DNA from: Candidatus Latescibacterota bacterium | GTDB taxonomy: Bacteria; Latescibacterota; UBA2968; GCA-2709665 | Direction: 5' to 3' | DNA: 64,000 bases | NCBI GenBank assembly: GCA_963667175.2 | Contig: CAXXXF010000004.1 | Span: 128,001 to 192,000, forward strand | Shown: one piece after another, positions 1 to 64,000 of the stretch | How positions within the stretch are numbered: the first letter of the stretch is position 1 | Layout: each line of letters begins with the position of its first letter | Position numbers and translations under genes: made by a program | The notes under the pieces: model-generated | What the model saw: the letters and a program-made list of their open reading frames with translations, nothing else | The model's database searches: none | What the model was told of the DNA's origin: nothing

Positions 1-156
1 GACACCGCGAGGGGATCACAGTTCCCCCTTCCCCCCGGGAAGGGGGATAGGGGGTAGGTCTCGTTCCCGAGGACGGAAGACGCGAGACATTCCCTGCCCT
101 CGGCGAACAAAACCGGCGTTTGAATTCGCGAGGACATTATCGATGGGAGAACCGTC

Positions 157-1212
157 ATGCTGATCGTCGATGCCCACCTGGATATCGCCCACAACGCACT
201 CGAATGGGACCGGGACCTGCTCCAGCCCATCGCCGAAATACGCGAGGCCGAGGCGGGGATGACGCAGAAGGGCCGCGGCATGAACGTGGTGAATTTCGCA
301 GAACTGCGGCGCGGCGGAATCGGACTCTTCTTCGTAACGGTGCACTGCCGGCTTGCTTCGATGGGTAATCGCTTTTCCGGGGTGCGCACCCAGGACATCG
401 CCTACGCCAGGTGCATGGGCGAGTCGGCCTACTACCGCCTGATGGAGGCCAGGGGCGTCTTGCGCCAGATTCGCGATTGCGCTGAACTCGACGCTCATCT
501 GGCCGAATGGGATGACGATCCGCAGACGACCCCGCTGGGGTTTGTCCTCAGCATGGAAGGGGCGGACGGCATTGTGGCGCCGGAACAGGTACCGGAGTGG
601 TGGGATGAAGGCCTGCGGATCGTAAGTCTGTGTCACTACGGGGTGAGCGCCTACTCACACGGGACCCAGGCTCCGGGCGGCCTCACGGCCAGAGGCCGCC
701 CCATGCTCGAAGCCCTGGAGGCGGCCGGGATCATCTTCGACGTGAGCCACCTGGCCGAGCAGGCATTCTGGGAAGCCCTGGAGGTCTTCAACGGTCACGT
801 GCTGGCCACGCACAACTGCTGCCGGGCCCTGTGCGACCACGACCGCCAACTCGACGATCGACAGATTAAGGCGCTGGCCCAGCGCGGCGGCGTCATTGGC
901 ACAGCCATGGACGTCTGGATGATCTCTTCCTTGTGGGACCCGGCAGCCATGGACAACACGGGCATCACGCTGGAAACCGTGGTGGACCACATCGACCACG
1001 TCTGCCAGCTGACCGGGAGCTCACGCCACGCAGCCATCGGCACCGACCTGGACGGGGGCTACGGCAAGGAGCAGTGCCCCTTTGATCTCGACACCATCGC
1101 CGACCTGCGGAAGATTCCCGCCATCTTGGAAAAACGCGGGTACTCGCAGACCGACATTGCCGGCATCATGCACGGAAACTGGGTCCGCCTGCTGCGTGCG
1201 GCGTGGAAATGA
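157..1212 (+). CDS. Membrane dipeptidase (peptidase M19, amidohydrolase fold)
   Basis: N-terminal DAHLD, LSMEGAD, DVSHL, HIDHVCQ and IGTDLDG metal-binding motifs. Confidence 0.9.
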   Translation: MLIVDAHLDIAHNALEWDRDLLQPIAEIREAEAGMTQKGRGMNVVNFAELRRGGIGLFFVTVHCRLASMGNRFSGVRTQDIAYARCMGESAYYRLMEARGVLRQIRDCAELDAHLAEWDDDPQTTPLGFVLSMEGADGIVAPEQVPEWWDEGLRIVSLCHYGVSAYSHGTQAPGGLTARGRPMLEALEAAGIIFDVSHLAEQAFWEALEVFNGHVLATHNCCRALCDHDRQLDDRQIKALAQRGGVIGTAMDVWMISSLWDPAAMDNTGITLETVVDHIDHVCQLTGSSRHAAIGTDLDGGYGKEQCPFDLDTIADLRKIPAILEKRGYSQTDIAGIMHGNWVRLLRAAWK

Positions 1213-1299
1213 CCGGGGTCGCGTGTTCTATCCCGGAAATAAGTTGCCGAGTGATGAGGTATTTGGGGGACAGGACACCTGTCAGAGGAGTGTTCAAAT

Positions 1300-3426
1300 A
1301 TGTCGATTGAGGCCAGTCGCAGCTTTTCACTCGATGCCGCTGCGCTCGAAGTACGAGGTCAGTTCGATGGACTCCAATACTGCGAGCAGAGAAAGGCGAT
1401 CGTTCTCGATGATATGCTCCTGGTCGAAGACGATGCGCCAGCCATCGGCCAGCCCGAAGACGCCGAGGACCGGTCGTGGTTTGAGAAATTGCATAAAGGA
1501 GTGATGGCGCGAAAAGATCTGGTCCTGGATGATCCTCGCGCCACAGCGGCCTGGCTGATCTTCAACGGACGGGAAATGGACGACAATGACCATGCGCTCC
1601 ACGTCTCCATCAACGGTCACCACTTGATCCGACCTCCGAGCAAGATCGCCCACCCGACTGCCCGCCACTACTACACCACGGACTGGGGAGGCTCGCACTT
1701 CGACAACTGGTTCGTGGTGGCCCTGCCGGTGGGCGCCCTGAGGCAGGGTACCAATGAGTTCGTCCTGTGGGCTGAATCGGAGGAGACCAGCTGGGAAATC
1801 ATGGTGGCCGCCGATGGAGAATACAAACGAGGATCTGAAACGCGGCTCTGTCACCCCGATCGCAGCGCCAAGAGCCGGAACGGAGGCCGTACCTGGGATT
1901 TCGAACACCTGGGCTGGAAGGATGAAATCGACGGGGAGTACGCCGTCCGCCTCAGTCTGGACCGCAGCGTACCGAAGGGCGCCTTTGTCTCACCGGTGAT
2001 CGACCTGGCGACGGGAGGGGACACAAAGGGAATCGCGAAATTGCTCGATATCGAAGCGTTCAGGGTGGGATGGGAAGTCGAAGTGCCCGAGGGAAGCCAG
2101 GTAGAAATAGAGGCGCGACTGTGCGACAATCCAGCGCCTGCAGCGGCCGCGTGGTCCTCGTTCGAGCCTGTAACGGATTCCTCGAAGACATGGGAGGCTC
2201 CTGCCGGACGCTACCTGCAGTTCAAGATTGTCATGAATACCCGCAACCCGCTGGTGACGCCGGTTTTCAAGGGTATTTCCGTGGAGGCGAAGGGTCGCGA
2301 GCACAGGCGCCGATCCAATAGACGTTACCGCCTTCAACAGTTCCGCAACGGGCGCGTCATTCGCCCGTCCCTGCCCTACGTCCACGAAGATTTCGCCCGG
2401 CTGAACGAACTGCGCCACCGCTTTCAACTGGATGCAGTGGTCTCAGGCGCGGCGACTGAATTCGAGGCCCAGCTGCAACTCATGCGCTGGGCCTACAAAG
2501 TACCGATCGGCCGCCTGGATGCCTACGAATGGAATTACTATGACTTGCCTCGACTCGACAGGGATGAGAATGGACGGCCCGGCCTGCCTGGCGACAACCG
2601 GAAACGCCGGCGCGACGGCCACTGCCTCTACTGCAATCTGACCTTGATCGCCGCCTGTCTGGCCATGGGCTTTCCGGCCCGCTGGGTCAATATCTCCACC
2701 AAACACACGTACGGACACGAAGTGGCCGAAGTGTGGTCAAACGAGTTCGACAAGTGGATCTTCCTGGATGCGACGCGCGATTACTACATTTACGACCCCG
2801 ACACGGGCATTCCGCTGAATCTGGTGGAAATCAGCGAGCGTCTGGCCGAGATCATGCCGGGACCGGCGACATGGGAATATCCCATCCAGTGGCGCCTGCC
2901 GGACCTCGAAATGCTCCGCGCCGCGCGCGTTGCCTATCGCCAGGGCGACAATGCGTTTTCGATTGACGACCTGAGCGGAGGTCCGGAGCACCTGATGCTC
3001 AAAGGACACTTGCAGATGGTGCGGCGCAACGACTTTGCCAGCCGGCCATGGCCGCTACCGTGGCGACTCTCCAGCAACTGGGGAAGCGATCTCTTCTATT
3101 GCTTCTACAGCGATGTGTTCCCCCGCAAGCGCGAATACCAACAGCACACCAGGCGATGGCAGGATTTCAATCCCCCGCTCAACCGGACGGAACTCTATTT
3201 GAGCGAAACCGCCGAGCCGGATGTCTTGCGGGTGGACGTGGATACCGTGACGCCTTGCTTTGACGCATTCCTGGTGCAGATCGACAAAGCCGAATGGCGC
3301 GAACAGACAGAATCCTCGCTGGAATGGAGACTGCACGAGGGCCTGAACCAACTGCGGCTCAAGGCGCGCAACGGCGCGGGGATTTGCGGCCCGGCCAGCC
3401 ACGCAACGGTCGTGATGAATACCTGA
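1300..3426 (+). CDS. Large protein with C-terminal transglutaminase-like (Cys-His-Asp) domain
   Basis: GHCLYCN...GFPARWV...GHEVAEVWSNEFDKWIFLD; AGGAG RBS upstream. Confidence 0.7.
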   Translation: MSIEASRSFSLDAAALEVRGQFDGLQYCEQRKAIVLDDMLLVEDDAPAIGQPEDAEDRSWFEKLHKGVMARKDLVLDDPRATAAWLIFNGREMDDNDHALHVSINGHHLIRPPSKIAHPTARHYYTTDWGGSHFDNWFVVALPVGALRQGTNEFVLWAESEETSWEIMVAADGEYKRGSETRLCHPDRSAKSRNGGRTWDFEHLGWKDEIDGEYAVRLSLDRSVPKGAFVSPVIDLATGGDTKGIAKLLDIEAFRVGWEVEVPEGSQVEIEARLCDNPAPAAAAWSSFEPVTDSSKTWEAPAGRYLQFKIVMNTRNPLVTPVFKGISVEAKGREHRRRSNRRYRLQQFRNGRVIRPSLPYVHEDFARLNELRHRFQLDAVVSGAATEFEAQLQLMRWAYKVPIGRLDAYEWNYYDLPRLDRDENGRPGLPGDNRKRRRDGHCLYCNLTLIAACLAMGFPARWVNISTKHTYGHEVAEVWSNEFDKWIFLDATRDYYIYDPDTGIPLNLVEISERLAEIMPGPATWEYPIQWRLPDLEMLRAARVAYRQGDNAFSIDDLSGGPEHLMLKGHLQMVRRNDFASRPWPLPWRLSSNWGSDLFYCFYSDVFPRKREYQQHTRRWQDFNPPLNRTELYLSETAEPDVLRVDVDTVTPCFDAFLVQIDKAEWREQTESSLEWRLHEGLNQLRLKARNGAGICGPASHATVVMNT

Positions 3427-3498
3427 TTGACGCCAGGCGCGGGTTGATAAGTTCCTCAGCCGTTCAGCCGTTCGACGAATGCTTCGACTTCCCTCGCT

Positions 3499-4680
3499 TC
3501 AGTTGTCCTCCACCGACCCGTCCTCGTACCTGAGTTCCTCCCGGAGTATCGGTTCGTAGGGGTGCGCCCGGGCCACCTCCTCGTTCAGTTCGAGTCCGAG
3601 ACCCGGGGTGTCCGGCAACGTCACGAAACCGTCCTCGATCCGGTACCGGTGCCCGTAGAACAGGTCGTCCCTCCAGTCGGTCTTCTCTCTGGTTGAGTCG
3701 TCCGCGTAATTGGCCATTTCCTGGATCACGCTGTTGGGGCAGTTCAAGCCCATGTGTATTTCGGCGGTGACCCCCACCCGGCTGTAGGTGACGTGGGGTG
3801 AGACCTGGATGTACTGCGCCTCCGCCATGGCCGCGATCTTCTTGAACTCCGAGATGCCGCCGCAGTGGACGATGTCCGGATTGAGGTAGCTAACCAGGCG
3901 TTTCGCGATGATGTCCTGGAAGCCCCACTTGGTGAAGTTCCGCTCGCCCATGCACAGGGGCACCGTCGTGCGGTCGCTCAGCCACTCGAGCGCGTCGTTC
4001 GATCCTTCCACCTGGATCGGTTCCTCAACCCAGAAGGGGCGGTAGGGCTCGACGGCCTTGCAGTACTCCAGGGCCATTGTGGGCGTCAGTCGACCGTGGG
4101 CGTCGATGAGGACGTCGAAGTCATCGCCCCCTTCGATCCGCATCTCCTCGATCTGACGGACCGCCCGTTTCAGGTCCCAGGGCATGGGCACCGTGAGTGG
4201 GTCGCCGGCTCTGGTCACCGGCGGCCCCGTCTTGACGGCGCTGCATCCCATGGCCCGGGCGCGCTGCACGCCCGCCTTCCCCCCGCCGCCGGCGTAGATG
4301 CGCACTTTGTCCCGCGCGGCGCCTCCCAACAACTTGTAGATCGGCAACCCCGCGATCTTACCCAGGATATCCCACAGGGCGATATCGATAGCGCTGAGGG
4401 CGGTTGTGAAAAGCACGCCCACGTGCCAGCGGTTCCAGCGGAAGAGCCCTTGCCAGAGACGCTCGATGTCCGTTGGGTTCTTCCCGATGAGGTGGCCCTC
4501 CAGGTCCTTGATGCACTGCGCGATGGTGCCCACCTTGTTGTCGCTGATCGAGCCCTCGCCCAGTCCCGTGATCCCCTCGTTCGTCCTGATCTTCACGAAA
4601 CAGCAGTTCCCTTTCACCAGAAAGGTGTCCACGCCCGTGATCCTGATACCGGGGTAGATCGCGCTGCCTTGGTCAGCCAT
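3499..4680 (-). CDS. Mandelate racemase/galactonate dehydratase family enolase-superfamily enzyme
   Basis: SAIDIALWDILGK, LLGG, DAHGR, EEP, GER, PDIVHCGGISE motifs; ATG at 4680 after AGGAG. Confidence 0.88.
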   Translation of the reverse strand: MADQGSAIYPGIRITGVDTFLVKGNCCFVKIRTNEGITGLGEGSISDNKVGTIAQCIKDLEGHLIGKNPTDIERLWQGLFRWNRWHVGVLFTTALSAIDIALWDILGKIAGLPIYKLLGGAARDKVRIYAGGGGKAGVQRARAMGCSAVKTGPPVTRAGDPLTVPMPWDLKRAVRQIEEMRIEGGDDFDVLIDAHGRLTPTMALEYCKAVEPYRPFWVEEPIQVEGSNDALEWLSDRTTVPLCMGERNFTKWGFQDIIAKRLVSYLNPDIVHCGGISEFKKIAAMAEAQYIQVSPHVTYSRVGVTAEIHMGLNCPNSVIQEMANYADDSTREKTDWRDDLFYGHRYRIEDGFVTLPDTPGLGLELNEEVARAHPYEPILREELRYEDGSVEDN

Positions 4681-5057
4681 TGTTAATGTCTCCTGTGAAA
4701 GTCCTCTCAAGAGTCATTTCGAGCGTATACGAATTGGTTTCCCGTGAATGAGGAGCTTTCAGCCGTCAGCTATCAACTTGAATCAAAAAACGAAAAGTCA
4801 AATTCAACATCCACATCTCCCCAAATTCCCTGCCTCCGGCGGGTTCCTTAAAACCGGGAAGACGTTAGACGGGAGAGGGGAGAGATCGCATGCCGCATAG
4901 GGTTTCTTGTCATGCCGCAGGCAAGTCAAAAGGACAAATCGGCAAGGGCTTCTTCTCCCGTCTCACCTCTACCGTCTACCCGCATTTCTTCTACCGTATT
5001 CCGTCTTGCGTCTCCCCGCCTTTCTTCCTTCTTCCTTCTTCCTTCTTCCTTTTTTCC

Positions 5058-6173
5058 CTATACCGGATAATTGACCTTCAGATCCTTGAAATCATCGCTC
5101 AGTTCGTACGCCTTTCCTTCCGCGCGGGCGCGCTCCCGGTCGACGTTGTTGGCTTCCTTGACGAAGGCGTTGCTGACCACGTCCTCTGCCTTGTAGTGGT
5201 TCCGGATCTGTCCCAGTTTGTGGACGGTGTCGATGTATGCCTGCCACGAATCCATATCGCTGTACCCGTACCCCTTCCCAATCCGGTCGCCGTCAAAGTA
5301 GATGGTGCCCAGCTCAAGCATGGAGTCCAGCGCAAGCTGCGGCGCCATCTGTTCTCGCAGGGCCGGGAAGCGTCCGTACGTGATCTGACCGGCTGCGCGC
5401 GGATTGGCCCGCGTAAACTCGTACGCCAGGCAGTTGGCCTTGAAGAAGCGCGTCCAGACGTCCACGCGGGTCTCGTCTTTCAGATCATCGCGATGGATGG
5501 CATAGCCGTTGGACGGATGATTGGAGAACTCCATCCCGACGAGGAATTTGAGCTTCATTCCAAGCGCTTTCCACTGGGCCGCCAGCCCTCGCCATGCCAG
5601 CCCCGCGTCCGCCCGACCCAGGGCGACCATCTGACCCCATTGAGGGCCGCCGTTCAGGTAGGTGACGGAACCGGGATCCAGCCCGGCTTCCACGAGGATG
5701 GGATCGATGATCACGCGCCAGCCTTCGGAAGCGACGGCGATTTTCTTCCCTGCCAGGTCCTGGACCTTTGTGATCGGACTGTCTTCGGGCAACGCGAAAT
5801 CAAAGACCTGCTTCATCACCATCTCCCACACGAGAACGACGGGGATGCCCGCGTCGATGCTCGAAAGCAGAACGCCCGGAGACGGGAATCCCATGTCCGC
5901 CTGCTTCTGGCCCACCAGTTTGGTTACCGCCAACGCCTCCGTGGGGCCGGGCTGCAGCACAACGTCCAGGTTCACTTCCGTGAAATAACCCATTTCGTGG
6001 GCCACCCACAGGTTGAAGTCATCCATCACCTCCAGGTTTCCGCGCGGGGAGACCCACACGATTCTGTCGGCTTCTGCCGCATTCATTGGGTTGGCCGGAA
6101 TACAGAGCAGAACGCCCAGGGCCGATGAATATCCGAGGAATTCGCGGCGGGTAAGGGTGCCTTTATTCATCAT
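5058..6173 (-). CDS. ABC transporter substrate-binding protein, NMT1/THI5-SsuA type, Tat signal
   Basis: TRREFL twin-arginine signal; GYFTEVNLDV and DLAGKKIAV motifs; adjacent permease and ATPase. Confidence 0.85.
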   Translation of the reverse strand: MMNKGTLTRREFLGYSSALGVLLCIPANPMNAAEADRIVWVSPRGNLEVMDDFNLWVAHEMGYFTEVNLDVVLQPGPTEALAVTKLVGQKQADMGFPSPGVLLSSIDAGIPVVLVWEMVMKQVFDFALPEDSPITKVQDLAGKKIAVASEGWRVIIDPILVEAGLDPGSVTYLNGGPQWGQMVALGRADAGLAWRGLAAQWKALGMKLKFLVGMEFSNHPSNGYAIHRDDLKDETRVDVWTRFFKANCLAYEFTRANPRAAGQITYGRFPALREQMAPQLALDSMLELGTIYFDGDRIGKGYGYSDMDSWQAYIDTVHKLGQIRNHYKAEDVVSNAFVKEANNVDRERARAEGKAYELSDDFKDLKVNYPV

Positions 6174-6204
6174 GAAGTTTTCCTCCCGGTTGGTAACGAG
6201 ACAC

Positions 6205-7005
6205 TTAATTTTCCCAATTCGCCCATTTCTTGCCGATCAGGTAAAAGGCGACGTACAGGCCGATTCCGATCGCCGCGATGAGGATGATCACGGCGAAGAA
6301 GCTGGACATGCGCGCGAGCGAGGAGTAATAGACCAGGCGATTGCCAAGGCCGGACCCGCCGCCAACCATCTCCGCGCCGATCGCGGTCAGCAGGCCGAAG
6401 ATGCCTCCGACCATCAGGCCGACAATGATCATAGGCAGCGCGAGCGGAAAGCGGACCTTGCGGAAAATCTGTAGCGTCGAGGCGCCGTACGAGCGCGCCA
6501 GCGCGATTTTCGCCAGGTCGGTCCTGCGGAAGCCGGTGGCTGCGTTGATCATGACCATTGGGCCGACTGCGAGCGCGACCGCGATGACCCGGGGTGTCTG
6601 GCCGAAGCCGAACTTGAGGATCAGCAGCGGCACCAGGGCGAGCATGGGCGTGGTGACCAGAATCAGGATATACGGCGTGACGATCTTTTCCGCAAAGGGG
6701 AACTGCGTGATCAGCGCGGCAAGGAGAATGCCGGCGACGGCCCCGATCGCGTATCCCAGACCCAGTTCCTGAAGCGTTACCAGCAAGTGGGGCCAGAGTA
6801 ACGGGAAAGACCGGTAGAGCGCGGACGCGATCTCGCTTGGCAGCGGGAAGACGTAGGACGGGATGTCCCACGCGCGAACTACGAACTCGGAAGCGGCCAC
6901 GACCGCCACCGCCACACCCGCGATCACGGCAACCTGTACGCCGGCGAAACGCATCGAAGTCAGCGCGGACCAGTTGATGGGTTGTTTTTCACGATTATTG
7001 GACAT
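6205..7005 (-). CDS. ABC transporter permease (SsuC/TauC-like)
   Basis: Hydrophobic helices; EAA-like ARSYGAS...LPMI; AEMVGG...GLG. Confidence 0.9.
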   Translation of the reverse strand: MSNNREKQPINWSALTSMRFAGVQVAVIAGVAVAVVAASEFVVRAWDIPSYVFPLPSEIASALYRSFPLLWPHLLVTLQELGLGYAIGAVAGILLAALITQFPFAEKIVTPYILILVTTPMLALVPLLILKFGFGQTPRVIAVALAVGPMVMINAATGFRRTDLAKIALARSYGASTLQIFRKVRFPLALPMIIVGLMVGGIFGLLTAIGAEMVGGGSGLGNRLVYYSSLARMSSFFAVIILIAAIGIGLYVAFYLIGKKWANWEN

Positions 7006-7334
7006 ACGATGAACCGTTAAAGAAAGCCATCAGCCTTCAGCGGTCAGCAGTCAGCTTGAGTCAAAAGCGAAAATCAGCTCACACGGAGACACAAAGACGC
7101 AAAGAAAAACAAACAGCGATCAGCCGTCAGACAGAAGCAGCTATCAGCTGTCAGCTGTCAGCGATCAGCTTAAAGCAAAAGACGAAAAACAAACGGCAAT
7201 ACCCTTACATTCACCATTTCGCAAAACCGATCGAGTTATGTGATCTTCTACTGTCTCCCGTCTTACGTCTCACCGGTTTTCAGGTTCTTCCTTCTTCCTT
7301 CCCCGCCTCAGCCGCCACCTGTCGCCGGTTGAAT

Positions 7335-8123
7335 TCAGATCGACACGGCATCCTTCTGTACGTCGTGAAAGATGGTCTGTTTGATTTCGGCGACGATTTC
7401 GAAGAAATGGGGTTCGGCGGTCACGGATAACGGACGCGGGCGGGGCAGGTCGATGTCGTAGATTTTCGAGTTCCGGCCCGGGCGCGGGGTCATCACGTAG
7501 ACCCGGTCCGAGAGGTAGACGGCTTCCGGAATCTGATGGGTGACAAAGACGATGGTTTTGCCGGACTGCTCCCAGATGTTGAGGAGCATCAGGTTCATTT
7601 CGTCCCGGGTAAATGCGTCCAGTGCGCCGAAGGGCTCGTCCATCAGCAGGACCCTGGGGTCGTATGCCAGCGCCCGGACGATGGAAGCCCGCTGCTGCAT
7701 CCCACCCGATAGTTCTCCCGGATAGTGGTGCTCGAAACCCTTCAGGGCCGTGACCTCGATCAGGTCGTCGATGCGGTCCTGATATCGTCCCGGATCTTCC
7801 CTCATGATCTCAAAGGGAAACCGGATATTCTGCAGCAGATTCCGCCACGGGAGCAGGTTGGAGGTCTGGAAGACCATGCCGATTTCCCGCCGCGGTTCCA
7901 GAACCTCGCGTCCGTTAACGGTTATCTTCCCTTCGGAGAGCGGCCAGAGCGCCGCCATGGCCCAGAGCAGGGTGCTTTTTCCGCAGCCGCTGGGTCCGAC
8001 GATGGACACGAACTGCCCTTCCTCCACGGCCATATCGAAGCCGTCCAGGGCCTGGACCTCGCCGCGGTCTCCGGTAAAGGTCTTGCACGCGTTTTCAACG
8101 GTAATAACAGGCGGGTTTTGCAT
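7335..8123 (-). CDS. ABC transporter ATP-binding protein (SsuB/TauB-like)
   Basis: GPSGCGKS, LSGGMQQR, LLMDEPFGALD. Confidence 0.93.
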   Translation of the reverse strand: MQNPPVITVENACKTFTGDRGEVQALDGFDMAVEEGQFVSIVGPSGCGKSTLLWAMAALWPLSEGKITVNGREVLEPRREIGMVFQTSNLLPWRNLLQNIRFPFEIMREDPGRYQDRIDDLIEVTALKGFEHHYPGELSGGMQQRASIVRALAYDPRVLLMDEPFGALDAFTRDEMNLMLLNIWEQSGKTIVFVTHQIPEAVYLSDRVYVMTPRPGRNSKIYDIDLPRPRPLSVTAEPHFFEIVAEIKQTIFHDVQKDAVSI

Positions 8124-8727
8124 CAGATAAGACAGCAGCAAAATCACGACGGAGCGCGCCGTGTCTGCAACCTGGGAGCGCGGGCATCTTGCCCGCAAAA
8201 GTGGACCGAACGCAAACGATCCGCGGTCCACTCGCAGTCAGGTTAAAGACGCGTCGGCGGTTCCACGCGACGTCGGGTAAGTAGTGTTTTTTCGAGGGAC
8301 GTCAGATTTCGTAGAGTCGAGGGTTTTGGCAACGAAAGGGCGAACGGGAGTATATCTGATTCCAGCAGATGGAACAAGGGGTTTCGGAAGGCAGTGGTCA
8401 GTGGTCAGTGGTCAGTGGTCAGTGGTCAGAAAAACGAAAACCAACTCACACAAAGGCACAAAGACACAAAGGGAAGCAAAACCACCAAAAGGCGGAAAGA
8501 CTGAAGACGGAAGAGGGGAGAGATCGCTTGCCCCGTGCGGATTGATTTCTTGCCTGTGGCTCAAAGGAAGAACCAATTGGGCAAGGACGTCTTCTCCCGT
8601 CTCCCGGCTCACCGCTTTCAGGTTCTCCTTCATCCTTCTTCATTTTTCATTCTTCCTTTTTACCTTTCACGTCTCCCCGCTTTTTGGTCGCTCACGCCCC
8701 GGCCCTCTCTGATACCTGACGATAGAT

Positions 8728-10698
8728 TCAAACGGCTTCCGTTACCGCCCCTCGCATCTTCAGGATGTACTTCGCCCGGTCCAGCGGCGATATCCCCTTG
8801 TAGGGTCGCACGACGCCCTCGCCCGGCGGGCACGGCTCATATCCGTCGTACTTGAAGGAGAATTTCGCCGTTCCGCCCGTCAACGAGTTCAGCCGGATGG
8901 GATAGTCCATCGAAGTCGCCAGGGGTATTCGTCCCGTAACCGATAACGCACCTCCGTCTGCCTCAACGGGATCGAAGGCGCCGCGCGCGTTTATGATGTC
9001 CGACGTGATCCTGCCAACGTAGGTCTCGGCCACCGAGATTTTGAACGCCAGTATCGGTTCGAGCAGGGTCGACCCGGTCGCGGTCAGCCCTTTCAACACT
9101 GCGATATTCGTCGCGAGTTTGAAATTGCCCGCGCGGCTGTGCAGCACGTGATCGCTTCCCTCCACCAGGGTAATCTTCAGATCCGTGACTTCCCATCCCT
9201 TGATTCCCTGCCTGAGCGCGCCCTCGATCGATCTTTCGATCTCCTTCTGATATCGTGCCTTGATGTCGTTGACGCCGACCTGTGACGAATAAACGACACC
9301 GCTTCCCGGCTCGCCCGGTTCGATCCGAACCTTCACGATGGCCCAACACGGTTTCGGCATCGTGTAGCGCTCGATACCGTATCCGATGGAAGCAGGTGTC
9401 TCCTTGTAAATGACCATCGGGTCATTGAACCGCGCCTGGATGCCGAATCGCGCATCGAGCATCTCCTTCAGGATCTCCGCCTGAACCGGGCCCATGATCC
9501 TCACGTGCAGTTCGCGTTCATCCTCGAACCACGTGTAGTTGAGGCGCGGGTCTTCGCTCGACAACTGTTGCAGCGCCGCGGCCAGCCGGGAATGATCCGC
9601 CTCGTCTACCGGGATTGCCTGAACCGACAGCAGGGGCTCTCCGAGTTCGCAGGACCCGGGGATTTGGCCCGGGTCGCCCAGGACGTCGCCAATCTTCGCC
9701 TCCGGCATCCCGCACAAGAAACCGATGTCGCCGGCGGAGAGGGCGCTCGTGTCCTCGTATCGATTGAGATAGGATTTCTTGATCTGCGTAATCTTCTCGT
9801 CGCGATCCGCCGTAACGTTCCGGATGATATCCCTGTTTTGGAGTCGTCCTGCATAGAGACGAACGCCGGCGATGCGCCCAAGTTTCGGATCGTGGTCGAG
9901 CTTGAACACCACACCGGAAGGCGGACGTGATTCGTCGGCATCCGCATCGGGAAACCAGGCCACGATTTTCCCCAGCAGTTCCTCCGTTCCGATCATGTTC
10001 TTTGCCACGCCGCAGAGCATGGGAAACAGCTCTCTCTTTGCCGTGCAAGCCGCAATCACCTTTTCGATCTCTGCTCGTGAAATCGGCTCTTCGTTCAGGA
10101 ATCGCTCCAGGAGCACGTCGTCCTTCGCGGCGACGCTCTCTGTCAGGGCGGTTTGACCGTCCGGGTTCAGATTGGCGATACCAGCGTCCGATTCGCCTTC
10201 CTTCTCCGGCTGATTGACCGGAATCACGTCGCGTGAAAATCGAAGCTTCAGATCATCGACGACCCTCGCCGTATCCGCGCCGATCCGATCCAGTTTGTTC
10301 ACGAACAGGATGACGGGTATGTTCAGCGCCTCCAGCGCGGCCCAAATCGTCTCCGTCTGGGCCTGGATGCCCTCGACCGCGGAAAGAACGAGTACGGCGC
10401 AGTCCAGCACCCGGAGCGACCGTTCGACTTCCGAGGTAAAATCGACGTGCCCCGGCGTGTCGATCAGGTTGATCCTCACGCCCTCCCACTCGAATGACAT
10501 CGACGATGCCCGGACCGAGATCCCTCGCCGCCTCTCCACGTCGAGCGCATCGGAGAGGCTGGTCCCTTTGTCTACATTTCCGGGAGAACGGATGGCGCCG
10601 CTGAGGTACAGCAGATTCTCGGTCACCGTCGTCTTGCCGGCATCGACGTGTGCGAGGATACCCAGGTTGCGAATTCTTGAGGGATTTTCTTGACGCAT
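8728..10698 (-). CDS. TetM/TetO-like ribosomal protection family translational GTPase (EF-G paralogue)
   Basis: AHVDAGKTT, RGIS, DTPGHVDF, NKLD; ~655 aa; QGIKGWEVTDLKI and C-terminal LDRAKY tail typical of ribosomal protection proteins. Confidence 0.85.
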   Translation of the reverse strand: MRQENPSRIRNLGILAHVDAGKTTVTENLLYLSGAIRSPGNVDKGTSLSDALDVERRRGISVRASSMSFEWEGVRINLIDTPGHVDFTSEVERSLRVLDCAVLVLSAVEGIQAQTETIWAALEALNIPVILFVNKLDRIGADTARVVDDLKLRFSRDVIPVNQPEKEGESDAGIANLNPDGQTALTESVAAKDDVLLERFLNEEPISRAEIEKVIAACTAKRELFPMLCGVAKNMIGTEELLGKIVAWFPDADADESRPPSGVVFKLDHDPKLGRIAGVRLYAGRLQNRDIIRNVTADRDEKITQIKKSYLNRYEDTSALSAGDIGFLCGMPEAKIGDVLGDPGQIPGSCELGEPLLSVQAIPVDEADHSRLAAALQQLSSEDPRLNYTWFEDERELHVRIMGPVQAEILKEMLDARFGIQARFNDPMVIYKETPASIGYGIERYTMPKPCWAIVKVRIEPGEPGSGVVYSSQVGVNDIKARYQKEIERSIEGALRQGIKGWEVTDLKITLVEGSDHVLHSRAGNFKLATNIAVLKGLTATGSTLLEPILAFKISVAETYVGRITSDIINARGAFDPVEADGGALSVTGRIPLATSMDYPIRLNSLTGGTAKFSFKYDGYEPCPPGEGVVRPYKGISPLDRAKYILKMRGAVTEAV

Positions 10699-11136
10699 AA
10701 GATTGTCGTTCAATCAGCGCGTGGCGGGAAGGCTCATAATCGACGTGCGCGGGGATATACACCTCATGATAAACAAAAGCCGTCACGCCAGCGAGAAAGT
10801 CATGCAGCGGGGCGCGGACCTCCCGTGTGACGTGGTCGACGGCGGAAAGGCGGGCAACCACAAGGGTTGCCCCTACAATTGCGGCTGTGCGGCACCGAGG
10901 ACCGAACCACATTGCGCTACAATGTCCGTATATGTCTGTTCTGGTTCGGCACGATGGGCACCGGGCGCGGGTCAAAACCTGGAGAACCGGACAAATAGGT
11001 CATAATTTCCTCTATAAATACAAAATTATTAAAGATATTTCTATTAATATCTGTTGTTTGATTGTATGAAATGGGTTACATTTTTGTATCGCACATGACC
11101 ACCTGCAACTGGATTACCGACTGCAAGGAGACAAAA

Positions 11137-12141
11137 ATGAAAATCGACGCTGATCGCCTTCGAACGCTCCGCAAACGAAAGAAACTGTCGCGCCCCGATC
11201 TTCATCGGGCTTCCGGAATCACTGTACGGACGATCCAACGCCTGGAAAACGATCCGGATGCATGCAAAACGACGCGAGAAGACACGGTGACGCGTCTCGC
11301 AAACGCGCTCGACCTCGAACCGGGCGTACTCACAGGCGAGTTAACCCTGCCTGACGCCGAGAAGGCGCCAGTCGCCGAGCCGTATTCGGTCCGCATCGGC
11401 GCTGAGATCGAACCCAGTGTCCGCCTGGCGTACGATCTCATCAAACGCCGATATGGCGTCAACACCACGGATTTGATCACCATGGCGCCGCTGTTCTGCG
11501 TGCTTCTGGCCGAGGGCAGCCTCGCGTGGCGGCGTGAGAAATCGGAAGAAGCGCGGGAAGCGAGCAGGCAATTGAATCAGGTCGACGGGTACTGGTGGGG
11601 AGGTCTAACCACTGGCCTTGACGGTGCCGTGTACCATGGGATCGCGCGGGAAGAAGAATCCATCCGCAAGGCCGATCTGTTCGGTCAACATCTACTCGAT
11701 GATCCCGATAGCAGTCTTGTAGATCGTAGCTTCTTCGATCCCGAGGAAGAAAACCCGTTCGCAGACTATTTGCGCAAACTGGCTGACGAACTCGCCGTCC
11801 CAGACATCGTCAAGGTGGATGTAGGCGAACTGGATGTCGAACTGGACTTCAGGTTCCCCAAGTACAAGGTCTGGCCAGAGGAGCTTTCCTATATCGTCAA
11901 CGGGTCTCCGAAATGCAGCTTAGCCTTTGAACTTGGCCTCTTGCGAGTGTCCGAAATCCCCGATGATTTGATGGCGGGCGGCATGGATAAGGAGCGTCAA
12001 GAGTGGATTGAAGACAGAATACCCGAGAAACTCAAAGATTCGAAGAACGAGATTTTCGCGCCAGTCTTCGAACTAATGGAAAAGTTGGAAGCATCTCAAT
12101 CGACCAGTTCTGAAACCGAAGAGGAAGGAGAGGGCCAATGA
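11137..12141 (+). CDS. XRE-family HTH protein with uncharacterised acidic C-terminal region
   Basis: LRTLRKRKKLSRPDLHRASGITVRTIQRLEN HTH; AAGGAG RBS. Confidence 0.8.
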   Translation: MKIDADRLRTLRKRKKLSRPDLHRASGITVRTIQRLENDPDACKTTREDTVTRLANALDLEPGVLTGELTLPDAEKAPVAEPYSVRIGAEIEPSVRLAYDLIKRRYGVNTTDLITMAPLFCVLLAEGSLAWRREKSEEAREASRQLNQVDGYWWGGLTTGLDGAVYHGIAREEESIRKADLFGQHLLDDPDSSLVDRSFFDPEEENPFADYLRKLADELAVPDIVKVDVGELDVELDFRFPKYKVWPEELSYIVNGSPKCSLAFELGLLRVSEIPDDLMAGGMDKERQEWIEDRIPEKLKDSKNEIFAPVFELMEKLEASQSTSSETEEEGEGQ

Positions 12142-12374
12142 GCGATATAATCTACACCCGCCACGCCCAGACGCGCACACAGCAGCGGGGCATTCGCGGA
12201 AGAGATATCCGGCTCATTCAGGAACTCGGTACGCCCGTCGACGCGGATACGTGGCTGATGCGGTGGGGCGATATCTACACCTTGCAGTCTGCTGACGCAC
12301 AGGCTAAAGGTAAACGCATCTTGCGTAAAATCATCACACTGCAAGGTCTAATGAACATCAGATCGACAGTCTGA
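12138..12374 (+). CDS. Small DUF4258-like protein, possible toxin or RNase
   Basis: YTRHAQTRTQQRGI motif; ATGA overlap with XRE gene. Confidence 0.55.
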   Translation: MSDIIYTRHAQTRTQQRGIRGRDIRLIQELGTPVDADTWLMRWGDIYTLQSADAQAKGKRILRKIITLQGLMNIRSTV

Positions 12375-12496
12375 CGCAGTCGAGTAAGGTAGATTCACAA
12401 AGGGCTGAAGTTCGCTATTCGTAAATGGTTCAGGGAGGTCGTTGAAGTCATCAGCCAGGGCAGTTTGGGAGCATTTCGACCTGTGGAGGCGCCATT

Positions 12497-12778
12497 ATGA
12501 AATTATCGGATATCTTAAGAGACAAATTTGGTGATGAAACACAACACTTGTGTCCGAATTGCCTTGAGGCCACCCCGTTAAGGACAAATGCAGTCAGTGC
12601 CTGGAAGGCTTACTTGATCGGAAAATCACCGGTCAAACCGACCAAGTATCACCATTACTGCTCAAAGTGCCATAACGCTCAACCCGATCACTCCCCCCTT
12701 GAGGGGGAGTCGGCGAGACGCGGGCGTCAGCCTGCCGTCGCGCCGGTGGGGGGTCTGCACAGTACCGCCTCGGTGTGA
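12497..12778 (+). CDS. Small hypothetical with CxxC...CxxC; 3' part runs into a palindromic repeat
   Basis: CPNC and CSKC; GGAGG RBS; repeat starts ~12688. Confidence 0.35.
   Translation: MKLSDILRDKFGDETQHLCPNCLEATPLRTNAVSAWKAYLIGKSPVKPTKYHHYCSKCHNAQPDHSPLEGESARRGRQPAVAPVGGLHSTASV
12688..12755. repeat. TCACTCCCCCCTTGAGGGGGAGT-type palindromic repeat
   Basis: Inverted copy at 27841-27907; degenerate copy at 13802. Confidence 0.75.
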
Positions 12779-13017
12779 TGCGCGCAGTCGGCCAGGGCGT
12801 GCAGCAATCCGATGCACAGGCGGTCAAGTGTTCGCGGGATGTGTCTCAACGGATGAGGTTTACAGCAGGACTATGTGGCGGATTTCAGTGGTATCGCAAG
12901 GCTGCCGGGCGGAGGGATGGGATGAGCCAGTACAACCGTGATACGATGGATCCGGCGATCTAATGCTGTAAGGACCGTGCTTGTCTACCAACAGGCAGGT
13001 AGCGCAGGCACATGGGA

Positions 13018-13242
13018 TTAATCGATCAGCGACTTTACGAGCGGAATGGCGACGCAGGCCAGCACAATGCCAAGCATCCACTTCAAAAGCCTGATGTCGC
13101 CTTCGATGTTCTGCAGGCGGGGCTCGATTCCCGTCAGGCAGTGTTTGAAGTCTGCGATTTCTTCCGCGGCCTCTCGGGCAGGAGTGTCAGGCGTGCCCGC
13201 GGCGACGAAGGCTGCGTAGGTTTTGGACAGCATGATCGGCAC
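13018..13242 (-). CDS. Small coiled-coil protein with C-terminal TM (DUF1640/CCDC90-like)
   Basis: AAGTPDTPAREAAEEIA...LLKWMLGIVLACV. Confidence 0.6.
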   Translation of the reverse strand: MPIMLSKTYAAFVAAGTPDTPAREAAEEIADFKHCLTGIEPRLQNIEGDIRLLKWMLGIVLACVAIPLVKSLID

Positions 13243-13496
13243 TATGCAGCCTTTTAGTTGTGGGTTTTAGGCTCACCTGCTTACAACCAGGTGTGTCGAG
13301 TGTTTCATTGAGGCCGCATGCCTGCAAAAGCGTCGTGACCGAATGATCTCGGAAATATCGGTTTAAGGCAAGACAAAAAACGACGGTAAGACGGTTTCAT
13401 TAAGGCCGACTGCCTGGTCGTGTACGCATTGGCAGCGCGACGAGCAAGACAGAAGGGGTACCTGTAACCTCAGTTGATCAACGACACCAACCGACC

Positions 13497-13618
13497 GTAG
13501 CGCAAACTGTCAGTTTGCGCAATGCGAGGGACGGCCGTCACCTTACCATCACTCCCCTGGGAGCGCCTGCCTGGCAGCAGACAGGGGCACGGCAGACAGG
13601 CGGGCGTCCCGCCCGCAT
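13497..13618. repeat. Composite REP-like module (GTAGCGCAAACTG-CAGTTTGCGC + CCTGGGAGCG..CCCGCCCGCA)
   Basis: Same composite at 29140-29220; partial copy at ~35512. Confidence 0.75.
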
Positions 13619-13669
13619 CGGGTCTGTTGCCGGAACGGACGTATCCGACCGAAATGAAGGCATCCTGGG

Positions 13670-14886
13670 GCACCAGGAAAATCGTACAGAACGGGAATCA
13701 CGCTGGTTCAACTGTTCGACATGTTCCCTAGCGCGGCTTCGCTATGCTCAGCCGCAATCAAATAGCTGGTAGTGAACGCGCCGACCCGTTCAACAGTGGT
13801 ATCACTCCCACCTTGAGGGGAATCGCCTGCCTGCGCCAAGCGGAGCGCGGCAGGCAGGCAGAAGCCGAGCCGGATCCGGAGCTTTCGGTCCCTGAGCCTG
13901 TCGAAGGGTCTAAAGGCCTGCGCCGGCTGATGCGGAGGCGGAATTTCAATGCCTCTCGTCAGTTGGGAGGATGAAGAAACATGAACGCATTCTGCGTAGA
14001 AGTCTTACTGTAAGACTCTAATGACGAGGTTGCAGAGCAATGGTTCATCGAACAACGCTGGCCGGACTGAATCACATGCCCACACTGTGGGAGCGCCCGC
14101 GTCAAGCGCAACGGCGGCCATCCTACCATGCCGTTTCACTGCAAGGACTGTCGCCAGTTCTTTTCCACGAAGACCGGTTCCGTCATGCATTCCTCAAAGG
14201 TCGGTTATCGCAAGTGGGCGATTGCCATTTACCTGTTTTCCGTTGGACTGAAGGGTACTTCATCGATGAAGTTGCACCGCGACATAGGCGTAACGCAAAA
14301 GACCGCCTGGCACAGGGCCCTCAGAATCCGTGAGGCATGGGATGAAGACAAGGGGCTGTTCGCCGGGCCTGTTGAAATCGATGAAACGTACATCGACGGC
14401 AAGGAAAAGAACAAGCATGCGAAGGACAAGCTTAACGCCGGACGTGGTACCGTAGGAAAGACCGCAGTTGTCGGCGCGAGGGATCGGGAGACGAACGATA
14501 TCGACGCGGAAGTCACCGAAAAGGTTTACGGAAAGACGCTGAAAAACTTTGTCGAACGCCATGCCGACAAAGGGTCAGACGTATACACGGACGACGCTAC
14601 GGCCTACCAGGAAATGACAAACGTACGACACCGTACCGTCAAACATTCGTCCGGGCAATACGTCCATTATAACGTTCATACCAACGGTATCGAGTCGTTC
14701 TGGAGTATGTTCAAACGCGGCTTTTATGGGACGTATCACAAGATGGGCGTTCAACACTTGCAACGATACATCAATGAGTTTGTCGGCAGGCACAACGTCC
14801 GTGAACTGGACACTGCCGAGCAGATGGGCCGTGTTGTGACGGGAATGGTGGGCAAGCGGCTGAGGTATCAGGATTTGGTGGGCTGA
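13670..14886 (+). pseudogene. IS1595-family transposase, interrupted by a 290-bp insertion and an in-frame TGA
   Basis: APGKSYRTGITLVQLFDMFP (13670-13729) rejoins NDEVAEQWF after removing 13731-14020; TGA at 14068; CPHC/CKDC zinc finger; EIDETY, YTDD, HTNGIESFW. Confidence 0.88.
13731..14020 (+). mobile_element. Non-autonomous 290-bp derivative of the 60354-62145 element
   Basis: 25-nt identical left motif GCGGCTTCGCTATGCTCAGCCGCAA; right 36 nt with 3 mismatches; removal restores the IS1595 frame at CCTA^AT. Confidence 0.85.
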
Positions 14887-15137
14887 TTTTTAGAAGTGCG
14901 TCTCGCATGCTTGTTTTCAATTTCTCTTTCCGCTTCTTTCCTGCCCTCTTCCTTGCCGTCTGCGAACCCTCTCTGATAATTTCTCTTTCTCACCCAGTCT
15001 GTAATTCCACCTAACATGTCCTTTGCCTCCACTACGAAATAAGCCGTAGTTATAACAAATACGGCTAATGGAATTACGTTCTTGGCCATTTCGACCAGAC
15101 TTTTTTGAAATGGCCTCTCAACAAGCAACGCCGCCAC
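14868..15137 (-). CDS. Small hypothetical membrane protein
   Basis: ORF with a TM segment and charged tail (GFADGKEEGRKEAE); start uncertain. Confidence 0.45.
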   Translation of the reverse strand: MAALLVERPFQKSLVEMAKNVIPLAVFVITTAYFVVEAKDMLGGITDWVRKRNYQRGFADGKEEGRKEAEREIENKHARRTSKNQPTKS

Positions 15138-15200
15138 AAACGCAAGGACAGAGAACCCGTTGAATAGGGCCCGATCCCCGGCCTTAACCTGAATTATTCA

Positions 15201-17176
15201 GTGCGCCGTGAAAAGGCGCGGAACTTCAGTGGGTGAGAGTCCCACCCGACAAGTGTTGCCACAGTCGGTAGCAATCGGAGCGGGGACGTAGGAAACGACA
15301 TCTCCGAAGCCTCCGGTGTAGAGGGTCGCAAGGCGACTTGGCGAGTATGCGGGCCGAAACGTGAGTGAACGCTGCGCAGGCCTCGAAAAGGGTAATGCGG
15401 GAGCCGACCCGCCTGAATTTCGGGGAAGGCCGCCGTCGTTGGGGAAGCAGGCAACGCGAGCACCCAACGGTCCCGCCGGGGTAGTGGCGGAGGCACGTAT
15501 ACAAGGAGTTCCGACGCAACACGGGAAGCCCCAGGCGGTGGTGGAGACACCAACCGGCAGCCCGTGAGGGTCAGGCCGGGCCGCGTGGGGTGGCGGAGAG
15601 GCCCGTAGTACCTGAGAAGCCGGGTAATGCCGGCGGAGGAAAGGGGCCTTGGTTCAAGGGCAACGTCAAAGGAGCGAGAGCCTGGAGATTGGTATGAGCC
15701 TAAGACCTCCGGAAAAGGTTCGGAAGTTGCAGAGGACGTTGCATGCCAAAGCGAAGGAATCGCCCGGCTACCGATTCTACGCGCTGTATGACAAGGTGTA
15801 TCGCGAGGACATCCTGCTTTATGCGTACCGCTGCTGCAAGGCCAACGGCGGCGCGGCGGGCGTGGACGGCGAGACGTTTGCGGATATCGAGTCATATGGG
15901 CAAAAGCGGTGGTTAGGCGAACTGTCGGAAGCCGTAAGGAGCAAATCGTATCGGGTGTCTCCGATCCGTCGGGTGTATATCCCCAAGCCGAACGGGAAGC
16001 AAAGGCCGCTGGGCATCCCGACGGTGAAAGATCGGGTGGTGCAAACCGCGGCGATGCTGGTATTGGAGCCGATCTTTGAGGCGGACCTGCCAGCGGCGCA
16101 GTATGCGTACCGTCCGAAACGGAGTGCGCACGACGCCATCAGGGCGGTTCACAGTCTGGTGAGCCGTGGCCATACGCAGGTGATCGACGCGGACTTGAGC
16201 GGTTACTTTGACACGATCCCGCATGCCGAGCTGATGAAATGTGTGGCGCGTCGCATCAGTGACGGGCGTATGCTGGGCCTGGTCAAGCTGTGGCTGACCG
16301 CGCCGATTGAGGAGACCGACAAGCGGGGCCGCAAACGTCGAACGACGCCGAACAAGGATCAGGGAAGGGGGACACCGCAAGGCGCCCCGATCTCGCCCCT
16401 GCTGGCGAACCTGTATATGCGGCGGTTCATTCTGGGATGGCAGGTTCGGGGACATCAGCAACGCCTGAAGGCTCATATTGTCAACTACGCGGACGATTTT
16501 GTGATCTGCTGTCGCGGCACCGCAAAAGAAGCGATGCGCGCGATGCGATCCATTATGAAGGCGCTCAAGTTGACGGTGAACGAGCAGAAGACGGGCATAT
16601 GCACGCTTCCTGAAGGACGATTTGACTTTCTGGGCTACACCATCGAACGCTGTTACTCACCAAAGACGGGAAAGGCCTATATCGGCACGCGCCCGTCAAA
16701 GAAGGCCATCCGGCACATCTGCCGGGCCATCAGCGAGGCAACGGCGCGGCGGTGGCTGCTGAAAGACCATCAAGAACGGATTGCCCACCTGAACCGAAAG
16801 CTAACAGGGTGGGGCAACTACTTCCGTCTTGGTCCGGTCAGCAAAGCCTACCGGAGTGTGGACAGCCACACCCGGCAACGGCTCCGCTGGTGGTTGTGCA
16901 ACAAGTACCGAATACCGGGAAAGGGGACGTCCCGTCTCCCTGACGAGGTCCTCTACAATACGTTGGGCCTGACCCGGCTGGAGGTGCAGACGCACAACCT
17001 TCCGTGGGCGAACGCATGACTCCTTGTCCGAGAGCCGGATGCGGTAAATCCGCACGTCCGGTTCGATGAGCGGGACGTGGAAACGGAACGCGGAGCGGCT
17101 ATTGAGGCACCGCCAGACGAAAGGGGCGGAAACAGATAGGCCTCTCCTACACCACCGCGCCACCTCTCGACTCTAC
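15201..17176 (+). mobile_element. Group II intron, full length
   Basis: 5' GTGCG; domain V GAGCCGGATGCGGTAAATCCGCACGTCCGGTTC; 3' ...CGACTCTAC; RT ORF in domain IV; EBS1-like TGAAT complementary to exon ATTCA. Confidence 0.95.
15694..17019 (+). CDS. ltrA: Group II intron reverse transcriptase/maturase, no endonuclease domain
   Basis: RPLGIPTVKDR, GTPQGAPISPLLAN, YADD, FDFLG, domain X GWGNYF. Confidence 0.95.
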   Translation: MSLRPPEKVRKLQRTLHAKAKESPGYRFYALYDKVYREDILLYAYRCCKANGGAAGVDGETFADIESYGQKRWLGELSEAVRSKSYRVSPIRRVYIPKPNGKQRPLGIPTVKDRVVQTAAMLVLEPIFEADLPAAQYAYRPKRSAHDAIRAVHSLVSRGHTQVIDADLSGYFDTIPHAELMKCVARRISDGRMLGLVKLWLTAPIEETDKRGRKRRTTPNKDQGRGTPQGAPISPLLANLYMRRFILGWQVRGHQQRLKAHIVNYADDFVICCRGTAKEAMRAMRSIMKALKLTVNEQKTGICTLPEGRFDFLGYTIERCYSPKTGKAYIGTRPSKKAIRHICRAISEATARRWLLKDHQERIAHLNRKLTGWGNYFRLGPVSKAYRSVDSHTRQRLRWWLCNKYRIPGKGTSRLPDEVLYNTLGLTRLEVQTHNLPWANA

Positions 17177-18134
17177 TGAAAACCGGTGGAAATTTCGTGT
17201 AATCGGTTGATTTCCAATAACATGAGTGGAGAATATAACGAAAACCTTGATTCGTCCAAAATCGAATTGGCCGGAGTCATGTTGGGGTGTCGGGCTGACG
17301 TGCAACATTGTGGTTTTGCGCCTCTTGTGGCAACTGATTTCAGCCACGGATTTTTCGTTTTTTTCGCGTGTTTCGTAGTTTCTGATGTTGGTTTTCTCGT
17401 GCCTTTCTCGCGATTTTAGGTTCTCATCCTGTCCATCCATGTTTGTTCCGTTTCATGAATTAATGGGGTTAAACCATTCGCGATCAATGAGAATTGCATA
17501 TCTATTGGGAAAACTCATGCATCTAACACCTTATAACCGGTTGGCCCCCGCATTACGTGCATGCCACAAAACCCCAGATGCGTCCATCTGGGCTCGGCAT
17601 GGCTTTGGATGGGTAACGTAACGCGGGGGCCTAGATTTCCAAAAGTGGCTCCAGTTGTGACAAATTTAGACAATGGCGGTACATTTGTCAAGGCGGAATC
17701 CAGTAACAGGCGCGAGGGTATCATCCGACGCGAGCAGAAGATGCTTTGCCAATCCGGCGGCTTCCTCGCACGACGGTCCGGGCGATTCGGACTACCTGCC
17801 TCGTTACGACCAGTCTCCCCCTGGGAGCGCCTGCCTGTGCGTGTAGCATGCACGCAGACAGGCGGGCGTCTCGCCCGCATCGGCTTTTTTCCCGGGAACG
17901 AGGGCATCCTGCCCTCGACAGAGAGAGAATACGATCGGCCGCGACTTGTCAAAGACGCCGGCGCAGATTGTCGTGCCGGTCGGGGTAATGGAGAATCCGC
18001 GATCGATGCGATACGCAGTCGCGTTACTTTAGCGATGATCTGCTTATCGAGCGGAGCAGCGAAAAGACAATACATAATTCAGCGAAGAAAAGGGTTCGCA
18101 ACATCCCCGAAGCGCACCAAGGAGGTTGATTCCG

Positions 18135-18863
18135 ATGAAGAACCCGCGCGATGAACTTCGGTGCTATCTCAAGAAGCTCATTTATCGCTATCTCAATATC
18201 AAGAGCCTGGACCAGCAACTCAAAAGCATTGTGGCATGGAACTCGAACTCACAGTCGCTTGACAACATTGAAGCCTTCAACCGTGGTCACTATTTCTTCC
18301 AGCATGCCACGTACAGTATATGGCGGATTTTTCTCGTCGAGTTGTCAATGTTCCTTTCGCAGACAGAGCAAAGGTCGCTCCGCGACTGGTTGAAGAAGGC
18401 GCGAGAACACGCCGAATCAATGAAGCCAACAGGTGACTATACAACGCATTCAGTAATCCCGCAAATGAAGCCCAAAACGTATCGCGCCATAATAGATGAC
18501 CATATCGCCCAACTGAACGCCCAAAACACGGTCACAAACAAAATCAAGGCACACAGAGACAAGGCAATAGTCCATTTGGACAAGAAGTACCTCGATAGTT
18601 CGGGATCAATTGCAAGCGACTATCCGTTACAAGACCCTGAAATTGACGGTCTCATGGAGATTATGGACGGCATCTTGGGAAAGCACTACAGATGTCTTCT
18701 GGGTGCAAGTGTAAACCTGAAAGTCCAGAGCGTACAGAACCTTGATACGCTATTAACACACGCGCGGGCGTGGATGCGGGTACGTCGCGATTTCAGCCTC
18801 ATTAAAAAAGGCTTCCGACCTGTCGACTATGTGCGGGACGACTACAAGCCGAAAAATCGATGA
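18135..18863 (+). CDS. AbiU2-like HEPN-domain protein, copy 1
   Basis: KIKAHRDKAIVHLD (RDKxxxH); AGGAGG RBS; paralogue at 29391. Confidence 0.65.
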   Translation: MKNPRDELRCYLKKLIYRYLNIKSLDQQLKSIVAWNSNSQSLDNIEAFNRGHYFFQHATYSIWRIFLVELSMFLSQTEQRSLRDWLKKAREHAESMKPTGDYTTHSVIPQMKPKTYRAIIDDHIAQLNAQNTVTNKIKAHRDKAIVHLDKKYLDSSGSIASDYPLQDPEIDGLMEIMDGILGKHYRCLLGASVNLKVQSVQNLDTLLTHARAWMRVRRDFSLIKKGFRPVDYVRDDYKPKNR

Positions 18864-18935
18864 TGACATGCGTGACGTGAAGGATGCAACATGATCAACA
18901 GGATGGAACGGTTCGCGAACCGCCCGTGCGCCGCT

Positions 18936-18963
18936 GTAGGGGCGACCGCCCGGTCGCCCCTAC
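18936..18963. repeat. GTAG-family REP palindrome
   Basis: GTAGGGGCGACCG-CGGTCGCCCCTAC; relatives at 10852, 19911, 30193, 30701, 31081, 40820, 55517. Confidence 0.85.
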
Positions 18964-19057
18964 AAATACAAAGACGGCGCGTGCCTGCAGCACAGGACGG
19001 GCAGGGCAGACAGACCGTCGCGCCGGCGGGGGACTGTGCCCAAATGGCGACCTTTCA

Positions 19058-19085
19058 CCCTGGGAGCGCGGGCGTCCCGCCCGCA
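19058..19085 (+). repeat. CCTGGGAGCGCGGGCGTCCCGCCCGCA REP-like repeat
   Basis: Copies at 8171, 13556, 17820, 29194, 30208; inverted variants at 19955-19983 and 30745-30773. Confidence 0.85.
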
Positions 19086-19174
19086 TCGGTTTCTTGTCGG
19101 AACGACCGAGAACCTAAAGGACTGTCGTTGATCTTCCTCTCTCGACGCCGGACGGCAATTTCAGGAGTTAGAAT

Positions 19175-19846
19175 ATGGACCAGAATGGTAAGACGCTTCC
19201 GGATGAAATACATGAAGTCGTAAATGCCCAGGAATCGGATTCCGCAGAAGACGGTTGGCTGAGCACGAATCACGAGGTCGAGACAGTTTCGGACTTTGAG
19301 ATGTTCTCCGACCAGCTTGGCCGGATCACGGATGATTCTCACCGATGGAAATGGGCTATCATCTCACTACACAGCGGATTGCAGGGAATGATGGTTCTTG
19401 CACTCGAGGGTTCAAATGGCTTGAATGTTCTTCGCAAATCCGATAAGGAGCGTTGGTTAGCGTGGTATAGGGGCGATCAAGACGATGCAACCAGGCCACG
19501 CAATCTAAGGCTCGCGTCGTTCCTTGGCCTTTACGAGAAGATTAAAGGCACGGAGATGGAAATGTACTGTCATAGCCGGAAGTTCATCCCCACAGGGACG
19601 CAGGGAAGGTCGGTCAAGGATCTGAACCGGTTAAGGAACGAATTTATCCATTTCACACCCAGGGTATGGGGACTTGACCTCGGAGGACTTCCTGCTATTG
19701 CATTGGATTGCCTTGAAATAGCGGAATTCTTGGCGTGGGAATCTGGCAATGTATTCCTCGTCAGACGAGACTTGAACGAAAGGCTAAAGACGGCGTTTAC
19801 ATCTGTCTCTGAGACCCTATCGGTGTTCCGAGAGCAGACGGAATAG
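19175..19846 (+). CDS. HEPN-like protein
   Basis: LNRLRNEFIHF RxxxxH motif; WKWAIISLHSGLQ helix; AGGAG RBS. Confidence 0.6.
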   Translation: MDQNGKTLPDEIHEVVNAQESDSAEDGWLSTNHEVETVSDFEMFSDQLGRITDDSHRWKWAIISLHSGLQGMMVLALEGSNGLNVLRKSDKERWLAWYRGDQDDATRPRNLRLASFLGLYEKIKGTEMEMYCHSRKFIPTGTQGRSVKDLNRLRNEFIHFTPRVWGLDLGGLPAIALDCLEIAEFLAWESGNVFLVRRDLNERLKTAFTSVSETLSVFREQTE

Positions 19847-20744
19847 GTCTGTCAGTCCTTGTTTCAGAGGCCAAGTACGGCCGATAGCTATACGATGTCT
19901 GCGCCAATATGTGGGCGACTCTGAGAGTCGCCCCTACGAATCCTAAATTGGCGCTGCGAGGGCAAGATGCCCTCGCTCCCAGGAAACCGAAACCTTAATT
20001 GCCTACGAGTGGACTGATTTCTCGCGATTCTTAGCGATCCTTTTTCTGCAAACCGCTCCAAACCCGTATTTCTGTGTCGCTTAATCAGAAACTACCCACG
20101 ACACTTCCTGCCAGAAATAGGCGTACCTCCTATACCTGCAAACTCCATGTCGAGTTATGCAGTTCCTTCAACAAAGGGATGCCGACATGGTGTTCACACG
20201 CCATTGAAGAGGTGCGGCACGTGAGGTTTCAGCAGAAGCAGAAATGCGATTACTGGACTTGCCCTCGCGATTTCGCTCTATAGTTTCTCTCCATTCCCCA
20301 TCAGCCCCTTACTGGCCAAATACACAATGCCATTTCATGCTTTGGTATCTAAGCCTCCATCCTGTTCTCCCAAGAAGGTAGCACCGCTTCCGTGCTCGTG
20401 TCTTCACATCCCCAAACATCCACATCTGGAGAGATTTCACTTATAAATAACTGATACACGTCAAGATTCCACAGAAGCGTCACGCATTGACGTGTTATCT
20501 TTGATAAGAAAGGACCATTCGACTACTACTGCGGGGATCTAAGGGCGATCTTCAGAGCCGTAAAATTAAAGGGTGTCTTGAGTGTGGCGCAGATTGACAC
20601 AGTGAAGGGCTGCAAGCCTCGCGAGAACGACATCGTAGTCGTGAATGACATTGTCAAGCCGGGTGGCCGGTACCCAGGTAAGGTTCGCAAGTTTTCGAAT
20701 AGTGAAACGAGGGACTCATAACAGTGTCCCAGGGAAACACACGA

Positions 20745-23521
20745 ATGAAATTTGAGCCACAGATGGAAAGGAAGGCGGTCGTTAGCGCAGCCACCATTGC
20801 GATAGCCGCACTGCTGCTCTCAACGGACATCGTTACGTCTACCGTATATGCGTCCCCTGCGCCTTCGGATAGCGTCCATTTCTGTCTGCCCCTCGACTTT
20901 GAGGAGATACAGGCGCGCGACAGCATCTATGCCGCGAACAAGCATGCGTTAAACCTGAACGTCGGTCCTCCTCGCACGGTGCGGATGATCTAATTCCTGC
21001 CCAACGACCGCCCGTTCCGTGCCAGTGTGGTAGATTCGATGAAAAGGACCATTCGCCGGATTCAGACCTTTTACGGCGAACAGATGCAGGCTCACGGATT
21101 CGGATACAAATCATTTACCGTTGAATCCGATGCTTCCGGGGCACCAATCGTCCATCGTGTGGACGGTCAGCACTCCGATAGTTACTATCTTGACAATACG
21201 TATAGGAAGGTGCTTGACGACGTCGAACAGGTGTTCGACCGTCTTGCGAACATTTATCTCCTTGTGGTTGACAATAGCACAAATGCAATCGGGACCAGCG
21301 ATGGTCTACGTGTCGGTGGAGTAGGAGGCAACCTTCGGAAGATGAGCGGCTCCGCGTTGGTTGCCAGTGGTGTTAGCTTCAGGACCGCGGCCCACGAACT
21401 CGGACATACCTTCGGTTTGTCCCACGATTTCAGGGACAATGCGCACATAATGTCCTAATGGAGGCTCAGGACGGGACATTTTATCCGACTGCAACGCCAG
21501 GTTTTTGGAGGTCCATCCCTACTTGAACAACGAGATTCCGATTGAAGAAAACGAGGGAGAGGTAGGGCCTACTCGCGAACTCCTGTCTTCGCAGGAATAT
21601 CCGGTAGGGACAGGTAGCGCGACCGTCCGGATTAGAGTACGCGATACGGAAGGGCTTCACCAGGTTCTCCTGTTCGCTACAACAATCACCCCCCGTTATG
21701 ATCGTCAAGTGAAGATGTGTCGTGCATTGGAGGGCGCACATGATGCCGTCGTTGAGTTTGCCTATGACGGTGCGATTCCTTCACGTCCCGGCACAAGTCT
21801 TTCGAATCCCGATAGACATGAAATCCATGTCGAGGCCGTCGACTTTGAAGGAAATGTCGGTCATATGAGTTTCAGCATGATGCCAATACCACCAAACCGC
21901 ATCACCACCCTCGTTCACAGCCGTGAGGGATCTTTTCCTGATGTTAAGTCAGTTGCATTTTCTCCAAACGGCGATATCCTTGCCTCGGGTTCGGCGCAAG
22001 GCACGGTCAAATTATGGAACGTGGCAACACGAACGACTATTCGTACCCTGGAATATGACAGCGGGGTCGAATCTGTGGCGTTTTCGCCCGATGGAAACAT
22101 CCTCGCTTCGCACTCTGACGAAGTAACCTTGTGGGAATCTGCTACTGGAAAAAAAATGGCTACACTTTTTCGAACCGATGGCGGTGGGTCCGTTGCCTTC
22201 TCGCCAGATGGCGCAATTCTCGCTGCAGGGTCGCCGGACAACAAGGTAAGGTTGTGGGAGGTTTCGACACGCCGACAGATTGTCACGTTCATGCATGGCC
22301 AGATCGGTCCTTCTCTCCACACGGTGACGTTTTCGCCAGACGGCGAAATACTCGCTTCAGGATCTGGAGATGGGAAGATAAAGCTCTGGAGCCTTGCAAA
22401 TCACCAAGAAATTGCAACTCTTGACGCACATTCAGTTGCAGTCTTATCCGTGGCATTTTCACCCGATGGTGATTTACTCGCATCGGCCGAAATTACACAG
22501 GACCCGACTGACTACTCATGGGATAGTTCCGTCAAATTGTGGGATGTTGGAACGAAACGCGTCGTAGCGACCATTGAAGCAGATACAACAGCATACGGAT
22601 ATACATATTGGTTCAAGTCTGTGGCATTTTCTCCGAGTGGTATGTTTCTCGCCACCGGTTCCGCGGACAACACTGTAAAGCTGTGGGATGTCGATACACG
22701 ACGTAAGGTCGCCTCTCTGGGACACGCGAACCATACGTCTGGCGGCTGTATCGGTGGTGTCCACTCCGTCACCTTTTCACCCGACGGGGCGATTATTGCG
22801 TCCGGGGCCCATGTCGGAAATTTCGGAGGATCTGCAGGAGCTTCTCGACCCTGGAGGGGAGAGGTTCATCTGTGGGACGTGTCTGGGTTTGGTCCGGGCG
22901 TGCAGCAACCCACCTTCTCGCTTTCCCTGGACGGCGACATCGCCACCGGAAATCAGCGCGTTGACACGCTCGATGTTTCTGCCGGAGCGACCGTGCCGAT
23001 TCAGGTTTTCGCGAATGACGTACGGGGAGCAAACGGCATCTCCACGCGCTTTGAATACGCTGAGGCGCAACTCACCTATCAGGGATTCGATACAGGCAGC
23101 ATTCTTCCATCCGCGCAGATTCTAACGCAGAACCACACGAATCCGACTGCTGTCGAGATAAACGTCGTATCGTTCGGTGGGCAAGCCACGGCCGACAGCG
23201 GCCTTGTGGGGACGGCTCGTTTCAGCACAACGGACATGCTAACGGAGACGACGATTCGGCTCGTGAGTGCTGAAGTGGGACGGGGGGACGCGCGTGAGAG
23301 CGTCATGCCTTCTGATATCGGCGTCACCCTCAGGCTGGCTCAATTGACGCCGAATTTCAACGGAGACGGGAGGGTCGGTTTTTGGCGACTTTGTGGCGCT
23401 TGGGATGCACTTCGGCGCAAGCCGGGGCGACGCGAGGTACGACGCGAAGTACGATCTGGATCAAGATGGCATCATTGGGTTTGGCGACTTCCTGATTTTC
23501 GGTCAGGAGTTTGGTACGTAA
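20745..23521 (+). pseudogene. Secreted zinc-metallopeptidase + WD40 propeller + cohesin-like + dockerin-like protein, disrupted
   Basis: Signal-like N-terminus; AHELGHTFGLSH; repeated VAFSPDG..LASGS.D..VKLW; in-frame TAA at 20991, +1 shifts near 21456 and 23380. Confidence 0.85.
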
Positions 23522-23534
23522 GGCTGAAGTCTAG

Positions 23535-25425
23535 ACCTAAAATAAGCGAGTATTGATATTTGTTGTACAGAGCGTCAGAGTTGTGTGACGTTTTGTTTGA
23601 ATGCGGTGTATGTGTTGCGTATTGAGGTATGCGTGCGGTCGTTTTGGCGTTAGCGGAGCGTCTGTTGGTGTGTTAGAGGTGGCCGTCAGGGGTGTGTTGT
23701 CGGTGTCGGGTTGTGTTGTAGGCGTAATTGTCCGCTACGTCGTGGTGGCCGTTGTGTATGGGTTTGTATGTGATCAGGATTGCTGCGGTTGCGGTCATGT
23801 GAAGCCTGTGCGTTGGATGGTGCTCCAAGCGCCCAGGAGTCTATTGAGTGACGGCCGATAGCCGATGATGCGTATGGTGGTGCTTCGTGCGTGTTTCACG
23901 ACGCGACAGGGAAACAGGATGATGTGGTTGAGGAAGGTGCGAAAGTCCATCCGGATATATTCTCGGCGGTGTTTTATTCGATGCATCATCAGGGCGAACC
24001 ACGACTTGATGTTCCATGCCAGTGCGGCGATGACCATGTAGGCCCAGTTGCTGACCAGGTCATACAGGGGCACGCGCAGGGCATTGACGCCGTTTTTGAG
24101 TTGTTCGATGACGTTTTCCTGGTCGCATCGCTGGTTGGCAGTCGCGACGACCTGTGCGGCGGTGAGGTCACTGCGTGTGGTGATGTAGAAGAAATATCGG
24201 ACATCGTCGAAGAGGGTGTGCTCCCCTTTGGTCTTACTGATGTTCTTGCGTAGGGCCACGATGCGGTAGGATCGTTCGCACTTGCCGGGCTGATAGTCAA
24301 AGGAAGCCACGTCTTCATAGTTGAGCGAAAGCTTGAGGTAGCCCCGTTGCCTGACGATACGCTGCTTTTCATTGTCGCGCCGCTTTCTTTTCTGTGTCGC
24401 TTCAGGCCGGTGCAGGCGCTGCCAGTCGGCTTCTTCAAGGGCCTCGGCACGTGTTCGTAAGGCGTTATTGCAGTCCATCCCAAAGATAAAATCGACGTCC
24501 TCGGCCCAGCCATCGAAGTGCGCCGTCAGCGAAAAGTCCGTGTCGCCGCGCAGGCACACGCGCCCCACATGGGGCTTCACCAGGTCAATGGCCGCATCGA
24601 TCCAGGGGGCGGCCCCCTGGTGAGACGGCGCGTTGCCGGGACGGTTGACCACGTACAGCACCTCTTTGGTGTTGGCCAACGACACGATCAGGGGGGCATA
24701 CCCCCACACGCCCTTGTAGGAGATGTCCATACCGCCCTTCTTCTCTCCATACGTCGGGGCACTCGTGCCATCCACGTCGATGTAGGCCACCCCTGACAAC
24801 AAGTCGGCAGCGCGTTTGCACCACAGCTTGGGGCGTACCGCGTTGATGCAGTCCATCAGCGCGATCACGTCCGCTTCACTAAAGCGACGCATGAAGTCGC
24901 CCGCAGTGGTCGGGTCCGGGATGATCTCCGCCTCCAGGGCATTCATATACGCCTCGTCGTGCCGCAAACGCTCGATGTCCTCCAGACACGTGCCACCGCA
25001 CATCACGTTGTAGGTAAGGCTCAACACGTGATCCGACTCATGATACGGCAGATGCACCTTCAACAACGCCAGCCTCTCGTCAATCTTTTTGACCAATCCC
25101 AACTTCGTCACCAGACGATGCGCGGCTGTAATGCCGCCATAGTTCATCGCTTCTGCCGAGGCGCCCACCTCGTAACGCGCGTTACCGCTGCCAAACAACG
25201 GCCTGGCTTGCGCACAAAATCCACGCGCACGCCGATGCCGGGCACGTACACGACGCCTGCATTTTTCACTGTTCCTGCGACTGTTTTTTGTCGATATTCT
25301 TTTCACCGGAAAGGCCCCTTTTGTTGGAGTAGCAATTTCCCGACAGATACTGCTAACTCCCTATAAGGTAAGTCTTTCCGGTACTTTTGTACATAAAAAT
25401 CCGCAAAAACCCGCTTATTTAAGGT
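23535..25425 (-). mobile_element. IS1380-family insertion sequence
   Basis: Inverted ends CTAGACCT(A/T)AAATAAGCG at 23531-23548 and 25412-25429; CTAG probably the duplicated target. Confidence 0.85.
23795..25306 (-). CDS. IS1380-family DDE transposase
   Basis: PDPTTAGDFMRRF, IDVDGT, LRGDTDF, RCDQENVIEQLK. Confidence 0.9.
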   Translation of the reverse strand: MKRISTKNSRRNSEKCRRRVRARHRRARGFCAQARPLFGSGNARYEVGASAEAMNYGGITAAHRLVTKLGLVKKIDERLALLKVHLPYHESDHVLSLTYNVMCGGTCLEDIERLRHDEAYMNALEAEIIPDPTTAGDFMRRFSEADVIALMDCINAVRPKLWCKRAADLLSGVAYIDVDGTSAPTYGEKKGGMDISYKGVWGYAPLIVSLANTKEVLYVVNRPGNAPSHQGAAPWIDAAIDLVKPHVGRVCLRGDTDFSLTAHFDGWAEDVDFIFGMDCNNALRTRAEALEEADWQRLHRPEATQKRKRRDNEKQRIVRQRGYLKLSLNYEDVASFDYQPGKCERSYRIVALRKNISKTKGEHTLFDDVRYFFYITTRSDLTAAQVVATANQRCDQENVIEQLKNGVNALRVPLYDLVSNWAYMVIAALAWNIKSWFALMMHRIKHRREYIRMDFRTFLNHIILFPCRVVKHARSTTIRIIGYRPSLNRLLGAWSTIQRTGFT

Positions 25426-25478
25426 CTAGATCCTCATGGTGACTTGAAGTGAACATTGAAGCTCGGTGAATTATAGAC

Positions 25479-26873
25479 TTGAGTCCGATGCAAGTTTCAC
25501 GCATGAATCCATACCGCTTCGAAGTTCTGGTAATGTGGTCGCGAGCGGTTCCACAGTTCGCTCCGACAGCGGAATGCTCGGTTTGGGCGACGGATGACGA
25601 ACGACTCCTCGGTGTGGTAATCATCGATCTCACGGACCGGGACTACAATTTCGTCATATTGGCTCGGAATAAGCGCGGGCGCTTTCGTTGCGTGGACGTT
25701 GGTGAGACGTATTCCACACGGCGGTTGGCGGAGAACGCTCTAATCCAACGCATGCCGGAAGTGCATGCCAGCAAAGACATCGCTCTTGAACAGGGAGACG
25801 AAATCAGGAAACCCTTGGATTTCTTTACACCACAACTGCCAAACGATCGACTTCATCCCAACTTTCTGGCTCTCTTTGACGGCCCGGCGTATTCAGCCGC
25901 ACGCGAGGTCATATCGGAAATGGCAAATGTCTTTGAGGAGCCGGACGGCAATTTCGTTAAGGATTTTCAAGCCACGGGCTTTAACAGCCGCCTCTGGGAA
26001 CTCTACTTGTTCGCGGCGCTCGTCGAGGAAGGATTCAAGCTCGACAGAAGCCAGGCGCAGCCGGATTTCATCGCTACGACCGGCGATGAACGAAAAGTCG
26101 CGATCGAAGCGACTACTGTCAATCCCACCATCGGTGATGAAGGAAAACCCTTGGATCCACCACGACCAACCAGCTCTGAAGACTTGAAGAAGCTCCGACG
26201 AGATTACATGCCTATCAAGTTTGGCGGTCCTCTGTTTGGGAAACTGAGGAAAAAGGACTGGGAGCGCAGCCATGTTCATGGGTTGCCATACGTCATTGCA
26301 ATAGCTGACTTCCATGGTCCACAGACCCTGACTTGGTCCGGACCGGCACTGTCCACTTATTTGTTCGGGTTGGAAGTCCAGTTCGACCGTGCTTCCGACG
26401 GAAGCTCACCGTGGCACTATCAGCCAATTGAAAAGCATATGTGGAACGACAAGCAAATCCCGTCGTGTTTCTTTAACCAGCCGGATGCTGAGAACGTATC
26501 CGCCGTACTGTTCACGAACGCCGGAACTCTGGCGAAGTTCAACAGGATGGGTGCCCTCGCCGACTTTGGCGATCCAAATGTCCGAATGATCCGGCAGGGA
26601 ACAATGCTAAATCCGGAGACTGAGTCCACTACGCCTATTGAATTCACAATCGACATCGACGACCCTGAATACGGCGAAGGATGGGCGGACGAACTGCAGG
26701 TTTTTCACAACCCGAACGCTGTTTATGCGTTAGATCGAGATTTATTTCCAAAGGCGACACATCATCTTCTTGAGGATGGCCAGATAAAGTCATACTCTCG
26801 GCCATATAAAGTGCTCCAATCCGTTACGCGAACCGATGTGTTGACGACACGCTGTGAGAGATTCGGCGGGTAA
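25479..26873 (+). CDS. Hypothetical protein with PD-(D/E)xK nuclease-like core
   Basis: FNSRLWELYL...PDF...VAIEATT; start uncertain. Confidence 0.6.
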   Translation: MSPMQVSRMNPYRFEVLVMWSRAVPQFAPTAECSVWATDDERLLGVVIIDLTDRDYNFVILARNKRGRFRCVDVGETYSTRRLAENALIQRMPEVHASKDIALEQGDEIRKPLDFFTPQLPNDRLHPNFLALFDGPAYSAAREVISEMANVFEEPDGNFVKDFQATGFNSRLWELYLFAALVEEGFKLDRSQAQPDFIATTGDERKVAIEATTVNPTIGDEGKPLDPPRPTSSEDLKKLRRDYMPIKFGGPLFGKLRKKDWERSHVHGLPYVIAIADFHGPQTLTWSGPALSTYLFGLEVQFDRASDGSSPWHYQPIEKHMWNDKQIPSCFFNQPDAENVSAVLFTNAGTLAKFNRMGALADFGDPNVRMIRQGTMLNPETESTTPIEFTIDIDDPEYGEGWADELQVFHNPNAVYALDRDLFPKATHHLLEDGQIKSYSRPYKVLQSVTRTDVLTTRCERFGG

Positions 26874-26989
26874 GTGCATCTTTCGATTGCCTCTGTTGAG
26901 TGATAGAACCGAATATTACGTGCTGTCTCACTTTGTAAACATCGACGAGGGCCTTTATTTCCAATCAAGCGAAACAGGAGGAAACAGAA

Positions 26990-27559
26990 ATGCCTGGCAA
27001 AATACACCGCTTCTTGAATCTCCATAGCGCAGTGTTCCTACTTGTCGGCGCGTCGTCGGGTGCTACCACTAGCCACATTACAGGAACCATAGATTCAAAC
27101 GCGGCCTTAGGTCTTCTGGGCGTAATCTTCGGAAGTATTCTTACGGCATTTATAAGTTGGCTTATCGCTAAAAAGAATCGAAAACTGCAGTGGGCGCTCG
27201 CCGCGCTGGACAAACGTCTGGAAGTCCAGCAGGCGGCTTACAGTGAGTGGAAGAAGATCATGGGCGCCGTTTGTGGTGGAGACGAAATATTAAAAACAGT
27301 CCTCGAAGCCGAAAAATGGTGGAATAAAAACTGCTTATATCTTGATCCAGTGTCTAGGGAGGCATTTCGTGAGTGTGTTTTTTGTGTGTTCAAGTATCAG
27401 GAGTATCTAGAAAAAACTCACTATACGGATGTCAGGAAAAAGAAGAGGGAAATTTGGAACACAATAATGAGGCCGGGGCGGACCCTTCCAGAAGGCGTGA
27501 CATTGCGTCATTTCGAGAAAAAGGAACTCAGTCCCGAACACGCAAAGGAACGAGAGTGA
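26990..27559 (+). CDS. Hypothetical membrane-anchored protein
   Basis: AGGAGG RBS; TM segment LGLLGVIFGSILTAFISWLI; lower GC. Confidence 0.6.
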   Translation: MPGKIHRFLNLHSAVFLLVGASSGATTSHITGTIDSNAALGLLGVIFGSILTAFISWLIAKKNRKLQWALAALDKRLEVQQAAYSEWKKIMGAVCGGDEILKTVLEAEKWWNKNCLYLDPVSREAFRECVFCVFKYQEYLEKTHYTDVRKKKREIWNTIMRPGRTLPEGVTLRHFEKKELSPEHAKERE

Positions 27560-27917
27560 TTCAGGCCCGTAGCGAACGACAAGCCGACCAAACCGAAGTA
27601 TACACGCTCTCAATGACGCCCTTCCAGGCAACTCAGCTATGGTAAAACTGCGCAGGTACCAACGTGACCTGTCGAGACAGGTCCAAGATACCTTGGATGA
27701 AAACGGCAAAGCGCGGGTGATGATGCAGTTGCACACCTGCGGACGAAGGTCGGTATGGCTGACACATCGCAGAACACATACCCATCAAACCTGAAACATT
27801 TTCACGGATGCCCACGTTCCGACGATAAAGGCAGGCTGAAACCCCCCACCGGCGCGCCTGCGGGCTGGCGCCCTTGGCTTGCCGACTCCCTCTCAAGGGG
27901 GGAGTGACGGCGAAGTA

Positions 27918-29139
27918 GTACCTATTGACTTCTAATCCTGGGCGTGCTTATAGTTTGATGTCTCCCCTTAAGAGGAAGGAGCCATCGGCATGCCAAAGAA
28001 ATACGTTGTGCGTCTGAGTCCCGAAGAACGTGAGTGTCTGGAGGATCTGGTAAACAAAGGCAAGACGCAAGCCTACCGAATCCGGCACGCCCACATCCTC
28101 CTGAAGGCGGATGCGGAGGGTCCGGCGTGGCTGGATCGTCAGATCACGGAGGCCTTTTCGTGCAATCGGTCTACGGTTGAGAACATCCGTAAGCGTTATG
28201 TGTTGAGGGGCCTGGAGTCGGCCCTTGACCGAAAGAAGCGCGCGCATCCACCCACCGAGAGAAAGCTGGATGGGGCCAAGGAAGCCCGCTTGATCGCGTT
28301 GGCTTGCAGTGAACCCCCAAAGGGGCGTAAGCGGTGGACGCTGAAGCTGTTGGCCGATGAGCTTGTGGCCCTCGAGGTCGTAGACAGCATCTCCTACCGA
28401 ACGGTGCAGAGGACGCTAAAAAAAACAAGCTTAAGCCTCACCTGAGAAAGTGCTGGGTGATCCCGCCCGAGCGGAACGCCGCGTTTGTCGCCGCGATGGA
28501 GGATATCTTAGACGTCTATCAACGGCCGTATGACGCCTCGAGGCCCGTGGTCAATATGGACGAACACCTGGTACAATTGGTCAAGGAGACGCGGTTTGGG
28601 GTCGCAACACGTCCTGACAGCCCCCAACGCTTTGACTACGAGTATGAACGGAACGGAACCGCCGTGAACTTCATGTTCACCGAAGCCCTTTCGGGCTGGC
28701 GCAAGGTGAGCGTAAGACAACGCAAGACCGCACGGGACTGGGCACACGAGATCAAGGCGCTTCTGGATATACACTACCGGGAAGCCGAAACCGTCGTGTT
28801 GGTGTGTGATAACCTCAACACGCACAAGCCTGCGGCACTCTACAAGGCCTTCCCACCCGAAGAAGCGCGACGGCTGGCCAGGCGTCTCGAAATCCACTAC
28901 ACACCCAAGCACGGGAGCTGGCTCAACATTGCAGAGATCGAACTGAGCGTCTTGAGCAGCCAATGCTTGAAGGAACGCATCCCCGATATCGAATCCCTCA
29001 AAGAACAGACTTCCGCCTGGATGAACGATCGCAACAACAAATGCCAGACCGTCGATTGGCGGTTCACGACCGACGATGCTCGCATCAAACTGAAAAGGCT
29101 GTACCCAGACTACGCCGAAATTTAGGCGTCAATGGGTAG
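27918..29139 (+). mobile_element. IS630-family element with TA duplication
   Basis: Imperfect TIRs GTACCTATTGAC / GTCAATGGGTAG flanked by TA at 27916 and 29140. Confidence 0.85.
27990..29125 (+). CDS. IS630 transposase, orfA/orfB joined by probable -1 frameshift
   Basis: HTH orfA 27990-28445; A-run at ~28418-28425; orfB MDE, DNLNTH, WLNIAEIE. Confidence 0.88.
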
Positions 29140-29390
29140 TAGCGCAAACTGTTAGTTTGCGCATTGCAAGCGACTACATATCCACGTCACTCCCCTGGGA
29201 GCGCGGGCGTCCCGCCCGCACAGATGGCCTTCGGCTGCGGCGGGAGCATGAAACGAGTCGAGATCCATCAGGTACGTGACACTTAGCCGATGATCTGCTT
29301 TTCGAGCGGACCAACGGAAAGACAATACATAATTCAGGTAATAAAAGGAGATCTCAGCATCCCCGAATCACATATGGGAGGTTGTTTCTG

Positions 29391-30116
29391 ATGAAGAACC
29401 CGCGCGATGAACTTCGATGCTATTTCAACAGGCTGATTTCTCGCTATCAAAACATCATAAGCCTGGACCAGCAACTGAAAAGCATCGCGGCATGGGACTC
29501 GAACTCACAGTCGCTTGACAACATTGAAGCCTTCAACCTTGGTCACTATTTCTTCCAGCATGCCACGTACAGTATATGGCGGATTTTTCTCGTCGAGTTG
29601 TCAATGTTTCTCTCTAATAATGAGGACAGGTCGCTCGTTGACTGGCTGAAAAAGGCCAGGAAACACGCTGGGTCTATAATGCAGACAGGAGACTATTCAA
29701 CGCATTCCGTTAATGAGCCAATGAAAACCGACCAATATCGCGACATAATTGACTGTCAGATCGCTCAACTGCACGAGAACGAGAATGTCATAAACCGGAT
29801 TAAGGCGCACAGAGACAAAGCGATAGCTCATTTGGACAGGAAGTACTTCGACAATACGAATTCGATTGAACGCGATTATCCATTAAATGACCATGAAATT
29901 GACGATCTCATGGAGACTGTGGACGGCATCTTGCGAAAGCACTACAGATGTCTTTTGGGTGCAAGTGTAAACCTGGAAGTCCAGAGCTTTCAGAATCTCG
30001 ATACGGTATTGACATACGCACGGGCATGGATGCGGGTACGTTGCGATTTCAGCCTCATTGAAAAGGGCTTCCGACCTGTCGCCTATGTGCGGGACGACTA
30101 CAAACCGACAAATTGA
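29391..30116 (+). CDS. AbiU2-like HEPN-domain protein, copy 2
   Basis: RIKAHRDKAIAHLD; long identical stretches with the 18135 copy. Confidence 0.65.
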   Translation: MKNPRDELRCYFNRLISRYQNIISLDQQLKSIAAWDSNSQSLDNIEAFNLGHYFFQHATYSIWRIFLVELSMFLSNNEDRSLVDWLKKARKHAGSIMQTGDYSTHSVNEPMKTDQYRDIIDCQIAQLHENENVINRIKAHRDKAIAHLDRKYFDNTNSIERDYPLNDHEIDDLMETVDGILRKHYRCLLGASVNLEVQSFQNLDTVLTYARAWMRVRCDFSLIEKGFRPVAYVRDDYKPTN

Positions 30117-30242
30117 CAATGACATGCGCGACATGAAGGGAGGCAACTTGATGAACAGGATGGAGCGGTTCGCGAACCGCCCGTGCGCCGCTGTAGGGGC
30201 GACCGTTCCCCTGGGAGCGCGGGCGTCCCGCCCGCACCGGCT

Positions 30243-30533
30243 TACCTGCCGGAAACGACCCTTCGCCTGGTAAGCGCGGAGGTGGGACGGGGGGACACGC
30301 GTGAGAGTATCACACCGTCAGATATCGGCGTCACCCTCAGGCTGGCTCAACTCACGCCGGACTTTAACGGAGACGGCAGGGTGGATTTCGGAGACTTTGT
30401 GGCGCTTGGAATGCACTTCGGCGCAAGCCGGGGCGACGCGAGGTACGACGCGAAGTACGATCTCGATCAGGATGGCACGATCGGATTCGGAGATTTCCTG
30501 ATTTTCGGCCAGGAATTCGGTAGCGGAGCATAA
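30243..30533 (+). pseudogene. Orphan C-terminal dockerin-like (double EF-hand) fragment
   Basis: DFNGDGRVDFGDF...YDLDQDGTIGFGDF; paralogous to 23244-23521; no start. Confidence 0.75.
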
Positions 30534-30789
30534 CGGAGCAAGCGTTCGGCCCCAAATGATGTGAGAATCGAGACGTCTACAGAGGTGTCTATCAATCAGT
30601 AGAAAGGAGCGACGATCCGTGGATCGCCCTCCTTTTATCAGTTGAAACCGGCTTTCGATTACGGACCCGCGGAGTAAATCAGCGATGTCTGCGCCATATT
30701 GTGGGCGACTCTCAGAGTCGCCGCTACGAATTCTAAATCGGCGCTGCGAGGGCAAGATGCCCTCGCTCCCAGGGGTCACAATACTGAAG

Positions 30790-31045
30790 GTTTGAGATAT
30801 CGGGTGCCGAATCAAGATGAGTCCTGTTCCTGATCCAACACCTGAACAAATGCCTTGACGCCGGATACCTGGACCGCCGCGCGGTGCAACGCCTTGACTT
30901 GACGGATAAGGTATTGGGCAAAGGACGATTCGCGTATGAGATCCATAATGCCCTCCTTCAAGATGATGGCAGAGATGGTTTCCGGGCGCGTATACCAATC
31001 CGCTGAGTAACGACATGCCAGCCAGGTAATCGGCTCTTGCCGGCG
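30790..31045 (-). pseudogene. Fragment of an Rpn/DUF4351-like repetitive-family gene
   Basis: LAGMSLLSGLVY then frameshift to ETISAIILKEGIMDLIRESSFAQYL; bounded by REPs. Confidence 0.4.
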
Positions 31046-31753
31046 AAACCATGGGGCGCTCGTACGCCGCGTGATGTATTGTAGGGGCGACCGGCCGGTC
31101 GCCCCTACATCTGTCAAGGCATCAGCGCATTGACGTCGCGACGCCGAATCGTGAAACGGGTATTGCTATTGCTCTCCTCATCATACAAGCGCCATTCGCT
31201 CTACAAAGGCATTTCCTTACTGGAGGGCGCCCGGAGCAGAGCGCGCTGATCCGTCCAGCGACACGGTTCGATGTTCCTCCGCGCGTGTCAGGCCAGAGGG
31301 TTATGAGCATCCTGTAAGGGTGTTCGCGCTATGCCTGTGGCAGGCCCCACGCCCAGTGGCGACTTTTGGTTCCTTTTGGTCGCTTCAAAAGGAACACGCC
31401 GTAGGCAGGGAAATTGGGGAAAGGGGATTTTGAATTAGATTCTTGGTTTTGCTTAAAGCTGATTGCCGACGGCTGACCGCCGTTAGCTGCTTTTTGTTGA
31501 CTGCTGTCTGTCGTTTGGAATTCGCGGTGCAACGCCTTGAGACGTTGCGTGTCGTCAACCGCCGAAATGCGAGGATATCGACGGGCGGGCAGTACCTGCC
31601 TTCCAAGCGGGACTTGGCGCAGGCAGGGTTCCTGGCACAACGGCATCTGTATCTTATTACGGGGAGCACTGTATTGTTTACATCCTCCCATTCTTATTTG
31701 GTGGGCCTGGATGTCGACTATTTGCAATTCATGAAAATAAACGGAAGCTGACA

Positions 31754-32514
<761 letters not shown>

Positions 32515-32630
32515 ACTGCTCTTTCTGACCACTGGCCACTGTCCACTATTTACTGCTCCTGGTAATACCCTTTTCGCTTGACAGGATGTATCTCTTTGAC
32601 GTATTTTTTTATACAGATCGGAGGCACGCC

Positions 32631-32882
32631 ATGAATGGGAAAATCTTCAACGTAGACAATATGCGATTGGTACTTTTGCTATTGGCCATCTGGGGTCTGA
32701 TATGGAACTTTTCCTCCGGAATCAATCAAAGAATAGACAGATTGGAAGATAAGATAGGCAGATTGGAAGATAAGATGGAAACGAAATTTGATGCCGTTGA
32801 CAGGAAATTAGAAAGAATAGATGCACGCCTGGACTCCTTCGGGGAACGCATCGCCGCAAACGAAGCAAGACTCAAAGAATAA
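32631..32882 (+). CDS. Small TM + heptad coiled-coil protein
   Basis: GGAGG RBS; TM helix; 21-nt tandem repeat encoding IDRLEDK/IGRLEDK. Confidence 0.65.
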   Translation: MNGKIFNVDNMRLVLLLLAIWGLIWNFSSGINQRIDRLEDKIGRLEDKMETKFDAVDRKLERIDARLDSFGERIAANEARLKE

Positions 32883-33088
32883 AAATCCAAGACTATTGAT
32901 AACGTCGTCAACGGCCTGCCAGCAAAACACATTGGCAGGTTTTGTTATTCCCCCTCCGTTTCCCCGTAATCCTTGCCTCCATCCATCCATTTTCTTAAAA
33001 TAGCAGACACGGACCGTTCGCTCAGGAGGTCAAACGGCGCGTGGATTTCGGACCGTTTTCTTGCTTTTTCCGGTAACAGGAGATTTCG

Positions 33089-34372
33089 ATGCAGACCGAT
33101 TTCGCGTTCGAGATGGGAACGTCGAATCTGCGATTCGGGCCCGGCGCCACCCGGGAAGTGGGTATGGACCTGTCCGAACTTGGAATCAGGCGGGCGATGC
33201 TGCTGACGGACCCCAACCTGGTGGACCTGCCCCCGGTGCGGACGGCGGTGGACGCACTGAAGCGCGAGCGCGTCGACTATGCGCTCTACGATCGGGTCCG
33301 CGTCGAGCCGACGGACGTGTCATTTCAGCATGCGATCGACTTTGCATTGGACGGAAATTTCGATGCCTTTGTCGCGGTGGGCGGGGGCTCCTCGATCGAT
33401 ACGGCAAAGGCCGCGAATCTGTATTCCACCTATCCCGACGATTTCTACGCGTACGTAAACGCGCCCATTGGAAGCGGCAAGCCGGTCCCCGGGGAGCTCA
33501 AGCCGCTGATCGCGATTCCGACGACCGCGGGAACGGGCAGCGAGACCACGGGAGTCACGATATTCGACGTCTCCGAAAAACACGTCAAAACCGGTATCGC
33601 GCACCGCCGTTTGAAGCCGACGCTGGGCATCGTGGATCCGGAGAACACGCGTACGATGCCGCCGGTTGTTGCGGCGTCCACGGGCCTGGACGTGCTGTGC
33701 CACGCACTCGAGTCGTATACGGCGATTCCGTACGATCAGCGACCGCTTCCCGAACGGCCGATTCTGCGGCCCGCGTACCAGGGCACAAATCCCATCAGCG
33801 ACATGTGGGCGGTCAGGGCCATCGAACTGGTCGCGGAAAACATCGTGCGGGCCGTGGCGGATCCGGACGACGACGAGGCGCGGTCGAATATGATTCTTGC
33901 GTCGAGTATGGCGGGGATGGGGTTCGGAAACGCGGGCGTTCATCTGCCCCACGGGATGTCCTATCCCGTGTCCGGGATGGTGAGAAACTACAAGCCCGAG
34001 GGCATGGTGAGCGATCATCCCATCGTGCCTCACGGGATGTCGGTCTTCCTGAACGCCCCGGCGGCTTTTCGGTTTACCGGACCGGCCTGCCCCGACCGCC
34101 ATCTGAAAGCTGCGGAATTGCTGGGCGGCGACGTATCCTCGGTCACGAATCCCGAGACCGAGGCAGGCGAGCTTCTGGCAGACCGCATTGTCGCGCTGAT
34201 GAAGCGCCTTGAAATGCCGAATGGACTTTCGGCGATCGGTTTTACGGAAGCGGACGTGCCGGCGCTGGTCGAGGGTACGCTTCCACAGCACCGCGTGACG
34301 AAGCTGTCGCCGAGGCCCGCTGGCAGAGAGGACCTGGCGGCGCTGTTCTCGGACTCTCTGACGGAGTGGTAG
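33089..34372 (+). CDS. Hydroxyacid-oxoacid transhydrogenase (Fe-containing ADH family)
   Basis: GGGSSIDTAK, PTTAGTGSETT, DVLCHALESYTA, GVHLPHGMSYP. Confidence 0.88.
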   Translation: MQTDFAFEMGTSNLRFGPGATREVGMDLSELGIRRAMLLTDPNLVDLPPVRTAVDALKRERVDYALYDRVRVEPTDVSFQHAIDFALDGNFDAFVAVGGGSSIDTAKAANLYSTYPDDFYAYVNAPIGSGKPVPGELKPLIAIPTTAGTGSETTGVTIFDVSEKHVKTGIAHRRLKPTLGIVDPENTRTMPPVVAASTGLDVLCHALESYTAIPYDQRPLPERPILRPAYQGTNPISDMWAVRAIELVAENIVRAVADPDDDEARSNMILASSMAGMGFGNAGVHLPHGMSYPVSGMVRNYKPEGMVSDHPIVPHGMSVFLNAPAAFRFTGPACPDRHLKAAELLGGDVSSVTNPETEAGELLADRIVALMKRLEMPNGLSAIGFTEADVPALVEGTLPQHRVTKLSPRPAGREDLAALFSDSLTEW

Positions 34373-34388
34373 CACACAAGGAACTCCA

Positions 34389-35453
34389 ATGCCTACAACG
34401 GGATCACGAAGGTCGCAGGACGGTACCATTGAGCGGCCGGCCACATCTGCCGCCGATCATCTGCCACCGTTCCCCGAAGGATGGTACCTGGTCACAACCC
34501 GGCAGACCCTCCTTCGAGAGAAACTGATCGAGAAAACCTGGATGGGCGAGGAAATCGTCGCATGGTGCGACGAGGAAGGACGGATTTGCGTGGCCGACTC
34601 CATCTGCCCGCACCTGGGCTCTTCCCTGGGACCGGAGGTCGGCGGCAAGGTACGCGGGGGACGCCTTGTCTGTCCGTTTCACGGCTTCGAATTCGATACC
34701 ACCGGTCAATGCATTGCGACGCCGTACGCTCCGGCCGCAAAGGCCGCCAGACTGCAGATCTACGAAACCAGAGAAATCTTCGGCATGGTCTTCGCCTGGT
34801 TCGGGAGCGGCGGCCGCCCTTCGCACTGGGATCTTCCGGATGAACCGTCCGCCGGCGCCGAGTGGAGTGAATTGGGATTCCGTCGACTCCGCTTTCGCGG
34901 CCATCCCCAGGAAACGGCTGAGAACTCCGTCGACGTGGGACACCTGCGCTACGTTCACGGATACGACAACGTAAATCCGGTTGGTTCGGTAACGGTGGAC
35001 GGCGCCTACCTCAGGAGTCGTTTCGACTTCAGAAGCGTTCGCAGAGTCCTGGGTGTAAGGGTCTTCGAGTACGAAGTCTCGGCTGTCGCCCACATCCACG
35101 GACTGGGCTACTCTTTCGTCGAGATCCACGAGAAAACCATCGATATGCTCGCGAGATTGTGGGTCCTTCCGACACCGGTTGACGGCGACGTCATCGATCT
35201 CGTTCTGGCCGCCCAGCTGAGGGAATTACGTAAACCCCGACGGTTCGTCTCGGGCCTTAGGTTCCTGCCCTTGACGTTGCGGAACAAACTGATGAACCAC
35301 GTTCTTCTGTCACAGCAGAAACAGGACGTGCTGCAGGACGTGGCGATCTGGGAAAAGAAACGGCACCGGTCGCCCCCCAGGCTGTGCCGTTCCGACGGCC
35401 CCATCGGCGCCTACCGCCGCTACTGCCGGCAGTTTTATCCCGGCGGTTGTTAG
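34389..35453 (+). CDS. Rieske non-heme iron oxygenase, Neverland/DAF-36 or KshA-like
   Basis: CPHLG...CPFHG; ENSVDVGHLRYVH; C-terminal DVAIWEKK...DGPIGAYRRYCRQFY. Confidence 0.85.
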   Translation: MPTTGSRRSQDGTIERPATSAADHLPPFPEGWYLVTTRQTLLREKLIEKTWMGEEIVAWCDEEGRICVADSICPHLGSSLGPEVGGKVRGGRLVCPFHGFEFDTTGQCIATPYAPAAKAARLQIYETREIFGMVFAWFGSGGRPSHWDLPDEPSAGAEWSELGFRRLRFRGHPQETAENSVDVGHLRYVHGYDNVNPVGSVTVDGAYLRSRFDFRSVRRVLGVRVFEYEVSAVAHIHGLGYSFVEIHEKTIDMLARLWVLPTPVDGDVIDLVLAAQLRELRKPRRFVSGLRFLPLTLRNKLMNHVLLSQQKQDVLQDVAIWEKKRHRSPPRLCRSDGPIGAYRRYCRQFYPGGC

Positions 35454-35664
35454 CTATTAGCGGTTAGCTTTCAGCCAGAGGCAGAAACGTTAAAGACACC
35501 GACCCACCCACCGCAGCGCAAACTGTCATTTGGTGCGAAGAACTGTTTCTTCTGCTGCTCAGCGAAGCATCGGTAAAATTTCATGGCTCTTCATTTGTCA
35601 ACGTTCATCCCGTACCCGCGATTCTTCGCATGAATCCCGGCATTTCAACGGTTTTCCGTCGCCT

Positions 35665-37029
35665 TCAGCCCCTCGCCTTCCTGAATCCCCAGCCATACAT
35701 GATACCCCCGTAGTAGTTGAACCACCGTTTTGCCTCTGAATCGTCGAAGGGGTAATCCGCTCCGATCTGTATTGCAGTCGCGAGCCCGCTCACAAAGCAC
35801 GTCTCCTGGCTGTTGACCAGCGTATGGGCGCCGCAGTGCCAGGTCCGTTTCCTGCCCTGGATGAAGCGGAACAACGGAACGATCCATGCAACGTGGCGCA
35901 CATCGTGGACAATGTGCTGAAACCACCACCTGCCGATGATCTCTCGTTCATCAATCCGGCTGATCGGGTTGTAGGTCACCAGACAGGGCCTGTCGGACCG
36001 GTTCGCCCACGGTTGCTGGTTGTGCATGATATACGTGATTTCATAGTTGTCCGGTCTGGCGCCGTATTGTTCGATGTGATTGCTCCGCGTTGTGAGGGGT
36101 TTCACCTCGTTATCCGGAAGGACTGTGGCATCGGAGTGGACGATCGTATGGTTGTGGAGTTCGCTCTCGTATCGTATTGAGGAAAGAATATAGCGCTCCA
36201 GCATCGAGGGTCTGTTGAGCATCATCAGTGTCTGGTTCGCATTGCATGCGAAAATCACGTCGTCAAACGTCTCCTTAACACCGTTCTCGTCCTCGACCAC
36301 AACCTGGGACGACCCGCGGAACACCTTCCGGACAGGACGGTTAACGTGAATCCTGTCCCGGAAGCCGGCGGCCAGGTTCTCGTAGATGCGTCGCGTTCCC
36401 TGATCCCACGTCTGCATGGGCGTGGCGGTCTCGATATTGAAGAAATCGAGATATCTCGAGAAGAGCGCCGCAGGCATATCGAACACATTGGTCGCCATCA
36501 GGAAGTTGACGAACATGGGCTTCAGTACCTTATACCTGAAGTCCCCGGAAAACCCGGCAAAGTTCAGGACCGTCTCCATGCTGACGTAATTGAACGGATT
36601 GAGGGCATTCAGGAACGTTGACCGGGAGCGAGTCAGCCTGCCAAACCCATGCAGTCGCGTCAGAAGCCGCTGGAACTTTGCAATCTCGAATTGCAGTTCG
36701 TCTCTGATGTCGGAGTCGAAATCGTGCGCATAGGTGCCGCCGCGGTACTTCACGCTGTAATTGAATCTGGTATCGATCAGATCGATGCCGAACGACTCCA
36801 TCAGCAGCAGGATGTGCCGATATACCGATGGAATACAGGCAGTGACGGAAATGTCGAAGGGAATGGCGGCGCCGTCATCCTGCGGCATATCGACAGTGAT
36901 CGCATTCCCGCCGATCCGGTCCTCAGCCTCGAAAAGCCGGAAATCGAACCGGTCCGGGTGGTGATGCAGCGCCCACGCGGCCCCCAGACCCGATATGCCT
37001 CCGCCGACGATGGCGATGCGCCGTGGCAT
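35665..37029 (-). CDS. FAD-dependent oxidoreductase (COG2907-like)
   Basis: IVGGGISG, FEAEDRIGGNA, IQGRKRTWHCGA. Confidence 0.8.
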   Translation of the reverse strand: MPRRIAIVGGGISGLGAAWALHHHPDRFDFRLFEAEDRIGGNAITVDMPQDDGAAIPFDISVTACIPSVYRHILLLMESFGIDLIDTRFNYSVKYRGGTYAHDFDSDIRDELQFEIAKFQRLLTRLHGFGRLTRSRSTFLNALNPFNYVSMETVLNFAGFSGDFRYKVLKPMFVNFLMATNVFDMPAALFSRYLDFFNIETATPMQTWDQGTRRIYENLAAGFRDRIHVNRPVRKVFRGSSQVVVEDENGVKETFDDVIFACNANQTLMMLNRPSMLERYILSSIRYESELHNHTIVHSDATVLPDNEVKPLTTRSNHIEQYGARPDNYEITYIMHNQQPWANRSDRPCLVTYNPISRIDEREIIGRWWFQHIVHDVRHVAWIVPLFRFIQGRKRTWHCGAHTLVNSQETCFVSGLATAIQIGADYPFDDSEAKRWFNYYGGIMYGWGFRKARG

Positions 37030-37094
37030 TGTCCTTTCTCCCTCAGGCGGGCAGGTCAGTGTCGAAGGTGAAGTGGGCGGGGAAGGAGGTTTTC

Positions 37095-37545
37095 GCCGCT
37101 ACCAAGCCGGCGACGGCGCAGTTCAAATGCCAGCCGGGCACACATTGTCGAAATAGCCGGTCGCCTCGTTGAGAAGCATCAGGATGAGCTCGTCGACGAG
37201 GCAGCAGGCTCCCCTCGGGGAAGCGCTTTCCGCCCGGGCGTCAATCTCTCTGCCGTGTCAGTCATCAGCCTTCTCCTCCCTGCGTTTGGACCGGGGACGC
37301 GCCGGGCCCGGAATGGCCGCGTGAAGCCCTCGGACGCAAGTGGACGGCGAAGAGAGCGGGAACGACCATCATCGGTACGGTGGTGACAAAGAGAATGCCG
37401 CAACCGAGCGATGCGGCAAAGGTAATCAGGGACTGGGCCTGAATGGCGTCGTTCGAGGATGAGGAGCGTGAAGCCGAGGAAGGTGGTCACGGAAGTGAGC
37501 ATGATCGAACGAAAACGCCCCTTGGCGTCCTCGATGATCGCAGAG
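37095..37545 (-). pseudogene. Relic: RND permease C-terminal fragment followed by GPP34 N-terminal fragment
   Basis: 37380-37545 resembles 44720-44875; 37095-37205 resembles 40555-40655 (DELILMLLNE..GYF). Confidence 0.75.
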
Positions 37546-37588
37546 TTCCCCGGGGATGAGGTTCCCGCGCGAATTCGCGTCAGGCGGA

Positions 37589-38629
37589 CTAAAGAGGCTT
37601 ACGAGCCAGGAAACAGTACAGGGGCGTAAAGATACCCGCCTTGCCGCCCGAGATATAAGCCTCCGCAGTCCGGTCCAGGAGTCGGACGACTTCCGCAGAG
37701 CCCTTCGGAAAAAGCCGCAGTACTTCAGCCAGCTTCGATCCTGCGATGACCGCTTTGCGGCCCCACGGAAGCCTGCGCATGGCGTTCCCCAACGTCCCAT
37801 GGCGACTCTCCATGGGTTGATACCAAGGTATGGAGGGTCCAGGTCCTTCCTGAACGTCCCTGTCCATCGCTTCCATCACGTGGAATCCCGCGGCTTCGAG
37901 CGCGTGGTTGACTTCTCCGAAGGTCGCGACGTCCTTCAGCGCAATGCCGCGCATGAAATCCCGCTTGATGACCCGGTGCCGGTCGTCCTTCGGATTGAAC
38001 TGGTCCGTCAGACACATTTCCTGACCCCAGAACAGGGCCCCGGGTTTTAGCACGCGGTATACCTCCTCGAAGGCTCGTTGCTTGTCCGGCGCATGGCACG
38101 TTGACTCGATGGCATAACCCCGATCGAAGGTGTCGTCCTCGATTGTGCTCATGTCCATGAAGCTGCACGTCTCGAAATCGACCATGTGTTCGAGCCCCGA
38201 CTCGGCGATCAACCTCTTCGCCTTTTTCAACTGAATCTCACTGATGTTGATTCCCACGACCTTGACACCAGCCTCACGGACAACGCGGAGCATGGGGGCG
38301 CCGACTCCACAACCAACGTCGACCACCGTCATACCCTGTTGCAGGTCCAACTTGGAGATCATCACCCGCTGATGCCGGACGATGGACTCCTCCAGACTCT
38401 GATGAGGCGTAAGGGGCGCGAAGTGCAGGGACTCGGCCCAGCCCCACACCATTAACCCGCTGCAAAGGTCGTAATAGTTTTTCACTGTTTCAGTGTGATC
38501 GTACCCGGCCGCGCCAGCGGGTTCCGGCGCCGACCGCTCGAGCCAGCCGTCGAAGTGTCGCACTCGATGCGCGACGCTCGATCCCCGGAACGCTTCTCTC
38601 AGATCTCTCGACAGTTTGCCCAGGCGCAT
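37589..38629 (-). CDS. Sterol C-24 methyltransferase-like (ERG6/SMT family)
   Basis: YYD..., WGWAESLHFA, VDVGCGVGAP, YAIESTCHAP, EVYRVLKPG, IFTPLYCFLARKP match SMT regions I-IV and C-terminus. Confidence 0.88.
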   Translation of the reverse strand: MRLGKLSRDLREAFRGSSVAHRVRHFDGWLERSAPEPAGAAGYDHTETVKNYYDLCSGLMVWGWAESLHFAPLTPHQSLEESIVRHQRVMISKLDLQQGMTVVDVGCGVGAPMLRVVREAGVKVVGINISEIQLKKAKRLIAESGLEHMVDFETCSFMDMSTIEDDTFDRGYAIESTCHAPDKQRAFEEVYRVLKPGALFWGQEMCLTDQFNPKDDRHRVIKRDFMRGIALKDVATFGEVNHALEAAGFHVMEAMDRDVQEGPGPSIPWYQPMESRHGTLGNAMRRLPWGRKAVIAGSKLAEVLRLFPKGSAEVVRLLDRTAEAYISGGKAGIFTPLYCFLARKPL

Positions 38630-38666
38630 TTGGTGGTTCCCAATGGCTCCACAAAGAGTTATCTCG

Positions 38667-40694
38667 TCATATGGACAGTTCCCGTCTCTGCTCGGCGATG
38701 CGGAACTTCAGCTTCTTGCTCGGTTTCAGCGACGGAAACGGACTGAAACGGAGCTTGTACTTCGCCGGCGACACCTCAATCGTAAAGTAGTGCGCCAGCA
38801 TCAGCAAATTGGCCGCCAGGTGCAACTCCATCCACCGGGCGCCGAGACACGTGTGCGTGCCCAGCCCGTACGGGGCGTACCCGGGACTGCGATGCTCATG
38901 GCGCGGGGCCAGGTAGCGGTCAATGTCGAACTTGCAGGGGTCGGGAAAGACTTCGCTCATGTAATGTGTGGCGGTCATGGCGACGTGGATCCGCGCCCCC
39001 ACGGGCAGCTCGTAGTCCTCGACCACGCAAGTATTCATCACGTTCCGCATGGACATGGAGACGATTGGGTACATGCGCAGACACTCCATGAGGAAGCGGT
39101 GCGTCACGTCGATGTTGGCTGGGGTGAAATCCTCTCTCTCGGGGTCGCCCTTCGCGAACAGGGCATCTGCTTCGGCCCGGATTCTGGCGTAGAGGTCGGG
39201 CTGCGACGCCATGGCATAGACTACGAGGCTGAACGTATCGCCTAGGTACACGCTGGCAATCAAGGCCGCGGAAAAGGCGAAGAGCAGGTTGGACTCCGGA
39301 AGAAACTGCGGGTCCCTCGCGTGCAGGCTGAGGTAATCGTCCACGAGGTCCCGCGGGCTGTCCGCCCGTTGGGCGGGGGTATGGATACCCTGGATCCGCT
39401 GCATCAATGTGTCCAGGGCTTTCGCCCGGCGTCTCATGCCCGGGGTGTTCAGCGCGAATCGGGGCAGGAGCTTGGCGATGTGCACGCTGAGGGCACGTTC
39501 CTTGTAGGCCATCAGGTCGCCCATGAGGTCCTGGGTATCGACGCTGAGGAACAGTGGCGAGAGCTGGGCGTTCACCATCTCCCGGCACATGGACGTGGCG
39601 CGGTAGGAGTCCCCAACCGTCAAGCTGGCCATGTACTCACGTCCATGATTGTAGAGCTGGTCCAGCTGCCCTCCCAGCCTCCCGGCGGAAAAGGCCGGCG
39701 ACAAGAACTTGCGAAGCCGGAAATGATCGGCGCCGTCCAGGGCGGGCAGGACGCCGGACGCGCCGTAGACCTTCTCGAAGTCGCTGAAGTAGTCCCTGAC
39801 TCTCAGGTACATTCGCCCGCGCTTGTGCACCCAGCGGTTTGTCTCGAGTCCGGCCAAGAAGATCATGGGCTCCGAAAAGGGAGGACGGATCTGGAACACC
39901 GGACCGTACTCCTCCGCCAGGCTCCCGAAGAGGGCGTTCAGATTGCCGTCTCGAACGTGCGGGTTCATCAGCAGTTTGGGTAGCGAAACCGTCGGAATCT
40001 TCCTGGTAAGGGGTGGACGTTGAAGGGCCGGGCCGGTGAGGTTCTGAGAGACCGCAGCGGCCAGGGAGCGGCCGATCGGAGTCAAATTGCAGATGAATTC
40101 GATGCGCTCCTCCGCCTCGTCGTCGAGTTGGTAGATGAGTCGAAAGACATCGCACGTATTGACGAGACCGATGACGAGGACGTCCCGCGGATGGGGGATC
40201 TCATTCTCGAAGATCGCGCGGCTGATCCGCGATTTTATGAACTCACCGGGTGTGGCTTCCTCGGAACTGCCCACCACTCTCGTCCAGGCGCCGCCGCGAG
40301 CCAGCGTCCAGAACTCGCCGTCGTGGTACTCCAGAATCTTCAGGTCGACCAGGTGGTCCAGGGTCCAGTCGATGACGGACTCCGCGCGGGAGGCGAGACG
40401 TTCTACCCAGTACTGAGCGTTGTGTTGAACCGGCTCCTCCGCGATTTCCTTCAGGCTGGTGTCGAGGATGGAGTTGCCCGTTTCCGTCGGATCCACGAGG
40501 AAGAGCGACTCTATGTCCGTGTCGATCCGCGACAGGAGGGAGAGTTCCGCCAGTACGGCGCCGGCTACGGCACAGTTCAGATGCCAGCCGGGTACCTGAT
40601 GAAAATACCCGTTCTCCTCGTTGAGGAGCATCAGGATGAGCTCATCGTGCAAACACAGCGTCTCGGTCGCCCGATCCTCGTTCTTGACAGCCAT
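38667..40694 (-). CDS. GPP34 (GOLPH3-like) domain fused to cytochrome P450
   Basis: N-terminal LHDELILMLL...AGAVLAELSLLSRI; P450 ECLR, FDIDRY, YGLGTHTCLG. Confidence 0.82.
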   Translation of the reverse strand: MAVKNEDRATETLCLHDELILMLLNEENGYFHQVPGWHLNCAVAGAVLAELSLLSRIDTDIESLFLVDPTETGNSILDTSLKEIAEEPVQHNAQYWVERLASRAESVIDWTLDHLVDLKILEYHDGEFWTLARGGAWTRVVGSSEEATPGEFIKSRISRAIFENEIPHPRDVLVIGLVNTCDVFRLIYQLDDEAEERIEFICNLTPIGRSLAAAVSQNLTGPALQRPPLTRKIPTVSLPKLLMNPHVRDGNLNALFGSLAEEYGPVFQIRPPFSEPMIFLAGLETNRWVHKRGRMYLRVRDYFSDFEKVYGASGVLPALDGADHFRLRKFLSPAFSAGRLGGQLDQLYNHGREYMASLTVGDSYRATSMCREMVNAQLSPLFLSVDTQDLMGDLMAYKERALSVHIAKLLPRFALNTPGMRRRAKALDTLMQRIQGIHTPAQRADSPRDLVDDYLSLHARDPQFLPESNLLFAFSAALIASVYLGDTFSLVVYAMASQPDLYARIRAEADALFAKGDPEREDFTPANIDVTHRFLMECLRMYPIVSMSMRNVMNTCVVEDYELPVGARIHVAMTATHYMSEVFPDPCKFDIDRYLAPRHEHRSPGYAPYGLGTHTCLGARWMELHLAANLLMLAHYFTIEVSPAKYKLRFSPFPSLKPSKKLKFRIAEQRRELSI

Positions 40695-40889
40695 CGGCCT
40701 TCGCCTCCCGTCAAAATCTCGGTCCCGCAAAGCCATTTACCGTTGATGCGCCTCTAACAAATATAACGATCATCGTTGATGGGGCAAGTCTTAATCGTAA
40801 CAAAAACAATGTCAAAGGCGGGCAACCACAAGGGTTGTCCCTACAAATTGCGACACTTGCGCGGATTTCGCTCAATCCCGCACGGGAAC

Positions 40890-41202
40890 CAGATGCAGAC
40901 GGATGGCGTAGCGTGCGGGCACGACCATCAGCAGAATTGACGTGGCGATGACGATGCCGAAACCGAGCGACGCCGCGAAGGGGACGAGGAACTGCGCAGG
41001 ATGACGCCGACAACATCCTCATGCGCCTGCGTCGGCCTTCCTCGTCGCGCCAGGCGACGATGTCCTCCCCCAGCCAGGTCTTATCGATCAACTGCTTCCG
41101 GAGAAGGGAATCCCGGGTTGCGACGAAATACCGCCCCTCGGGGAATGCCGGCAGCTCATCCATTCGATTCAAGGCAGGCAGTTGGGAGCTCTTGGTTTGC
41201 AT
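40890..41202 (-). pseudogene. Relic: Rieske oxygenase N-terminus joined to RND permease C-terminus
   Basis: LPAFPEGRYFVATRDSLLRKQLIDKTWLGEDIVAWRDEEGR resembles the 34389 gene; QFLVPFAASLGFGIV resembles the end of the 44650 gene. Confidence 0.75.
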
Positions 41203-41348
41203 GTCGGAGATCCTGTCTCAAGCCCGCATATCCTGTCAGGGACATGCGAGTCCCTTTGTGAATACCCCAACGGCAAGTCCGGCGGAAATGACCATGAGAT
41301 TACCTATTCGATAGAGGGGTTGGAGAAGTCGAGACATGAGCATTATAT

Positions 41349-41672
41349 TCAATTCTTGTGGCGAATGGCCTTTAAGCCTGCCTTTGCAATCGCGAAACCT
41401 CCTCCTAATGCACCCGCTATAGGAGTTGGTATTCCCGCTAGAACACCCAGTGCAAATCCTTTGGCAAGTGCTGAACCAGTATCCTCTTCAGCCGTGGGTT
41501 TTTGCACGAGGAATACACCAATTCCCGTAAATGCAAAGGCGATTAAACAAATGAGCGGAGTTGCCAGGCCGAACGATATGGCGTTAGCTCCAAAAAACGC
41601 ACCATCTACGGCAATCAAAAGCACCCCACTAAGCCAGTGGATCTCGCGTCTATTGTCTCTACCGTCGTTCAT
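41349..41672 (-). CDS. Small hypothetical membrane protein
   Basis: AGGAGG RBS; hydrophobic Gly-rich helices; lower GC. Confidence 0.6.
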   Translation of the reverse strand: MNDGRDNRREIHWLSGVLLIAVDGAFFGANAISFGLATPLICLIAFAFTGIGVFLVQKPTAEEDTGSALAKGFALGVLAGIPTPIAGALGGGFAIAKAGLKAIRHKN

Positions 41673-41689
41673 AGTTCCTCCTGTGTGGT

Positions 41690-42087
41690 GTCATCTCGGT
41701 TCGAGACGATCGATGCGCCCTTCCTGGAAGTCCACTTCCAGCCAAGGGTCGGCCGTGTCGCGGCGGAACTGGTAGAGTTGGGCGAGCATCTGAGCGGCTA
41801 CCTCCTGCAAGTCGGGGTCGTCATTCCGATCGCCAGGAACTGGCGTGGCCAGCCTCTGGTCAGTCTGGCCACGGCGGTCAACCTGATCGGGCGGACGACC
41901 ACGAACCAGGGGCTTCGGGTGCGGGCGGAAATCGACAAGCGATCCTATCCCAAGGGCGTGGTCGTCAAGGACGAGCAAATGGAGCGGATCGATCTCTCGC
42001 CCCATGAGTTTCACGGGGACTGAAACTACACGATCCGCCCCGCATCGGCCCGCCGTAGTGAATCATCTGATTCGTGACAATGCCTTA
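41690..42087 (+). pseudogene. ISAzo13-family transposase C-terminal remnant
   Basis: NWRGQPLVS...IGRTTTNQGLRV...YPKGVVV...FHGD*NYTIRP. Confidence 0.8.
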
Positions 42088-42179
42088 CCCTGCCCCTTGG
42101 GTGTGTTCGGCGCCTTGACAAGAGGGCCAAAAGGCGCCTCATTGCAGACTATGTTCGTATAGCGGGCATCGCGGCTCTG

Positions 42180-43238
42180 ATGACCGTCACGGCGCGAACC
42201 GCACGGAGGAGAACCATGCGCCTGCCATTTCGGAGGTTGTCCGCCCTTCTCCGCGCCGGGACCACCCCGGCGCCGACGAGCATCCGGTTCCGGAACGACT
42301 GGAAATGGGAGGGACCGGCCGCGCCGCTGCTGATGGCGCTCGACCGCGGCTGGTACGCCGAGGCCGGCCTCGACGTCGCCGTGGACACCGGAATGGGCTC
42401 GCGGGAGGCGATCCCTCGGGTGGCCCACGGCGGCAACTGGCACCTGGGCTCCGCGGACATCAACTCGCTCATCAAGTTCCGGGACCGGAACCCCGACCTC
42501 CGCCCCACCGCCGTCATGATGGTCTACAACGAGCCGCCGTTCGCGATCATCGGCCGCAAGTCGCTGGGCGTGACCGCGCCGAAGGACCTGGAAGGCAAGA
42601 TTCTCGGCGCCGCGGCGTCGGACGGCGCCTTCGCGCAGTGGAACACGTTCGCGAGGGCGAACGGCATCGACGCCTCCAACGTGACCATCGAGATCATCGG
42701 CTACCCGGTGCGCGACGCCAGTCTCGCGGCGTGCGACATGCTCGCGGCCGGCAGGGTGGACGCCGTCGCCGGCTACTCGTTCTCGTCGCTCCTCTACCTG
42801 AAGGCGAGAGGCGTGAGCGACGAGGACATCTCGCTCATCCGCATGGTCGAGCACGGCCTGGACCTCTACGGCAACGTCATCATCGTCAATCCGGAGTTCG
42901 CGCAGGCCAACCCGGAGGCGGTGCGAGCGTTCGTGGCGGTCACGGTGCGCGGGTACCTGGAGACCGCGAAGGACCCGAAAGGCGCGGTCAAGCACGTGCT
43001 GAACCACAACGACACGGTGCGCGAGGAGGTGGAGCTGGAGCGGATCGAGATGGCGCTCATGCAGAACATCATCACCGACGAGGTGCGCGCGAACGGGTTC
43101 GGTGCGGTCGACATGGAGCGCCTGGAGCGATCGATCGACCAGATCGCGGAAACCTACGGGTTCACCAACCGGCCGGAGGCCGCCGACGTGTTCGACCCGC
43201 AGTATCTGCCGCCGAAGGCGGAACGAATGGCGCCTTGA
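42180..43238 (+). CDS. NMT1/THI5-like ABC substrate-binding protein, orphan, signal peptide unclear
   Basis: DWKWEGPAAP, GWYAEAGLDV, DLEGKILGA, DLYGN; no cognate permease nearby. Confidence 0.75.
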   Translation: MTVTARTARRRTMRLPFRRLSALLRAGTTPAPTSIRFRNDWKWEGPAAPLLMALDRGWYAEAGLDVAVDTGMGSREAIPRVAHGGNWHLGSADINSLIKFRDRNPDLRPTAVMMVYNEPPFAIIGRKSLGVTAPKDLEGKILGAAASDGAFAQWNTFARANGIDASNVTIEIIGYPVRDASLAACDMLAAGRVDAVAGYSFSSLLYLKARGVSDEDISLIRMVEHGLDLYGNVIIVNPEFAQANPEAVRAFVAVTVRGYLETAKDPKGAVKHVLNHNDTVREEVELERIEMALMQNIITDEVRANGFGAVDMERLERSIDQIAETYGFTNRPEAADVFDPQYLPPKAERMAP

Positions 43239-43249
43239 GGACATTAGCC

Positions 43250-44407
43250 ATGGAGCCGTCCCCATCAGCGTATGCCGAAGGGTATGCCAGGGCGCGTCGT
43301 CACGATCAGGCGGCGGCCGACAACTACGTCAGGCACACCACCATCGGCGACCCCATGCTCGACCCGATCATGGAAGAGCTCTCTTCGCTGTCTCCCGCCG
43401 TTATGCACCAATTCATCTGGGCGGGCATCGAGCAGCAGCATGACGTTCTGCGCAAGGCGCCGCAGGTGCTGCGCGACTTCTTCCAGGCTCTCGACGAGCC
43501 TCCTCCCTGGGTCGATCACGATACCTTTCGTCCTGGGGTTCGCGCCTTCCACGAAAACGTGGACCTCATGCTCGTCGCGTTCGTCACGGGGGTGCTGATC
43601 GAGGGCTTTTCCACGCTAATCGCCAAGTCCTTCAACATCACCGGGCGAACGGCCAGGACCAAGAGGCGCCTCCAGCAGAACAACCGCCAGTTGATGGACG
43701 TATTCTATCCCGGCGGCCTGCAGCGGGAGAACGACGGATGGAAGTTGTCCACGCGCGTTCGCTTCGTCCATGCTCGAATCAGGGCATTGCTGAGCAAGTT
43801 CGAGGAGTGGGATTACGGAGCCTGGGGTACGCCGATCAGCGCAGCCCACCTCGGGCTCGCCATCTCCATCTTTTCCCAGCGCCTGCTGGAATACGCGCTA
43901 CGGGTCGGCGGACGCTTCACCGAGGAAGAAAAGGAGAGCGTGCTCGGTGTCTGGCGCTACAGCGGCTATCTCATGGGGATCCCCGAAACCATCCTCTACA
44001 CCACCGGCGCCGAGGCCAAGAAAATCTACGAGGTCGGATTCATGTGCGAGCCGCCGCCGGACGCCGATTCGATCGCCGTGGCGAACGGGTTGATCCGGGC
44101 CATCCCGTCGGTTGCGGAGGTGACGGACCCGGCCGAAATAAAGAGCGTGACCAATTTGGCCTACCGACTGTCGAGAGCCCTCATCGGAAACCGGCTCGCC
44201 GACCAGTTCGAGTATCCGAATACGCCCGTCATCGGGATGTTGTTCTTCTTCCGGATGAAGCAACGCATTCTGCGAATGCTGAAGGGCGGGAAATCGGTGA
44301 GACTGGACAATTTTTCCCAGCTTCTCCAGATCTCCGCGTATGACGATTACGGGTTGGCCTACGAGCTGCCCGACCACGCAAAGCACTCCATGTCGAGTCG
44401 GTGGTGA
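43250..44407 (+). CDS. MpaB/rubber-oxygenase (DUF2236) family heme oxygenase-like protein
   Basis: PPWVD, RVRFVHARIR, WGTPIS, WRYSGYLMGI; ATG at 43250 after GAGG. Confidence 0.8.
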   Translation: MEPSPSAYAEGYARARRHDQAAADNYVRHTTIGDPMLDPIMEELSSLSPAVMHQFIWAGIEQQHDVLRKAPQVLRDFFQALDEPPPWVDHDTFRPGVRAFHENVDLMLVAFVTGVLIEGFSTLIAKSFNITGRTARTKRRLQQNNRQLMDVFYPGGLQRENDGWKLSTRVRFVHARIRALLSKFEEWDYGAWGTPISAAHLGLAISIFSQRLLEYALRVGGRFTEEEKESVLGVWRYSGYLMGIPETILYTTGAEAKKIYEVGFMCEPPPDADSIAVANGLIRAIPSVAEVTDPAEIKSVTNLAYRLSRALIGNRLADQFEYPNTPVIGMLFFFRMKQRILRMLKGGKSVRLDNFSQLLQISAYDDYGLAYELPDHAKHSMSSRW

Positions 44408-44649
44408 GGGTCACAACGATGATTTCTCCCGACCGCTACAGCGCCGCCCTTCACGTCTACAAACTTCGGCCGAGTAGTGGTGCATGCTCATGACGCCCAC
44501 CATCTCTTCGCCAGTCTCGAGGAGCCTGGCGACCCGGGTGAGAGCGCCCGGCCCCATCAGGTCCGTTTCCTGACGAGGGGGTCCCGGCATCCTCTCGAAT
44601 CCGCTCTGCGGACGTGACCTGCCGCACGTCCGAAAGGCGTTCGTTTGCG

Positions 44650-47600
44650 TTACCGGACACGAACCAGGCGCAAACGGATCGCGTAAAGCGCAGGAATGAT
44701 CATCATGAGTATAGCCGTCGTCAATAGAATGCCGCAGCCCAGCGATGCGGCAAATGGGATCAGGAACTGGGCCTGGATTGCGCGTTCGAGGATGAGGGGC
44801 GTGAAGCCGAGAAAGGTTGTCACGGAAGTGAGCATGATCGGACGAAAGCGGCCTTTGGCGCCCTCGATGATCGCGGTTCGCGCCGGGGCCCCGTCCCTGA
44901 GTTTCTGATCGATGAAGGTGATCATGACCAGGGAATCGTTCACGACCACCCCGCTCAGACCGAAGATGCCCATGAAGGATACCGCGCTCAAGGCCACGCC
45001 CAGGACCCAGTGACCCAGGATCACCCCGATGAACCCGAAGGGGATGACGGCCATGATGACGAAGGGTTTGGTATAGGAGCGGAGGGGGATGGCGAGGAGC
45101 GCGAAGATCATGATCAGGGCGATGGCGAACCCGCGGTACAGGGCATCCAGGGACTCGAGCTGCTGTTGCTGCTCCCCTCCGAAGCTGTACGTCAGGTCAG
45201 GGTTCCCGGCGGTCAGGTCCGCGAGGATCGAATTGGCCAGGACGTCGTTGGCTTCGTTGCCGGAAATCACCGAAGCATCGACGTCCGCCGAGACCGTGAC
45301 GACGCGCTGACCGTCCTTCCGTCGAATGGCCGGCGCCGACATTTCCGATCTCATCTCGGCGACGCTGGTTATCGGAACCTCGGCCCCGTTCGGCGTGCGG
45401 ATCAGATACCCTTCGATATCCGTGATGGCGTTCCTCTCGTCGGCGGGCAGCCGCACGTAGGCGCGTACCTCTTCCCGGCCGCGCTGCACCCGGACCGCCT
45501 CCACGCCGAAGAACGCGGCGCGCGCCTGCCCGGCTAACTCGTCGAGCGTGAGGCCCAGAGTCCGCGCTTCCGGCCGCAGCTCGAACTGTACTTCCGGGAT
45601 GCCCGGGGTATGATCCGAACGGATGTCATAGACGCCTCCCACTTCGCGGAGACCGTCGACTACGGAATTCGCAATCCGGGCGAGGCGCTCCGGGTCCGGA
45701 TGAGTCAGCACGGCTTCGACCGGATTGCCCAGGTCGAAGACCTCGCTGCTGAAGGTGATGCCGCGCGCGTAGGGCAGCACACCCACCTCCTCCCGCCATG
45801 CCTGCACGACCTCTCCGGTGGAGATCTGTCTTTGCTGCGCGCCCAGGAGCTTGAATTCGATGGTGGCGATATTGGCTTGCGGATTGAGGGTGGGGGACGG
45901 ATTGAGCCCCCCCTCGAGTCTCGATCCCTGTCCGACGGTCACCGTTACGCCCGTCAACAGCGGTGGCGCATCCTCGGGCCTGGCGCGCGAAAGTCGTTCG
46001 ATGACCCGGCGCCCCGCCGCCTCAAGTTCCCGGGCCACTTCATAGGTCCTCGAGGCGGTGGTCCCGTCGGGCATCTCCAATTTAACCGTCGCAAAGTCGC
46101 CTTCCCCCTCGTCGGCCAACGTGGTCGGGACGATTCCCGCCGGGATCAGGGAAATACTCAGCACGAGCATTCCCACGGCCCCCGCTATCGTCACAGCGGG
46201 CTGGTCCGTCGCGAATTGCAGCGCCCGGTCCAGGGGGCCTTGCACGAACCTGTTCAGCAGCGCGTTTACACGGCCCTGGATGCGGGTGAAGAACCGGTCG
46301 AAGGCATTTTTCGGCTTCCATTTCGGTCCGGGCAGGTGGGAAAGGTGGTTCGGCAAGATCAGCACCGATTCGATCAGTGAAACCAGCAGGATGGCGATCA
46401 TGATGATCGGTAGCGCTCGCCAGACCTCGCCGATGCCGCCGGGAATGAACAGCAACGGGACGAAGGCCACCACCGATGTGAGCACCGCGAACGTCAACGG
46501 CACCTTGATCCGGCGTACGCCGCGGATCGCGGCCGTCAACCCGGGTGTTCCACGACTGCGTTCGTATTGAATGTGCTCGGCCACGACGATGGCATCGTCG
46601 ACGATGACCCCAATGGCGAGGACAAAGGAGAAAAGGCTGATGGTGTTGATCGCCACGCCGAATACCATCATGGCGGCCAGGGCGCCGATACCCGAAACGG
46701 CGAGCCCCACGGCAACCCACAGCGCAAGCCGGATCTCCAGGAACAGACTGAGCGCGATCAGCACCAGCAACAGGCCCAAGATTCCGTTCTTGAGGAGAAG
46801 ACCAACGCGTTCCTCGTAGATTTCGGAATCGTCATTCCACAGGGTGACGCCCACGCCGTCCGGCAATGCCGGGATCACCTCGCTCGCCAGGTGCTCGCGG
46901 ACGGTCGTGGCGACGTCCATCACCTGTTCGCCTTCCGCCCGGTACACCTCCACGAAGACGGCGGGCCGGTTCTGATGCCGCACGATCAGGTCGGCTTCCT
47001 GGAAACCGTCGCGGACCTTGGCGATATCCCCGAGGCGCAGGACGGTGCCGTCACGGCCGCTGAGAAGGACGATCTCCTCGAAGTCCTGCTGATCGTAGTT
47101 CTGGCCGAGGGTCCGGACGCGCACCTGGGACTCCCGGGTATTGATACTTCCGGCGGACAAGTCCAGGGAACTGCGTCGAACCGTGTTCGCGACGTCGTTG
47201 AGCGTAAGTCCGAGGGCTCTCAACCGATGAAGCGGAACTTCGATGGAGATTTCGTAATTCCTGACGCCGCTGACAGCCACCTGGGACACGGAAGGAAGCG
47301 TCTTGAGTTCGTCCTCGATCTGGTTCGCCAGTTCCTTCAGCGAGCGCTCGGCCACGTCCCCGTAAACAATGAGCCGCATCATACTCTGGCGATTGTTCAT
47401 CTCCCAGAACAGAGGGCGTTCGGCGCCGCCAGGGAACGTCTGTATACGATTGACCGCAGACTCGATATCGTCCACCGCCCGGGCCATGTCCGTATCGTAA
47501 TCCATCTGAACCCGCACGGAGGCCATGCCGGGCGCCGCTACGGACTTGACCGCTTTCACGTTATCCAACCCGCTGACCTGATCTTCGATCTTGACGATGA

Positions 47601-47823
47601 TTGACTCCTCGATCTCCTCCGGCGTAGCGCCGGGATAGGCCATCGAGACTTCGACGTGATAGAAGGCGGTCGTCGGCCACGCCTGCCGCTCCAGGCCGGT
47701 CAGCGACACCAGCCCGAAAGCGACAATGGCGCACATCAGCAGATTGGCGGCCACCCTGTTGCTCGCCATGTAGGCGATCGGGCCGGGAGGTTCTTTATGG
47801 GTATTGCCGTTATCGGTACTCAT
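44650..47823 (-). CDS. RND efflux permease (AcrB family)
   Basis: GVIVDDAIVVAE, GVVVNDSLV, RFRPIMLTSVTT. Confidence 0.92.
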   Translation of the reverse strand: MSTDNGNTHKEPPGPIAYMASNRVAANLLMCAIVAFGLVSLTGLERQAWPTTAFYHVEVSMAYPGATPEEIEESIIVKIEDQVSGLDNVKAVKSVAAPGMASVRVQMDYDTDMARAVDDIESAVNRIQTFPGGAERPLFWEMNNRQSMMRLIVYGDVAERSLKELANQIEDELKTLPSVSQVAVSGVRNYEISIEVPLHRLRALGLTLNDVANTVRRSSLDLSAGSINTRESQVRVRTLGQNYDQQDFEEIVLLSGRDGTVLRLGDIAKVRDGFQEADLIVRHQNRPAVFVEVYRAEGEQVMDVATTVREHLASEVIPALPDGVGVTLWNDDSEIYEERVGLLLKNGILGLLLVLIALSLFLEIRLALWVAVGLAVSGIGALAAMMVFGVAINTISLFSFVLAIGVIVDDAIVVAEHIQYERSRGTPGLTAAIRGVRRIKVPLTFAVLTSVVAFVPLLFIPGGIGEVWRALPIIMIAILLVSLIESVLILPNHLSHLPGPKWKPKNAFDRFFTRIQGRVNALLNRFVQGPLDRALQFATDQPAVTIAGAVGMLVLSISLIPAGIVPTTLADEGEGDFATVKLEMPDGTTASRTYEVARELEAAGRRVIERLSRARPEDAPPLLTGVTVTVGQGSRLEGGLNPSPTLNPQANIATIEFKLLGAQQRQISTGEVVQAWREEVGVLPYARGITFSSEVFDLGNPVEAVLTHPDPERLARIANSVVDGLREVGGVYDIRSDHTPGIPEVQFELRPEARTLGLTLDELAGQARAAFFGVEAVRVQRGREEVRAYVRLPADERNAITDIEGYLIRTPNGAEVPITSVAEMRSEMSAPAIRRKDGQRVVTVSADVDASVISGNEANDVLANSILADLTAGNPDLTYSFGGEQQQQLESLDALYRGFAIALIMIFALLAIPLRSYTKPFVIMAVIPFGFIGVILGHWVLGVALSAVSFMGIFGLSGVVVNDSLVMITFIDQKLRDGAPARTAIIEGAKGRFRPIMLTSVTTFLGFTPLILERAIQAQFLIPFAASLGCGILLTTAILMMIIPALYAIRLRLVRVR

Positions 47824-47833
47824 GTATCCGTAC

Positions 47834-49045
47834 TCATGGGGTCTGGTCGACTTCCGTCTGGACACGCATGCCTTCGGTGGCAAATAAGATCCCGCCGGTG
47901 ATTACCGCCAGACCGTGTTCCAATGAACCCGTCACGAACACTTCATCGTCGGCACGCTGCAATACGCGAACCGGAACGAGCTTCACAACGCCGGCTTTCA
48001 CCATCCAGACCTCGTTGCCCGGTTTCAGCGAGGCCCGCGGCATCTTGAAATAGCTGTCCAAAACAAGCCCTTCTATCTCCACCTCGACGAATTCGCCCAC
48101 CAGAAGCGGTGGATTGCCGCCGGGACCGGCGTTCCCGTCCGACGGGTCGCCTGCCGTAAGCGGATCCGGTACGCGGACGATGACGTCGATGGTGCGCGTC
48201 TGCTCGTCGAGGGATGCCTCGGCCCGATCCACGTAACCCTGCCAGGCGTACCTCACGTCGCCGTACCGGGCGGTCACCCTGGCCGGGACGTCACGTTTGC
48301 CGTCTCCTGCCTTCAGGTCCCAGAGTCCAGGGATCATCGCGGCATCGGAATCGGACAGAGGCACGACCACCTCCACCGCGTCGGCAGCGAACAGCCGGCC
48401 CACGGGCTGGCCGGGGCTCACGACCTGCCCGACGTCGACGGATTCATCGCGGACAAGGCCGTCGAAAGGCGCGGTTATCCGGGTCCTTGAAAGGGCAAGC
48501 CTGGCATCGTCGAGCCTGGCCTCGTCGCGGCTCAGCGCGGCCCGTGCCGCGTTCAACTGAGGTTCCCTGAGCGTGAGAGGATTCGCATCGGACGGAGGCG
48601 TCTCATCTCCGTGCGGCGCGGCGTAGCGTTCGTACTGCGAGCGTGCGATGGATGCCTGCTCCTGCTCCCTTAGAAAAGCAACCCGGCTCGCCGCGACAGT
48701 GGCCTCCGCTTCCTGCACCCGAAACTGGTAATGGACCTCTTCGATGCGGAAAACCGTCTGGCCCGCCCTGACCCTTCCTCCACTCTTGAATCCCGGATCC
48801 ACCCAGACAACCCTGCCTCCCACCTGGGGGACGACAGCGACCTCCGCGCTTGGCCTCACCGTGCCGGATCCGAAAATCGGAATGGATCCGGACCCGGATG
48901 AAACCGGACCGGTTTGCACGAAGGGCGCCTGGGCGGCCTGTTCGGTCCGGGTGGGTTCGGGCGCCAGTGAAATCAACAGCGCAGCCAGCGCCACGGAGAC
49001 CACGACAATCGCGCCGGCAGCAAAAGCACTCGATTTGCGGGACAT
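47834..49045 (-). CDS. RND periplasmic adaptor (MFP)
   Basis: N-terminal TM; VVPQVGGRV, RTRITAPFDG. Confidence 0.9.
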   Translation of the reverse strand: MSRKSSAFAAGAIVVVSVALAALLISLAPEPTRTEQAAQAPFVQTGPVSSGSGSIPIFGSGTVRPSAEVAVVPQVGGRVVWVDPGFKSGGRVRAGQTVFRIEEVHYQFRVQEAEATVAASRVAFLREQEQASIARSQYERYAAPHGDETPPSDANPLTLREPQLNAARAALSRDEARLDDARLALSRTRITAPFDGLVRDESVDVGQVVSPGQPVGRLFAADAVEVVVPLSDSDAAMIPGLWDLKAGDGKRDVPARVTARYGDVRYAWQGYVDRAEASLDEQTRTIDVIVRVPDPLTAGDPSDGNAGPGGNPPLLVGEFVEVEIEGLVLDSYFKMPRASLKPGNEVWMVKAGVVKLVPVRVLQRADDEVFVTGSLEHGLAVITGGILFATEGMRVQTEVDQTP

Positions 49046-49052
49046 GTAAGAT

Positions 49053-50582
49053 CTACTCCGTTGGAGGTCGGGAGATTCCTTGGGTCGGCAGATCCTGCCC
49101 GAGGAACTCGGGGGTTCCAGGGGTCCACGCGCCTCCCAGCGCACGATGAAGCGCAAGGCGGGCAAGACCCAGGTCGCGCTCCGCCGCGGCAAGCAATGAT
49201 TCCGCGGCCAGCCCGGTCTGCGTTGCCGTCAGGAGCGCCTCATAGTCAACCACACCCGATAGATACCGTTGCTCCTGCAATTCTGTTTCCGCATGCGCCG
49301 TATTCGACAGCGAGGCCAGCAGCGAATGGCGACGGCGGCTGGCGGCCAGCCCCGAAAGGGCGGCTTCAATCTCGTTGGCGGCGCTAACCACGGATCTTCC
49401 GTAGGCCGCGACCGCTGCTTTCAATCTCGCCCGTGCAAGCGCAACGTTGCCGCGCAGCCGGGCGCCCTGGAATACGGGTCCGAGCAGATTCATGCTCAGG
49501 TTCCGGAACCATTGTTCCGGGTTGAACCACTCACTCGATTCCGTGCTCTGCAGCCCGATGGAACCGTGCAGGGACAGTCTTGGCGCCAGGTCCGCGCGAC
49601 GCGCGCCAACCTGATACCGGGCCCCGTCCATCCGCTGCTTTGCCGCGATCACGTCGGGGCGCTGCGTCAGAAGACGGGTCGGGATGCCCGGTGGAACCGG
49701 TTCCAGGGCGCTGGTCTGCGTCAGGGAATCGGGCAGAATGTGCGCAAGATCCGCCTGGTGATCTCCCAGAAGCACGCGGAGCCGCCCCTCCGCGTCGGCC
49801 AGCAGAGCTTCGATCTGCGGCAGTTCCGCCTGGGCGTTGCGCGCTTCCTGCCGCGCCCTGTGGAGGCCGCTCAAATCAATCAATCCGCGGTCGTAACGAG
49901 ACCGGGCCAGCGCCTCCCGTTGCTGGTGGATCTCTGCGATTTCGCCAGCCAATCTCCTCTGGTGGCGCAGGTTGACAATTTCAAGGTAGGTCCGCACGGT
50001 CTCGGACAACACGCCCATTCGAGCCGTCAGATAGTCAGCCTCCGAAGCCAGGCGTTCGGCGGCGGCGGCGAGACCGTCGTTCCGGTTCCGGCCCCAGAAG
50101 TCCACTTCGTAGGCGAATTCCACGGCAGCGGTGTACGTCGTAAGTCCGAGTCGATCGGGGAGGACGATTCCGGACGCGCCGCCCGCTCCCGAACCCAGCC
50201 CCAACTCGTCCAGCTGCGCGCCGATACCCGCGTTGGTGGGCGCGTCGAATTCGCTGACGCCGGCCGACGGCTGAAGGGTTGGAAACAACGGCGCCCTGGC
50301 GATGCGCGCGCGCGCCCTGGCCTGATCGACCCGTGCCACCGCGCCGGCCAGGTCGAAGTTGGATGCCAGAACTCCTTCGATAACCCGGTTGAGGGCCGGG
50401 TCGGCGAACGCCTTCCACCACTCGCGCCGTTCGATCGAACCGGCAACGTCACCTCCGGCGGACCCATCGGTGAGCTTCGCCACCGGGTCGGAAACGGTAG
50501 GCGTCGAGCGCGGCGCCAGGGCGCAGGCGGAAACGAGAAAACCGACAATGGCCGGCGTCAGCCCTTTTCGCGAAATAGACAT
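49053..50582 (-). CDS. Outer-membrane efflux lipoprotein (OprM/NodT family)
   Basis: Lipobox VSAC; WWKAFADP, YEVDFWG, RPDV, LHRALGGAW. Confidence 0.9.
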   Translation of the reverse strand: MSISRKGLTPAIVGFLVSACALAPRSTPTVSDPVAKLTDGSAGGDVAGSIERREWWKAFADPALNRVIEGVLASNFDLAGAVARVDQARARARIARAPLFPTLQPSAGVSEFDAPTNAGIGAQLDELGLGSGAGGASGIVLPDRLGLTTYTAAVEFAYEVDFWGRNRNDGLAAAAERLASEADYLTARMGVLSETVRTYLEIVNLRHQRRLAGEIAEIHQQREALARSRYDRGLIDLSGLHRARQEARNAQAELPQIEALLADAEGRLRVLLGDHQADLAHILPDSLTQTSALEPVPPGIPTRLLTQRPDVIAAKQRMDGARYQVGARRADLAPRLSLHGSIGLQSTESSEWFNPEQWFRNLSMNLLGPVFQGARLRGNVALARARLKAAVAAYGRSVVSAANEIEAALSGLAASRRRHSLLASLSNTAHAETELQEQRYLSGVVDYEALLTATQTGLAAESLLAAAERDLGLARLALHRALGGAWTPGTPEFLGQDLPTQGISRPPTE

Positions 50583-50885
50583 GTCGATCGGACGGGATCA
50601 TTCGACCCGGCGCCCCGAAAAGCGCCGCGCCGAAATCGGTCGATTATCTGCGTTTCGTGATTACACCGACCGGGTGCGTACGGTGCGCGGTTATGCAACT
50701 CTCCATACGAAAATATACGCGTCTTGTCAAACTAAAAATGGATTTTCGGGTCCCGCGGACGGCCTGTGAAGTCGGCGCCAGTGAGTTGCATTCGGTCATT
50801 TAATCGTTGCGTCTGAAGGCCTCTATCCATACCTTGCCGGGCCGGTCGTCCATATTTCGACATTCCCGCCGGAGGGACCGACGTC

Positions 50886-52847
50886 TTGGAAGCCAAACTG
50901 ATCTGGTTGCTGATCTTCGTGGGTCTGTACTGGGCCTATTGTCTTTTCTGGGGGTTTCGGGGCGCCCTTCGGTCGCGAACGTCCGCGGACTATTTCGTGG
51001 CCGGTCGGAGTATCGGCATCTGGGTTTTCGTGCTCGCGGCCACGGCCACCAGTTTTTCGGGCTGGACCTTTGTGGGTCACCCCGGCCTGATTCTGGAAGC
51101 GGGCCTTCCCTATGCGTTCGCGTCCTTCTATGCGCTGACGATTCCGTTCACGGGCGTGCTGTTCCTCAGGCGGCAATGGCTCATCGGCCGGGCTTTTCAG
51201 CATATCACGCCCGGCGAGATGTATTCCCACTACTATGGCGGCGATACGATCCGGCTGCTGACCGTGCTCGTGGCATTTCTATTCAGCGTGCCGTACCTGG
51301 GCGTCCAGCTTCGGGCGTCGGGGTTCCTGTTCAACGTGCTCTCCGACAACTTGCTGAGCGTGGAAGTGGGGATGTTCGCCCTTTCCGCCATCGTGATGAT
51401 CTACGTCGCTGCCGGAGGCCTGCGTTCGGTGGCGTACGTGGATTGCGCACAGTGCATTCTCCTTGCGCTGGGCATCGTCGCGCTGGGTATCGTCGCGATT
51501 CAGTTTTCCGGCGGATGGACGGCGTTTACGGAGGGCGTGGGAAACCTCGTTCGCCAGGACCTGGCTTCGGGAAAGGGGTTGACGCCCGACGGCCATTCCC
51601 ACTACGTGGCGTTACCCGGCTCAATACAGATGGTATCCGAGGGCTCAACGGCCGTCGGCGGCGTCTGGACGGGCATGATGTGTATGACCTATATGTTTGC
51701 GTTGATGGGCATTCAGTCGTCGCCCGCGTTTTCGATGTGGGCGTTTTCGAACCGTACCAGTGAACCCTTCCGCTGGCAGCAGGTCGTGGCCTCATCGGTG
51801 ATCATCGGGATCATCCTCTTCACGTTTACGATTTTCCAGGGACTGGGTGGTAACGTGCTGCTGGCCAACGGGGTCTTCGACGAGGTCAGCCGGCCGGAAC
51901 TGGTGCCCCAGTTGATAAACCTTCTGGCGGACAACCACCCGTGGCTGGTGGGTTTGCTGGCTGTATGCGCGCTGGGCGCCATGCAGAGCACCGGGGCGGC
52001 CTATATGTCCACGTTCAGCGGGATGGTGACCCGGGACCTTTACAGGCGTTACGTATCGCCCGACGCATCCGACAAAACGCAGAAGCTCTACGGCCGCATT
52101 TTTGTCATCGTCGTGACGCTCGCGGCGCTGATCGTGGCGGCCAGGTCGACGCAGGCCATCGTGATGCTCGGCGGGCTCGCCGTGGCCTACGGTTTTCAGA
52201 TGTATCCGGCGCTCATGGGACTTTGCTATTTCCGCTTCTTCACGCGCAAAGGCGTCGTCTGGGGGCTGGTCGCAGGACTGGCTGCCGTCACGCTGACCGA
52301 CCGCACGGTCAGTGAGGTGCTGCCCGCAATGATGGGATTCCTGAAGCTGTTCCTGCCGGACCGCATCGCCGTTACGGTCAGCGACACCCCCTGGGGCGCG
52401 TACCCGTTAACGATTCACAGTGCGGGCTGGGGGATCTTCTTCAACCTGCTGGTCGCGGGCCTGATTTCCTACCTTCGACCGGAAACCGGGGCGGCCCGTG
52501 ACAAGAAAGAGAACCACCACCGCTTCGTGCAGGCCGTTTCGGGAATCTCGCAGGAACGGCGCAGGCGCGTGCCGTTGGCCTGGCTGCTCACGGCAGCCTG
52601 GTTCCTCGTCGGTTTCGGGCCCTTTGCCGTGGTCGGCAATACGCTGTTCGGCGACCCCAACCTTCCCGCGACGTGGGGACCCTTCGGACTGCCATCCCTT
52701 TGGGTGTGGCAGCTGTTGATGCTGGCGTTCGGGATCTTCGTCATGTGGTACCTGGCGTTTTACGTGGGGCTTTCCAGGCCCGTTCCGCTCGAGAACGTCG
52801 AGGAGGCGCGGAAGGCGTACCTTACGGAGACGGATGACGGGGACTGA
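50886..52847 (+). CDS. Sodium:solute symporter family protein
   Basis: DYFVAGRSI, ATATSFSGWTFVGHPG, GGLRSVAYVD, AMQST; GGAGG RBS. Confidence 0.9.
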   Translation: MEAKLIWLLIFVGLYWAYCLFWGFRGALRSRTSADYFVAGRSIGIWVFVLAATATSFSGWTFVGHPGLILEAGLPYAFASFYALTIPFTGVLFLRRQWLIGRAFQHITPGEMYSHYYGGDTIRLLTVLVAFLFSVPYLGVQLRASGFLFNVLSDNLLSVEVGMFALSAIVMIYVAAGGLRSVAYVDCAQCILLALGIVALGIVAIQFSGGWTAFTEGVGNLVRQDLASGKGLTPDGHSHYVALPGSIQMVSEGSTAVGGVWTGMMCMTYMFALMGIQSSPAFSMWAFSNRTSEPFRWQQVVASSVIIGIILFTFTIFQGLGGNVLLANGVFDEVSRPELVPQLINLLADNHPWLVGLLAVCALGAMQSTGAAYMSTFSGMVTRDLYRRYVSPDASDKTQKLYGRIFVIVVTLAALIVAARSTQAIVMLGGLAVAYGFQMYPALMGLCYFRFFTRKGVVWGLVAGLAAVTLTDRTVSEVLPAMMGFLKLFLPDRIAVTVSDTPWGAYPLTIHSAGWGIFFNLLVAGLISYLRPETGAARDKKENHHRFVQAVSGISQERRRRVPLAWLLTAAWFLVGFGPFAVVGNTLFGDPNLPATWGPFGLPSLWVWQLLMLAFGIFVMWYLAFYVGLSRPVPLENVEEARKAYLTETDDGD

Positions 52848-52879
52848 TCCGCGCCGCAGCCTTTCAGTTGCCGCCGGCA

Positions 52880-55207
52880 TCACCGCGTCAACACCGGGCC
52901 TCGCTCGTCCTCCCAATCCATACGCACGCGGTCCCGCCCGCCGTCGGCATGGTCGATGCTGACGGTCCATACGTTCGCGCGCCGAGTGGTTTTTGCGGTG
53001 ACGCCGGCGGTGACGCGGTCCGCGCCGAACGGGTAGATCACGTATCCCGTCCGGAACGGCAGCCGGCTCCGTCTCTTGTAGACGGCCACGGGCGCCGGGA
53101 CGTCCTGTCCGTCGATGGCGAGCCAGCCCTGAACCGGGTCGTTGCGGCCGCAAATCAGCCGCGGCGTCATCCTGGATAGAGGTAGGAGTTCCAGGTTGGG
53201 CGCGTCCATGCGCCCGGTCCGGACGGCGCCGGTGTCCGGGTCGATGAGCAGGCGGAAGGGCATGAAGTGGAAGAACGCCTCGTACCTGTGGCTGCCTTCG
53301 CCGGTCAGTTCGTCGAAGACGATGAAATAATCCGGTTTGACGAAAAGCACGGCGCGGCGGTGCCGGACCGGCGAATCCAGGTCCGCGTAGGGCGCGTCGT
53401 AGCTTGCCATGGCGACGTCGCTTCGGTCATCCGAACGCCAGACGGTTGAACCGCGGGCCGATTCGGTCCATTGCTCGACGGTCTGATTGCGGCCCCTAGC
53501 CTGCGCGCGGCCGTCCACCAGGACGGTGTTGTGCGCCTGTGTGGTGGTGTAAAAACGGGTCCACGGGTTGGTGTAGTACGACGTGATGCCGGGGTCCACG
53601 ATATATGGCGTGCCGTGGGCATAGACTTCGAAGCTGAGTTTGTCCTCGTGCTGGTGCCAGCGGCCGTAGGGCCCTCCATCGAAGAAAAGATACCGGGCGT
53701 TCTCATCCCAACCGCTGCGCATGACGAAATATCCCGAGTCCCGCAGGGCGATCGAGTTGTCGTCGGGCGGGGCGCCCTCGCGGCCTTCGGCGCCCACCCA
53801 CACGGCGGCCGGATTGTCCAGGACGCGTCCCGGATGCGCGAGAGAATCACCGTACTTCGAATCCATGCTGCCGGCGTCGGAAACGGAGGGACGGGTGAAG
53901 TCCGGCCGGGTGATGGCCACGCACCAGTCGAACATGGATCGAATGCCGGCCTCCAGTTCGGGGTCGAGCGGATGGTTGAATTTTCGCGCCACCTGATACG
54001 ATTCCAGGAACCATGTGGCAATGCTCATCTGGTAACCCGGCGTGAGTTCGTAGGAGGCCCCGTCGGCCATCACCTGCACGCGCATGTCGTCCAGCAGCCG
54101 GCGATATCCCGCTTCCCGCCAGTCCGCGGCGTCTCTGAACTCCGGGAACGCGCAGCCCAGCGCCCCGATGGTCCGCGCCTCGGCAATGGTCTTGTTCGAG
54201 GGCGGGAAGGACTGGAATTTCAGCAGATAGACCTGGTGTTCGTAAATCGACTTGAGCAGACCGAGGATCGTGGCGTCGCCTGTTTCCGGGCACGCGCAGA
54301 GGACCCGGAAGACGTCCACGAGCGTACTGAAGGGACGAATGGCCACCACCAGCGAATGGCCCCACGGGTACCCGCCGGCGCGGACGCCATAGGGTACCGG
54401 GCACCGCCGCAGCCAGTCCTTGATGTACCTCTCGATGCCCGTTGCGTATTTCGCCTGTCCGGTTTCCCAGTACGCGTCAATTGCCGGCCTGAGGAACAGA
54501 AGATAGTGGATGGCCAGGGTCCATTCGATGTAGCCGGTGGGATTGGCCTCCCAGTCGATCTCCGCCGACCAGTCCTGTCCCAGGACCCGGCCTTCCAGCA
54601 CCCGGTCGGCCTGATCGGGATCGGTATTCGGCGCCCGTTCGCTCGGAACCAGCTCCCGGTCGAAGCCGCTGGATCGGAAATACCTCGCAACTTCGGGCAA
54701 AGCGGCTGCGTCCGGCGCGCCCTTCAGGAATTCCAGGCCGCGGTGGTCCGGATTCAGCGCCGCGATCAACTGTTCGTCCGTCATCCTCGGGCCGGGCCTG
54801 ACCTTCCGTTCCACCAGGCGAACGTTTCGAAACCGGCTGCCCCGTGGTCCATCCACGGTTACCGAGCGCATCTGCCCCCATCCGGACGGAATTCCCTGTG
54901 TATAGAAACACTCCGCGGGAAACCGGAGTTCCCGCCAGCCCTCCCAGACGTTGCCGCCGCGCGGTGAGACGATGGCGAGGAACTGATAGCCGTCGTCCTC
55001 GCTCATGCCCTCCGTGCGATGACCCGACGTCAGCCCGCACCGGATCTGCCCGTTCGCGCCGGACGGGAGATACACGTCGGCGCGGATTTCATTCACGCCG
55101 CGCAGGTCCTCCGCATCCACCGGCTGGTCGACATGCCCTTCGTGCTCGGACTCGACAAGCACCTGTTCCCCGATACCCGTGTCGTCATGGAATTGAGTAA
55201 GGTCCAT
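52880..55207 (-). CDS. Heparinase II/III-like protein
   Basis: QVMADGASYELTPGYQ, SGYFVMRSGW, HQHEDKLSF, DPG..Y, AHNTVLVDG. Confidence 0.85.
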   Translation of the reverse strand: MDLTQFHDDTGIGEQVLVESEHEGHVDQPVDAEDLRGVNEIRADVYLPSGANGQIRCGLTSGHRTEGMSEDDGYQFLAIVSPRGGNVWEGWRELRFPAECFYTQGIPSGWGQMRSVTVDGPRGSRFRNVRLVERKVRPGPRMTDEQLIAALNPDHRGLEFLKGAPDAAALPEVARYFRSSGFDRELVPSERAPNTDPDQADRVLEGRVLGQDWSAEIDWEANPTGYIEWTLAIHYLLFLRPAIDAYWETGQAKYATGIERYIKDWLRRCPVPYGVRAGGYPWGHSLVVAIRPFSTLVDVFRVLCACPETGDATILGLLKSIYEHQVYLLKFQSFPPSNKTIAEARTIGALGCAFPEFRDAADWREAGYRRLLDDMRVQVMADGASYELTPGYQMSIATWFLESYQVARKFNHPLDPELEAGIRSMFDWCVAITRPDFTRPSVSDAGSMDSKYGDSLAHPGRVLDNPAAVWVGAEGREGAPPDDNSIALRDSGYFVMRSGWDENARYLFFDGGPYGRWHQHEDKLSFEVYAHGTPYIVDPGITSYYTNPWTRFYTTTQAHNTVLVDGRAQARGRNQTVEQWTESARGSTVWRSDDRSDVAMASYDAPYADLDSPVRHRRAVLFVKPDYFIVFDELTGEGSHRYEAFFHFMPFRLLIDPDTGAVRTGRMDAPNLELLPLSRMTPRLICGRNDPVQGWLAIDGQDVPAPVAVYKRRSRLPFRTGYVIYPFGADRVTAGVTAKTTRRANVWTVSIDHADGGRDRVRMDWEDERGPVLTR

Positions 55208-55875
55208 AGATGGCAGCCCTTTTCGTTTTCGGAATTGAGTTCTGTGCGCCCGCACACTGGCTGGTGGAGCCGTTGAGAAAGCGTATGTGAAGGTGGGGCG
55301 GACATTCCTGTCTGCCGTCGTTCTCATTGTCCTTCTTCCCGAATTCCGACGGGCGAAGTGCTGCGTCTCCTTCCATCGCCTCGCGTTAAATTTACCCCGA
55401 TCCCAAACCAGTGAAAAGGTCAATTTCGTACGAACTATAGCAGGTAATCTGCTGTTTCACGAAACGGACCCCGCGACAGTCGCAAATTGCCGCTATGCTC
55501 CGGCGATACCCCGACCGTAGGGGCAGGTTTCAAACCTGCCCCTACCTCGCCGTGTCCTCTCGTGCCGCCCGGTCGACAAACCCGGCTTGAACGCAGGGGT
55601 TGACATCAGCACCAGCGAGGGTACATTCTGATTGTACCTGGATTGTCATCGCGCGTCAGGTTTAACACGATGTTCGACTCTGTCTAACGAGATTTGCCTT
55701 CAACGCTTTGATCCGGAAGAGTGAGCATTTGCCCTGCGCTTTGCTTTTTCCCGCGCCTGGTTTTGATCCTGGTTTCTAATCCTGCATTAGGTCTTGGTTC
55801 TGCTCTTGATTTATAATCCTGCTTCATCCTGTTCATCCTGCAAATCCTGATCCGTAGTTGAATTAAAGAGGCTCT

Positions 55876-56868
55876 ATGGATCTCACCTTTCGGCCCCGGC
55901 GGTTGAGGCGTACGGAACCCATTCGGACGCTCGTTCGGGAAACCGTATTGAACGTCGGGGACCTGATCTATCCCATGTTCGTAACGGAAGGCGCCAATGT
56001 GCGCGAACCCATTGACTCGATGCCCGGTCAGTTCCGGTTTTCGGTCGACGAACTCGTCCGGGAGTGCGAGAAGGTGTCCGGTCTAGGGATCTGCGGCGTG
56101 AACCTGTTCGGTTATTCGGAGGAGAAGGACGAGCGCGCCTCAATGGCGTACGATCCGGACGGCCTGATCCAGCGCGCGGTCCGGGCGCTGAAGGCGGCGC
56201 TTCCCGACCTGTGCGTGCAGACCGACGTGGCGCTGGATCCCTATACCACGCACGGACATGACGGCGTGCTGATCGACGGCGAGATCGCCAACGACGAGAG
56301 CGTCGGGGTGTTGTGCCAAATGGCGCTGTCTCACGCCGAGGCTGGCGTGGACTGGGTCACGCCGTCGGATATGATGGACGGCCGTGTCGGCGCCATCCGG
56401 GTGGCGCTGGACGACCACGGATTCACCAACGTCGGCATCATGGCCTATTCCGCCAAGTATGCATCCTGCTTCTACGGCCCGTTCCGTGGCGCGCTCAAGT
56501 CCGCGCCGGTGAAGGCGCGCGGTGTGCCGATGGACAAGAAAACCTACCAGATGGACCCCGCCAATATTCGGGAAGCGATGAAGGAGATCGCGCTGGATAT
56601 CGAGGAAGGGGCTGACGTGGTGATGGTGAAACCCGCCCTCCCTTACCTCGACGTCATCGCAAGGGCGAAGGACACCTTCGACGCGCCGATTGCGGCGTAC
56701 AACGTGTCCGGCGAATACGGGATGGTCCTGGCGGCCGCGGAGCGCGGATGGGTGGATAAGGAGCGGGCGATGGTGGAGACCCTGACGTCCATCAAACGGG
56801 CGGGCGCGGAACTGATCCTGACCTACTTTGCCGTCGATATGGCGCAGTTGTTGAGGGAAGAAACGTAG
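55876..56868 (+). CDS. hemB: Delta-aminolevulinic acid dehydratase
   Basis: RPRRLR, DVALDPYTTHGHDG, SDMMDGR, YQMDP, VMVKP, AYNVSGEY. Confidence 0.96.
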   Translation: MDLTFRPRRLRRTEPIRTLVRETVLNVGDLIYPMFVTEGANVREPIDSMPGQFRFSVDELVRECEKVSGLGICGVNLFGYSEEKDERASMAYDPDGLIQRAVRALKAALPDLCVQTDVALDPYTTHGHDGVLIDGEIANDESVGVLCQMALSHAEAGVDWVTPSDMMDGRVGAIRVALDDHGFTNVGIMAYSAKYASCFYGPFRGALKSAPVKARGVPMDKKTYQMDPANIREAMKEIALDIEEGADVVMVKPALPYLDVIARAKDTFDAPIAAYNVSGEYGMVLAAAERGWVDKERAMVETLTSIKRAGAELILTYFAVDMAQLLREET

Positions 56869-56989
56869 CGGCATTATCGGATGCAGCGCGTCCGATAACA
56901 GTCCGAAGAAGTAGAATTCGCTTGACAGGGCATCCGAAATTCGATATCGTTGACCGGTCATTCACTGTTCGGTTTGAAAGGAAAAGGCG

Positions 56990-57067
56990 ATGGCGGCGCG
57001 CGGTATCCATAGCGGATGCTGGTGGCGGCACGACTTCAATCGTGCCGGCCGGCTGACTGCGTGCTGA
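56990..57067 (+). promoter_or_regulatory. Trp leader peptide MAARGIHSGCWWRHDFNRAGRLTAC (attenuator)
   Basis: 25-aa ORF with tandem TGG TGG, purine-rich RBS, followed by a terminator, upstream of trpS. Confidence 0.75.
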
Positions 57068-57096
57068 ACTTGAGATTCGAATTGAATCAATCAACG

Positions 57097-57129
57097 TCCC
57101 TGCCGGTCCACGGCGGGGATTTTTGTTTT
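57097..57129 (+). terminator. Attenuator terminator before trpS
   Basis: TCCCTGCCG-GTCCA-CGGCGGGGA followed by TTTTTGTTTT. Confidence 0.8.
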
Positions 57130-57142
57130 GGAGGAAAACGCG

Positions 57143-58219
57143 ATGGACAATCGGAAACGGATTCTGACGGGAGACCGTCCCACGGGGCGGATGCACCTGG
57201 GGCATTACGTGGGCTCATTGAAGAACCGGGTCCGGCTGCAGGACGAATACGAGTGTTTTTTCCTTGTGGCTGACCTGCACATGCTCACGACCCGGCCGCA
57301 GAAGGAACACATCCATGCCCTTCGTGAAAACGTGCGCGAGATGCTGCTGGACTATCTGGCGGTGGGAATCGATCCGTCCAGGTCGACCATTTATCTGCAG
57401 TCGGCCATCCACGCCGTCTACGAGATGGATCTCTTTTTCGAGATGCTGGTGACCCTGCCGAGAGTCGCCCGGCTGCCCAGCATCAAGGATATGGCGCGCG
57501 CTGCCAGGCTGGACGACGAGGCGATTCCGTTCGGGCTTGTCGGATACCCGATCCTTCAGGCCGCGGACATATTGACCCCCAGGGCGCACCTGGTTCCCGT
57601 GGGAAAGGACAACCTGGCGCACGTGGAGGTGACCCGGGAAATCGCCCGGCGGTTCAACAGCTATTACGGAGACGTCTTCCCGATTCCGGACGCGCTGATC
57701 GGCGAGGTCCCCGTTCTCGTGGGTACGGACGGCCAGGCGAAAATGAGCAAGAGCCTGGACAATGCGATCTTTCTCTCCGACGACGCGCAGACCGTAAAGA
57801 AGAAGGTGCGCGGGATGTTTACCGATCCCAACCGCGTGCGTGCGGATATTCCCGGAAGGGTGGAAGGGAATCCGGTCTTCATTTACCACGACGCGTTCAA
57901 CCCGGATCGGGATGAGGTGGAGGACCTGAAGACGAGGTACCGCGCCGGGATGGTTGGCGACGTGGAGGTGAAGGAAAAGCTGACCCGGGCGCTGAACGGT
58001 TTTCTGGACCCGATCCGTGAGCGCCGGGCACGTTACGAAGCGGATTCCGGGTACGTGGAAAAAGTGTTGTACGAGGGCACGCGGCGCGTCCAGGTCGTGG
58101 CCGATGAAACGCTGAAGGCAATGAAAAAGGCGATGGGGCTCACGGGCGTCTGGAACCGGATATCCCGGAAAGCCCGGGATCGGATGCGCAGGGACGAACA
58201 GAGGGACTCGGGATCGTGA
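57143..58219 (+). CDS. trpS: Tryptophanyl-tRNA synthetase
   Basis: [36 protein letters not shown]. Confidence 0.96.
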
Positions 58220-58476
58220 GAATATCCATGGCACAACGTTCGGGCATTTTGTCCGGGAACGCGTCGATTCCCCTTCACCGCTGGTGGCTCGGGGCAACAG
58301 GAGCCGTGCGTCCGCCTCCGGATGATCTGTGCCTGAAGGACTGGCGATGGCCGCGGTTCACCTGGAGGTGGATCGCGGCTTTTTTTGTACAGCAATCTGA
58401 ATCTCCAAACGCGGCGCCCGGGCGCCGGCCCGTTTTCCGACAAGATACACTTGAAAATAAGGAGTTCTCAAAATGA
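58216..58476 (+). promoter_or_regulatory. Second Trp-rich leader ORF (6 Trp) overlapping the trpS stop and the next start
   Basis: WW, WRW, WRW; GTGA and ATGA overlaps; contains a terminator hairpin. Confidence 0.55.
58350..58386 (+). terminator. Terminator hairpin before the trpS-like paralogue
   Basis: GCCGCGGTTCACC-TGGA-GGTGGATCGCGGC followed by T7. Confidence 0.8.
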
Positions 58477-59282
58477 AACGTCCGATTGTTCTGGCCGGTA
58501 TCCGGCCAACGGAAAAAATGAACCTGGGACACTTGATCGGGTTCCTGAAACAGATGCTTGACCGGAAGGTGGAAGCCAGGCGCTTTTTCATGATCGCCGA
58601 CTACCATGCGTTAGTTCTGGATCGGAAACATCCGCGTGAAATCGAGCGTAGTGTTCGTCATCTTGTCATGGATCTTCTGGCGACGGGTTTCGATCCTGAG
58701 CGAAGTGTCTGTTTTCTGCAGTCGCAGGTTCCGCAACTCGCGGAGTTGGCGATGATTCTTGAACTTTCGATACGGCTGCCGACCCCCGCGAGCTTCCCGG
58801 AGGCGAAACGGAAGCCGACCCTGGGTTTTCCGGTCTTCCAACCGGCGGACGTGCTGCTGTTCCGGCCCGATTTCGTGACTGCGGGACCCGGCCAGCGGAT
58901 GCGCTCGAATCTGTGCCGGGAAACAGCGCGTCGATTCAATCGCAAATTCGGGACGGTCTTTCCGCTGCCCGGGTTCGAGCAAAGCGCACAGGCGAATGGA
59001 ACCCGCGGAATTACCGGAATACGCGTGGGTCACTCAAATGCGGTTGGGATTGCGGATGCCGACGGGAATGTTCGGACGAGGACGAATGGAGAGGCGCGGG
59101 CGACGCGGAAGGACGCCGAACACGAGGCGTTTCGGATCGCGGAGACACAGCTGGAGGACAGACGAAGCCTGGTCGGCGACGTCCTGCGTCTGGGGGGATC
59201 GGAGGCAAGGATCGAGGGCCAGCGGACGCTGGAGGAGGTGAAGAAAGCCGTGGGGCTGCGGTATGGAAGTCTATTGGGATAG
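58473..59282 (+). CDS. Degenerate TrpRS-like paralogue
   Basis: AGIRPTEKMNLGH, IADYHAL, FLQSQVP, QPADVLL, TLEEVKKAVGL; no KMSKS; AAGGAG RBS. Confidence 0.75.
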   Translation: MKRPIVLAGIRPTEKMNLGHLIGFLKQMLDRKVEARRFFMIADYHALVLDRKHPREIERSVRHLVMDLLATGFDPERSVCFLQSQVPQLAELAMILELSIRLPTPASFPEAKRKPTLGFPVFQPADVLLFRPDFVTAGPGQRMRSNLCRETARRFNRKFGTVFPLPGFEQSAQANGTRGITGIRVGHSNAVGIADADGNVRTRTNGEARATRKDAEHEAFRIAETQLEDRRSLVGDVLRLGGSEARIEGQRTLEEVKKAVGLRYGSLLG

Positions 59283-59292
59283 CGACGGGGTC

Positions 59293-60210
59293 TCACCGAC
59301 CGACTCGCTCGCGGTTGGCGGCCTCGAACAGGCCGGCGGCGAGCGCTTCCAGGCGCCCGCGCCATGCCAGTTTCTCGAGCCATCCGGCGGGAGCGCCCGA
59401 CATGCCCCACAGCGCGCCGGCGAGCTGTCCGGTGACGGCGGCCACCGTGTCGGCGTCATCGGCGAGATTGGCGGCCAGAATAAGAGCCTGCTCAATCGAC
59501 TCCGACCTGTCCACGCACCACAGCGCCGCCTCAAGCGTGTGCACGACGTATCCCGACGAGGAAATGGCCTCGCGCTCCCTGCCGCGCCACGACCCCGCGG
59601 CCACCCCGGCGATCCGGGCGTCGCCGCTCCACTCTCTGGCTCGCAGGACGGTTTTCTTCGACGCGCCGGCGATCGCCTCGCTCAGCAGTTCGGCATAGAA
59701 CGCGCAGGCCTCCACCGCCTGCGCGGCGCCGTGCGTGGCGCGGCTCTGCAAGCGGGCGGCCTCAGTCGCCCCCGCCCCGTCGTGCCACCATCGGATCGCC
59801 ACCGGCGAGAGCCGCATGAGCGAACCGTTTCCGGCGTTGCGCGGATCGGCGCTGCCGCTCAACGGCGCCCCGGTTTCGCTGAATGCCCGGAGCGCCCGCT
59901 CCGTGGTCGTTCCGACGTCGAAACACGTGCCGGTGACCGAGTTGTGTCCTTCCTTATACCACCGGAGGAACCGATTCATCAGGTCGCGCACGTCGAGCCG
60001 GCCTCGCTCAAGCAGCGATTCCGCGAGACAGAGGGCCATGCTCGTGTCGTCAGTCCACTCACCCGGGTCCAGGCCGAACGGGCCCCCGCCCACCAGATCG
60101 GTAACCGGCGGCCTTGTGTCCCTACCGGCAAACTCCAGCGTCGTGCCGAGCGCGTCGCCGAGCGCCAGCACAACCAGCGCCCCTTTCGCGCGATCCAACG
60201 CCGCCGTCAT
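59293..60210 (-). CDS. ADP-ribosylglycohydrolase (DraG family)
   Basis: GDALG, WTDDT, GNGSLMR, THG, DADTVAAVTG. Confidence 0.92.
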   Translation of the reverse strand: MTAALDRAKGALVVLALGDALGTTLEFAGRDTRPPVTDLVGGGPFGLDPGEWTDDTSMALCLAESLLERGRLDVRDLMNRFLRWYKEGHNSVTGTCFDVGTTTERALRAFSETGAPLSGSADPRNAGNGSLMRLSPVAIRWWHDGAGATEAARLQSRATHGAAQAVEACAFYAELLSEAIAGASKKTVLRAREWSGDARIAGVAAGSWRGREREAISSSGYVVHTLEAALWCVDRSESIEQALILAANLADDADTVAAVTGQLAGALWGMSGAPAGWLEKLAWRGRLEALAAGLFEAANRERVGR

Positions 60211-60353
60211 GTCGCGAACGGACGCCCCACCGTCACACCACTTTCGCGAATTGTTGCCTGATGGCCGGTTTCCAGGCATATTCCCAATAAGGGCAGAAAG
60301 CCCGTAACACCTCGGTCTGGCATTTTTCTTGACACTTCAATAATTAGATCCTA

Positions 60354-62145
60354 AGGCGGCTTCGCTATGCTCAGCCGCAACCAAAGAGGGTGGTCGTGAA
60401 GAGGCAGGTTGTTTTGTGGTATGCAAAACGGCGTTCGTCCTTTATGATGGTGGTCCCGACCGCCATCAATCCAAGGAGGAACGCCGTGAAAGACTTCGTG
60501 GACCAATATAATAAAAAAATCAGTGGCGTGGTATCGTGTTTTGATCGGGTTCTGTTCAAAGGGCACCTGCCGCTGGGATTTGGCAATGCGATGGAGCGGT
60601 TCATGGGTAATCAGGGATTTTTGTTGAAGGACTTCAAGCGTTTTGTGACGACGCATTCCAAAACGATCCATGCGCACGCGGAGGCGGTGGCGAGCAGGTA
60701 CGAGCGCCCGTTCCTCTATCTCGACCGCAACACCGTCAGGAAAGAGGAGGAAGCGCGACGCATCGCCCAACAAGATGGGATCACCCGCGGCCTGGTCTGT
60801 GTGTTCCGCGCCGTGGAGGGCTGTCAGAGTTTCAAGCTGGTTCCAGGGAAAGGAAGGCCTCGCCTGCGCAACGCCCGGCGGAAGTGCCTGTGCTACTACT
60901 TCTACTATATCGACCGTGACTTCGGGTTGCTGCATATCCGCATCCAGCCTGCCTGCGCCGGATGCTCGGCAGGCAGGTCCTGGTTCCCTCTGGTGGTGCA
61001 GGTCTGTCTCAATGGCCACGAATACCTGGCGCGCAAGCTCGATAAAAACGGCATTGCGTATGAAAAAGCAGACAACGCGTTTCTATGGATCGACGACGTG
61101 GCCCGGGCGCAACGGTTTGCCGATCGTTTTGTCGAGAAAAATTGGCCGCGCATTCTCTCGGGTCTTGCCCGCAGGGTCAACCCCCTGCTCAAAGACCTGC
61201 TTTCGGAGATGGACTATTACTGGGTCGTTGACCAGGCTGAGTTCGCCACCGACGTGATGTTCACAAGCCCCCGTGCCCTGAAGGTGCTGTATGAAAATCT
61301 GCTCAGACATACGGTGCTGTGCTTCTCTCCCCAGGACATCCTGACCTTCCTGGGCCTGCCTGCCGAGCATAGCCCGGCCTGTCTGCCGACAAGGCAGGCG
61401 CAGGCAGGACGCAAACTCCACGGCAACTTTCAGGGCGAAGTCCTCACGGACTTCAAAAACAAACGCCACCCCGGCGCACGGGTCAAACATCGGATGTGTG
61501 AGAACTGGATGAAAATGTACGACAAACACGGGCGCGTACTACGCATAGAGACAGTGATCAACCATCCAAGGCAGTTCAAGGTCCGCCGCCAGGGCATACG
61601 GCAAGGACAACGCGTGATGGGCTGGTATCCCATGGCCAAAGGCGTGGCCAACCTCTACCGCTATCGGGAAATCTCATTGAAGGCCAACCAACACTATCTT
61701 CAGGCGCTGGCAGCAGCACCGGACACCGAGAAGAGCCGTCACAGCCTCACCGCACTTTCCCGACCGCGCAGGCACAAGGGGCGTACCTATCGGGGCTTCA
61801 ATCCCGCCGACACCCACGACCTCGACCTCTTCACCGCCGTCTTGAGAGGCGAACACGCCCTGATGGGCTTCCGCAACCAGGACATCCGAAAACACCTCTT
61901 CAAGCAACCCAGATCCCTCGACCAGCGCCGACGGCAGGCCAACGCCGTCAGCCGACTCCTCAAACGCCTACACGTCCGAGGCCTGATTGCTAAAATCCCT
62001 CGCTCCAGAAGATGGCGCGTCACACAGGCCGGACACGTCACCCTCGCGACTTCACTGACACTATACCACAAGCACACAAACGCTATCCAAGCAGCATGAC
62101 TGAACTTCTACGCATTTTGCGTTGAAGTCTGACTGTAAGACTCTA
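60354..62145 (+). mobile_element. TIR-less, hairpin-ended mobile element (1792 bp) inserted at CCTA^AT
   Basis: Ends shared with 13731-14020; left hairpin GCGGCT..AGCCGC; right hairpins ACGCA..TGCGT and AGTCT.AC-T-GTAAGACT; CTA at both junctions. Confidence 0.8.
60486..62099 (+). CDS. Putative transposase/replication-initiator-like protein with C-terminal winged HTH
   Basis: AGGAGG RBS + GTG; FDRVLFKG, KMYDK...LRIET, C-terminal LKRLHVRGLI; fills the element; no DDE or HUH motif recognised. Confidence 0.65.
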   Translation: MKDFVDQYNKKISGVVSCFDRVLFKGHLPLGFGNAMERFMGNQGFLLKDFKRFVTTHSKTIHAHAEAVASRYERPFLYLDRNTVRKEEEARRIAQQDGITRGLVCVFRAVEGCQSFKLVPGKGRPRLRNARRKCLCYYFYYIDRDFGLLHIRIQPACAGCSAGRSWFPLVVQVCLNGHEYLARKLDKNGIAYEKADNAFLWIDDVARAQRFADRFVEKNWPRILSGLARRVNPLLKDLLSEMDYYWVVDQAEFATDVMFTSPRALKVLYENLLRHTVLCFSPQDILTFLGLPAEHSPACLPTRQAQAGRKLHGNFQGEVLTDFKNKRHPGARVKHRMCENWMKMYDKHGRVLRIETVINHPRQFKVRRQGIRQGQRVMGWYPMAKGVANLYRYREISLKANQHYLQALAAAPDTEKSRHSLTALSRPRRHKGRTYRGFNPADTHDLDLFTAVLRGEHALMGFRNQDIRKHLFKQPRSLDQRRRQANAVSRLLKRLHVRGLIAKIPRSRRWRVTQAGHVTLATSLTLYHKHTNAIQAA

Positions 62146-62153
62146 ATTCAGAA

Positions 62154-62915
62154 TTGGTGTTGACACTTCCCAATGACTTGATAAATGGAAGATGGATATC
62201 TAAAGACACACATTACACAGTAACAGCATCAGGCGGCATTGGTGATATTTCATGGGAATCTGAGGCACTCAACAATATTAGCGGCTCACTTATCCTTAGT
62301 GGTAGTGGCGATAGCCGTACGGTAAGGTTTGATCCGCCAGCGGCTCCAAAGACGAGAAGTGGAAAATTGGCATATAGCATCACTATAAAATCCGATCCTG
62401 AATTGGATGCAACAGAAAATCTAAGACAGGACCACCTTTCTGTATTGCGGCAACAGTACCACGACGTAGGTATACGGGTTCCGGGTCGGATAAGTAACTG
62501 GTTCTCTGGTGGAAGCATCAAGATTCAGACCAAACTTGAGAGTAACTATCGGAAACTCTTACAGATCTACACCAGATGGGCAAGAAAGAGAAATTGCTCT
62601 GTTACTTCGGTGGGTTTACGTAAGCACAATTCCACAAGAACTCCTCGCCACAATGCCAATTTACCACGTCGCTATAATGCTGCGAAAGAAAGCCTTCATC
62701 AGTATGGTTGTGCCTATGACTTAGGACCCATCACGGACCTAGGTGGGAACAGAGGCTATGCTGATGAACAAAACATGATTATGAAAATTTGGACAGACAG
62801 CCTGCGTCTCGGGAGCCCCAACGGCTATACCTATAAAAAGGGCAATACAGTGCATATTCAGGTTTATCGTTACAGCCACGGAAGTAATTCCATTACACGT
62901 CAAATTCCCAGATAA
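62154..62915 (+). CDS. Protein with C-terminal peptidase M15-like (LAS) domain, possibly 5'-truncated
   Basis: R.P.HN...SLHQYGCAYD...VHIQ; low GC; no clear RBS. Confidence 0.6.
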   Translation: MVLTLPNDLINGRWISKDTHYTVTASGGIGDISWESEALNNISGSLILSGSGDSRTVRFDPPAAPKTRSGKLAYSITIKSDPELDATENLRQDHLSVLRQQYHDVGIRVPGRISNWFSGGSIKIQTKLESNYRKLLQIYTRWARKRNCSVTSVGLRKHNSTRTPRHNANLPRRYNAAKESLHQYGCAYDLGPITDLGGNRGYADEQNMIMKIWTDSLRLGSPNGYTYKKGNTVHIQVYRYSHGSNSITRQIPR

Positions 62916-62928
62916 AAGGAGATACGTA

Positions 62929-63957
62929 ATGAAGCTCTTGACCTTTCTTCTCACCCTGGGCTTGTTTGTTCAAGAACCTTTCGCAGAGGTAAGAACCTTT
63001 AGTTCGTCAGAATTGAAGGGTATTCGCAAAGCGTTTTTGGAAGTTGGTCAGAATGGAACTGAACGGTTGATTGGCTTTTGGAAGTACCAACACACATACG
63101 ATATTGGTGGCGGCATTATTGTGCTGAATATTGTAAACAATCAACTCGTTAAGGTCTGGGAAGACAATTCTACTTTGTCCTTTGTAATGGATTGGGGATT
63201 TGCTGATATAAACGGAGACGATAGATTTGATTTTGCAGTGGCGGGATCCGGTACTGTAAACCAGGATTTTCGCTACTTTATCGCGCTCTATTTGAGCGTT
63301 GGAGAAAATCGGTATCAGAAGCGATTATTTCCACAATCTGACCTTTTACATCACGTCGCTCTGGGCGACATAGACGGTGACCGACAAACTGAAATTTTAT
63401 TTACAGAACAGTTTGATTCCCATCCGGATGTCGAGCATTGCACCTGGCCTGAAATACGATTAAAAATTGGCAGATGGATTAATGGAAATTTACAAATTGA
63501 AGAAACAGAAATTACATTAGGCGTGGGTGATGATTGGAATCAATGGCTTCTTGGAGATGTTGATAATGATGGAAAGGATGAGGCAATTCTCCATCAATAT
63601 GACACTTCAAATGAGTTTGGTAATGATCTCCCAGGATTAGGTCGTTCAGTTTTGATTTATGATCTTGATGAGGGAACAACCCCTACCCATATAATTCAAA
63701 GACCTGGTGTCACAGACACCATACCGGTTCTCTCGGTTAATGAAAGGGGACAAATTCTCGAATTCAAGAAGGGAGACATCCGACCTACAATCATTAATCT
63801 TGATGGCGGACTATCCAAAATTGCGATCGCGGAAATACCCGAAGTAAATTACACGCAATGGTCGCCGGTACAGATAACTTCGAACTTGATTCTCAGTGAA
63901 CCTGTCGATGGCAATGGTACGGATCGCCAAATTACAATTTACGATCATGTTGATTAA
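62929..63957 (+). CDS. Secreted FG-GAP/VCBS-repeat protein
   Basis: Signal peptide; ADINGDDRFD, GDIDGDRQTE, GDVDNDGKDE; AAGGAG RBS. Confidence 0.75.
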   Translation: MKLLTFLLTLGLFVQEPFAEVRTFSSSELKGIRKAFLEVGQNGTERLIGFWKYQHTYDIGGGIIVLNIVNNQLVKVWEDNSTLSFVMDWGFADINGDDRFDFAVAGSGTVNQDFRYFIALYLSVGENRYQKRLFPQSDLLHHVALGDIDGDRQTEILFTEQFDSHPDVEHCTWPEIRLKIGRWINGNLQIEETEITLGVGDDWNQWLLGDVDNDGKDEAILHQYDTSNEFGNDLPGLGRSVLIYDLDEGTTPTHIIQRPGVTDTIPVLSVNERGQILEFKKGDIRPTIINLDGGLSKIAIAEIPEVNYTQWSPVQITSNLILSEPVDGNGTDRQITIYDHVD

Positions 63958-64000
63958 GCCTTGCCGAGATGCCAGACAGATAAGCCGACCGGACAATGAA

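Follow-up and report, generated by a model that had tools for sequence, protein, structure and literature searches.

The window, a stretch of 64,000 nucleotides of bacterial DNA, contains a gene module of sponge symbionts which probably remodels acquired sterols, has been spread horizontally and comes with a membrane lipid transporter. The source of the sterols is most plausibly the sponge host. The core of the module consists of a sterol-methyltransferase-family gene (SMT-2), a GPP34-cytochrome P450 fusion, a KshA-type Rieske oxygenase and an FAD amine-oxidase-like enzyme, and this grouping is far beyond chance because the core recurs beside SMT in related loci.

The genes of the window were identified by ORF calls and by Pfam/NCBIfam profile scans, and all genes named in a first-pass annotation were found at 34389-50582. 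Position 34389 is the start of the gene for the KshA/Neverland-type Rieske non-heme iron oxygenase (34389..35453, plus strand, 354 aa; Rieske 61 bits, KshA_C 84 bits), and 17 bp upstream of it is an iron-containing alcohol dehydrogenase gene (Fe-ADH, 33089..34372, plus strand, 147 bits). The rest of the core is on the minus strand: the FAD-dependent amine-oxidase-fold oxidoreductase (35665..37029, 454 aa; Amino_oxidase 63 bits, GGGISG motif), SMT-2 (37589..38629, 346 aa) and the GPP34-P450 fusion, or GPP34_L (38667..40736, 689 aa; GPP34 89 bits, p450 119 bits). None of the four translations has an N-terminal hydrophobic segment or a signal peptide, and with their motifs intact the module enzymes appear to be functional proteins of the cytoplasm. 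The cluster contains neither a ferredoxin nor a reductase partner.

SMT-2 matched Sterol_MT_C at 56.2 bits (cut-off 21.7 bits), and its translation shows each of the four SMT regions. It is 42% identical to SMT-1 of a true sterol operon, and class I methyltransferase domains were also matched in the profile scan. Region I of SMT-2 is FMVWGWGESLHFAP family-wide, with the Met in 81/81 and the Val in 77/81. Relative to SMT-1, Tyr is replaced by Met and Glu by Val, and SMT-2 departs in the same way from what we take to be the canonical Region I motif. Judged by its sequence, SMT-2 is a genuine SMT-family member, as had been proposed, and a paralogue distinct from the operon SMT-1. The changes in Region I suggest that its substrate or its product differs from that of the operon-encoded enzyme.

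At least 458 SMT-2 relatives were found in genome contigs, and the locus counts use the best 80, which are 70-86% identical. The GPP34-P450 gene was found beside SMT in 76 of these 80 loci and in 59 of the 60 with full 10-kb flanks, the Rieske gene in 66 and 51, and the FAD oxidoreductase gene (76-87% identity) in 41 and 30, respectively. An RND-superfamily lipid transporter was located within 10 kb of SMT in 60 of the 80 loci and in 51 of the 60. The co-location on which the first-pass annotation had made its proposal depend is therefore found in other genomes. Twelve phyla are named in the record titles of the 80 best loci. Identities of 70-87% for SMT-2 and 66-91% for the RND protein are seen between genomes with RpoB identities down to 55-59%, and since the module proteins are far more alike than RpoB, the module has been passed horizontally among unrelated sponge-associated bacteria. 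Branches in the SMT-2 tree are very short across 12 phylum labels, and the labels change 20 times where 11 changes would be the minimum. The SMT-2 type is patchy in the phylum (25 of 168 genomes), and within the window's genus 5 of the other 14 genomes have it.

The most constant neighbor of SMT is the fusion, which points to a lipid-modifying role. Its GPP34 domain is at residues 29-229 and its p450 domain at residues 438-676. The translation contains an ExxR motif and the heme Cys ligand within YGLGTHTCLG, and the AF2 model (pLDDT 81, pTM 0.75) has a complete P450 fold. Fatty-acid P450s (oleate-bound CYP184A1 and P450 BM3) tie with CYP51 among the best fold matches; the P450 was ruled out as a CYP51, and no close characterized sterol-acting relative of it was found. 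The alignment of GPP34 with GOLPH3 was too weak to count (E 0.09), and in it Ala is at the position of Arg90, presumably the residue needed for PI4P binding. The two-domain architecture was described by Ferreira 2025 (PMC11706023), who reported that GPP34-P450 proteins are present only in sponge symbionts and expressed in A. aerophoba, and who proposed PI4P binding and phagocytosis control. The window protein is a member of this GPP34_L group, alike in architecture and likewise confined to sponge symbionts of many phyla, whereas here the fusion is tied to an SMT.

In the Rieske protein, the CPH..CPFH and DVGHLRYVH motifs of the cluster and iron sites are intact, and the Rieske and KshA_C domains are shared with KshA and Neverland/DAF-36. 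Its nearest Atlas clusters carry the automatic name cholesterol 7-desaturase. Among solved structures its closest matches are KshA proteins (89 bits), aligned only over residues 7-190; compared with KshA, the window protein is shorter, is matched over its N-terminal 190 residues only, and has no KshB-like reductase or catabolic gene nearby. The protein was ruled out as SdmA (36 bits on the SdmA model, cut-off 600). Its earlier description as a Neverland/KshA-type enzyme holds for the domains but not for orthology, as the protein appears to be orthologous to no characterized sterol enzyme. Solved relatives of the FAD enzyme were LkcE (95 bits), which presumably acts on a polyketide, and 2b9w ('putative aminooxidase', 42 bits), which we take to act on fatty acid as a double-bond isomerase. 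No close characterized sterol-acting relatives of the Rieske and FAD proteins were found.

The transporter genes are all on the minus strand and encode an AcrB-type RND permease (44650..47883, 1077 aa; ACR_tran 536 bits), a periplasmic adaptor (MFP, 47834..49192, 452 aa; TIGR01730 RND_mfp 153 bits, cut-off 95) and a NodT-type OMF (49053..50582, 509 aa; TIGR01845 247 bits, cut-off 210; OEP 135 bits). Among the 80 best SMT loci, the AcrB-type gene was found in 40, in most cases immediately upstream of the P450 gene and in the same orientation, the MFP gene in 22 and the OMF gene in 15. The transporter is kept while its type varies by lineage, AcrB-type in the window and MMPL/sterol-sensing-domain (SSD) type elsewhere; the 60 fully flanked loci comprise 34 with the AcrB type, 10 with MMPL/SSD type a and 7 with type b. 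In some loci the module, or a set of its paralogues, has a TPR protein, a LolA-like protein and MMPL/SSD transporters beside it. The window pump scored 18.5 bits on the HpnN model (cut-off 752). AcrB-type pumps are generic exporters, and no route for sterol uptake was found; both points count against the sterol reading.

MpaB and Fe-ADH are local additions outside the conserved module. The MpaB/Lcp-family oxygenase-like gene (43200..44407, plus strand, start approximate; MPAB_Lcp_cat 74 bits) is part of an ORF open from 42305, with the domain at residues 415-641 of ORF 42305-44407. Its true start is probably near 43.2 kb. A paralogue of 350 aa on contig C2, adjoining an MMPL/SSD transporter and a LolA-like gene, aligns from ORF residue 356 onward, while a weaker similarity already sets in at residue 294. 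Since MpaB was near SMT in 1 of the 80 best loci, its earlier inclusion in the cluster is not supported. Fe-ADH is lineage-specific: it was present in only 4 of the 80 (L003, L005, L009 and L073; 92-93% identity), and the three of these four genomes that the RpoB search covered are the closest kin found (RpoB 92-95%). Another gene, orf163 (40711..41202, minus strand), had no Pfam match. Over its first 55 residues it shares 58% identity with the Rieske protein (residues about 10-64), and its matches in other loci all land on Rieske genes (56/56), which makes it a probable rearrangement scar with a copy of the Rieske N-terminus.

The module is tied to sterols since it abuts a true sterol operon in Nitrospirales, where it is contiguous with an SE-OSC fusion, CYP51, ERG24, an SdmA homologue (407-414 bits), SdmB and a second SMT. 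Two metagenome contigs repeat this arrangement, and 9 of the 80 best SMT loci have at least one de novo sterol gene. The first-pass annotation had noted that no cyclase is in the window, and this extends to the whole genome (95.2% complete, 18 contigs, 4.75% contamination), in which profile searches found no SQHop_cyclase N or C domain and no SQS_PSY, and SHC-type and SE-OSC-type queries gave zero tblastn matches. Without squalene synthase, squalene epoxidase or either cyclase, sterols would have to come from outside, and acquired sterols are favored as the substrate. To this extent the suggestion that the cluster modifies host or dietary sterols stands as a prediction, but not with MpaB as a conserved part. 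An OSC-type match was present in 6 of 49 module-bearing genomes, and 35 of the 49 lack both OSC-type and SHC-type matches. The window genome nevertheless has two tandem ERG4/ERG24 genes, a family found in 34 of 50 module-bearing genomes and 0 of 14 control genomes.

It is unlikely, though not negligibly so, that the module serves in detoxification, in which toxic terpenoids, steroids or lipophilic sponge metabolites of host or neighbor are modified and expelled by the RND pump and sterol tailoring is not the purpose. The tripartite pump of the window is an exporter of the common AcrB/NodT type, the families of the P450, Rieske and FAD oxidoreductases are ones that typically modify xenobiotics, and horizontal spread among co-resident symbionts fits a resistance-like trait. 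However, an SMT-family SAM-dependent C-methyltransferase would be unusual as a detoxifying enzyme, the Nitrospirales module is joined to a biosynthetic sterol operon, and the transporter elsewhere is of the MMPL/sterol-sensing-domain type, no drug pump. We find it improbable that the substrate is an unsaturated fatty acyl chain or polyprenoid, methyl-branched and desaturated like the methyl-branched lipids of sponge microbiomes. Against a non-sterol lipid stand Sterol_MT_C, the four SMT regions and the identity to SMT-1, the physical linkage to OSC, CYP51, ERG24 and SdmAB, the ERG4/ERG24 genes in 34 of 50 genomes, and the sterol-sensing domains of the alternative transporters. Its support comes from the CMAS match of the methyltransferase (72 bits, profile scan), 2b9w among the solved relatives of the FAD enzyme, and CYP184A1 and P450 BM3 among the top P450 fold matches; pairs of a methylase and an FAD-desaturase are also known in bacterial furan fatty-acid synthesis.

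That the GPP34-P450 is released as a host-manipulation effector (Ferreira 2025), binds host PI4P and blocks phagosome maturation, its neighbors being incidental, is in our view highly improbable. Eukaryotic GPP34 binds PI4P, and the fusion is expressed and restricted to sponge symbionts, yet in 76 of the 80 best loci it apparently shares an operon with SMT and a lipid pump, it has no signal peptide, and a P450 requires heme, oxygen and a redox partner. The main text of Ferreira 2025 (PMC11706023), from which the words 'sterol' and 'methyltransferase' are absent, mentions no such neighbors. This reading and sterol remodelling are compatible, not exclusive. There is hardly any chance that sterol synthesis is complete and de novo, with the cyclase and squalene genes merely lost to incomplete assembly. 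The assembly consists of 18 contigs and is 95% complete, and symbiont SMTs are read mainly as de novo synthesis in the available text of Brown 2023 (PMC10070321) and Kelly 2022 (PMC9531527), but four independent families (SQS_PSY, SE, OSC and SHC) are missing from the window genome, and an OSC-type match is missing in 43 of 49 module-bearing genomes, many of them single-chromosome records.

In the preferred reading, the remodelling of acquired sterols, a sterol would reach the cell envelope, and the four soluble enzymes would work at the inner face of the cytoplasmic membrane, where GPP34 may dock the P450 as the N-terminal anchor does in eukaryotic P450s. Judging by their families, the P450, Rieske and FAD enzymes may hydroxylate, desaturate or shift double bonds, and the side-chain unsaturation required by SMT could thus arise. 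SMT-2 would transfer methyl groups from SAM to the sterol side chain; in the available text of Brown 2023 (PMC10070321), 8 of 10 symbiont SMTs methylated sterols in vitro. The conserved linkage suggests that an RND-superfamily pump, tripartite AcrB-type here and MMPL/sterol-sensing-domain type in other phyla, would carry the product to the outer membrane or return it to the host.

As far as the available text of the papers goes, symbiont sterol clusters comprise the 'CSG' of Kelly et al. 2022 (PMC9531527), ERG24-CYP51-LSS flanked by an SMT, and the sdmAB-containing SMT clusters of Brown et al. 2023 (PMC10070321). Habitat, phyla, SMT and reported horizontal transfer are all alike, and the Nitrospirales module directly adjoins one such cluster. 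In contrast, the window SMT is a separate paralogue, with an altered Region I and 42% identity to the operon SMT, and stands without OSC, CYP51, ERG24 or SdmAB neighbors, in a genome without any cyclase, and its partners, the GPP34-P450, KshA-type Rieske and FAD enzymes and the pump, are unnamed in the available text of both papers. The sdmA/sdmB-bstABC operon of Methylococcus capsulatus, for sterol demethylation and RND-based sterol transport (Zhai et al. 2024, PMC10942540), also pairs Rieske-containing sterol-type enzymes with an RND-superfamily transporter. Sterol transport across the envelope is known there, and the MMPL/SSD, TPR and LolA-like genes of some loci are alike. However, the window pump is AcrB-type with adaptor and OMF, not MMPL/HpnN-like, the window Rieske protein is not SdmA, and M. 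capsulatus makes its own sterols. A Chlamydiae MAG has an SMT without other sterol genes, for which methylation of host-acquired sterols was raised (available text of Brown et al. 2023, PMC10070321). Both are bacterial SMTs in genomes without sterol synthesis, but the Chlamydiae gene stands alone and comes from another phylum, whereas here the SMT belongs to a transferable unit with three oxidoreductases and a transporter.

No paper linking symbiont SMTs with GPP34-P450 was found. The earlier remark that no such pathway is described needs qualification, since the parts are in print (Brown 2023, Kelly 2022, Ferreira 2025), while their linkage is unpublished as far as found. Symbiont SMTs, sterol clusters and GPP34-P450 were known separately, and what is new here is their genomic linkage in one module.

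The ORF listing and the Pfam/NCBIfam profile scans of the window recovered every gene that the first-pass annotation had listed for the cluster. On the plus strand, an Fe-ADH gene (33089-34372) is followed by a gene for a Rieske oxygenase with a KshA_C domain (34389-35453), and the minus strand carries the genes for an FAD amine-oxidase-fold protein (FADox, 35665-37029), the sterol methyltransferase homologue SMT-2 (37589-38629) and a GPP34-P450 fusion (38667-40736). An MpaB/Lcp-family gene lies on the plus strand at about 43.2-44.4 kb, and the pump is encoded on the minus strand by an AcrB-type RND permease (44650-47883), an adaptor (MFP, 47834-49192) and a NodT-type outer-membrane factor (OMF, 49053-50582). 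An N-terminal hydrophobic segment is absent from all four enzymes (SMT-2, GPP34-P450, the Rieske protein and the FAD protein). The pump is flanked at 50886-55423 by a sodium:solute symporter gene (50886-52847, plus strand) and a heparinase II/III gene (52880-55423, minus strand), a pair that probably reflects the use of host glycosaminoglycans; a heparinase paralogue on contig C15 of the same genome is 62% identical to that of the window. A stretch rich in mobile and defence genes (15649-31052), with a GC content down to 0.51-0.53, lies directly upstream of the cluster and contains a group II intron reverse transcriptase/maturase (15649-17019), two AbiU2 HEPN genes (18126-18863 and 29382-30116), a WD40-repeat protein of 683 aa (21505-23556) and two DDE transposases (23795-25306 and 28457-29125).

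When one genome per species was scanned, SMT-2 had at least 458 relatives, and the loci of the best 80 (70-86% identity) were analysed by tblastn with the window proteins at a coverage of at least 40%. These loci are labelled as Latescibacterota, Gemmatimonadota, Chloroflexota/Dehalococcoidia, Nitrospirota, Nitrospinota, Acidobacteriota, Binatota, Rhodothermota, Verrucomicrobiota, Actinomycetota, Thermodesulfobacteriota and Gammaproteobacteria. GPP34-P450 was found in 76 of the 80 loci, and in 59 of the 60 among them with full 10-kb flanks. The corresponding counts were 66/80 and 51/60 for the Rieske gene, 41/80 and 30/60 for FADox, 40/80 and 34/60 for the AcrB-type RND, 22/80 and 21/60 for the adaptor, and 15/80 and 15/60 for the outer-membrane factor. 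The usual order, on one strand, is (OMF-MFP-)RND, P450 and SMT, with Rieske and FADox after the SMT. The co-location of the core with the SMT in other genomes, on which the proposal of a sterol-tailoring system had been made to depend, was thus observed, and comparative genomics upheld that proposal for the core. It did not do so for MpaB (1/80; 1/60) and Fe-ADH (4/80; 3/60), which were rejected as conserved parts of the module and, judged by these counts, are local additions.

SMT-2 has a class I SAM-dependent core (Methyltransf_11, 65 bits; Methyltransf_25, 62 bits; CMAS, 72 bits) that carries the VVDVGCGVGAPM motif, and its residues 285-345 match Sterol_MT_C (PF08498) with 56.2 bits against a cut-off of 21.7. 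All four SMT regions were found; Regions II-IV are near-canonical and Region I is altered. Region I reads FMVWGWGESLHFAP in SMT-2 versus F[YF]EFGWGQSFHFAP in SMT-1, the paralogue inside true sterol operons (SMT-1 of six loci), and its Met and Val are conserved in 81/81 and 77/81 SMT-2 sequences, respectively. Since Region I of yeast ERG6 affects the number of methyl groups added, SMT-2 may differ from SMT-1, to which it is 42% identical, in substrate or product. SMT-2 is a genuine member of the SMT/ERG6 family, with a putative role in the methylation of a sterol side-chain double bond. P0057 was rejected as an SMT-Rieske fusion because only the last 50 KshA_C positions lie ahead of the SMT, and it is probably a read-through gene call. 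A metagenome scan with SMT-1, meant to link the module to assayed enzymes, recovered the JGIcombinedJ30088 contigs _10005958 and _10000241, but its 80 loci did not include JGIcombinedJ30088_10000835.

In the Rieske protein, the motifs for the 2Fe-2S cluster (CPH..CPFH) and the mononuclear iron (DVGHLRYVH) are intact, and KshA_C scored 84.3 bits against a cut-off of 23.3. It scored 36.4 bits on the SdmA model (NCBIfam NF052579) against a cut-off of 600, and solved KshA proteins cover residues 7-190 only, so that both an SdmA identity and full-length KshA orthology were rejected. In Nitrospirales genomes, a separate Rieske gene beside ERG24 scored 407-414 bits on the SdmA model, compared with 34-35 bits for the module Rieske. 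The Pfam scan of the window genes found no reductase gene in the cluster that could be a KshB-type partner, and none of the genes expected of an aerobic 9,10-seco steroid catabolic cluster (KstD, KshB, HsaA-D, side-chain beta-oxidation) was among its matches. The Atlas neighbours of the Rieske protein bear the automatic name cholesterol 7-desaturase, a generic family name taken as a lead only.

The P450 keeps its Cys ligand and ExxR motif, and the FAD protein keeps GxGxxG. With PF05719 at residues 29-229 and PF00067 at residues 438-676, the fusion protein falls within the GPP34_L definition of Ferreira et al. 2025, and the fusion is retained in 74 homologues at a coverage of at least 85%. The P450 was rejected as a CYP51, for which the best match was 61 bits over residues 432-661 only. 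A separate CYP51-like gene is present in the sterol operons; it is 80-82% identical among Nitrospirales loci and gave matches of just 22-27% to the module P450 genes. An AF2 model of GPP34-P450 (pLDDT 81, pTM 0.75) retrieved CYP184A1, M. capsulatus CYP51, BM3 and CYP3A about equally in a fold search (TM 0.74-0.82), with CYP51 no closer to the module P450 than fatty-acid P450s. The match of the GPP34 domain to GOLPH3 (E 0.09-0.13) was too weak to support a comparison of the PI4P-binding residues. The nearest solved relatives of the FAD protein are LkcE and 2b9w ("putative aminooxidase"), the latter presumably a fatty-acid double-bond isomerase; this relatedness would suit a desaturase or isomerase role and does not point to a particular substrate. 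The same genome encodes another GPP34-P450 fusion, which is 674 aa long and shares 35% identity with that of the window; its gene adjoins an Acyl_transf_3 gene on contig C4, about 30 kb upstream of the window (locus L089, 9912-13574), and a GPP34-only gene is located on contig C15 near 499.5 kb.

The module was also found next to genes of sterol synthesis. The Nitrospirales locus L033 carries, in order, CYP51, ERG24, an SdmA homologue, an SdmB-like epimerase/3-beta-HSD protein, SMT-1, FADox, an outer-membrane beta-barrel protein, Rieske, SMT-2 and GPP34-P450, and its SE-OSC gene (a 1269-aa ORF) adjoins CYP51 just outside the locus. In sister loci of the sponge-symbiont Nitrospirales, squalene epoxidase and OSC form a single polypeptide that is about 1150-1220 aa long and has a DCTAE motif; the fusion, with SE, SQHop_cyclase_N and SQHop_cyclase_C domains, was located at 2928-6575 of L024 and also in L027, L028, L030 and L038. 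On two metagenome contigs (L101 and L102), GPP34-P450 and SMT-2 lie directly beside SMT-1, SE-OSC, CYP51 and ERG24, and L101 carries SdmA and SdmB too. At least one gene of de novo sterol synthesis was present in 9 of the 80 loci. This operon adjacency, together with the Sterol_MT_C domain, the identity between SMT-2 and SMT-1 and the sterol-sensing-domain transporters at other loci, points to a sterol as the probable substrate of the module.

The pump of the window is of the tripartite HAE1 type (ACR_tran, 536 bits; RND_mfp, 153 bits versus a cut-off of 95; outer_NodT, 247 bits versus a cut-off of 210). A BstA/HpnN-type permease was rejected (MMPL, 22 bits; HpnN, 18.5 bits versus a cut-off of 752). 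An MMPL/SSD gene is present elsewhere in the same genome (locus L088) and beside the module in 20 of the 80 loci. Loci without the AcrB-type pump mostly have an MMPL-family transporter with sterol-sensing/Patched-domain matches, in two types of 10/80 loci each, and some transporter of the RND superfamily was found within 10 kb in 51 of the 60 fully flanked loci. Nine of the 60 have no such transporter, and seven of these nine (six Nitrospirales and L050) hold sterol-synthesis genes instead. The MMPL/SSD gene of L088 encodes a protein of 769 aa that shares 61% identity with the Nitrospirales type flanking the module. It belongs to a second lipid-transport set on contig C2 (L088, 4965-10673), whose other members are an MpaB paralogue of 350 aa, a LolA-like protein and a protein of 416 aa without a Pfam match. 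In 15/80 loci, with either AcrB-type or MMPL-type transporters, the module is accompanied by a TPR protein of about 258 aa that the window lacks. It lies near 11.1-11.5 kb in L006, L007, L020, L036, L040, L054, L057, L070 and L072, and was also found in L016, L018, L019, L022, L034 and L039. The sterol-binding BstC of M. capsulatus has likewise been described as TPR-like.

The sterols could be made by the organism itself or acquired. The genome of the window (95.2% complete, 4.75% contamination, 18 contigs) gave no match to either squalene-hopene/oxidosqualene cyclase domain in a profile search, no tblastn match (E 1e-3) with SHC-type or SE-OSC-type queries taken from related loci, and no match to the squalene/phytoene synthase family, for which the control search was positive in 8 of 14 named genomes. 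The absence of a cyclase, remarked on in the first-pass annotation for the window, therefore extends to the whole genome. OSC-type matches (185-191 bits, ORFs of 1132-1269 aa) were found in 6 of 49 module-bearing genomes and were the only ones to fit SE-OSC in both size and score; DCTAE was confirmed in five loci, of which a single one belongs to the set of 49 genomes. Strong SHC-type matches occurred in 13 module-bearing genomes, and these were rejected as OSC on account of DxDDT, the SHC-type motif, which was present in 12/12 checked. Neither type was found in 35/49. Contig C3 of the window's genome (L087, 7994-10401; C3:540996-543406) carries a tandem pair of genes that resemble sterol reductases of the ERG4/ERG24 family (394 and 380 aa; 114 and 112 bits), and this family was present in 34/50 module-bearing genomes versus 0/14 controls. 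For the window's genome, we infer that sterols are acquired and not self-made.

The distribution of the module was compared with the relatedness of its carriers. Of the 49 module-bearing genomes, two have an RpoB 95% identical to that of the window genome, one 92% (partial match), four 79-80% and ten 64-69%, and the remaining genomes mostly 55-59% (best segment); across the same genomes, identities were 70-87% for SMT-2 and 66-91% for RND. The RND (91%) and MpaB (93%) of the window are closest to those of the L006 genome, whose RpoB is only 65% identical, while the RND of the nearest kin by RpoB (95%) is only 84% identical. Hence, the cluster is a mosaic. For Fe-ADH, FADox, MFP and OMF, the nearest sequences are those of the true kin (RpoB 92-95%; L003 and L073 were compared). 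In an SMT-2 tree of 82 rows built with a quick method, end branches were about 0.05, compared with 4.0 to the paralogue SMT-1. The tree required 20 changes of phylum label, where the minimum is 11 and shuffled labels averaged 44, and the labels, which come from submitters, may not be consistent. Between module genes, pairwise identities correlated with r of 0.36-0.70, a measure inflated by shared ancestry, and 0/500 permutations were as high. In the window's phylum, 30 of 168 species genomes had an SMT match, 25 of them of the SMT-2 type (at least 75% identity; window genome included); in its genus, 8 of 14 other genomes had a match, five of the SMT-2 type; and in eleven families of the phylum a match was found in none of 39 genomes. 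On these comparisons, the core is a conserved, transferable module, shared horizontally across genomes labelled with 12 phyla.

An ORF of 163 aa (orf163, 40711-41202, minus strand) overlaps the start of the GPP34-P450 gene, and over its first 55 residues it shares 58% identity with the N-terminus encoded by the Rieske gene, which lies 6 kb away. It was rejected as an independent gene, as it resembles a duplication scar; it is probably a scar of duplication or rearrangement left when the MpaB segment entered between the RND and P450 genes. Between orf163 and the MpaB domain, a long ORF on the minus strand (42063-43265) overlaps another on the plus strand (42305-43200); neither has a Pfam match, and both are 93-95% conserved, in L006 only.

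Several parts of this system have been published separately. Brown et al. 2023 (PMC10070321) reported that 8 of 10 sponge-symbiont SMTs methylated desmosterol and that two SMTs from an A. aerophoba metagenome made 24-isopropyl sterols. They also described SMT clusters that contain homologues of erg and sdmAB, and for a Chlamydiae MAG they suggested the methylation of host sterols. In Ircinia symbionts, Kelly et al. 2022 (PMC9531527) described ERG24-CYP51-LSS clusters that had been transferred horizontally and are flanked by an SMT, and an sdmAB-bstABC sterol operon with an MMPL-type transporter was described by Zhai et al. 2024 (PMC10942540). The main text of Ferreira et al. 2025 (PMC11706023) mentions neither sterol nor methyltransferase, and a 2025 PNAS paper treats it as not established whether SMTs alkylating demosponge sterols reside in the sponge, the symbionts or both. 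The first-pass annotation knew of no pathway with this combination, and although the parts are known, no paper that brings together GPP34-P450, SMT and RND of sponge symbionts was found in the literature searched, which covered few subscription journals and lay outside the supplements of Brown, Kelly and Ferreira. Supplementary Table 4 and Data 1 of Brown and Fig. S11 of Ferreira may already contain these neighbours.

The predicted function of the module is sterol remodelling and transport. The 24-isopropylcholestane and 26-methylstigmastane biomarkers derive from the unusual alkylated demosponge sterols, and the site of synthesis of these sterols is an open question. For this question the module offers a concrete, clonable gene set: a distinct SMT paralogue whose substrate-region motif is altered, accessory oxidoreductases, which could ready its substrates, and a transporter through which sterols could be exchanged with the host. 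For the sponge-symbiont-specific GPP34-P450 proteins it suggests an alternative, testable function. With its 12 phylum labels, the module is also an example of a lipid-remodelling trait that genomes in one host niche share by horizontal transfer. A bolder reading, which we consider improbable, is that SMT-2 and the three oxidoreductases would be the missing machinery that builds the unconventional "sponge" sterol side chains from host sterols inside the symbionts, for example by C-26 methylation, or by repeated alkylation to 24-isopropyl or 26-methyl skeletons. The pump would then return the products to the sponge, and GPP34, instead of being a host effector, would serve the bacterium as a domain for membrane docking or lipid handling. 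If this were true, the sterane biomarkers that are used as the oldest evidence of animals would be products of a mobile bacterial gene module.
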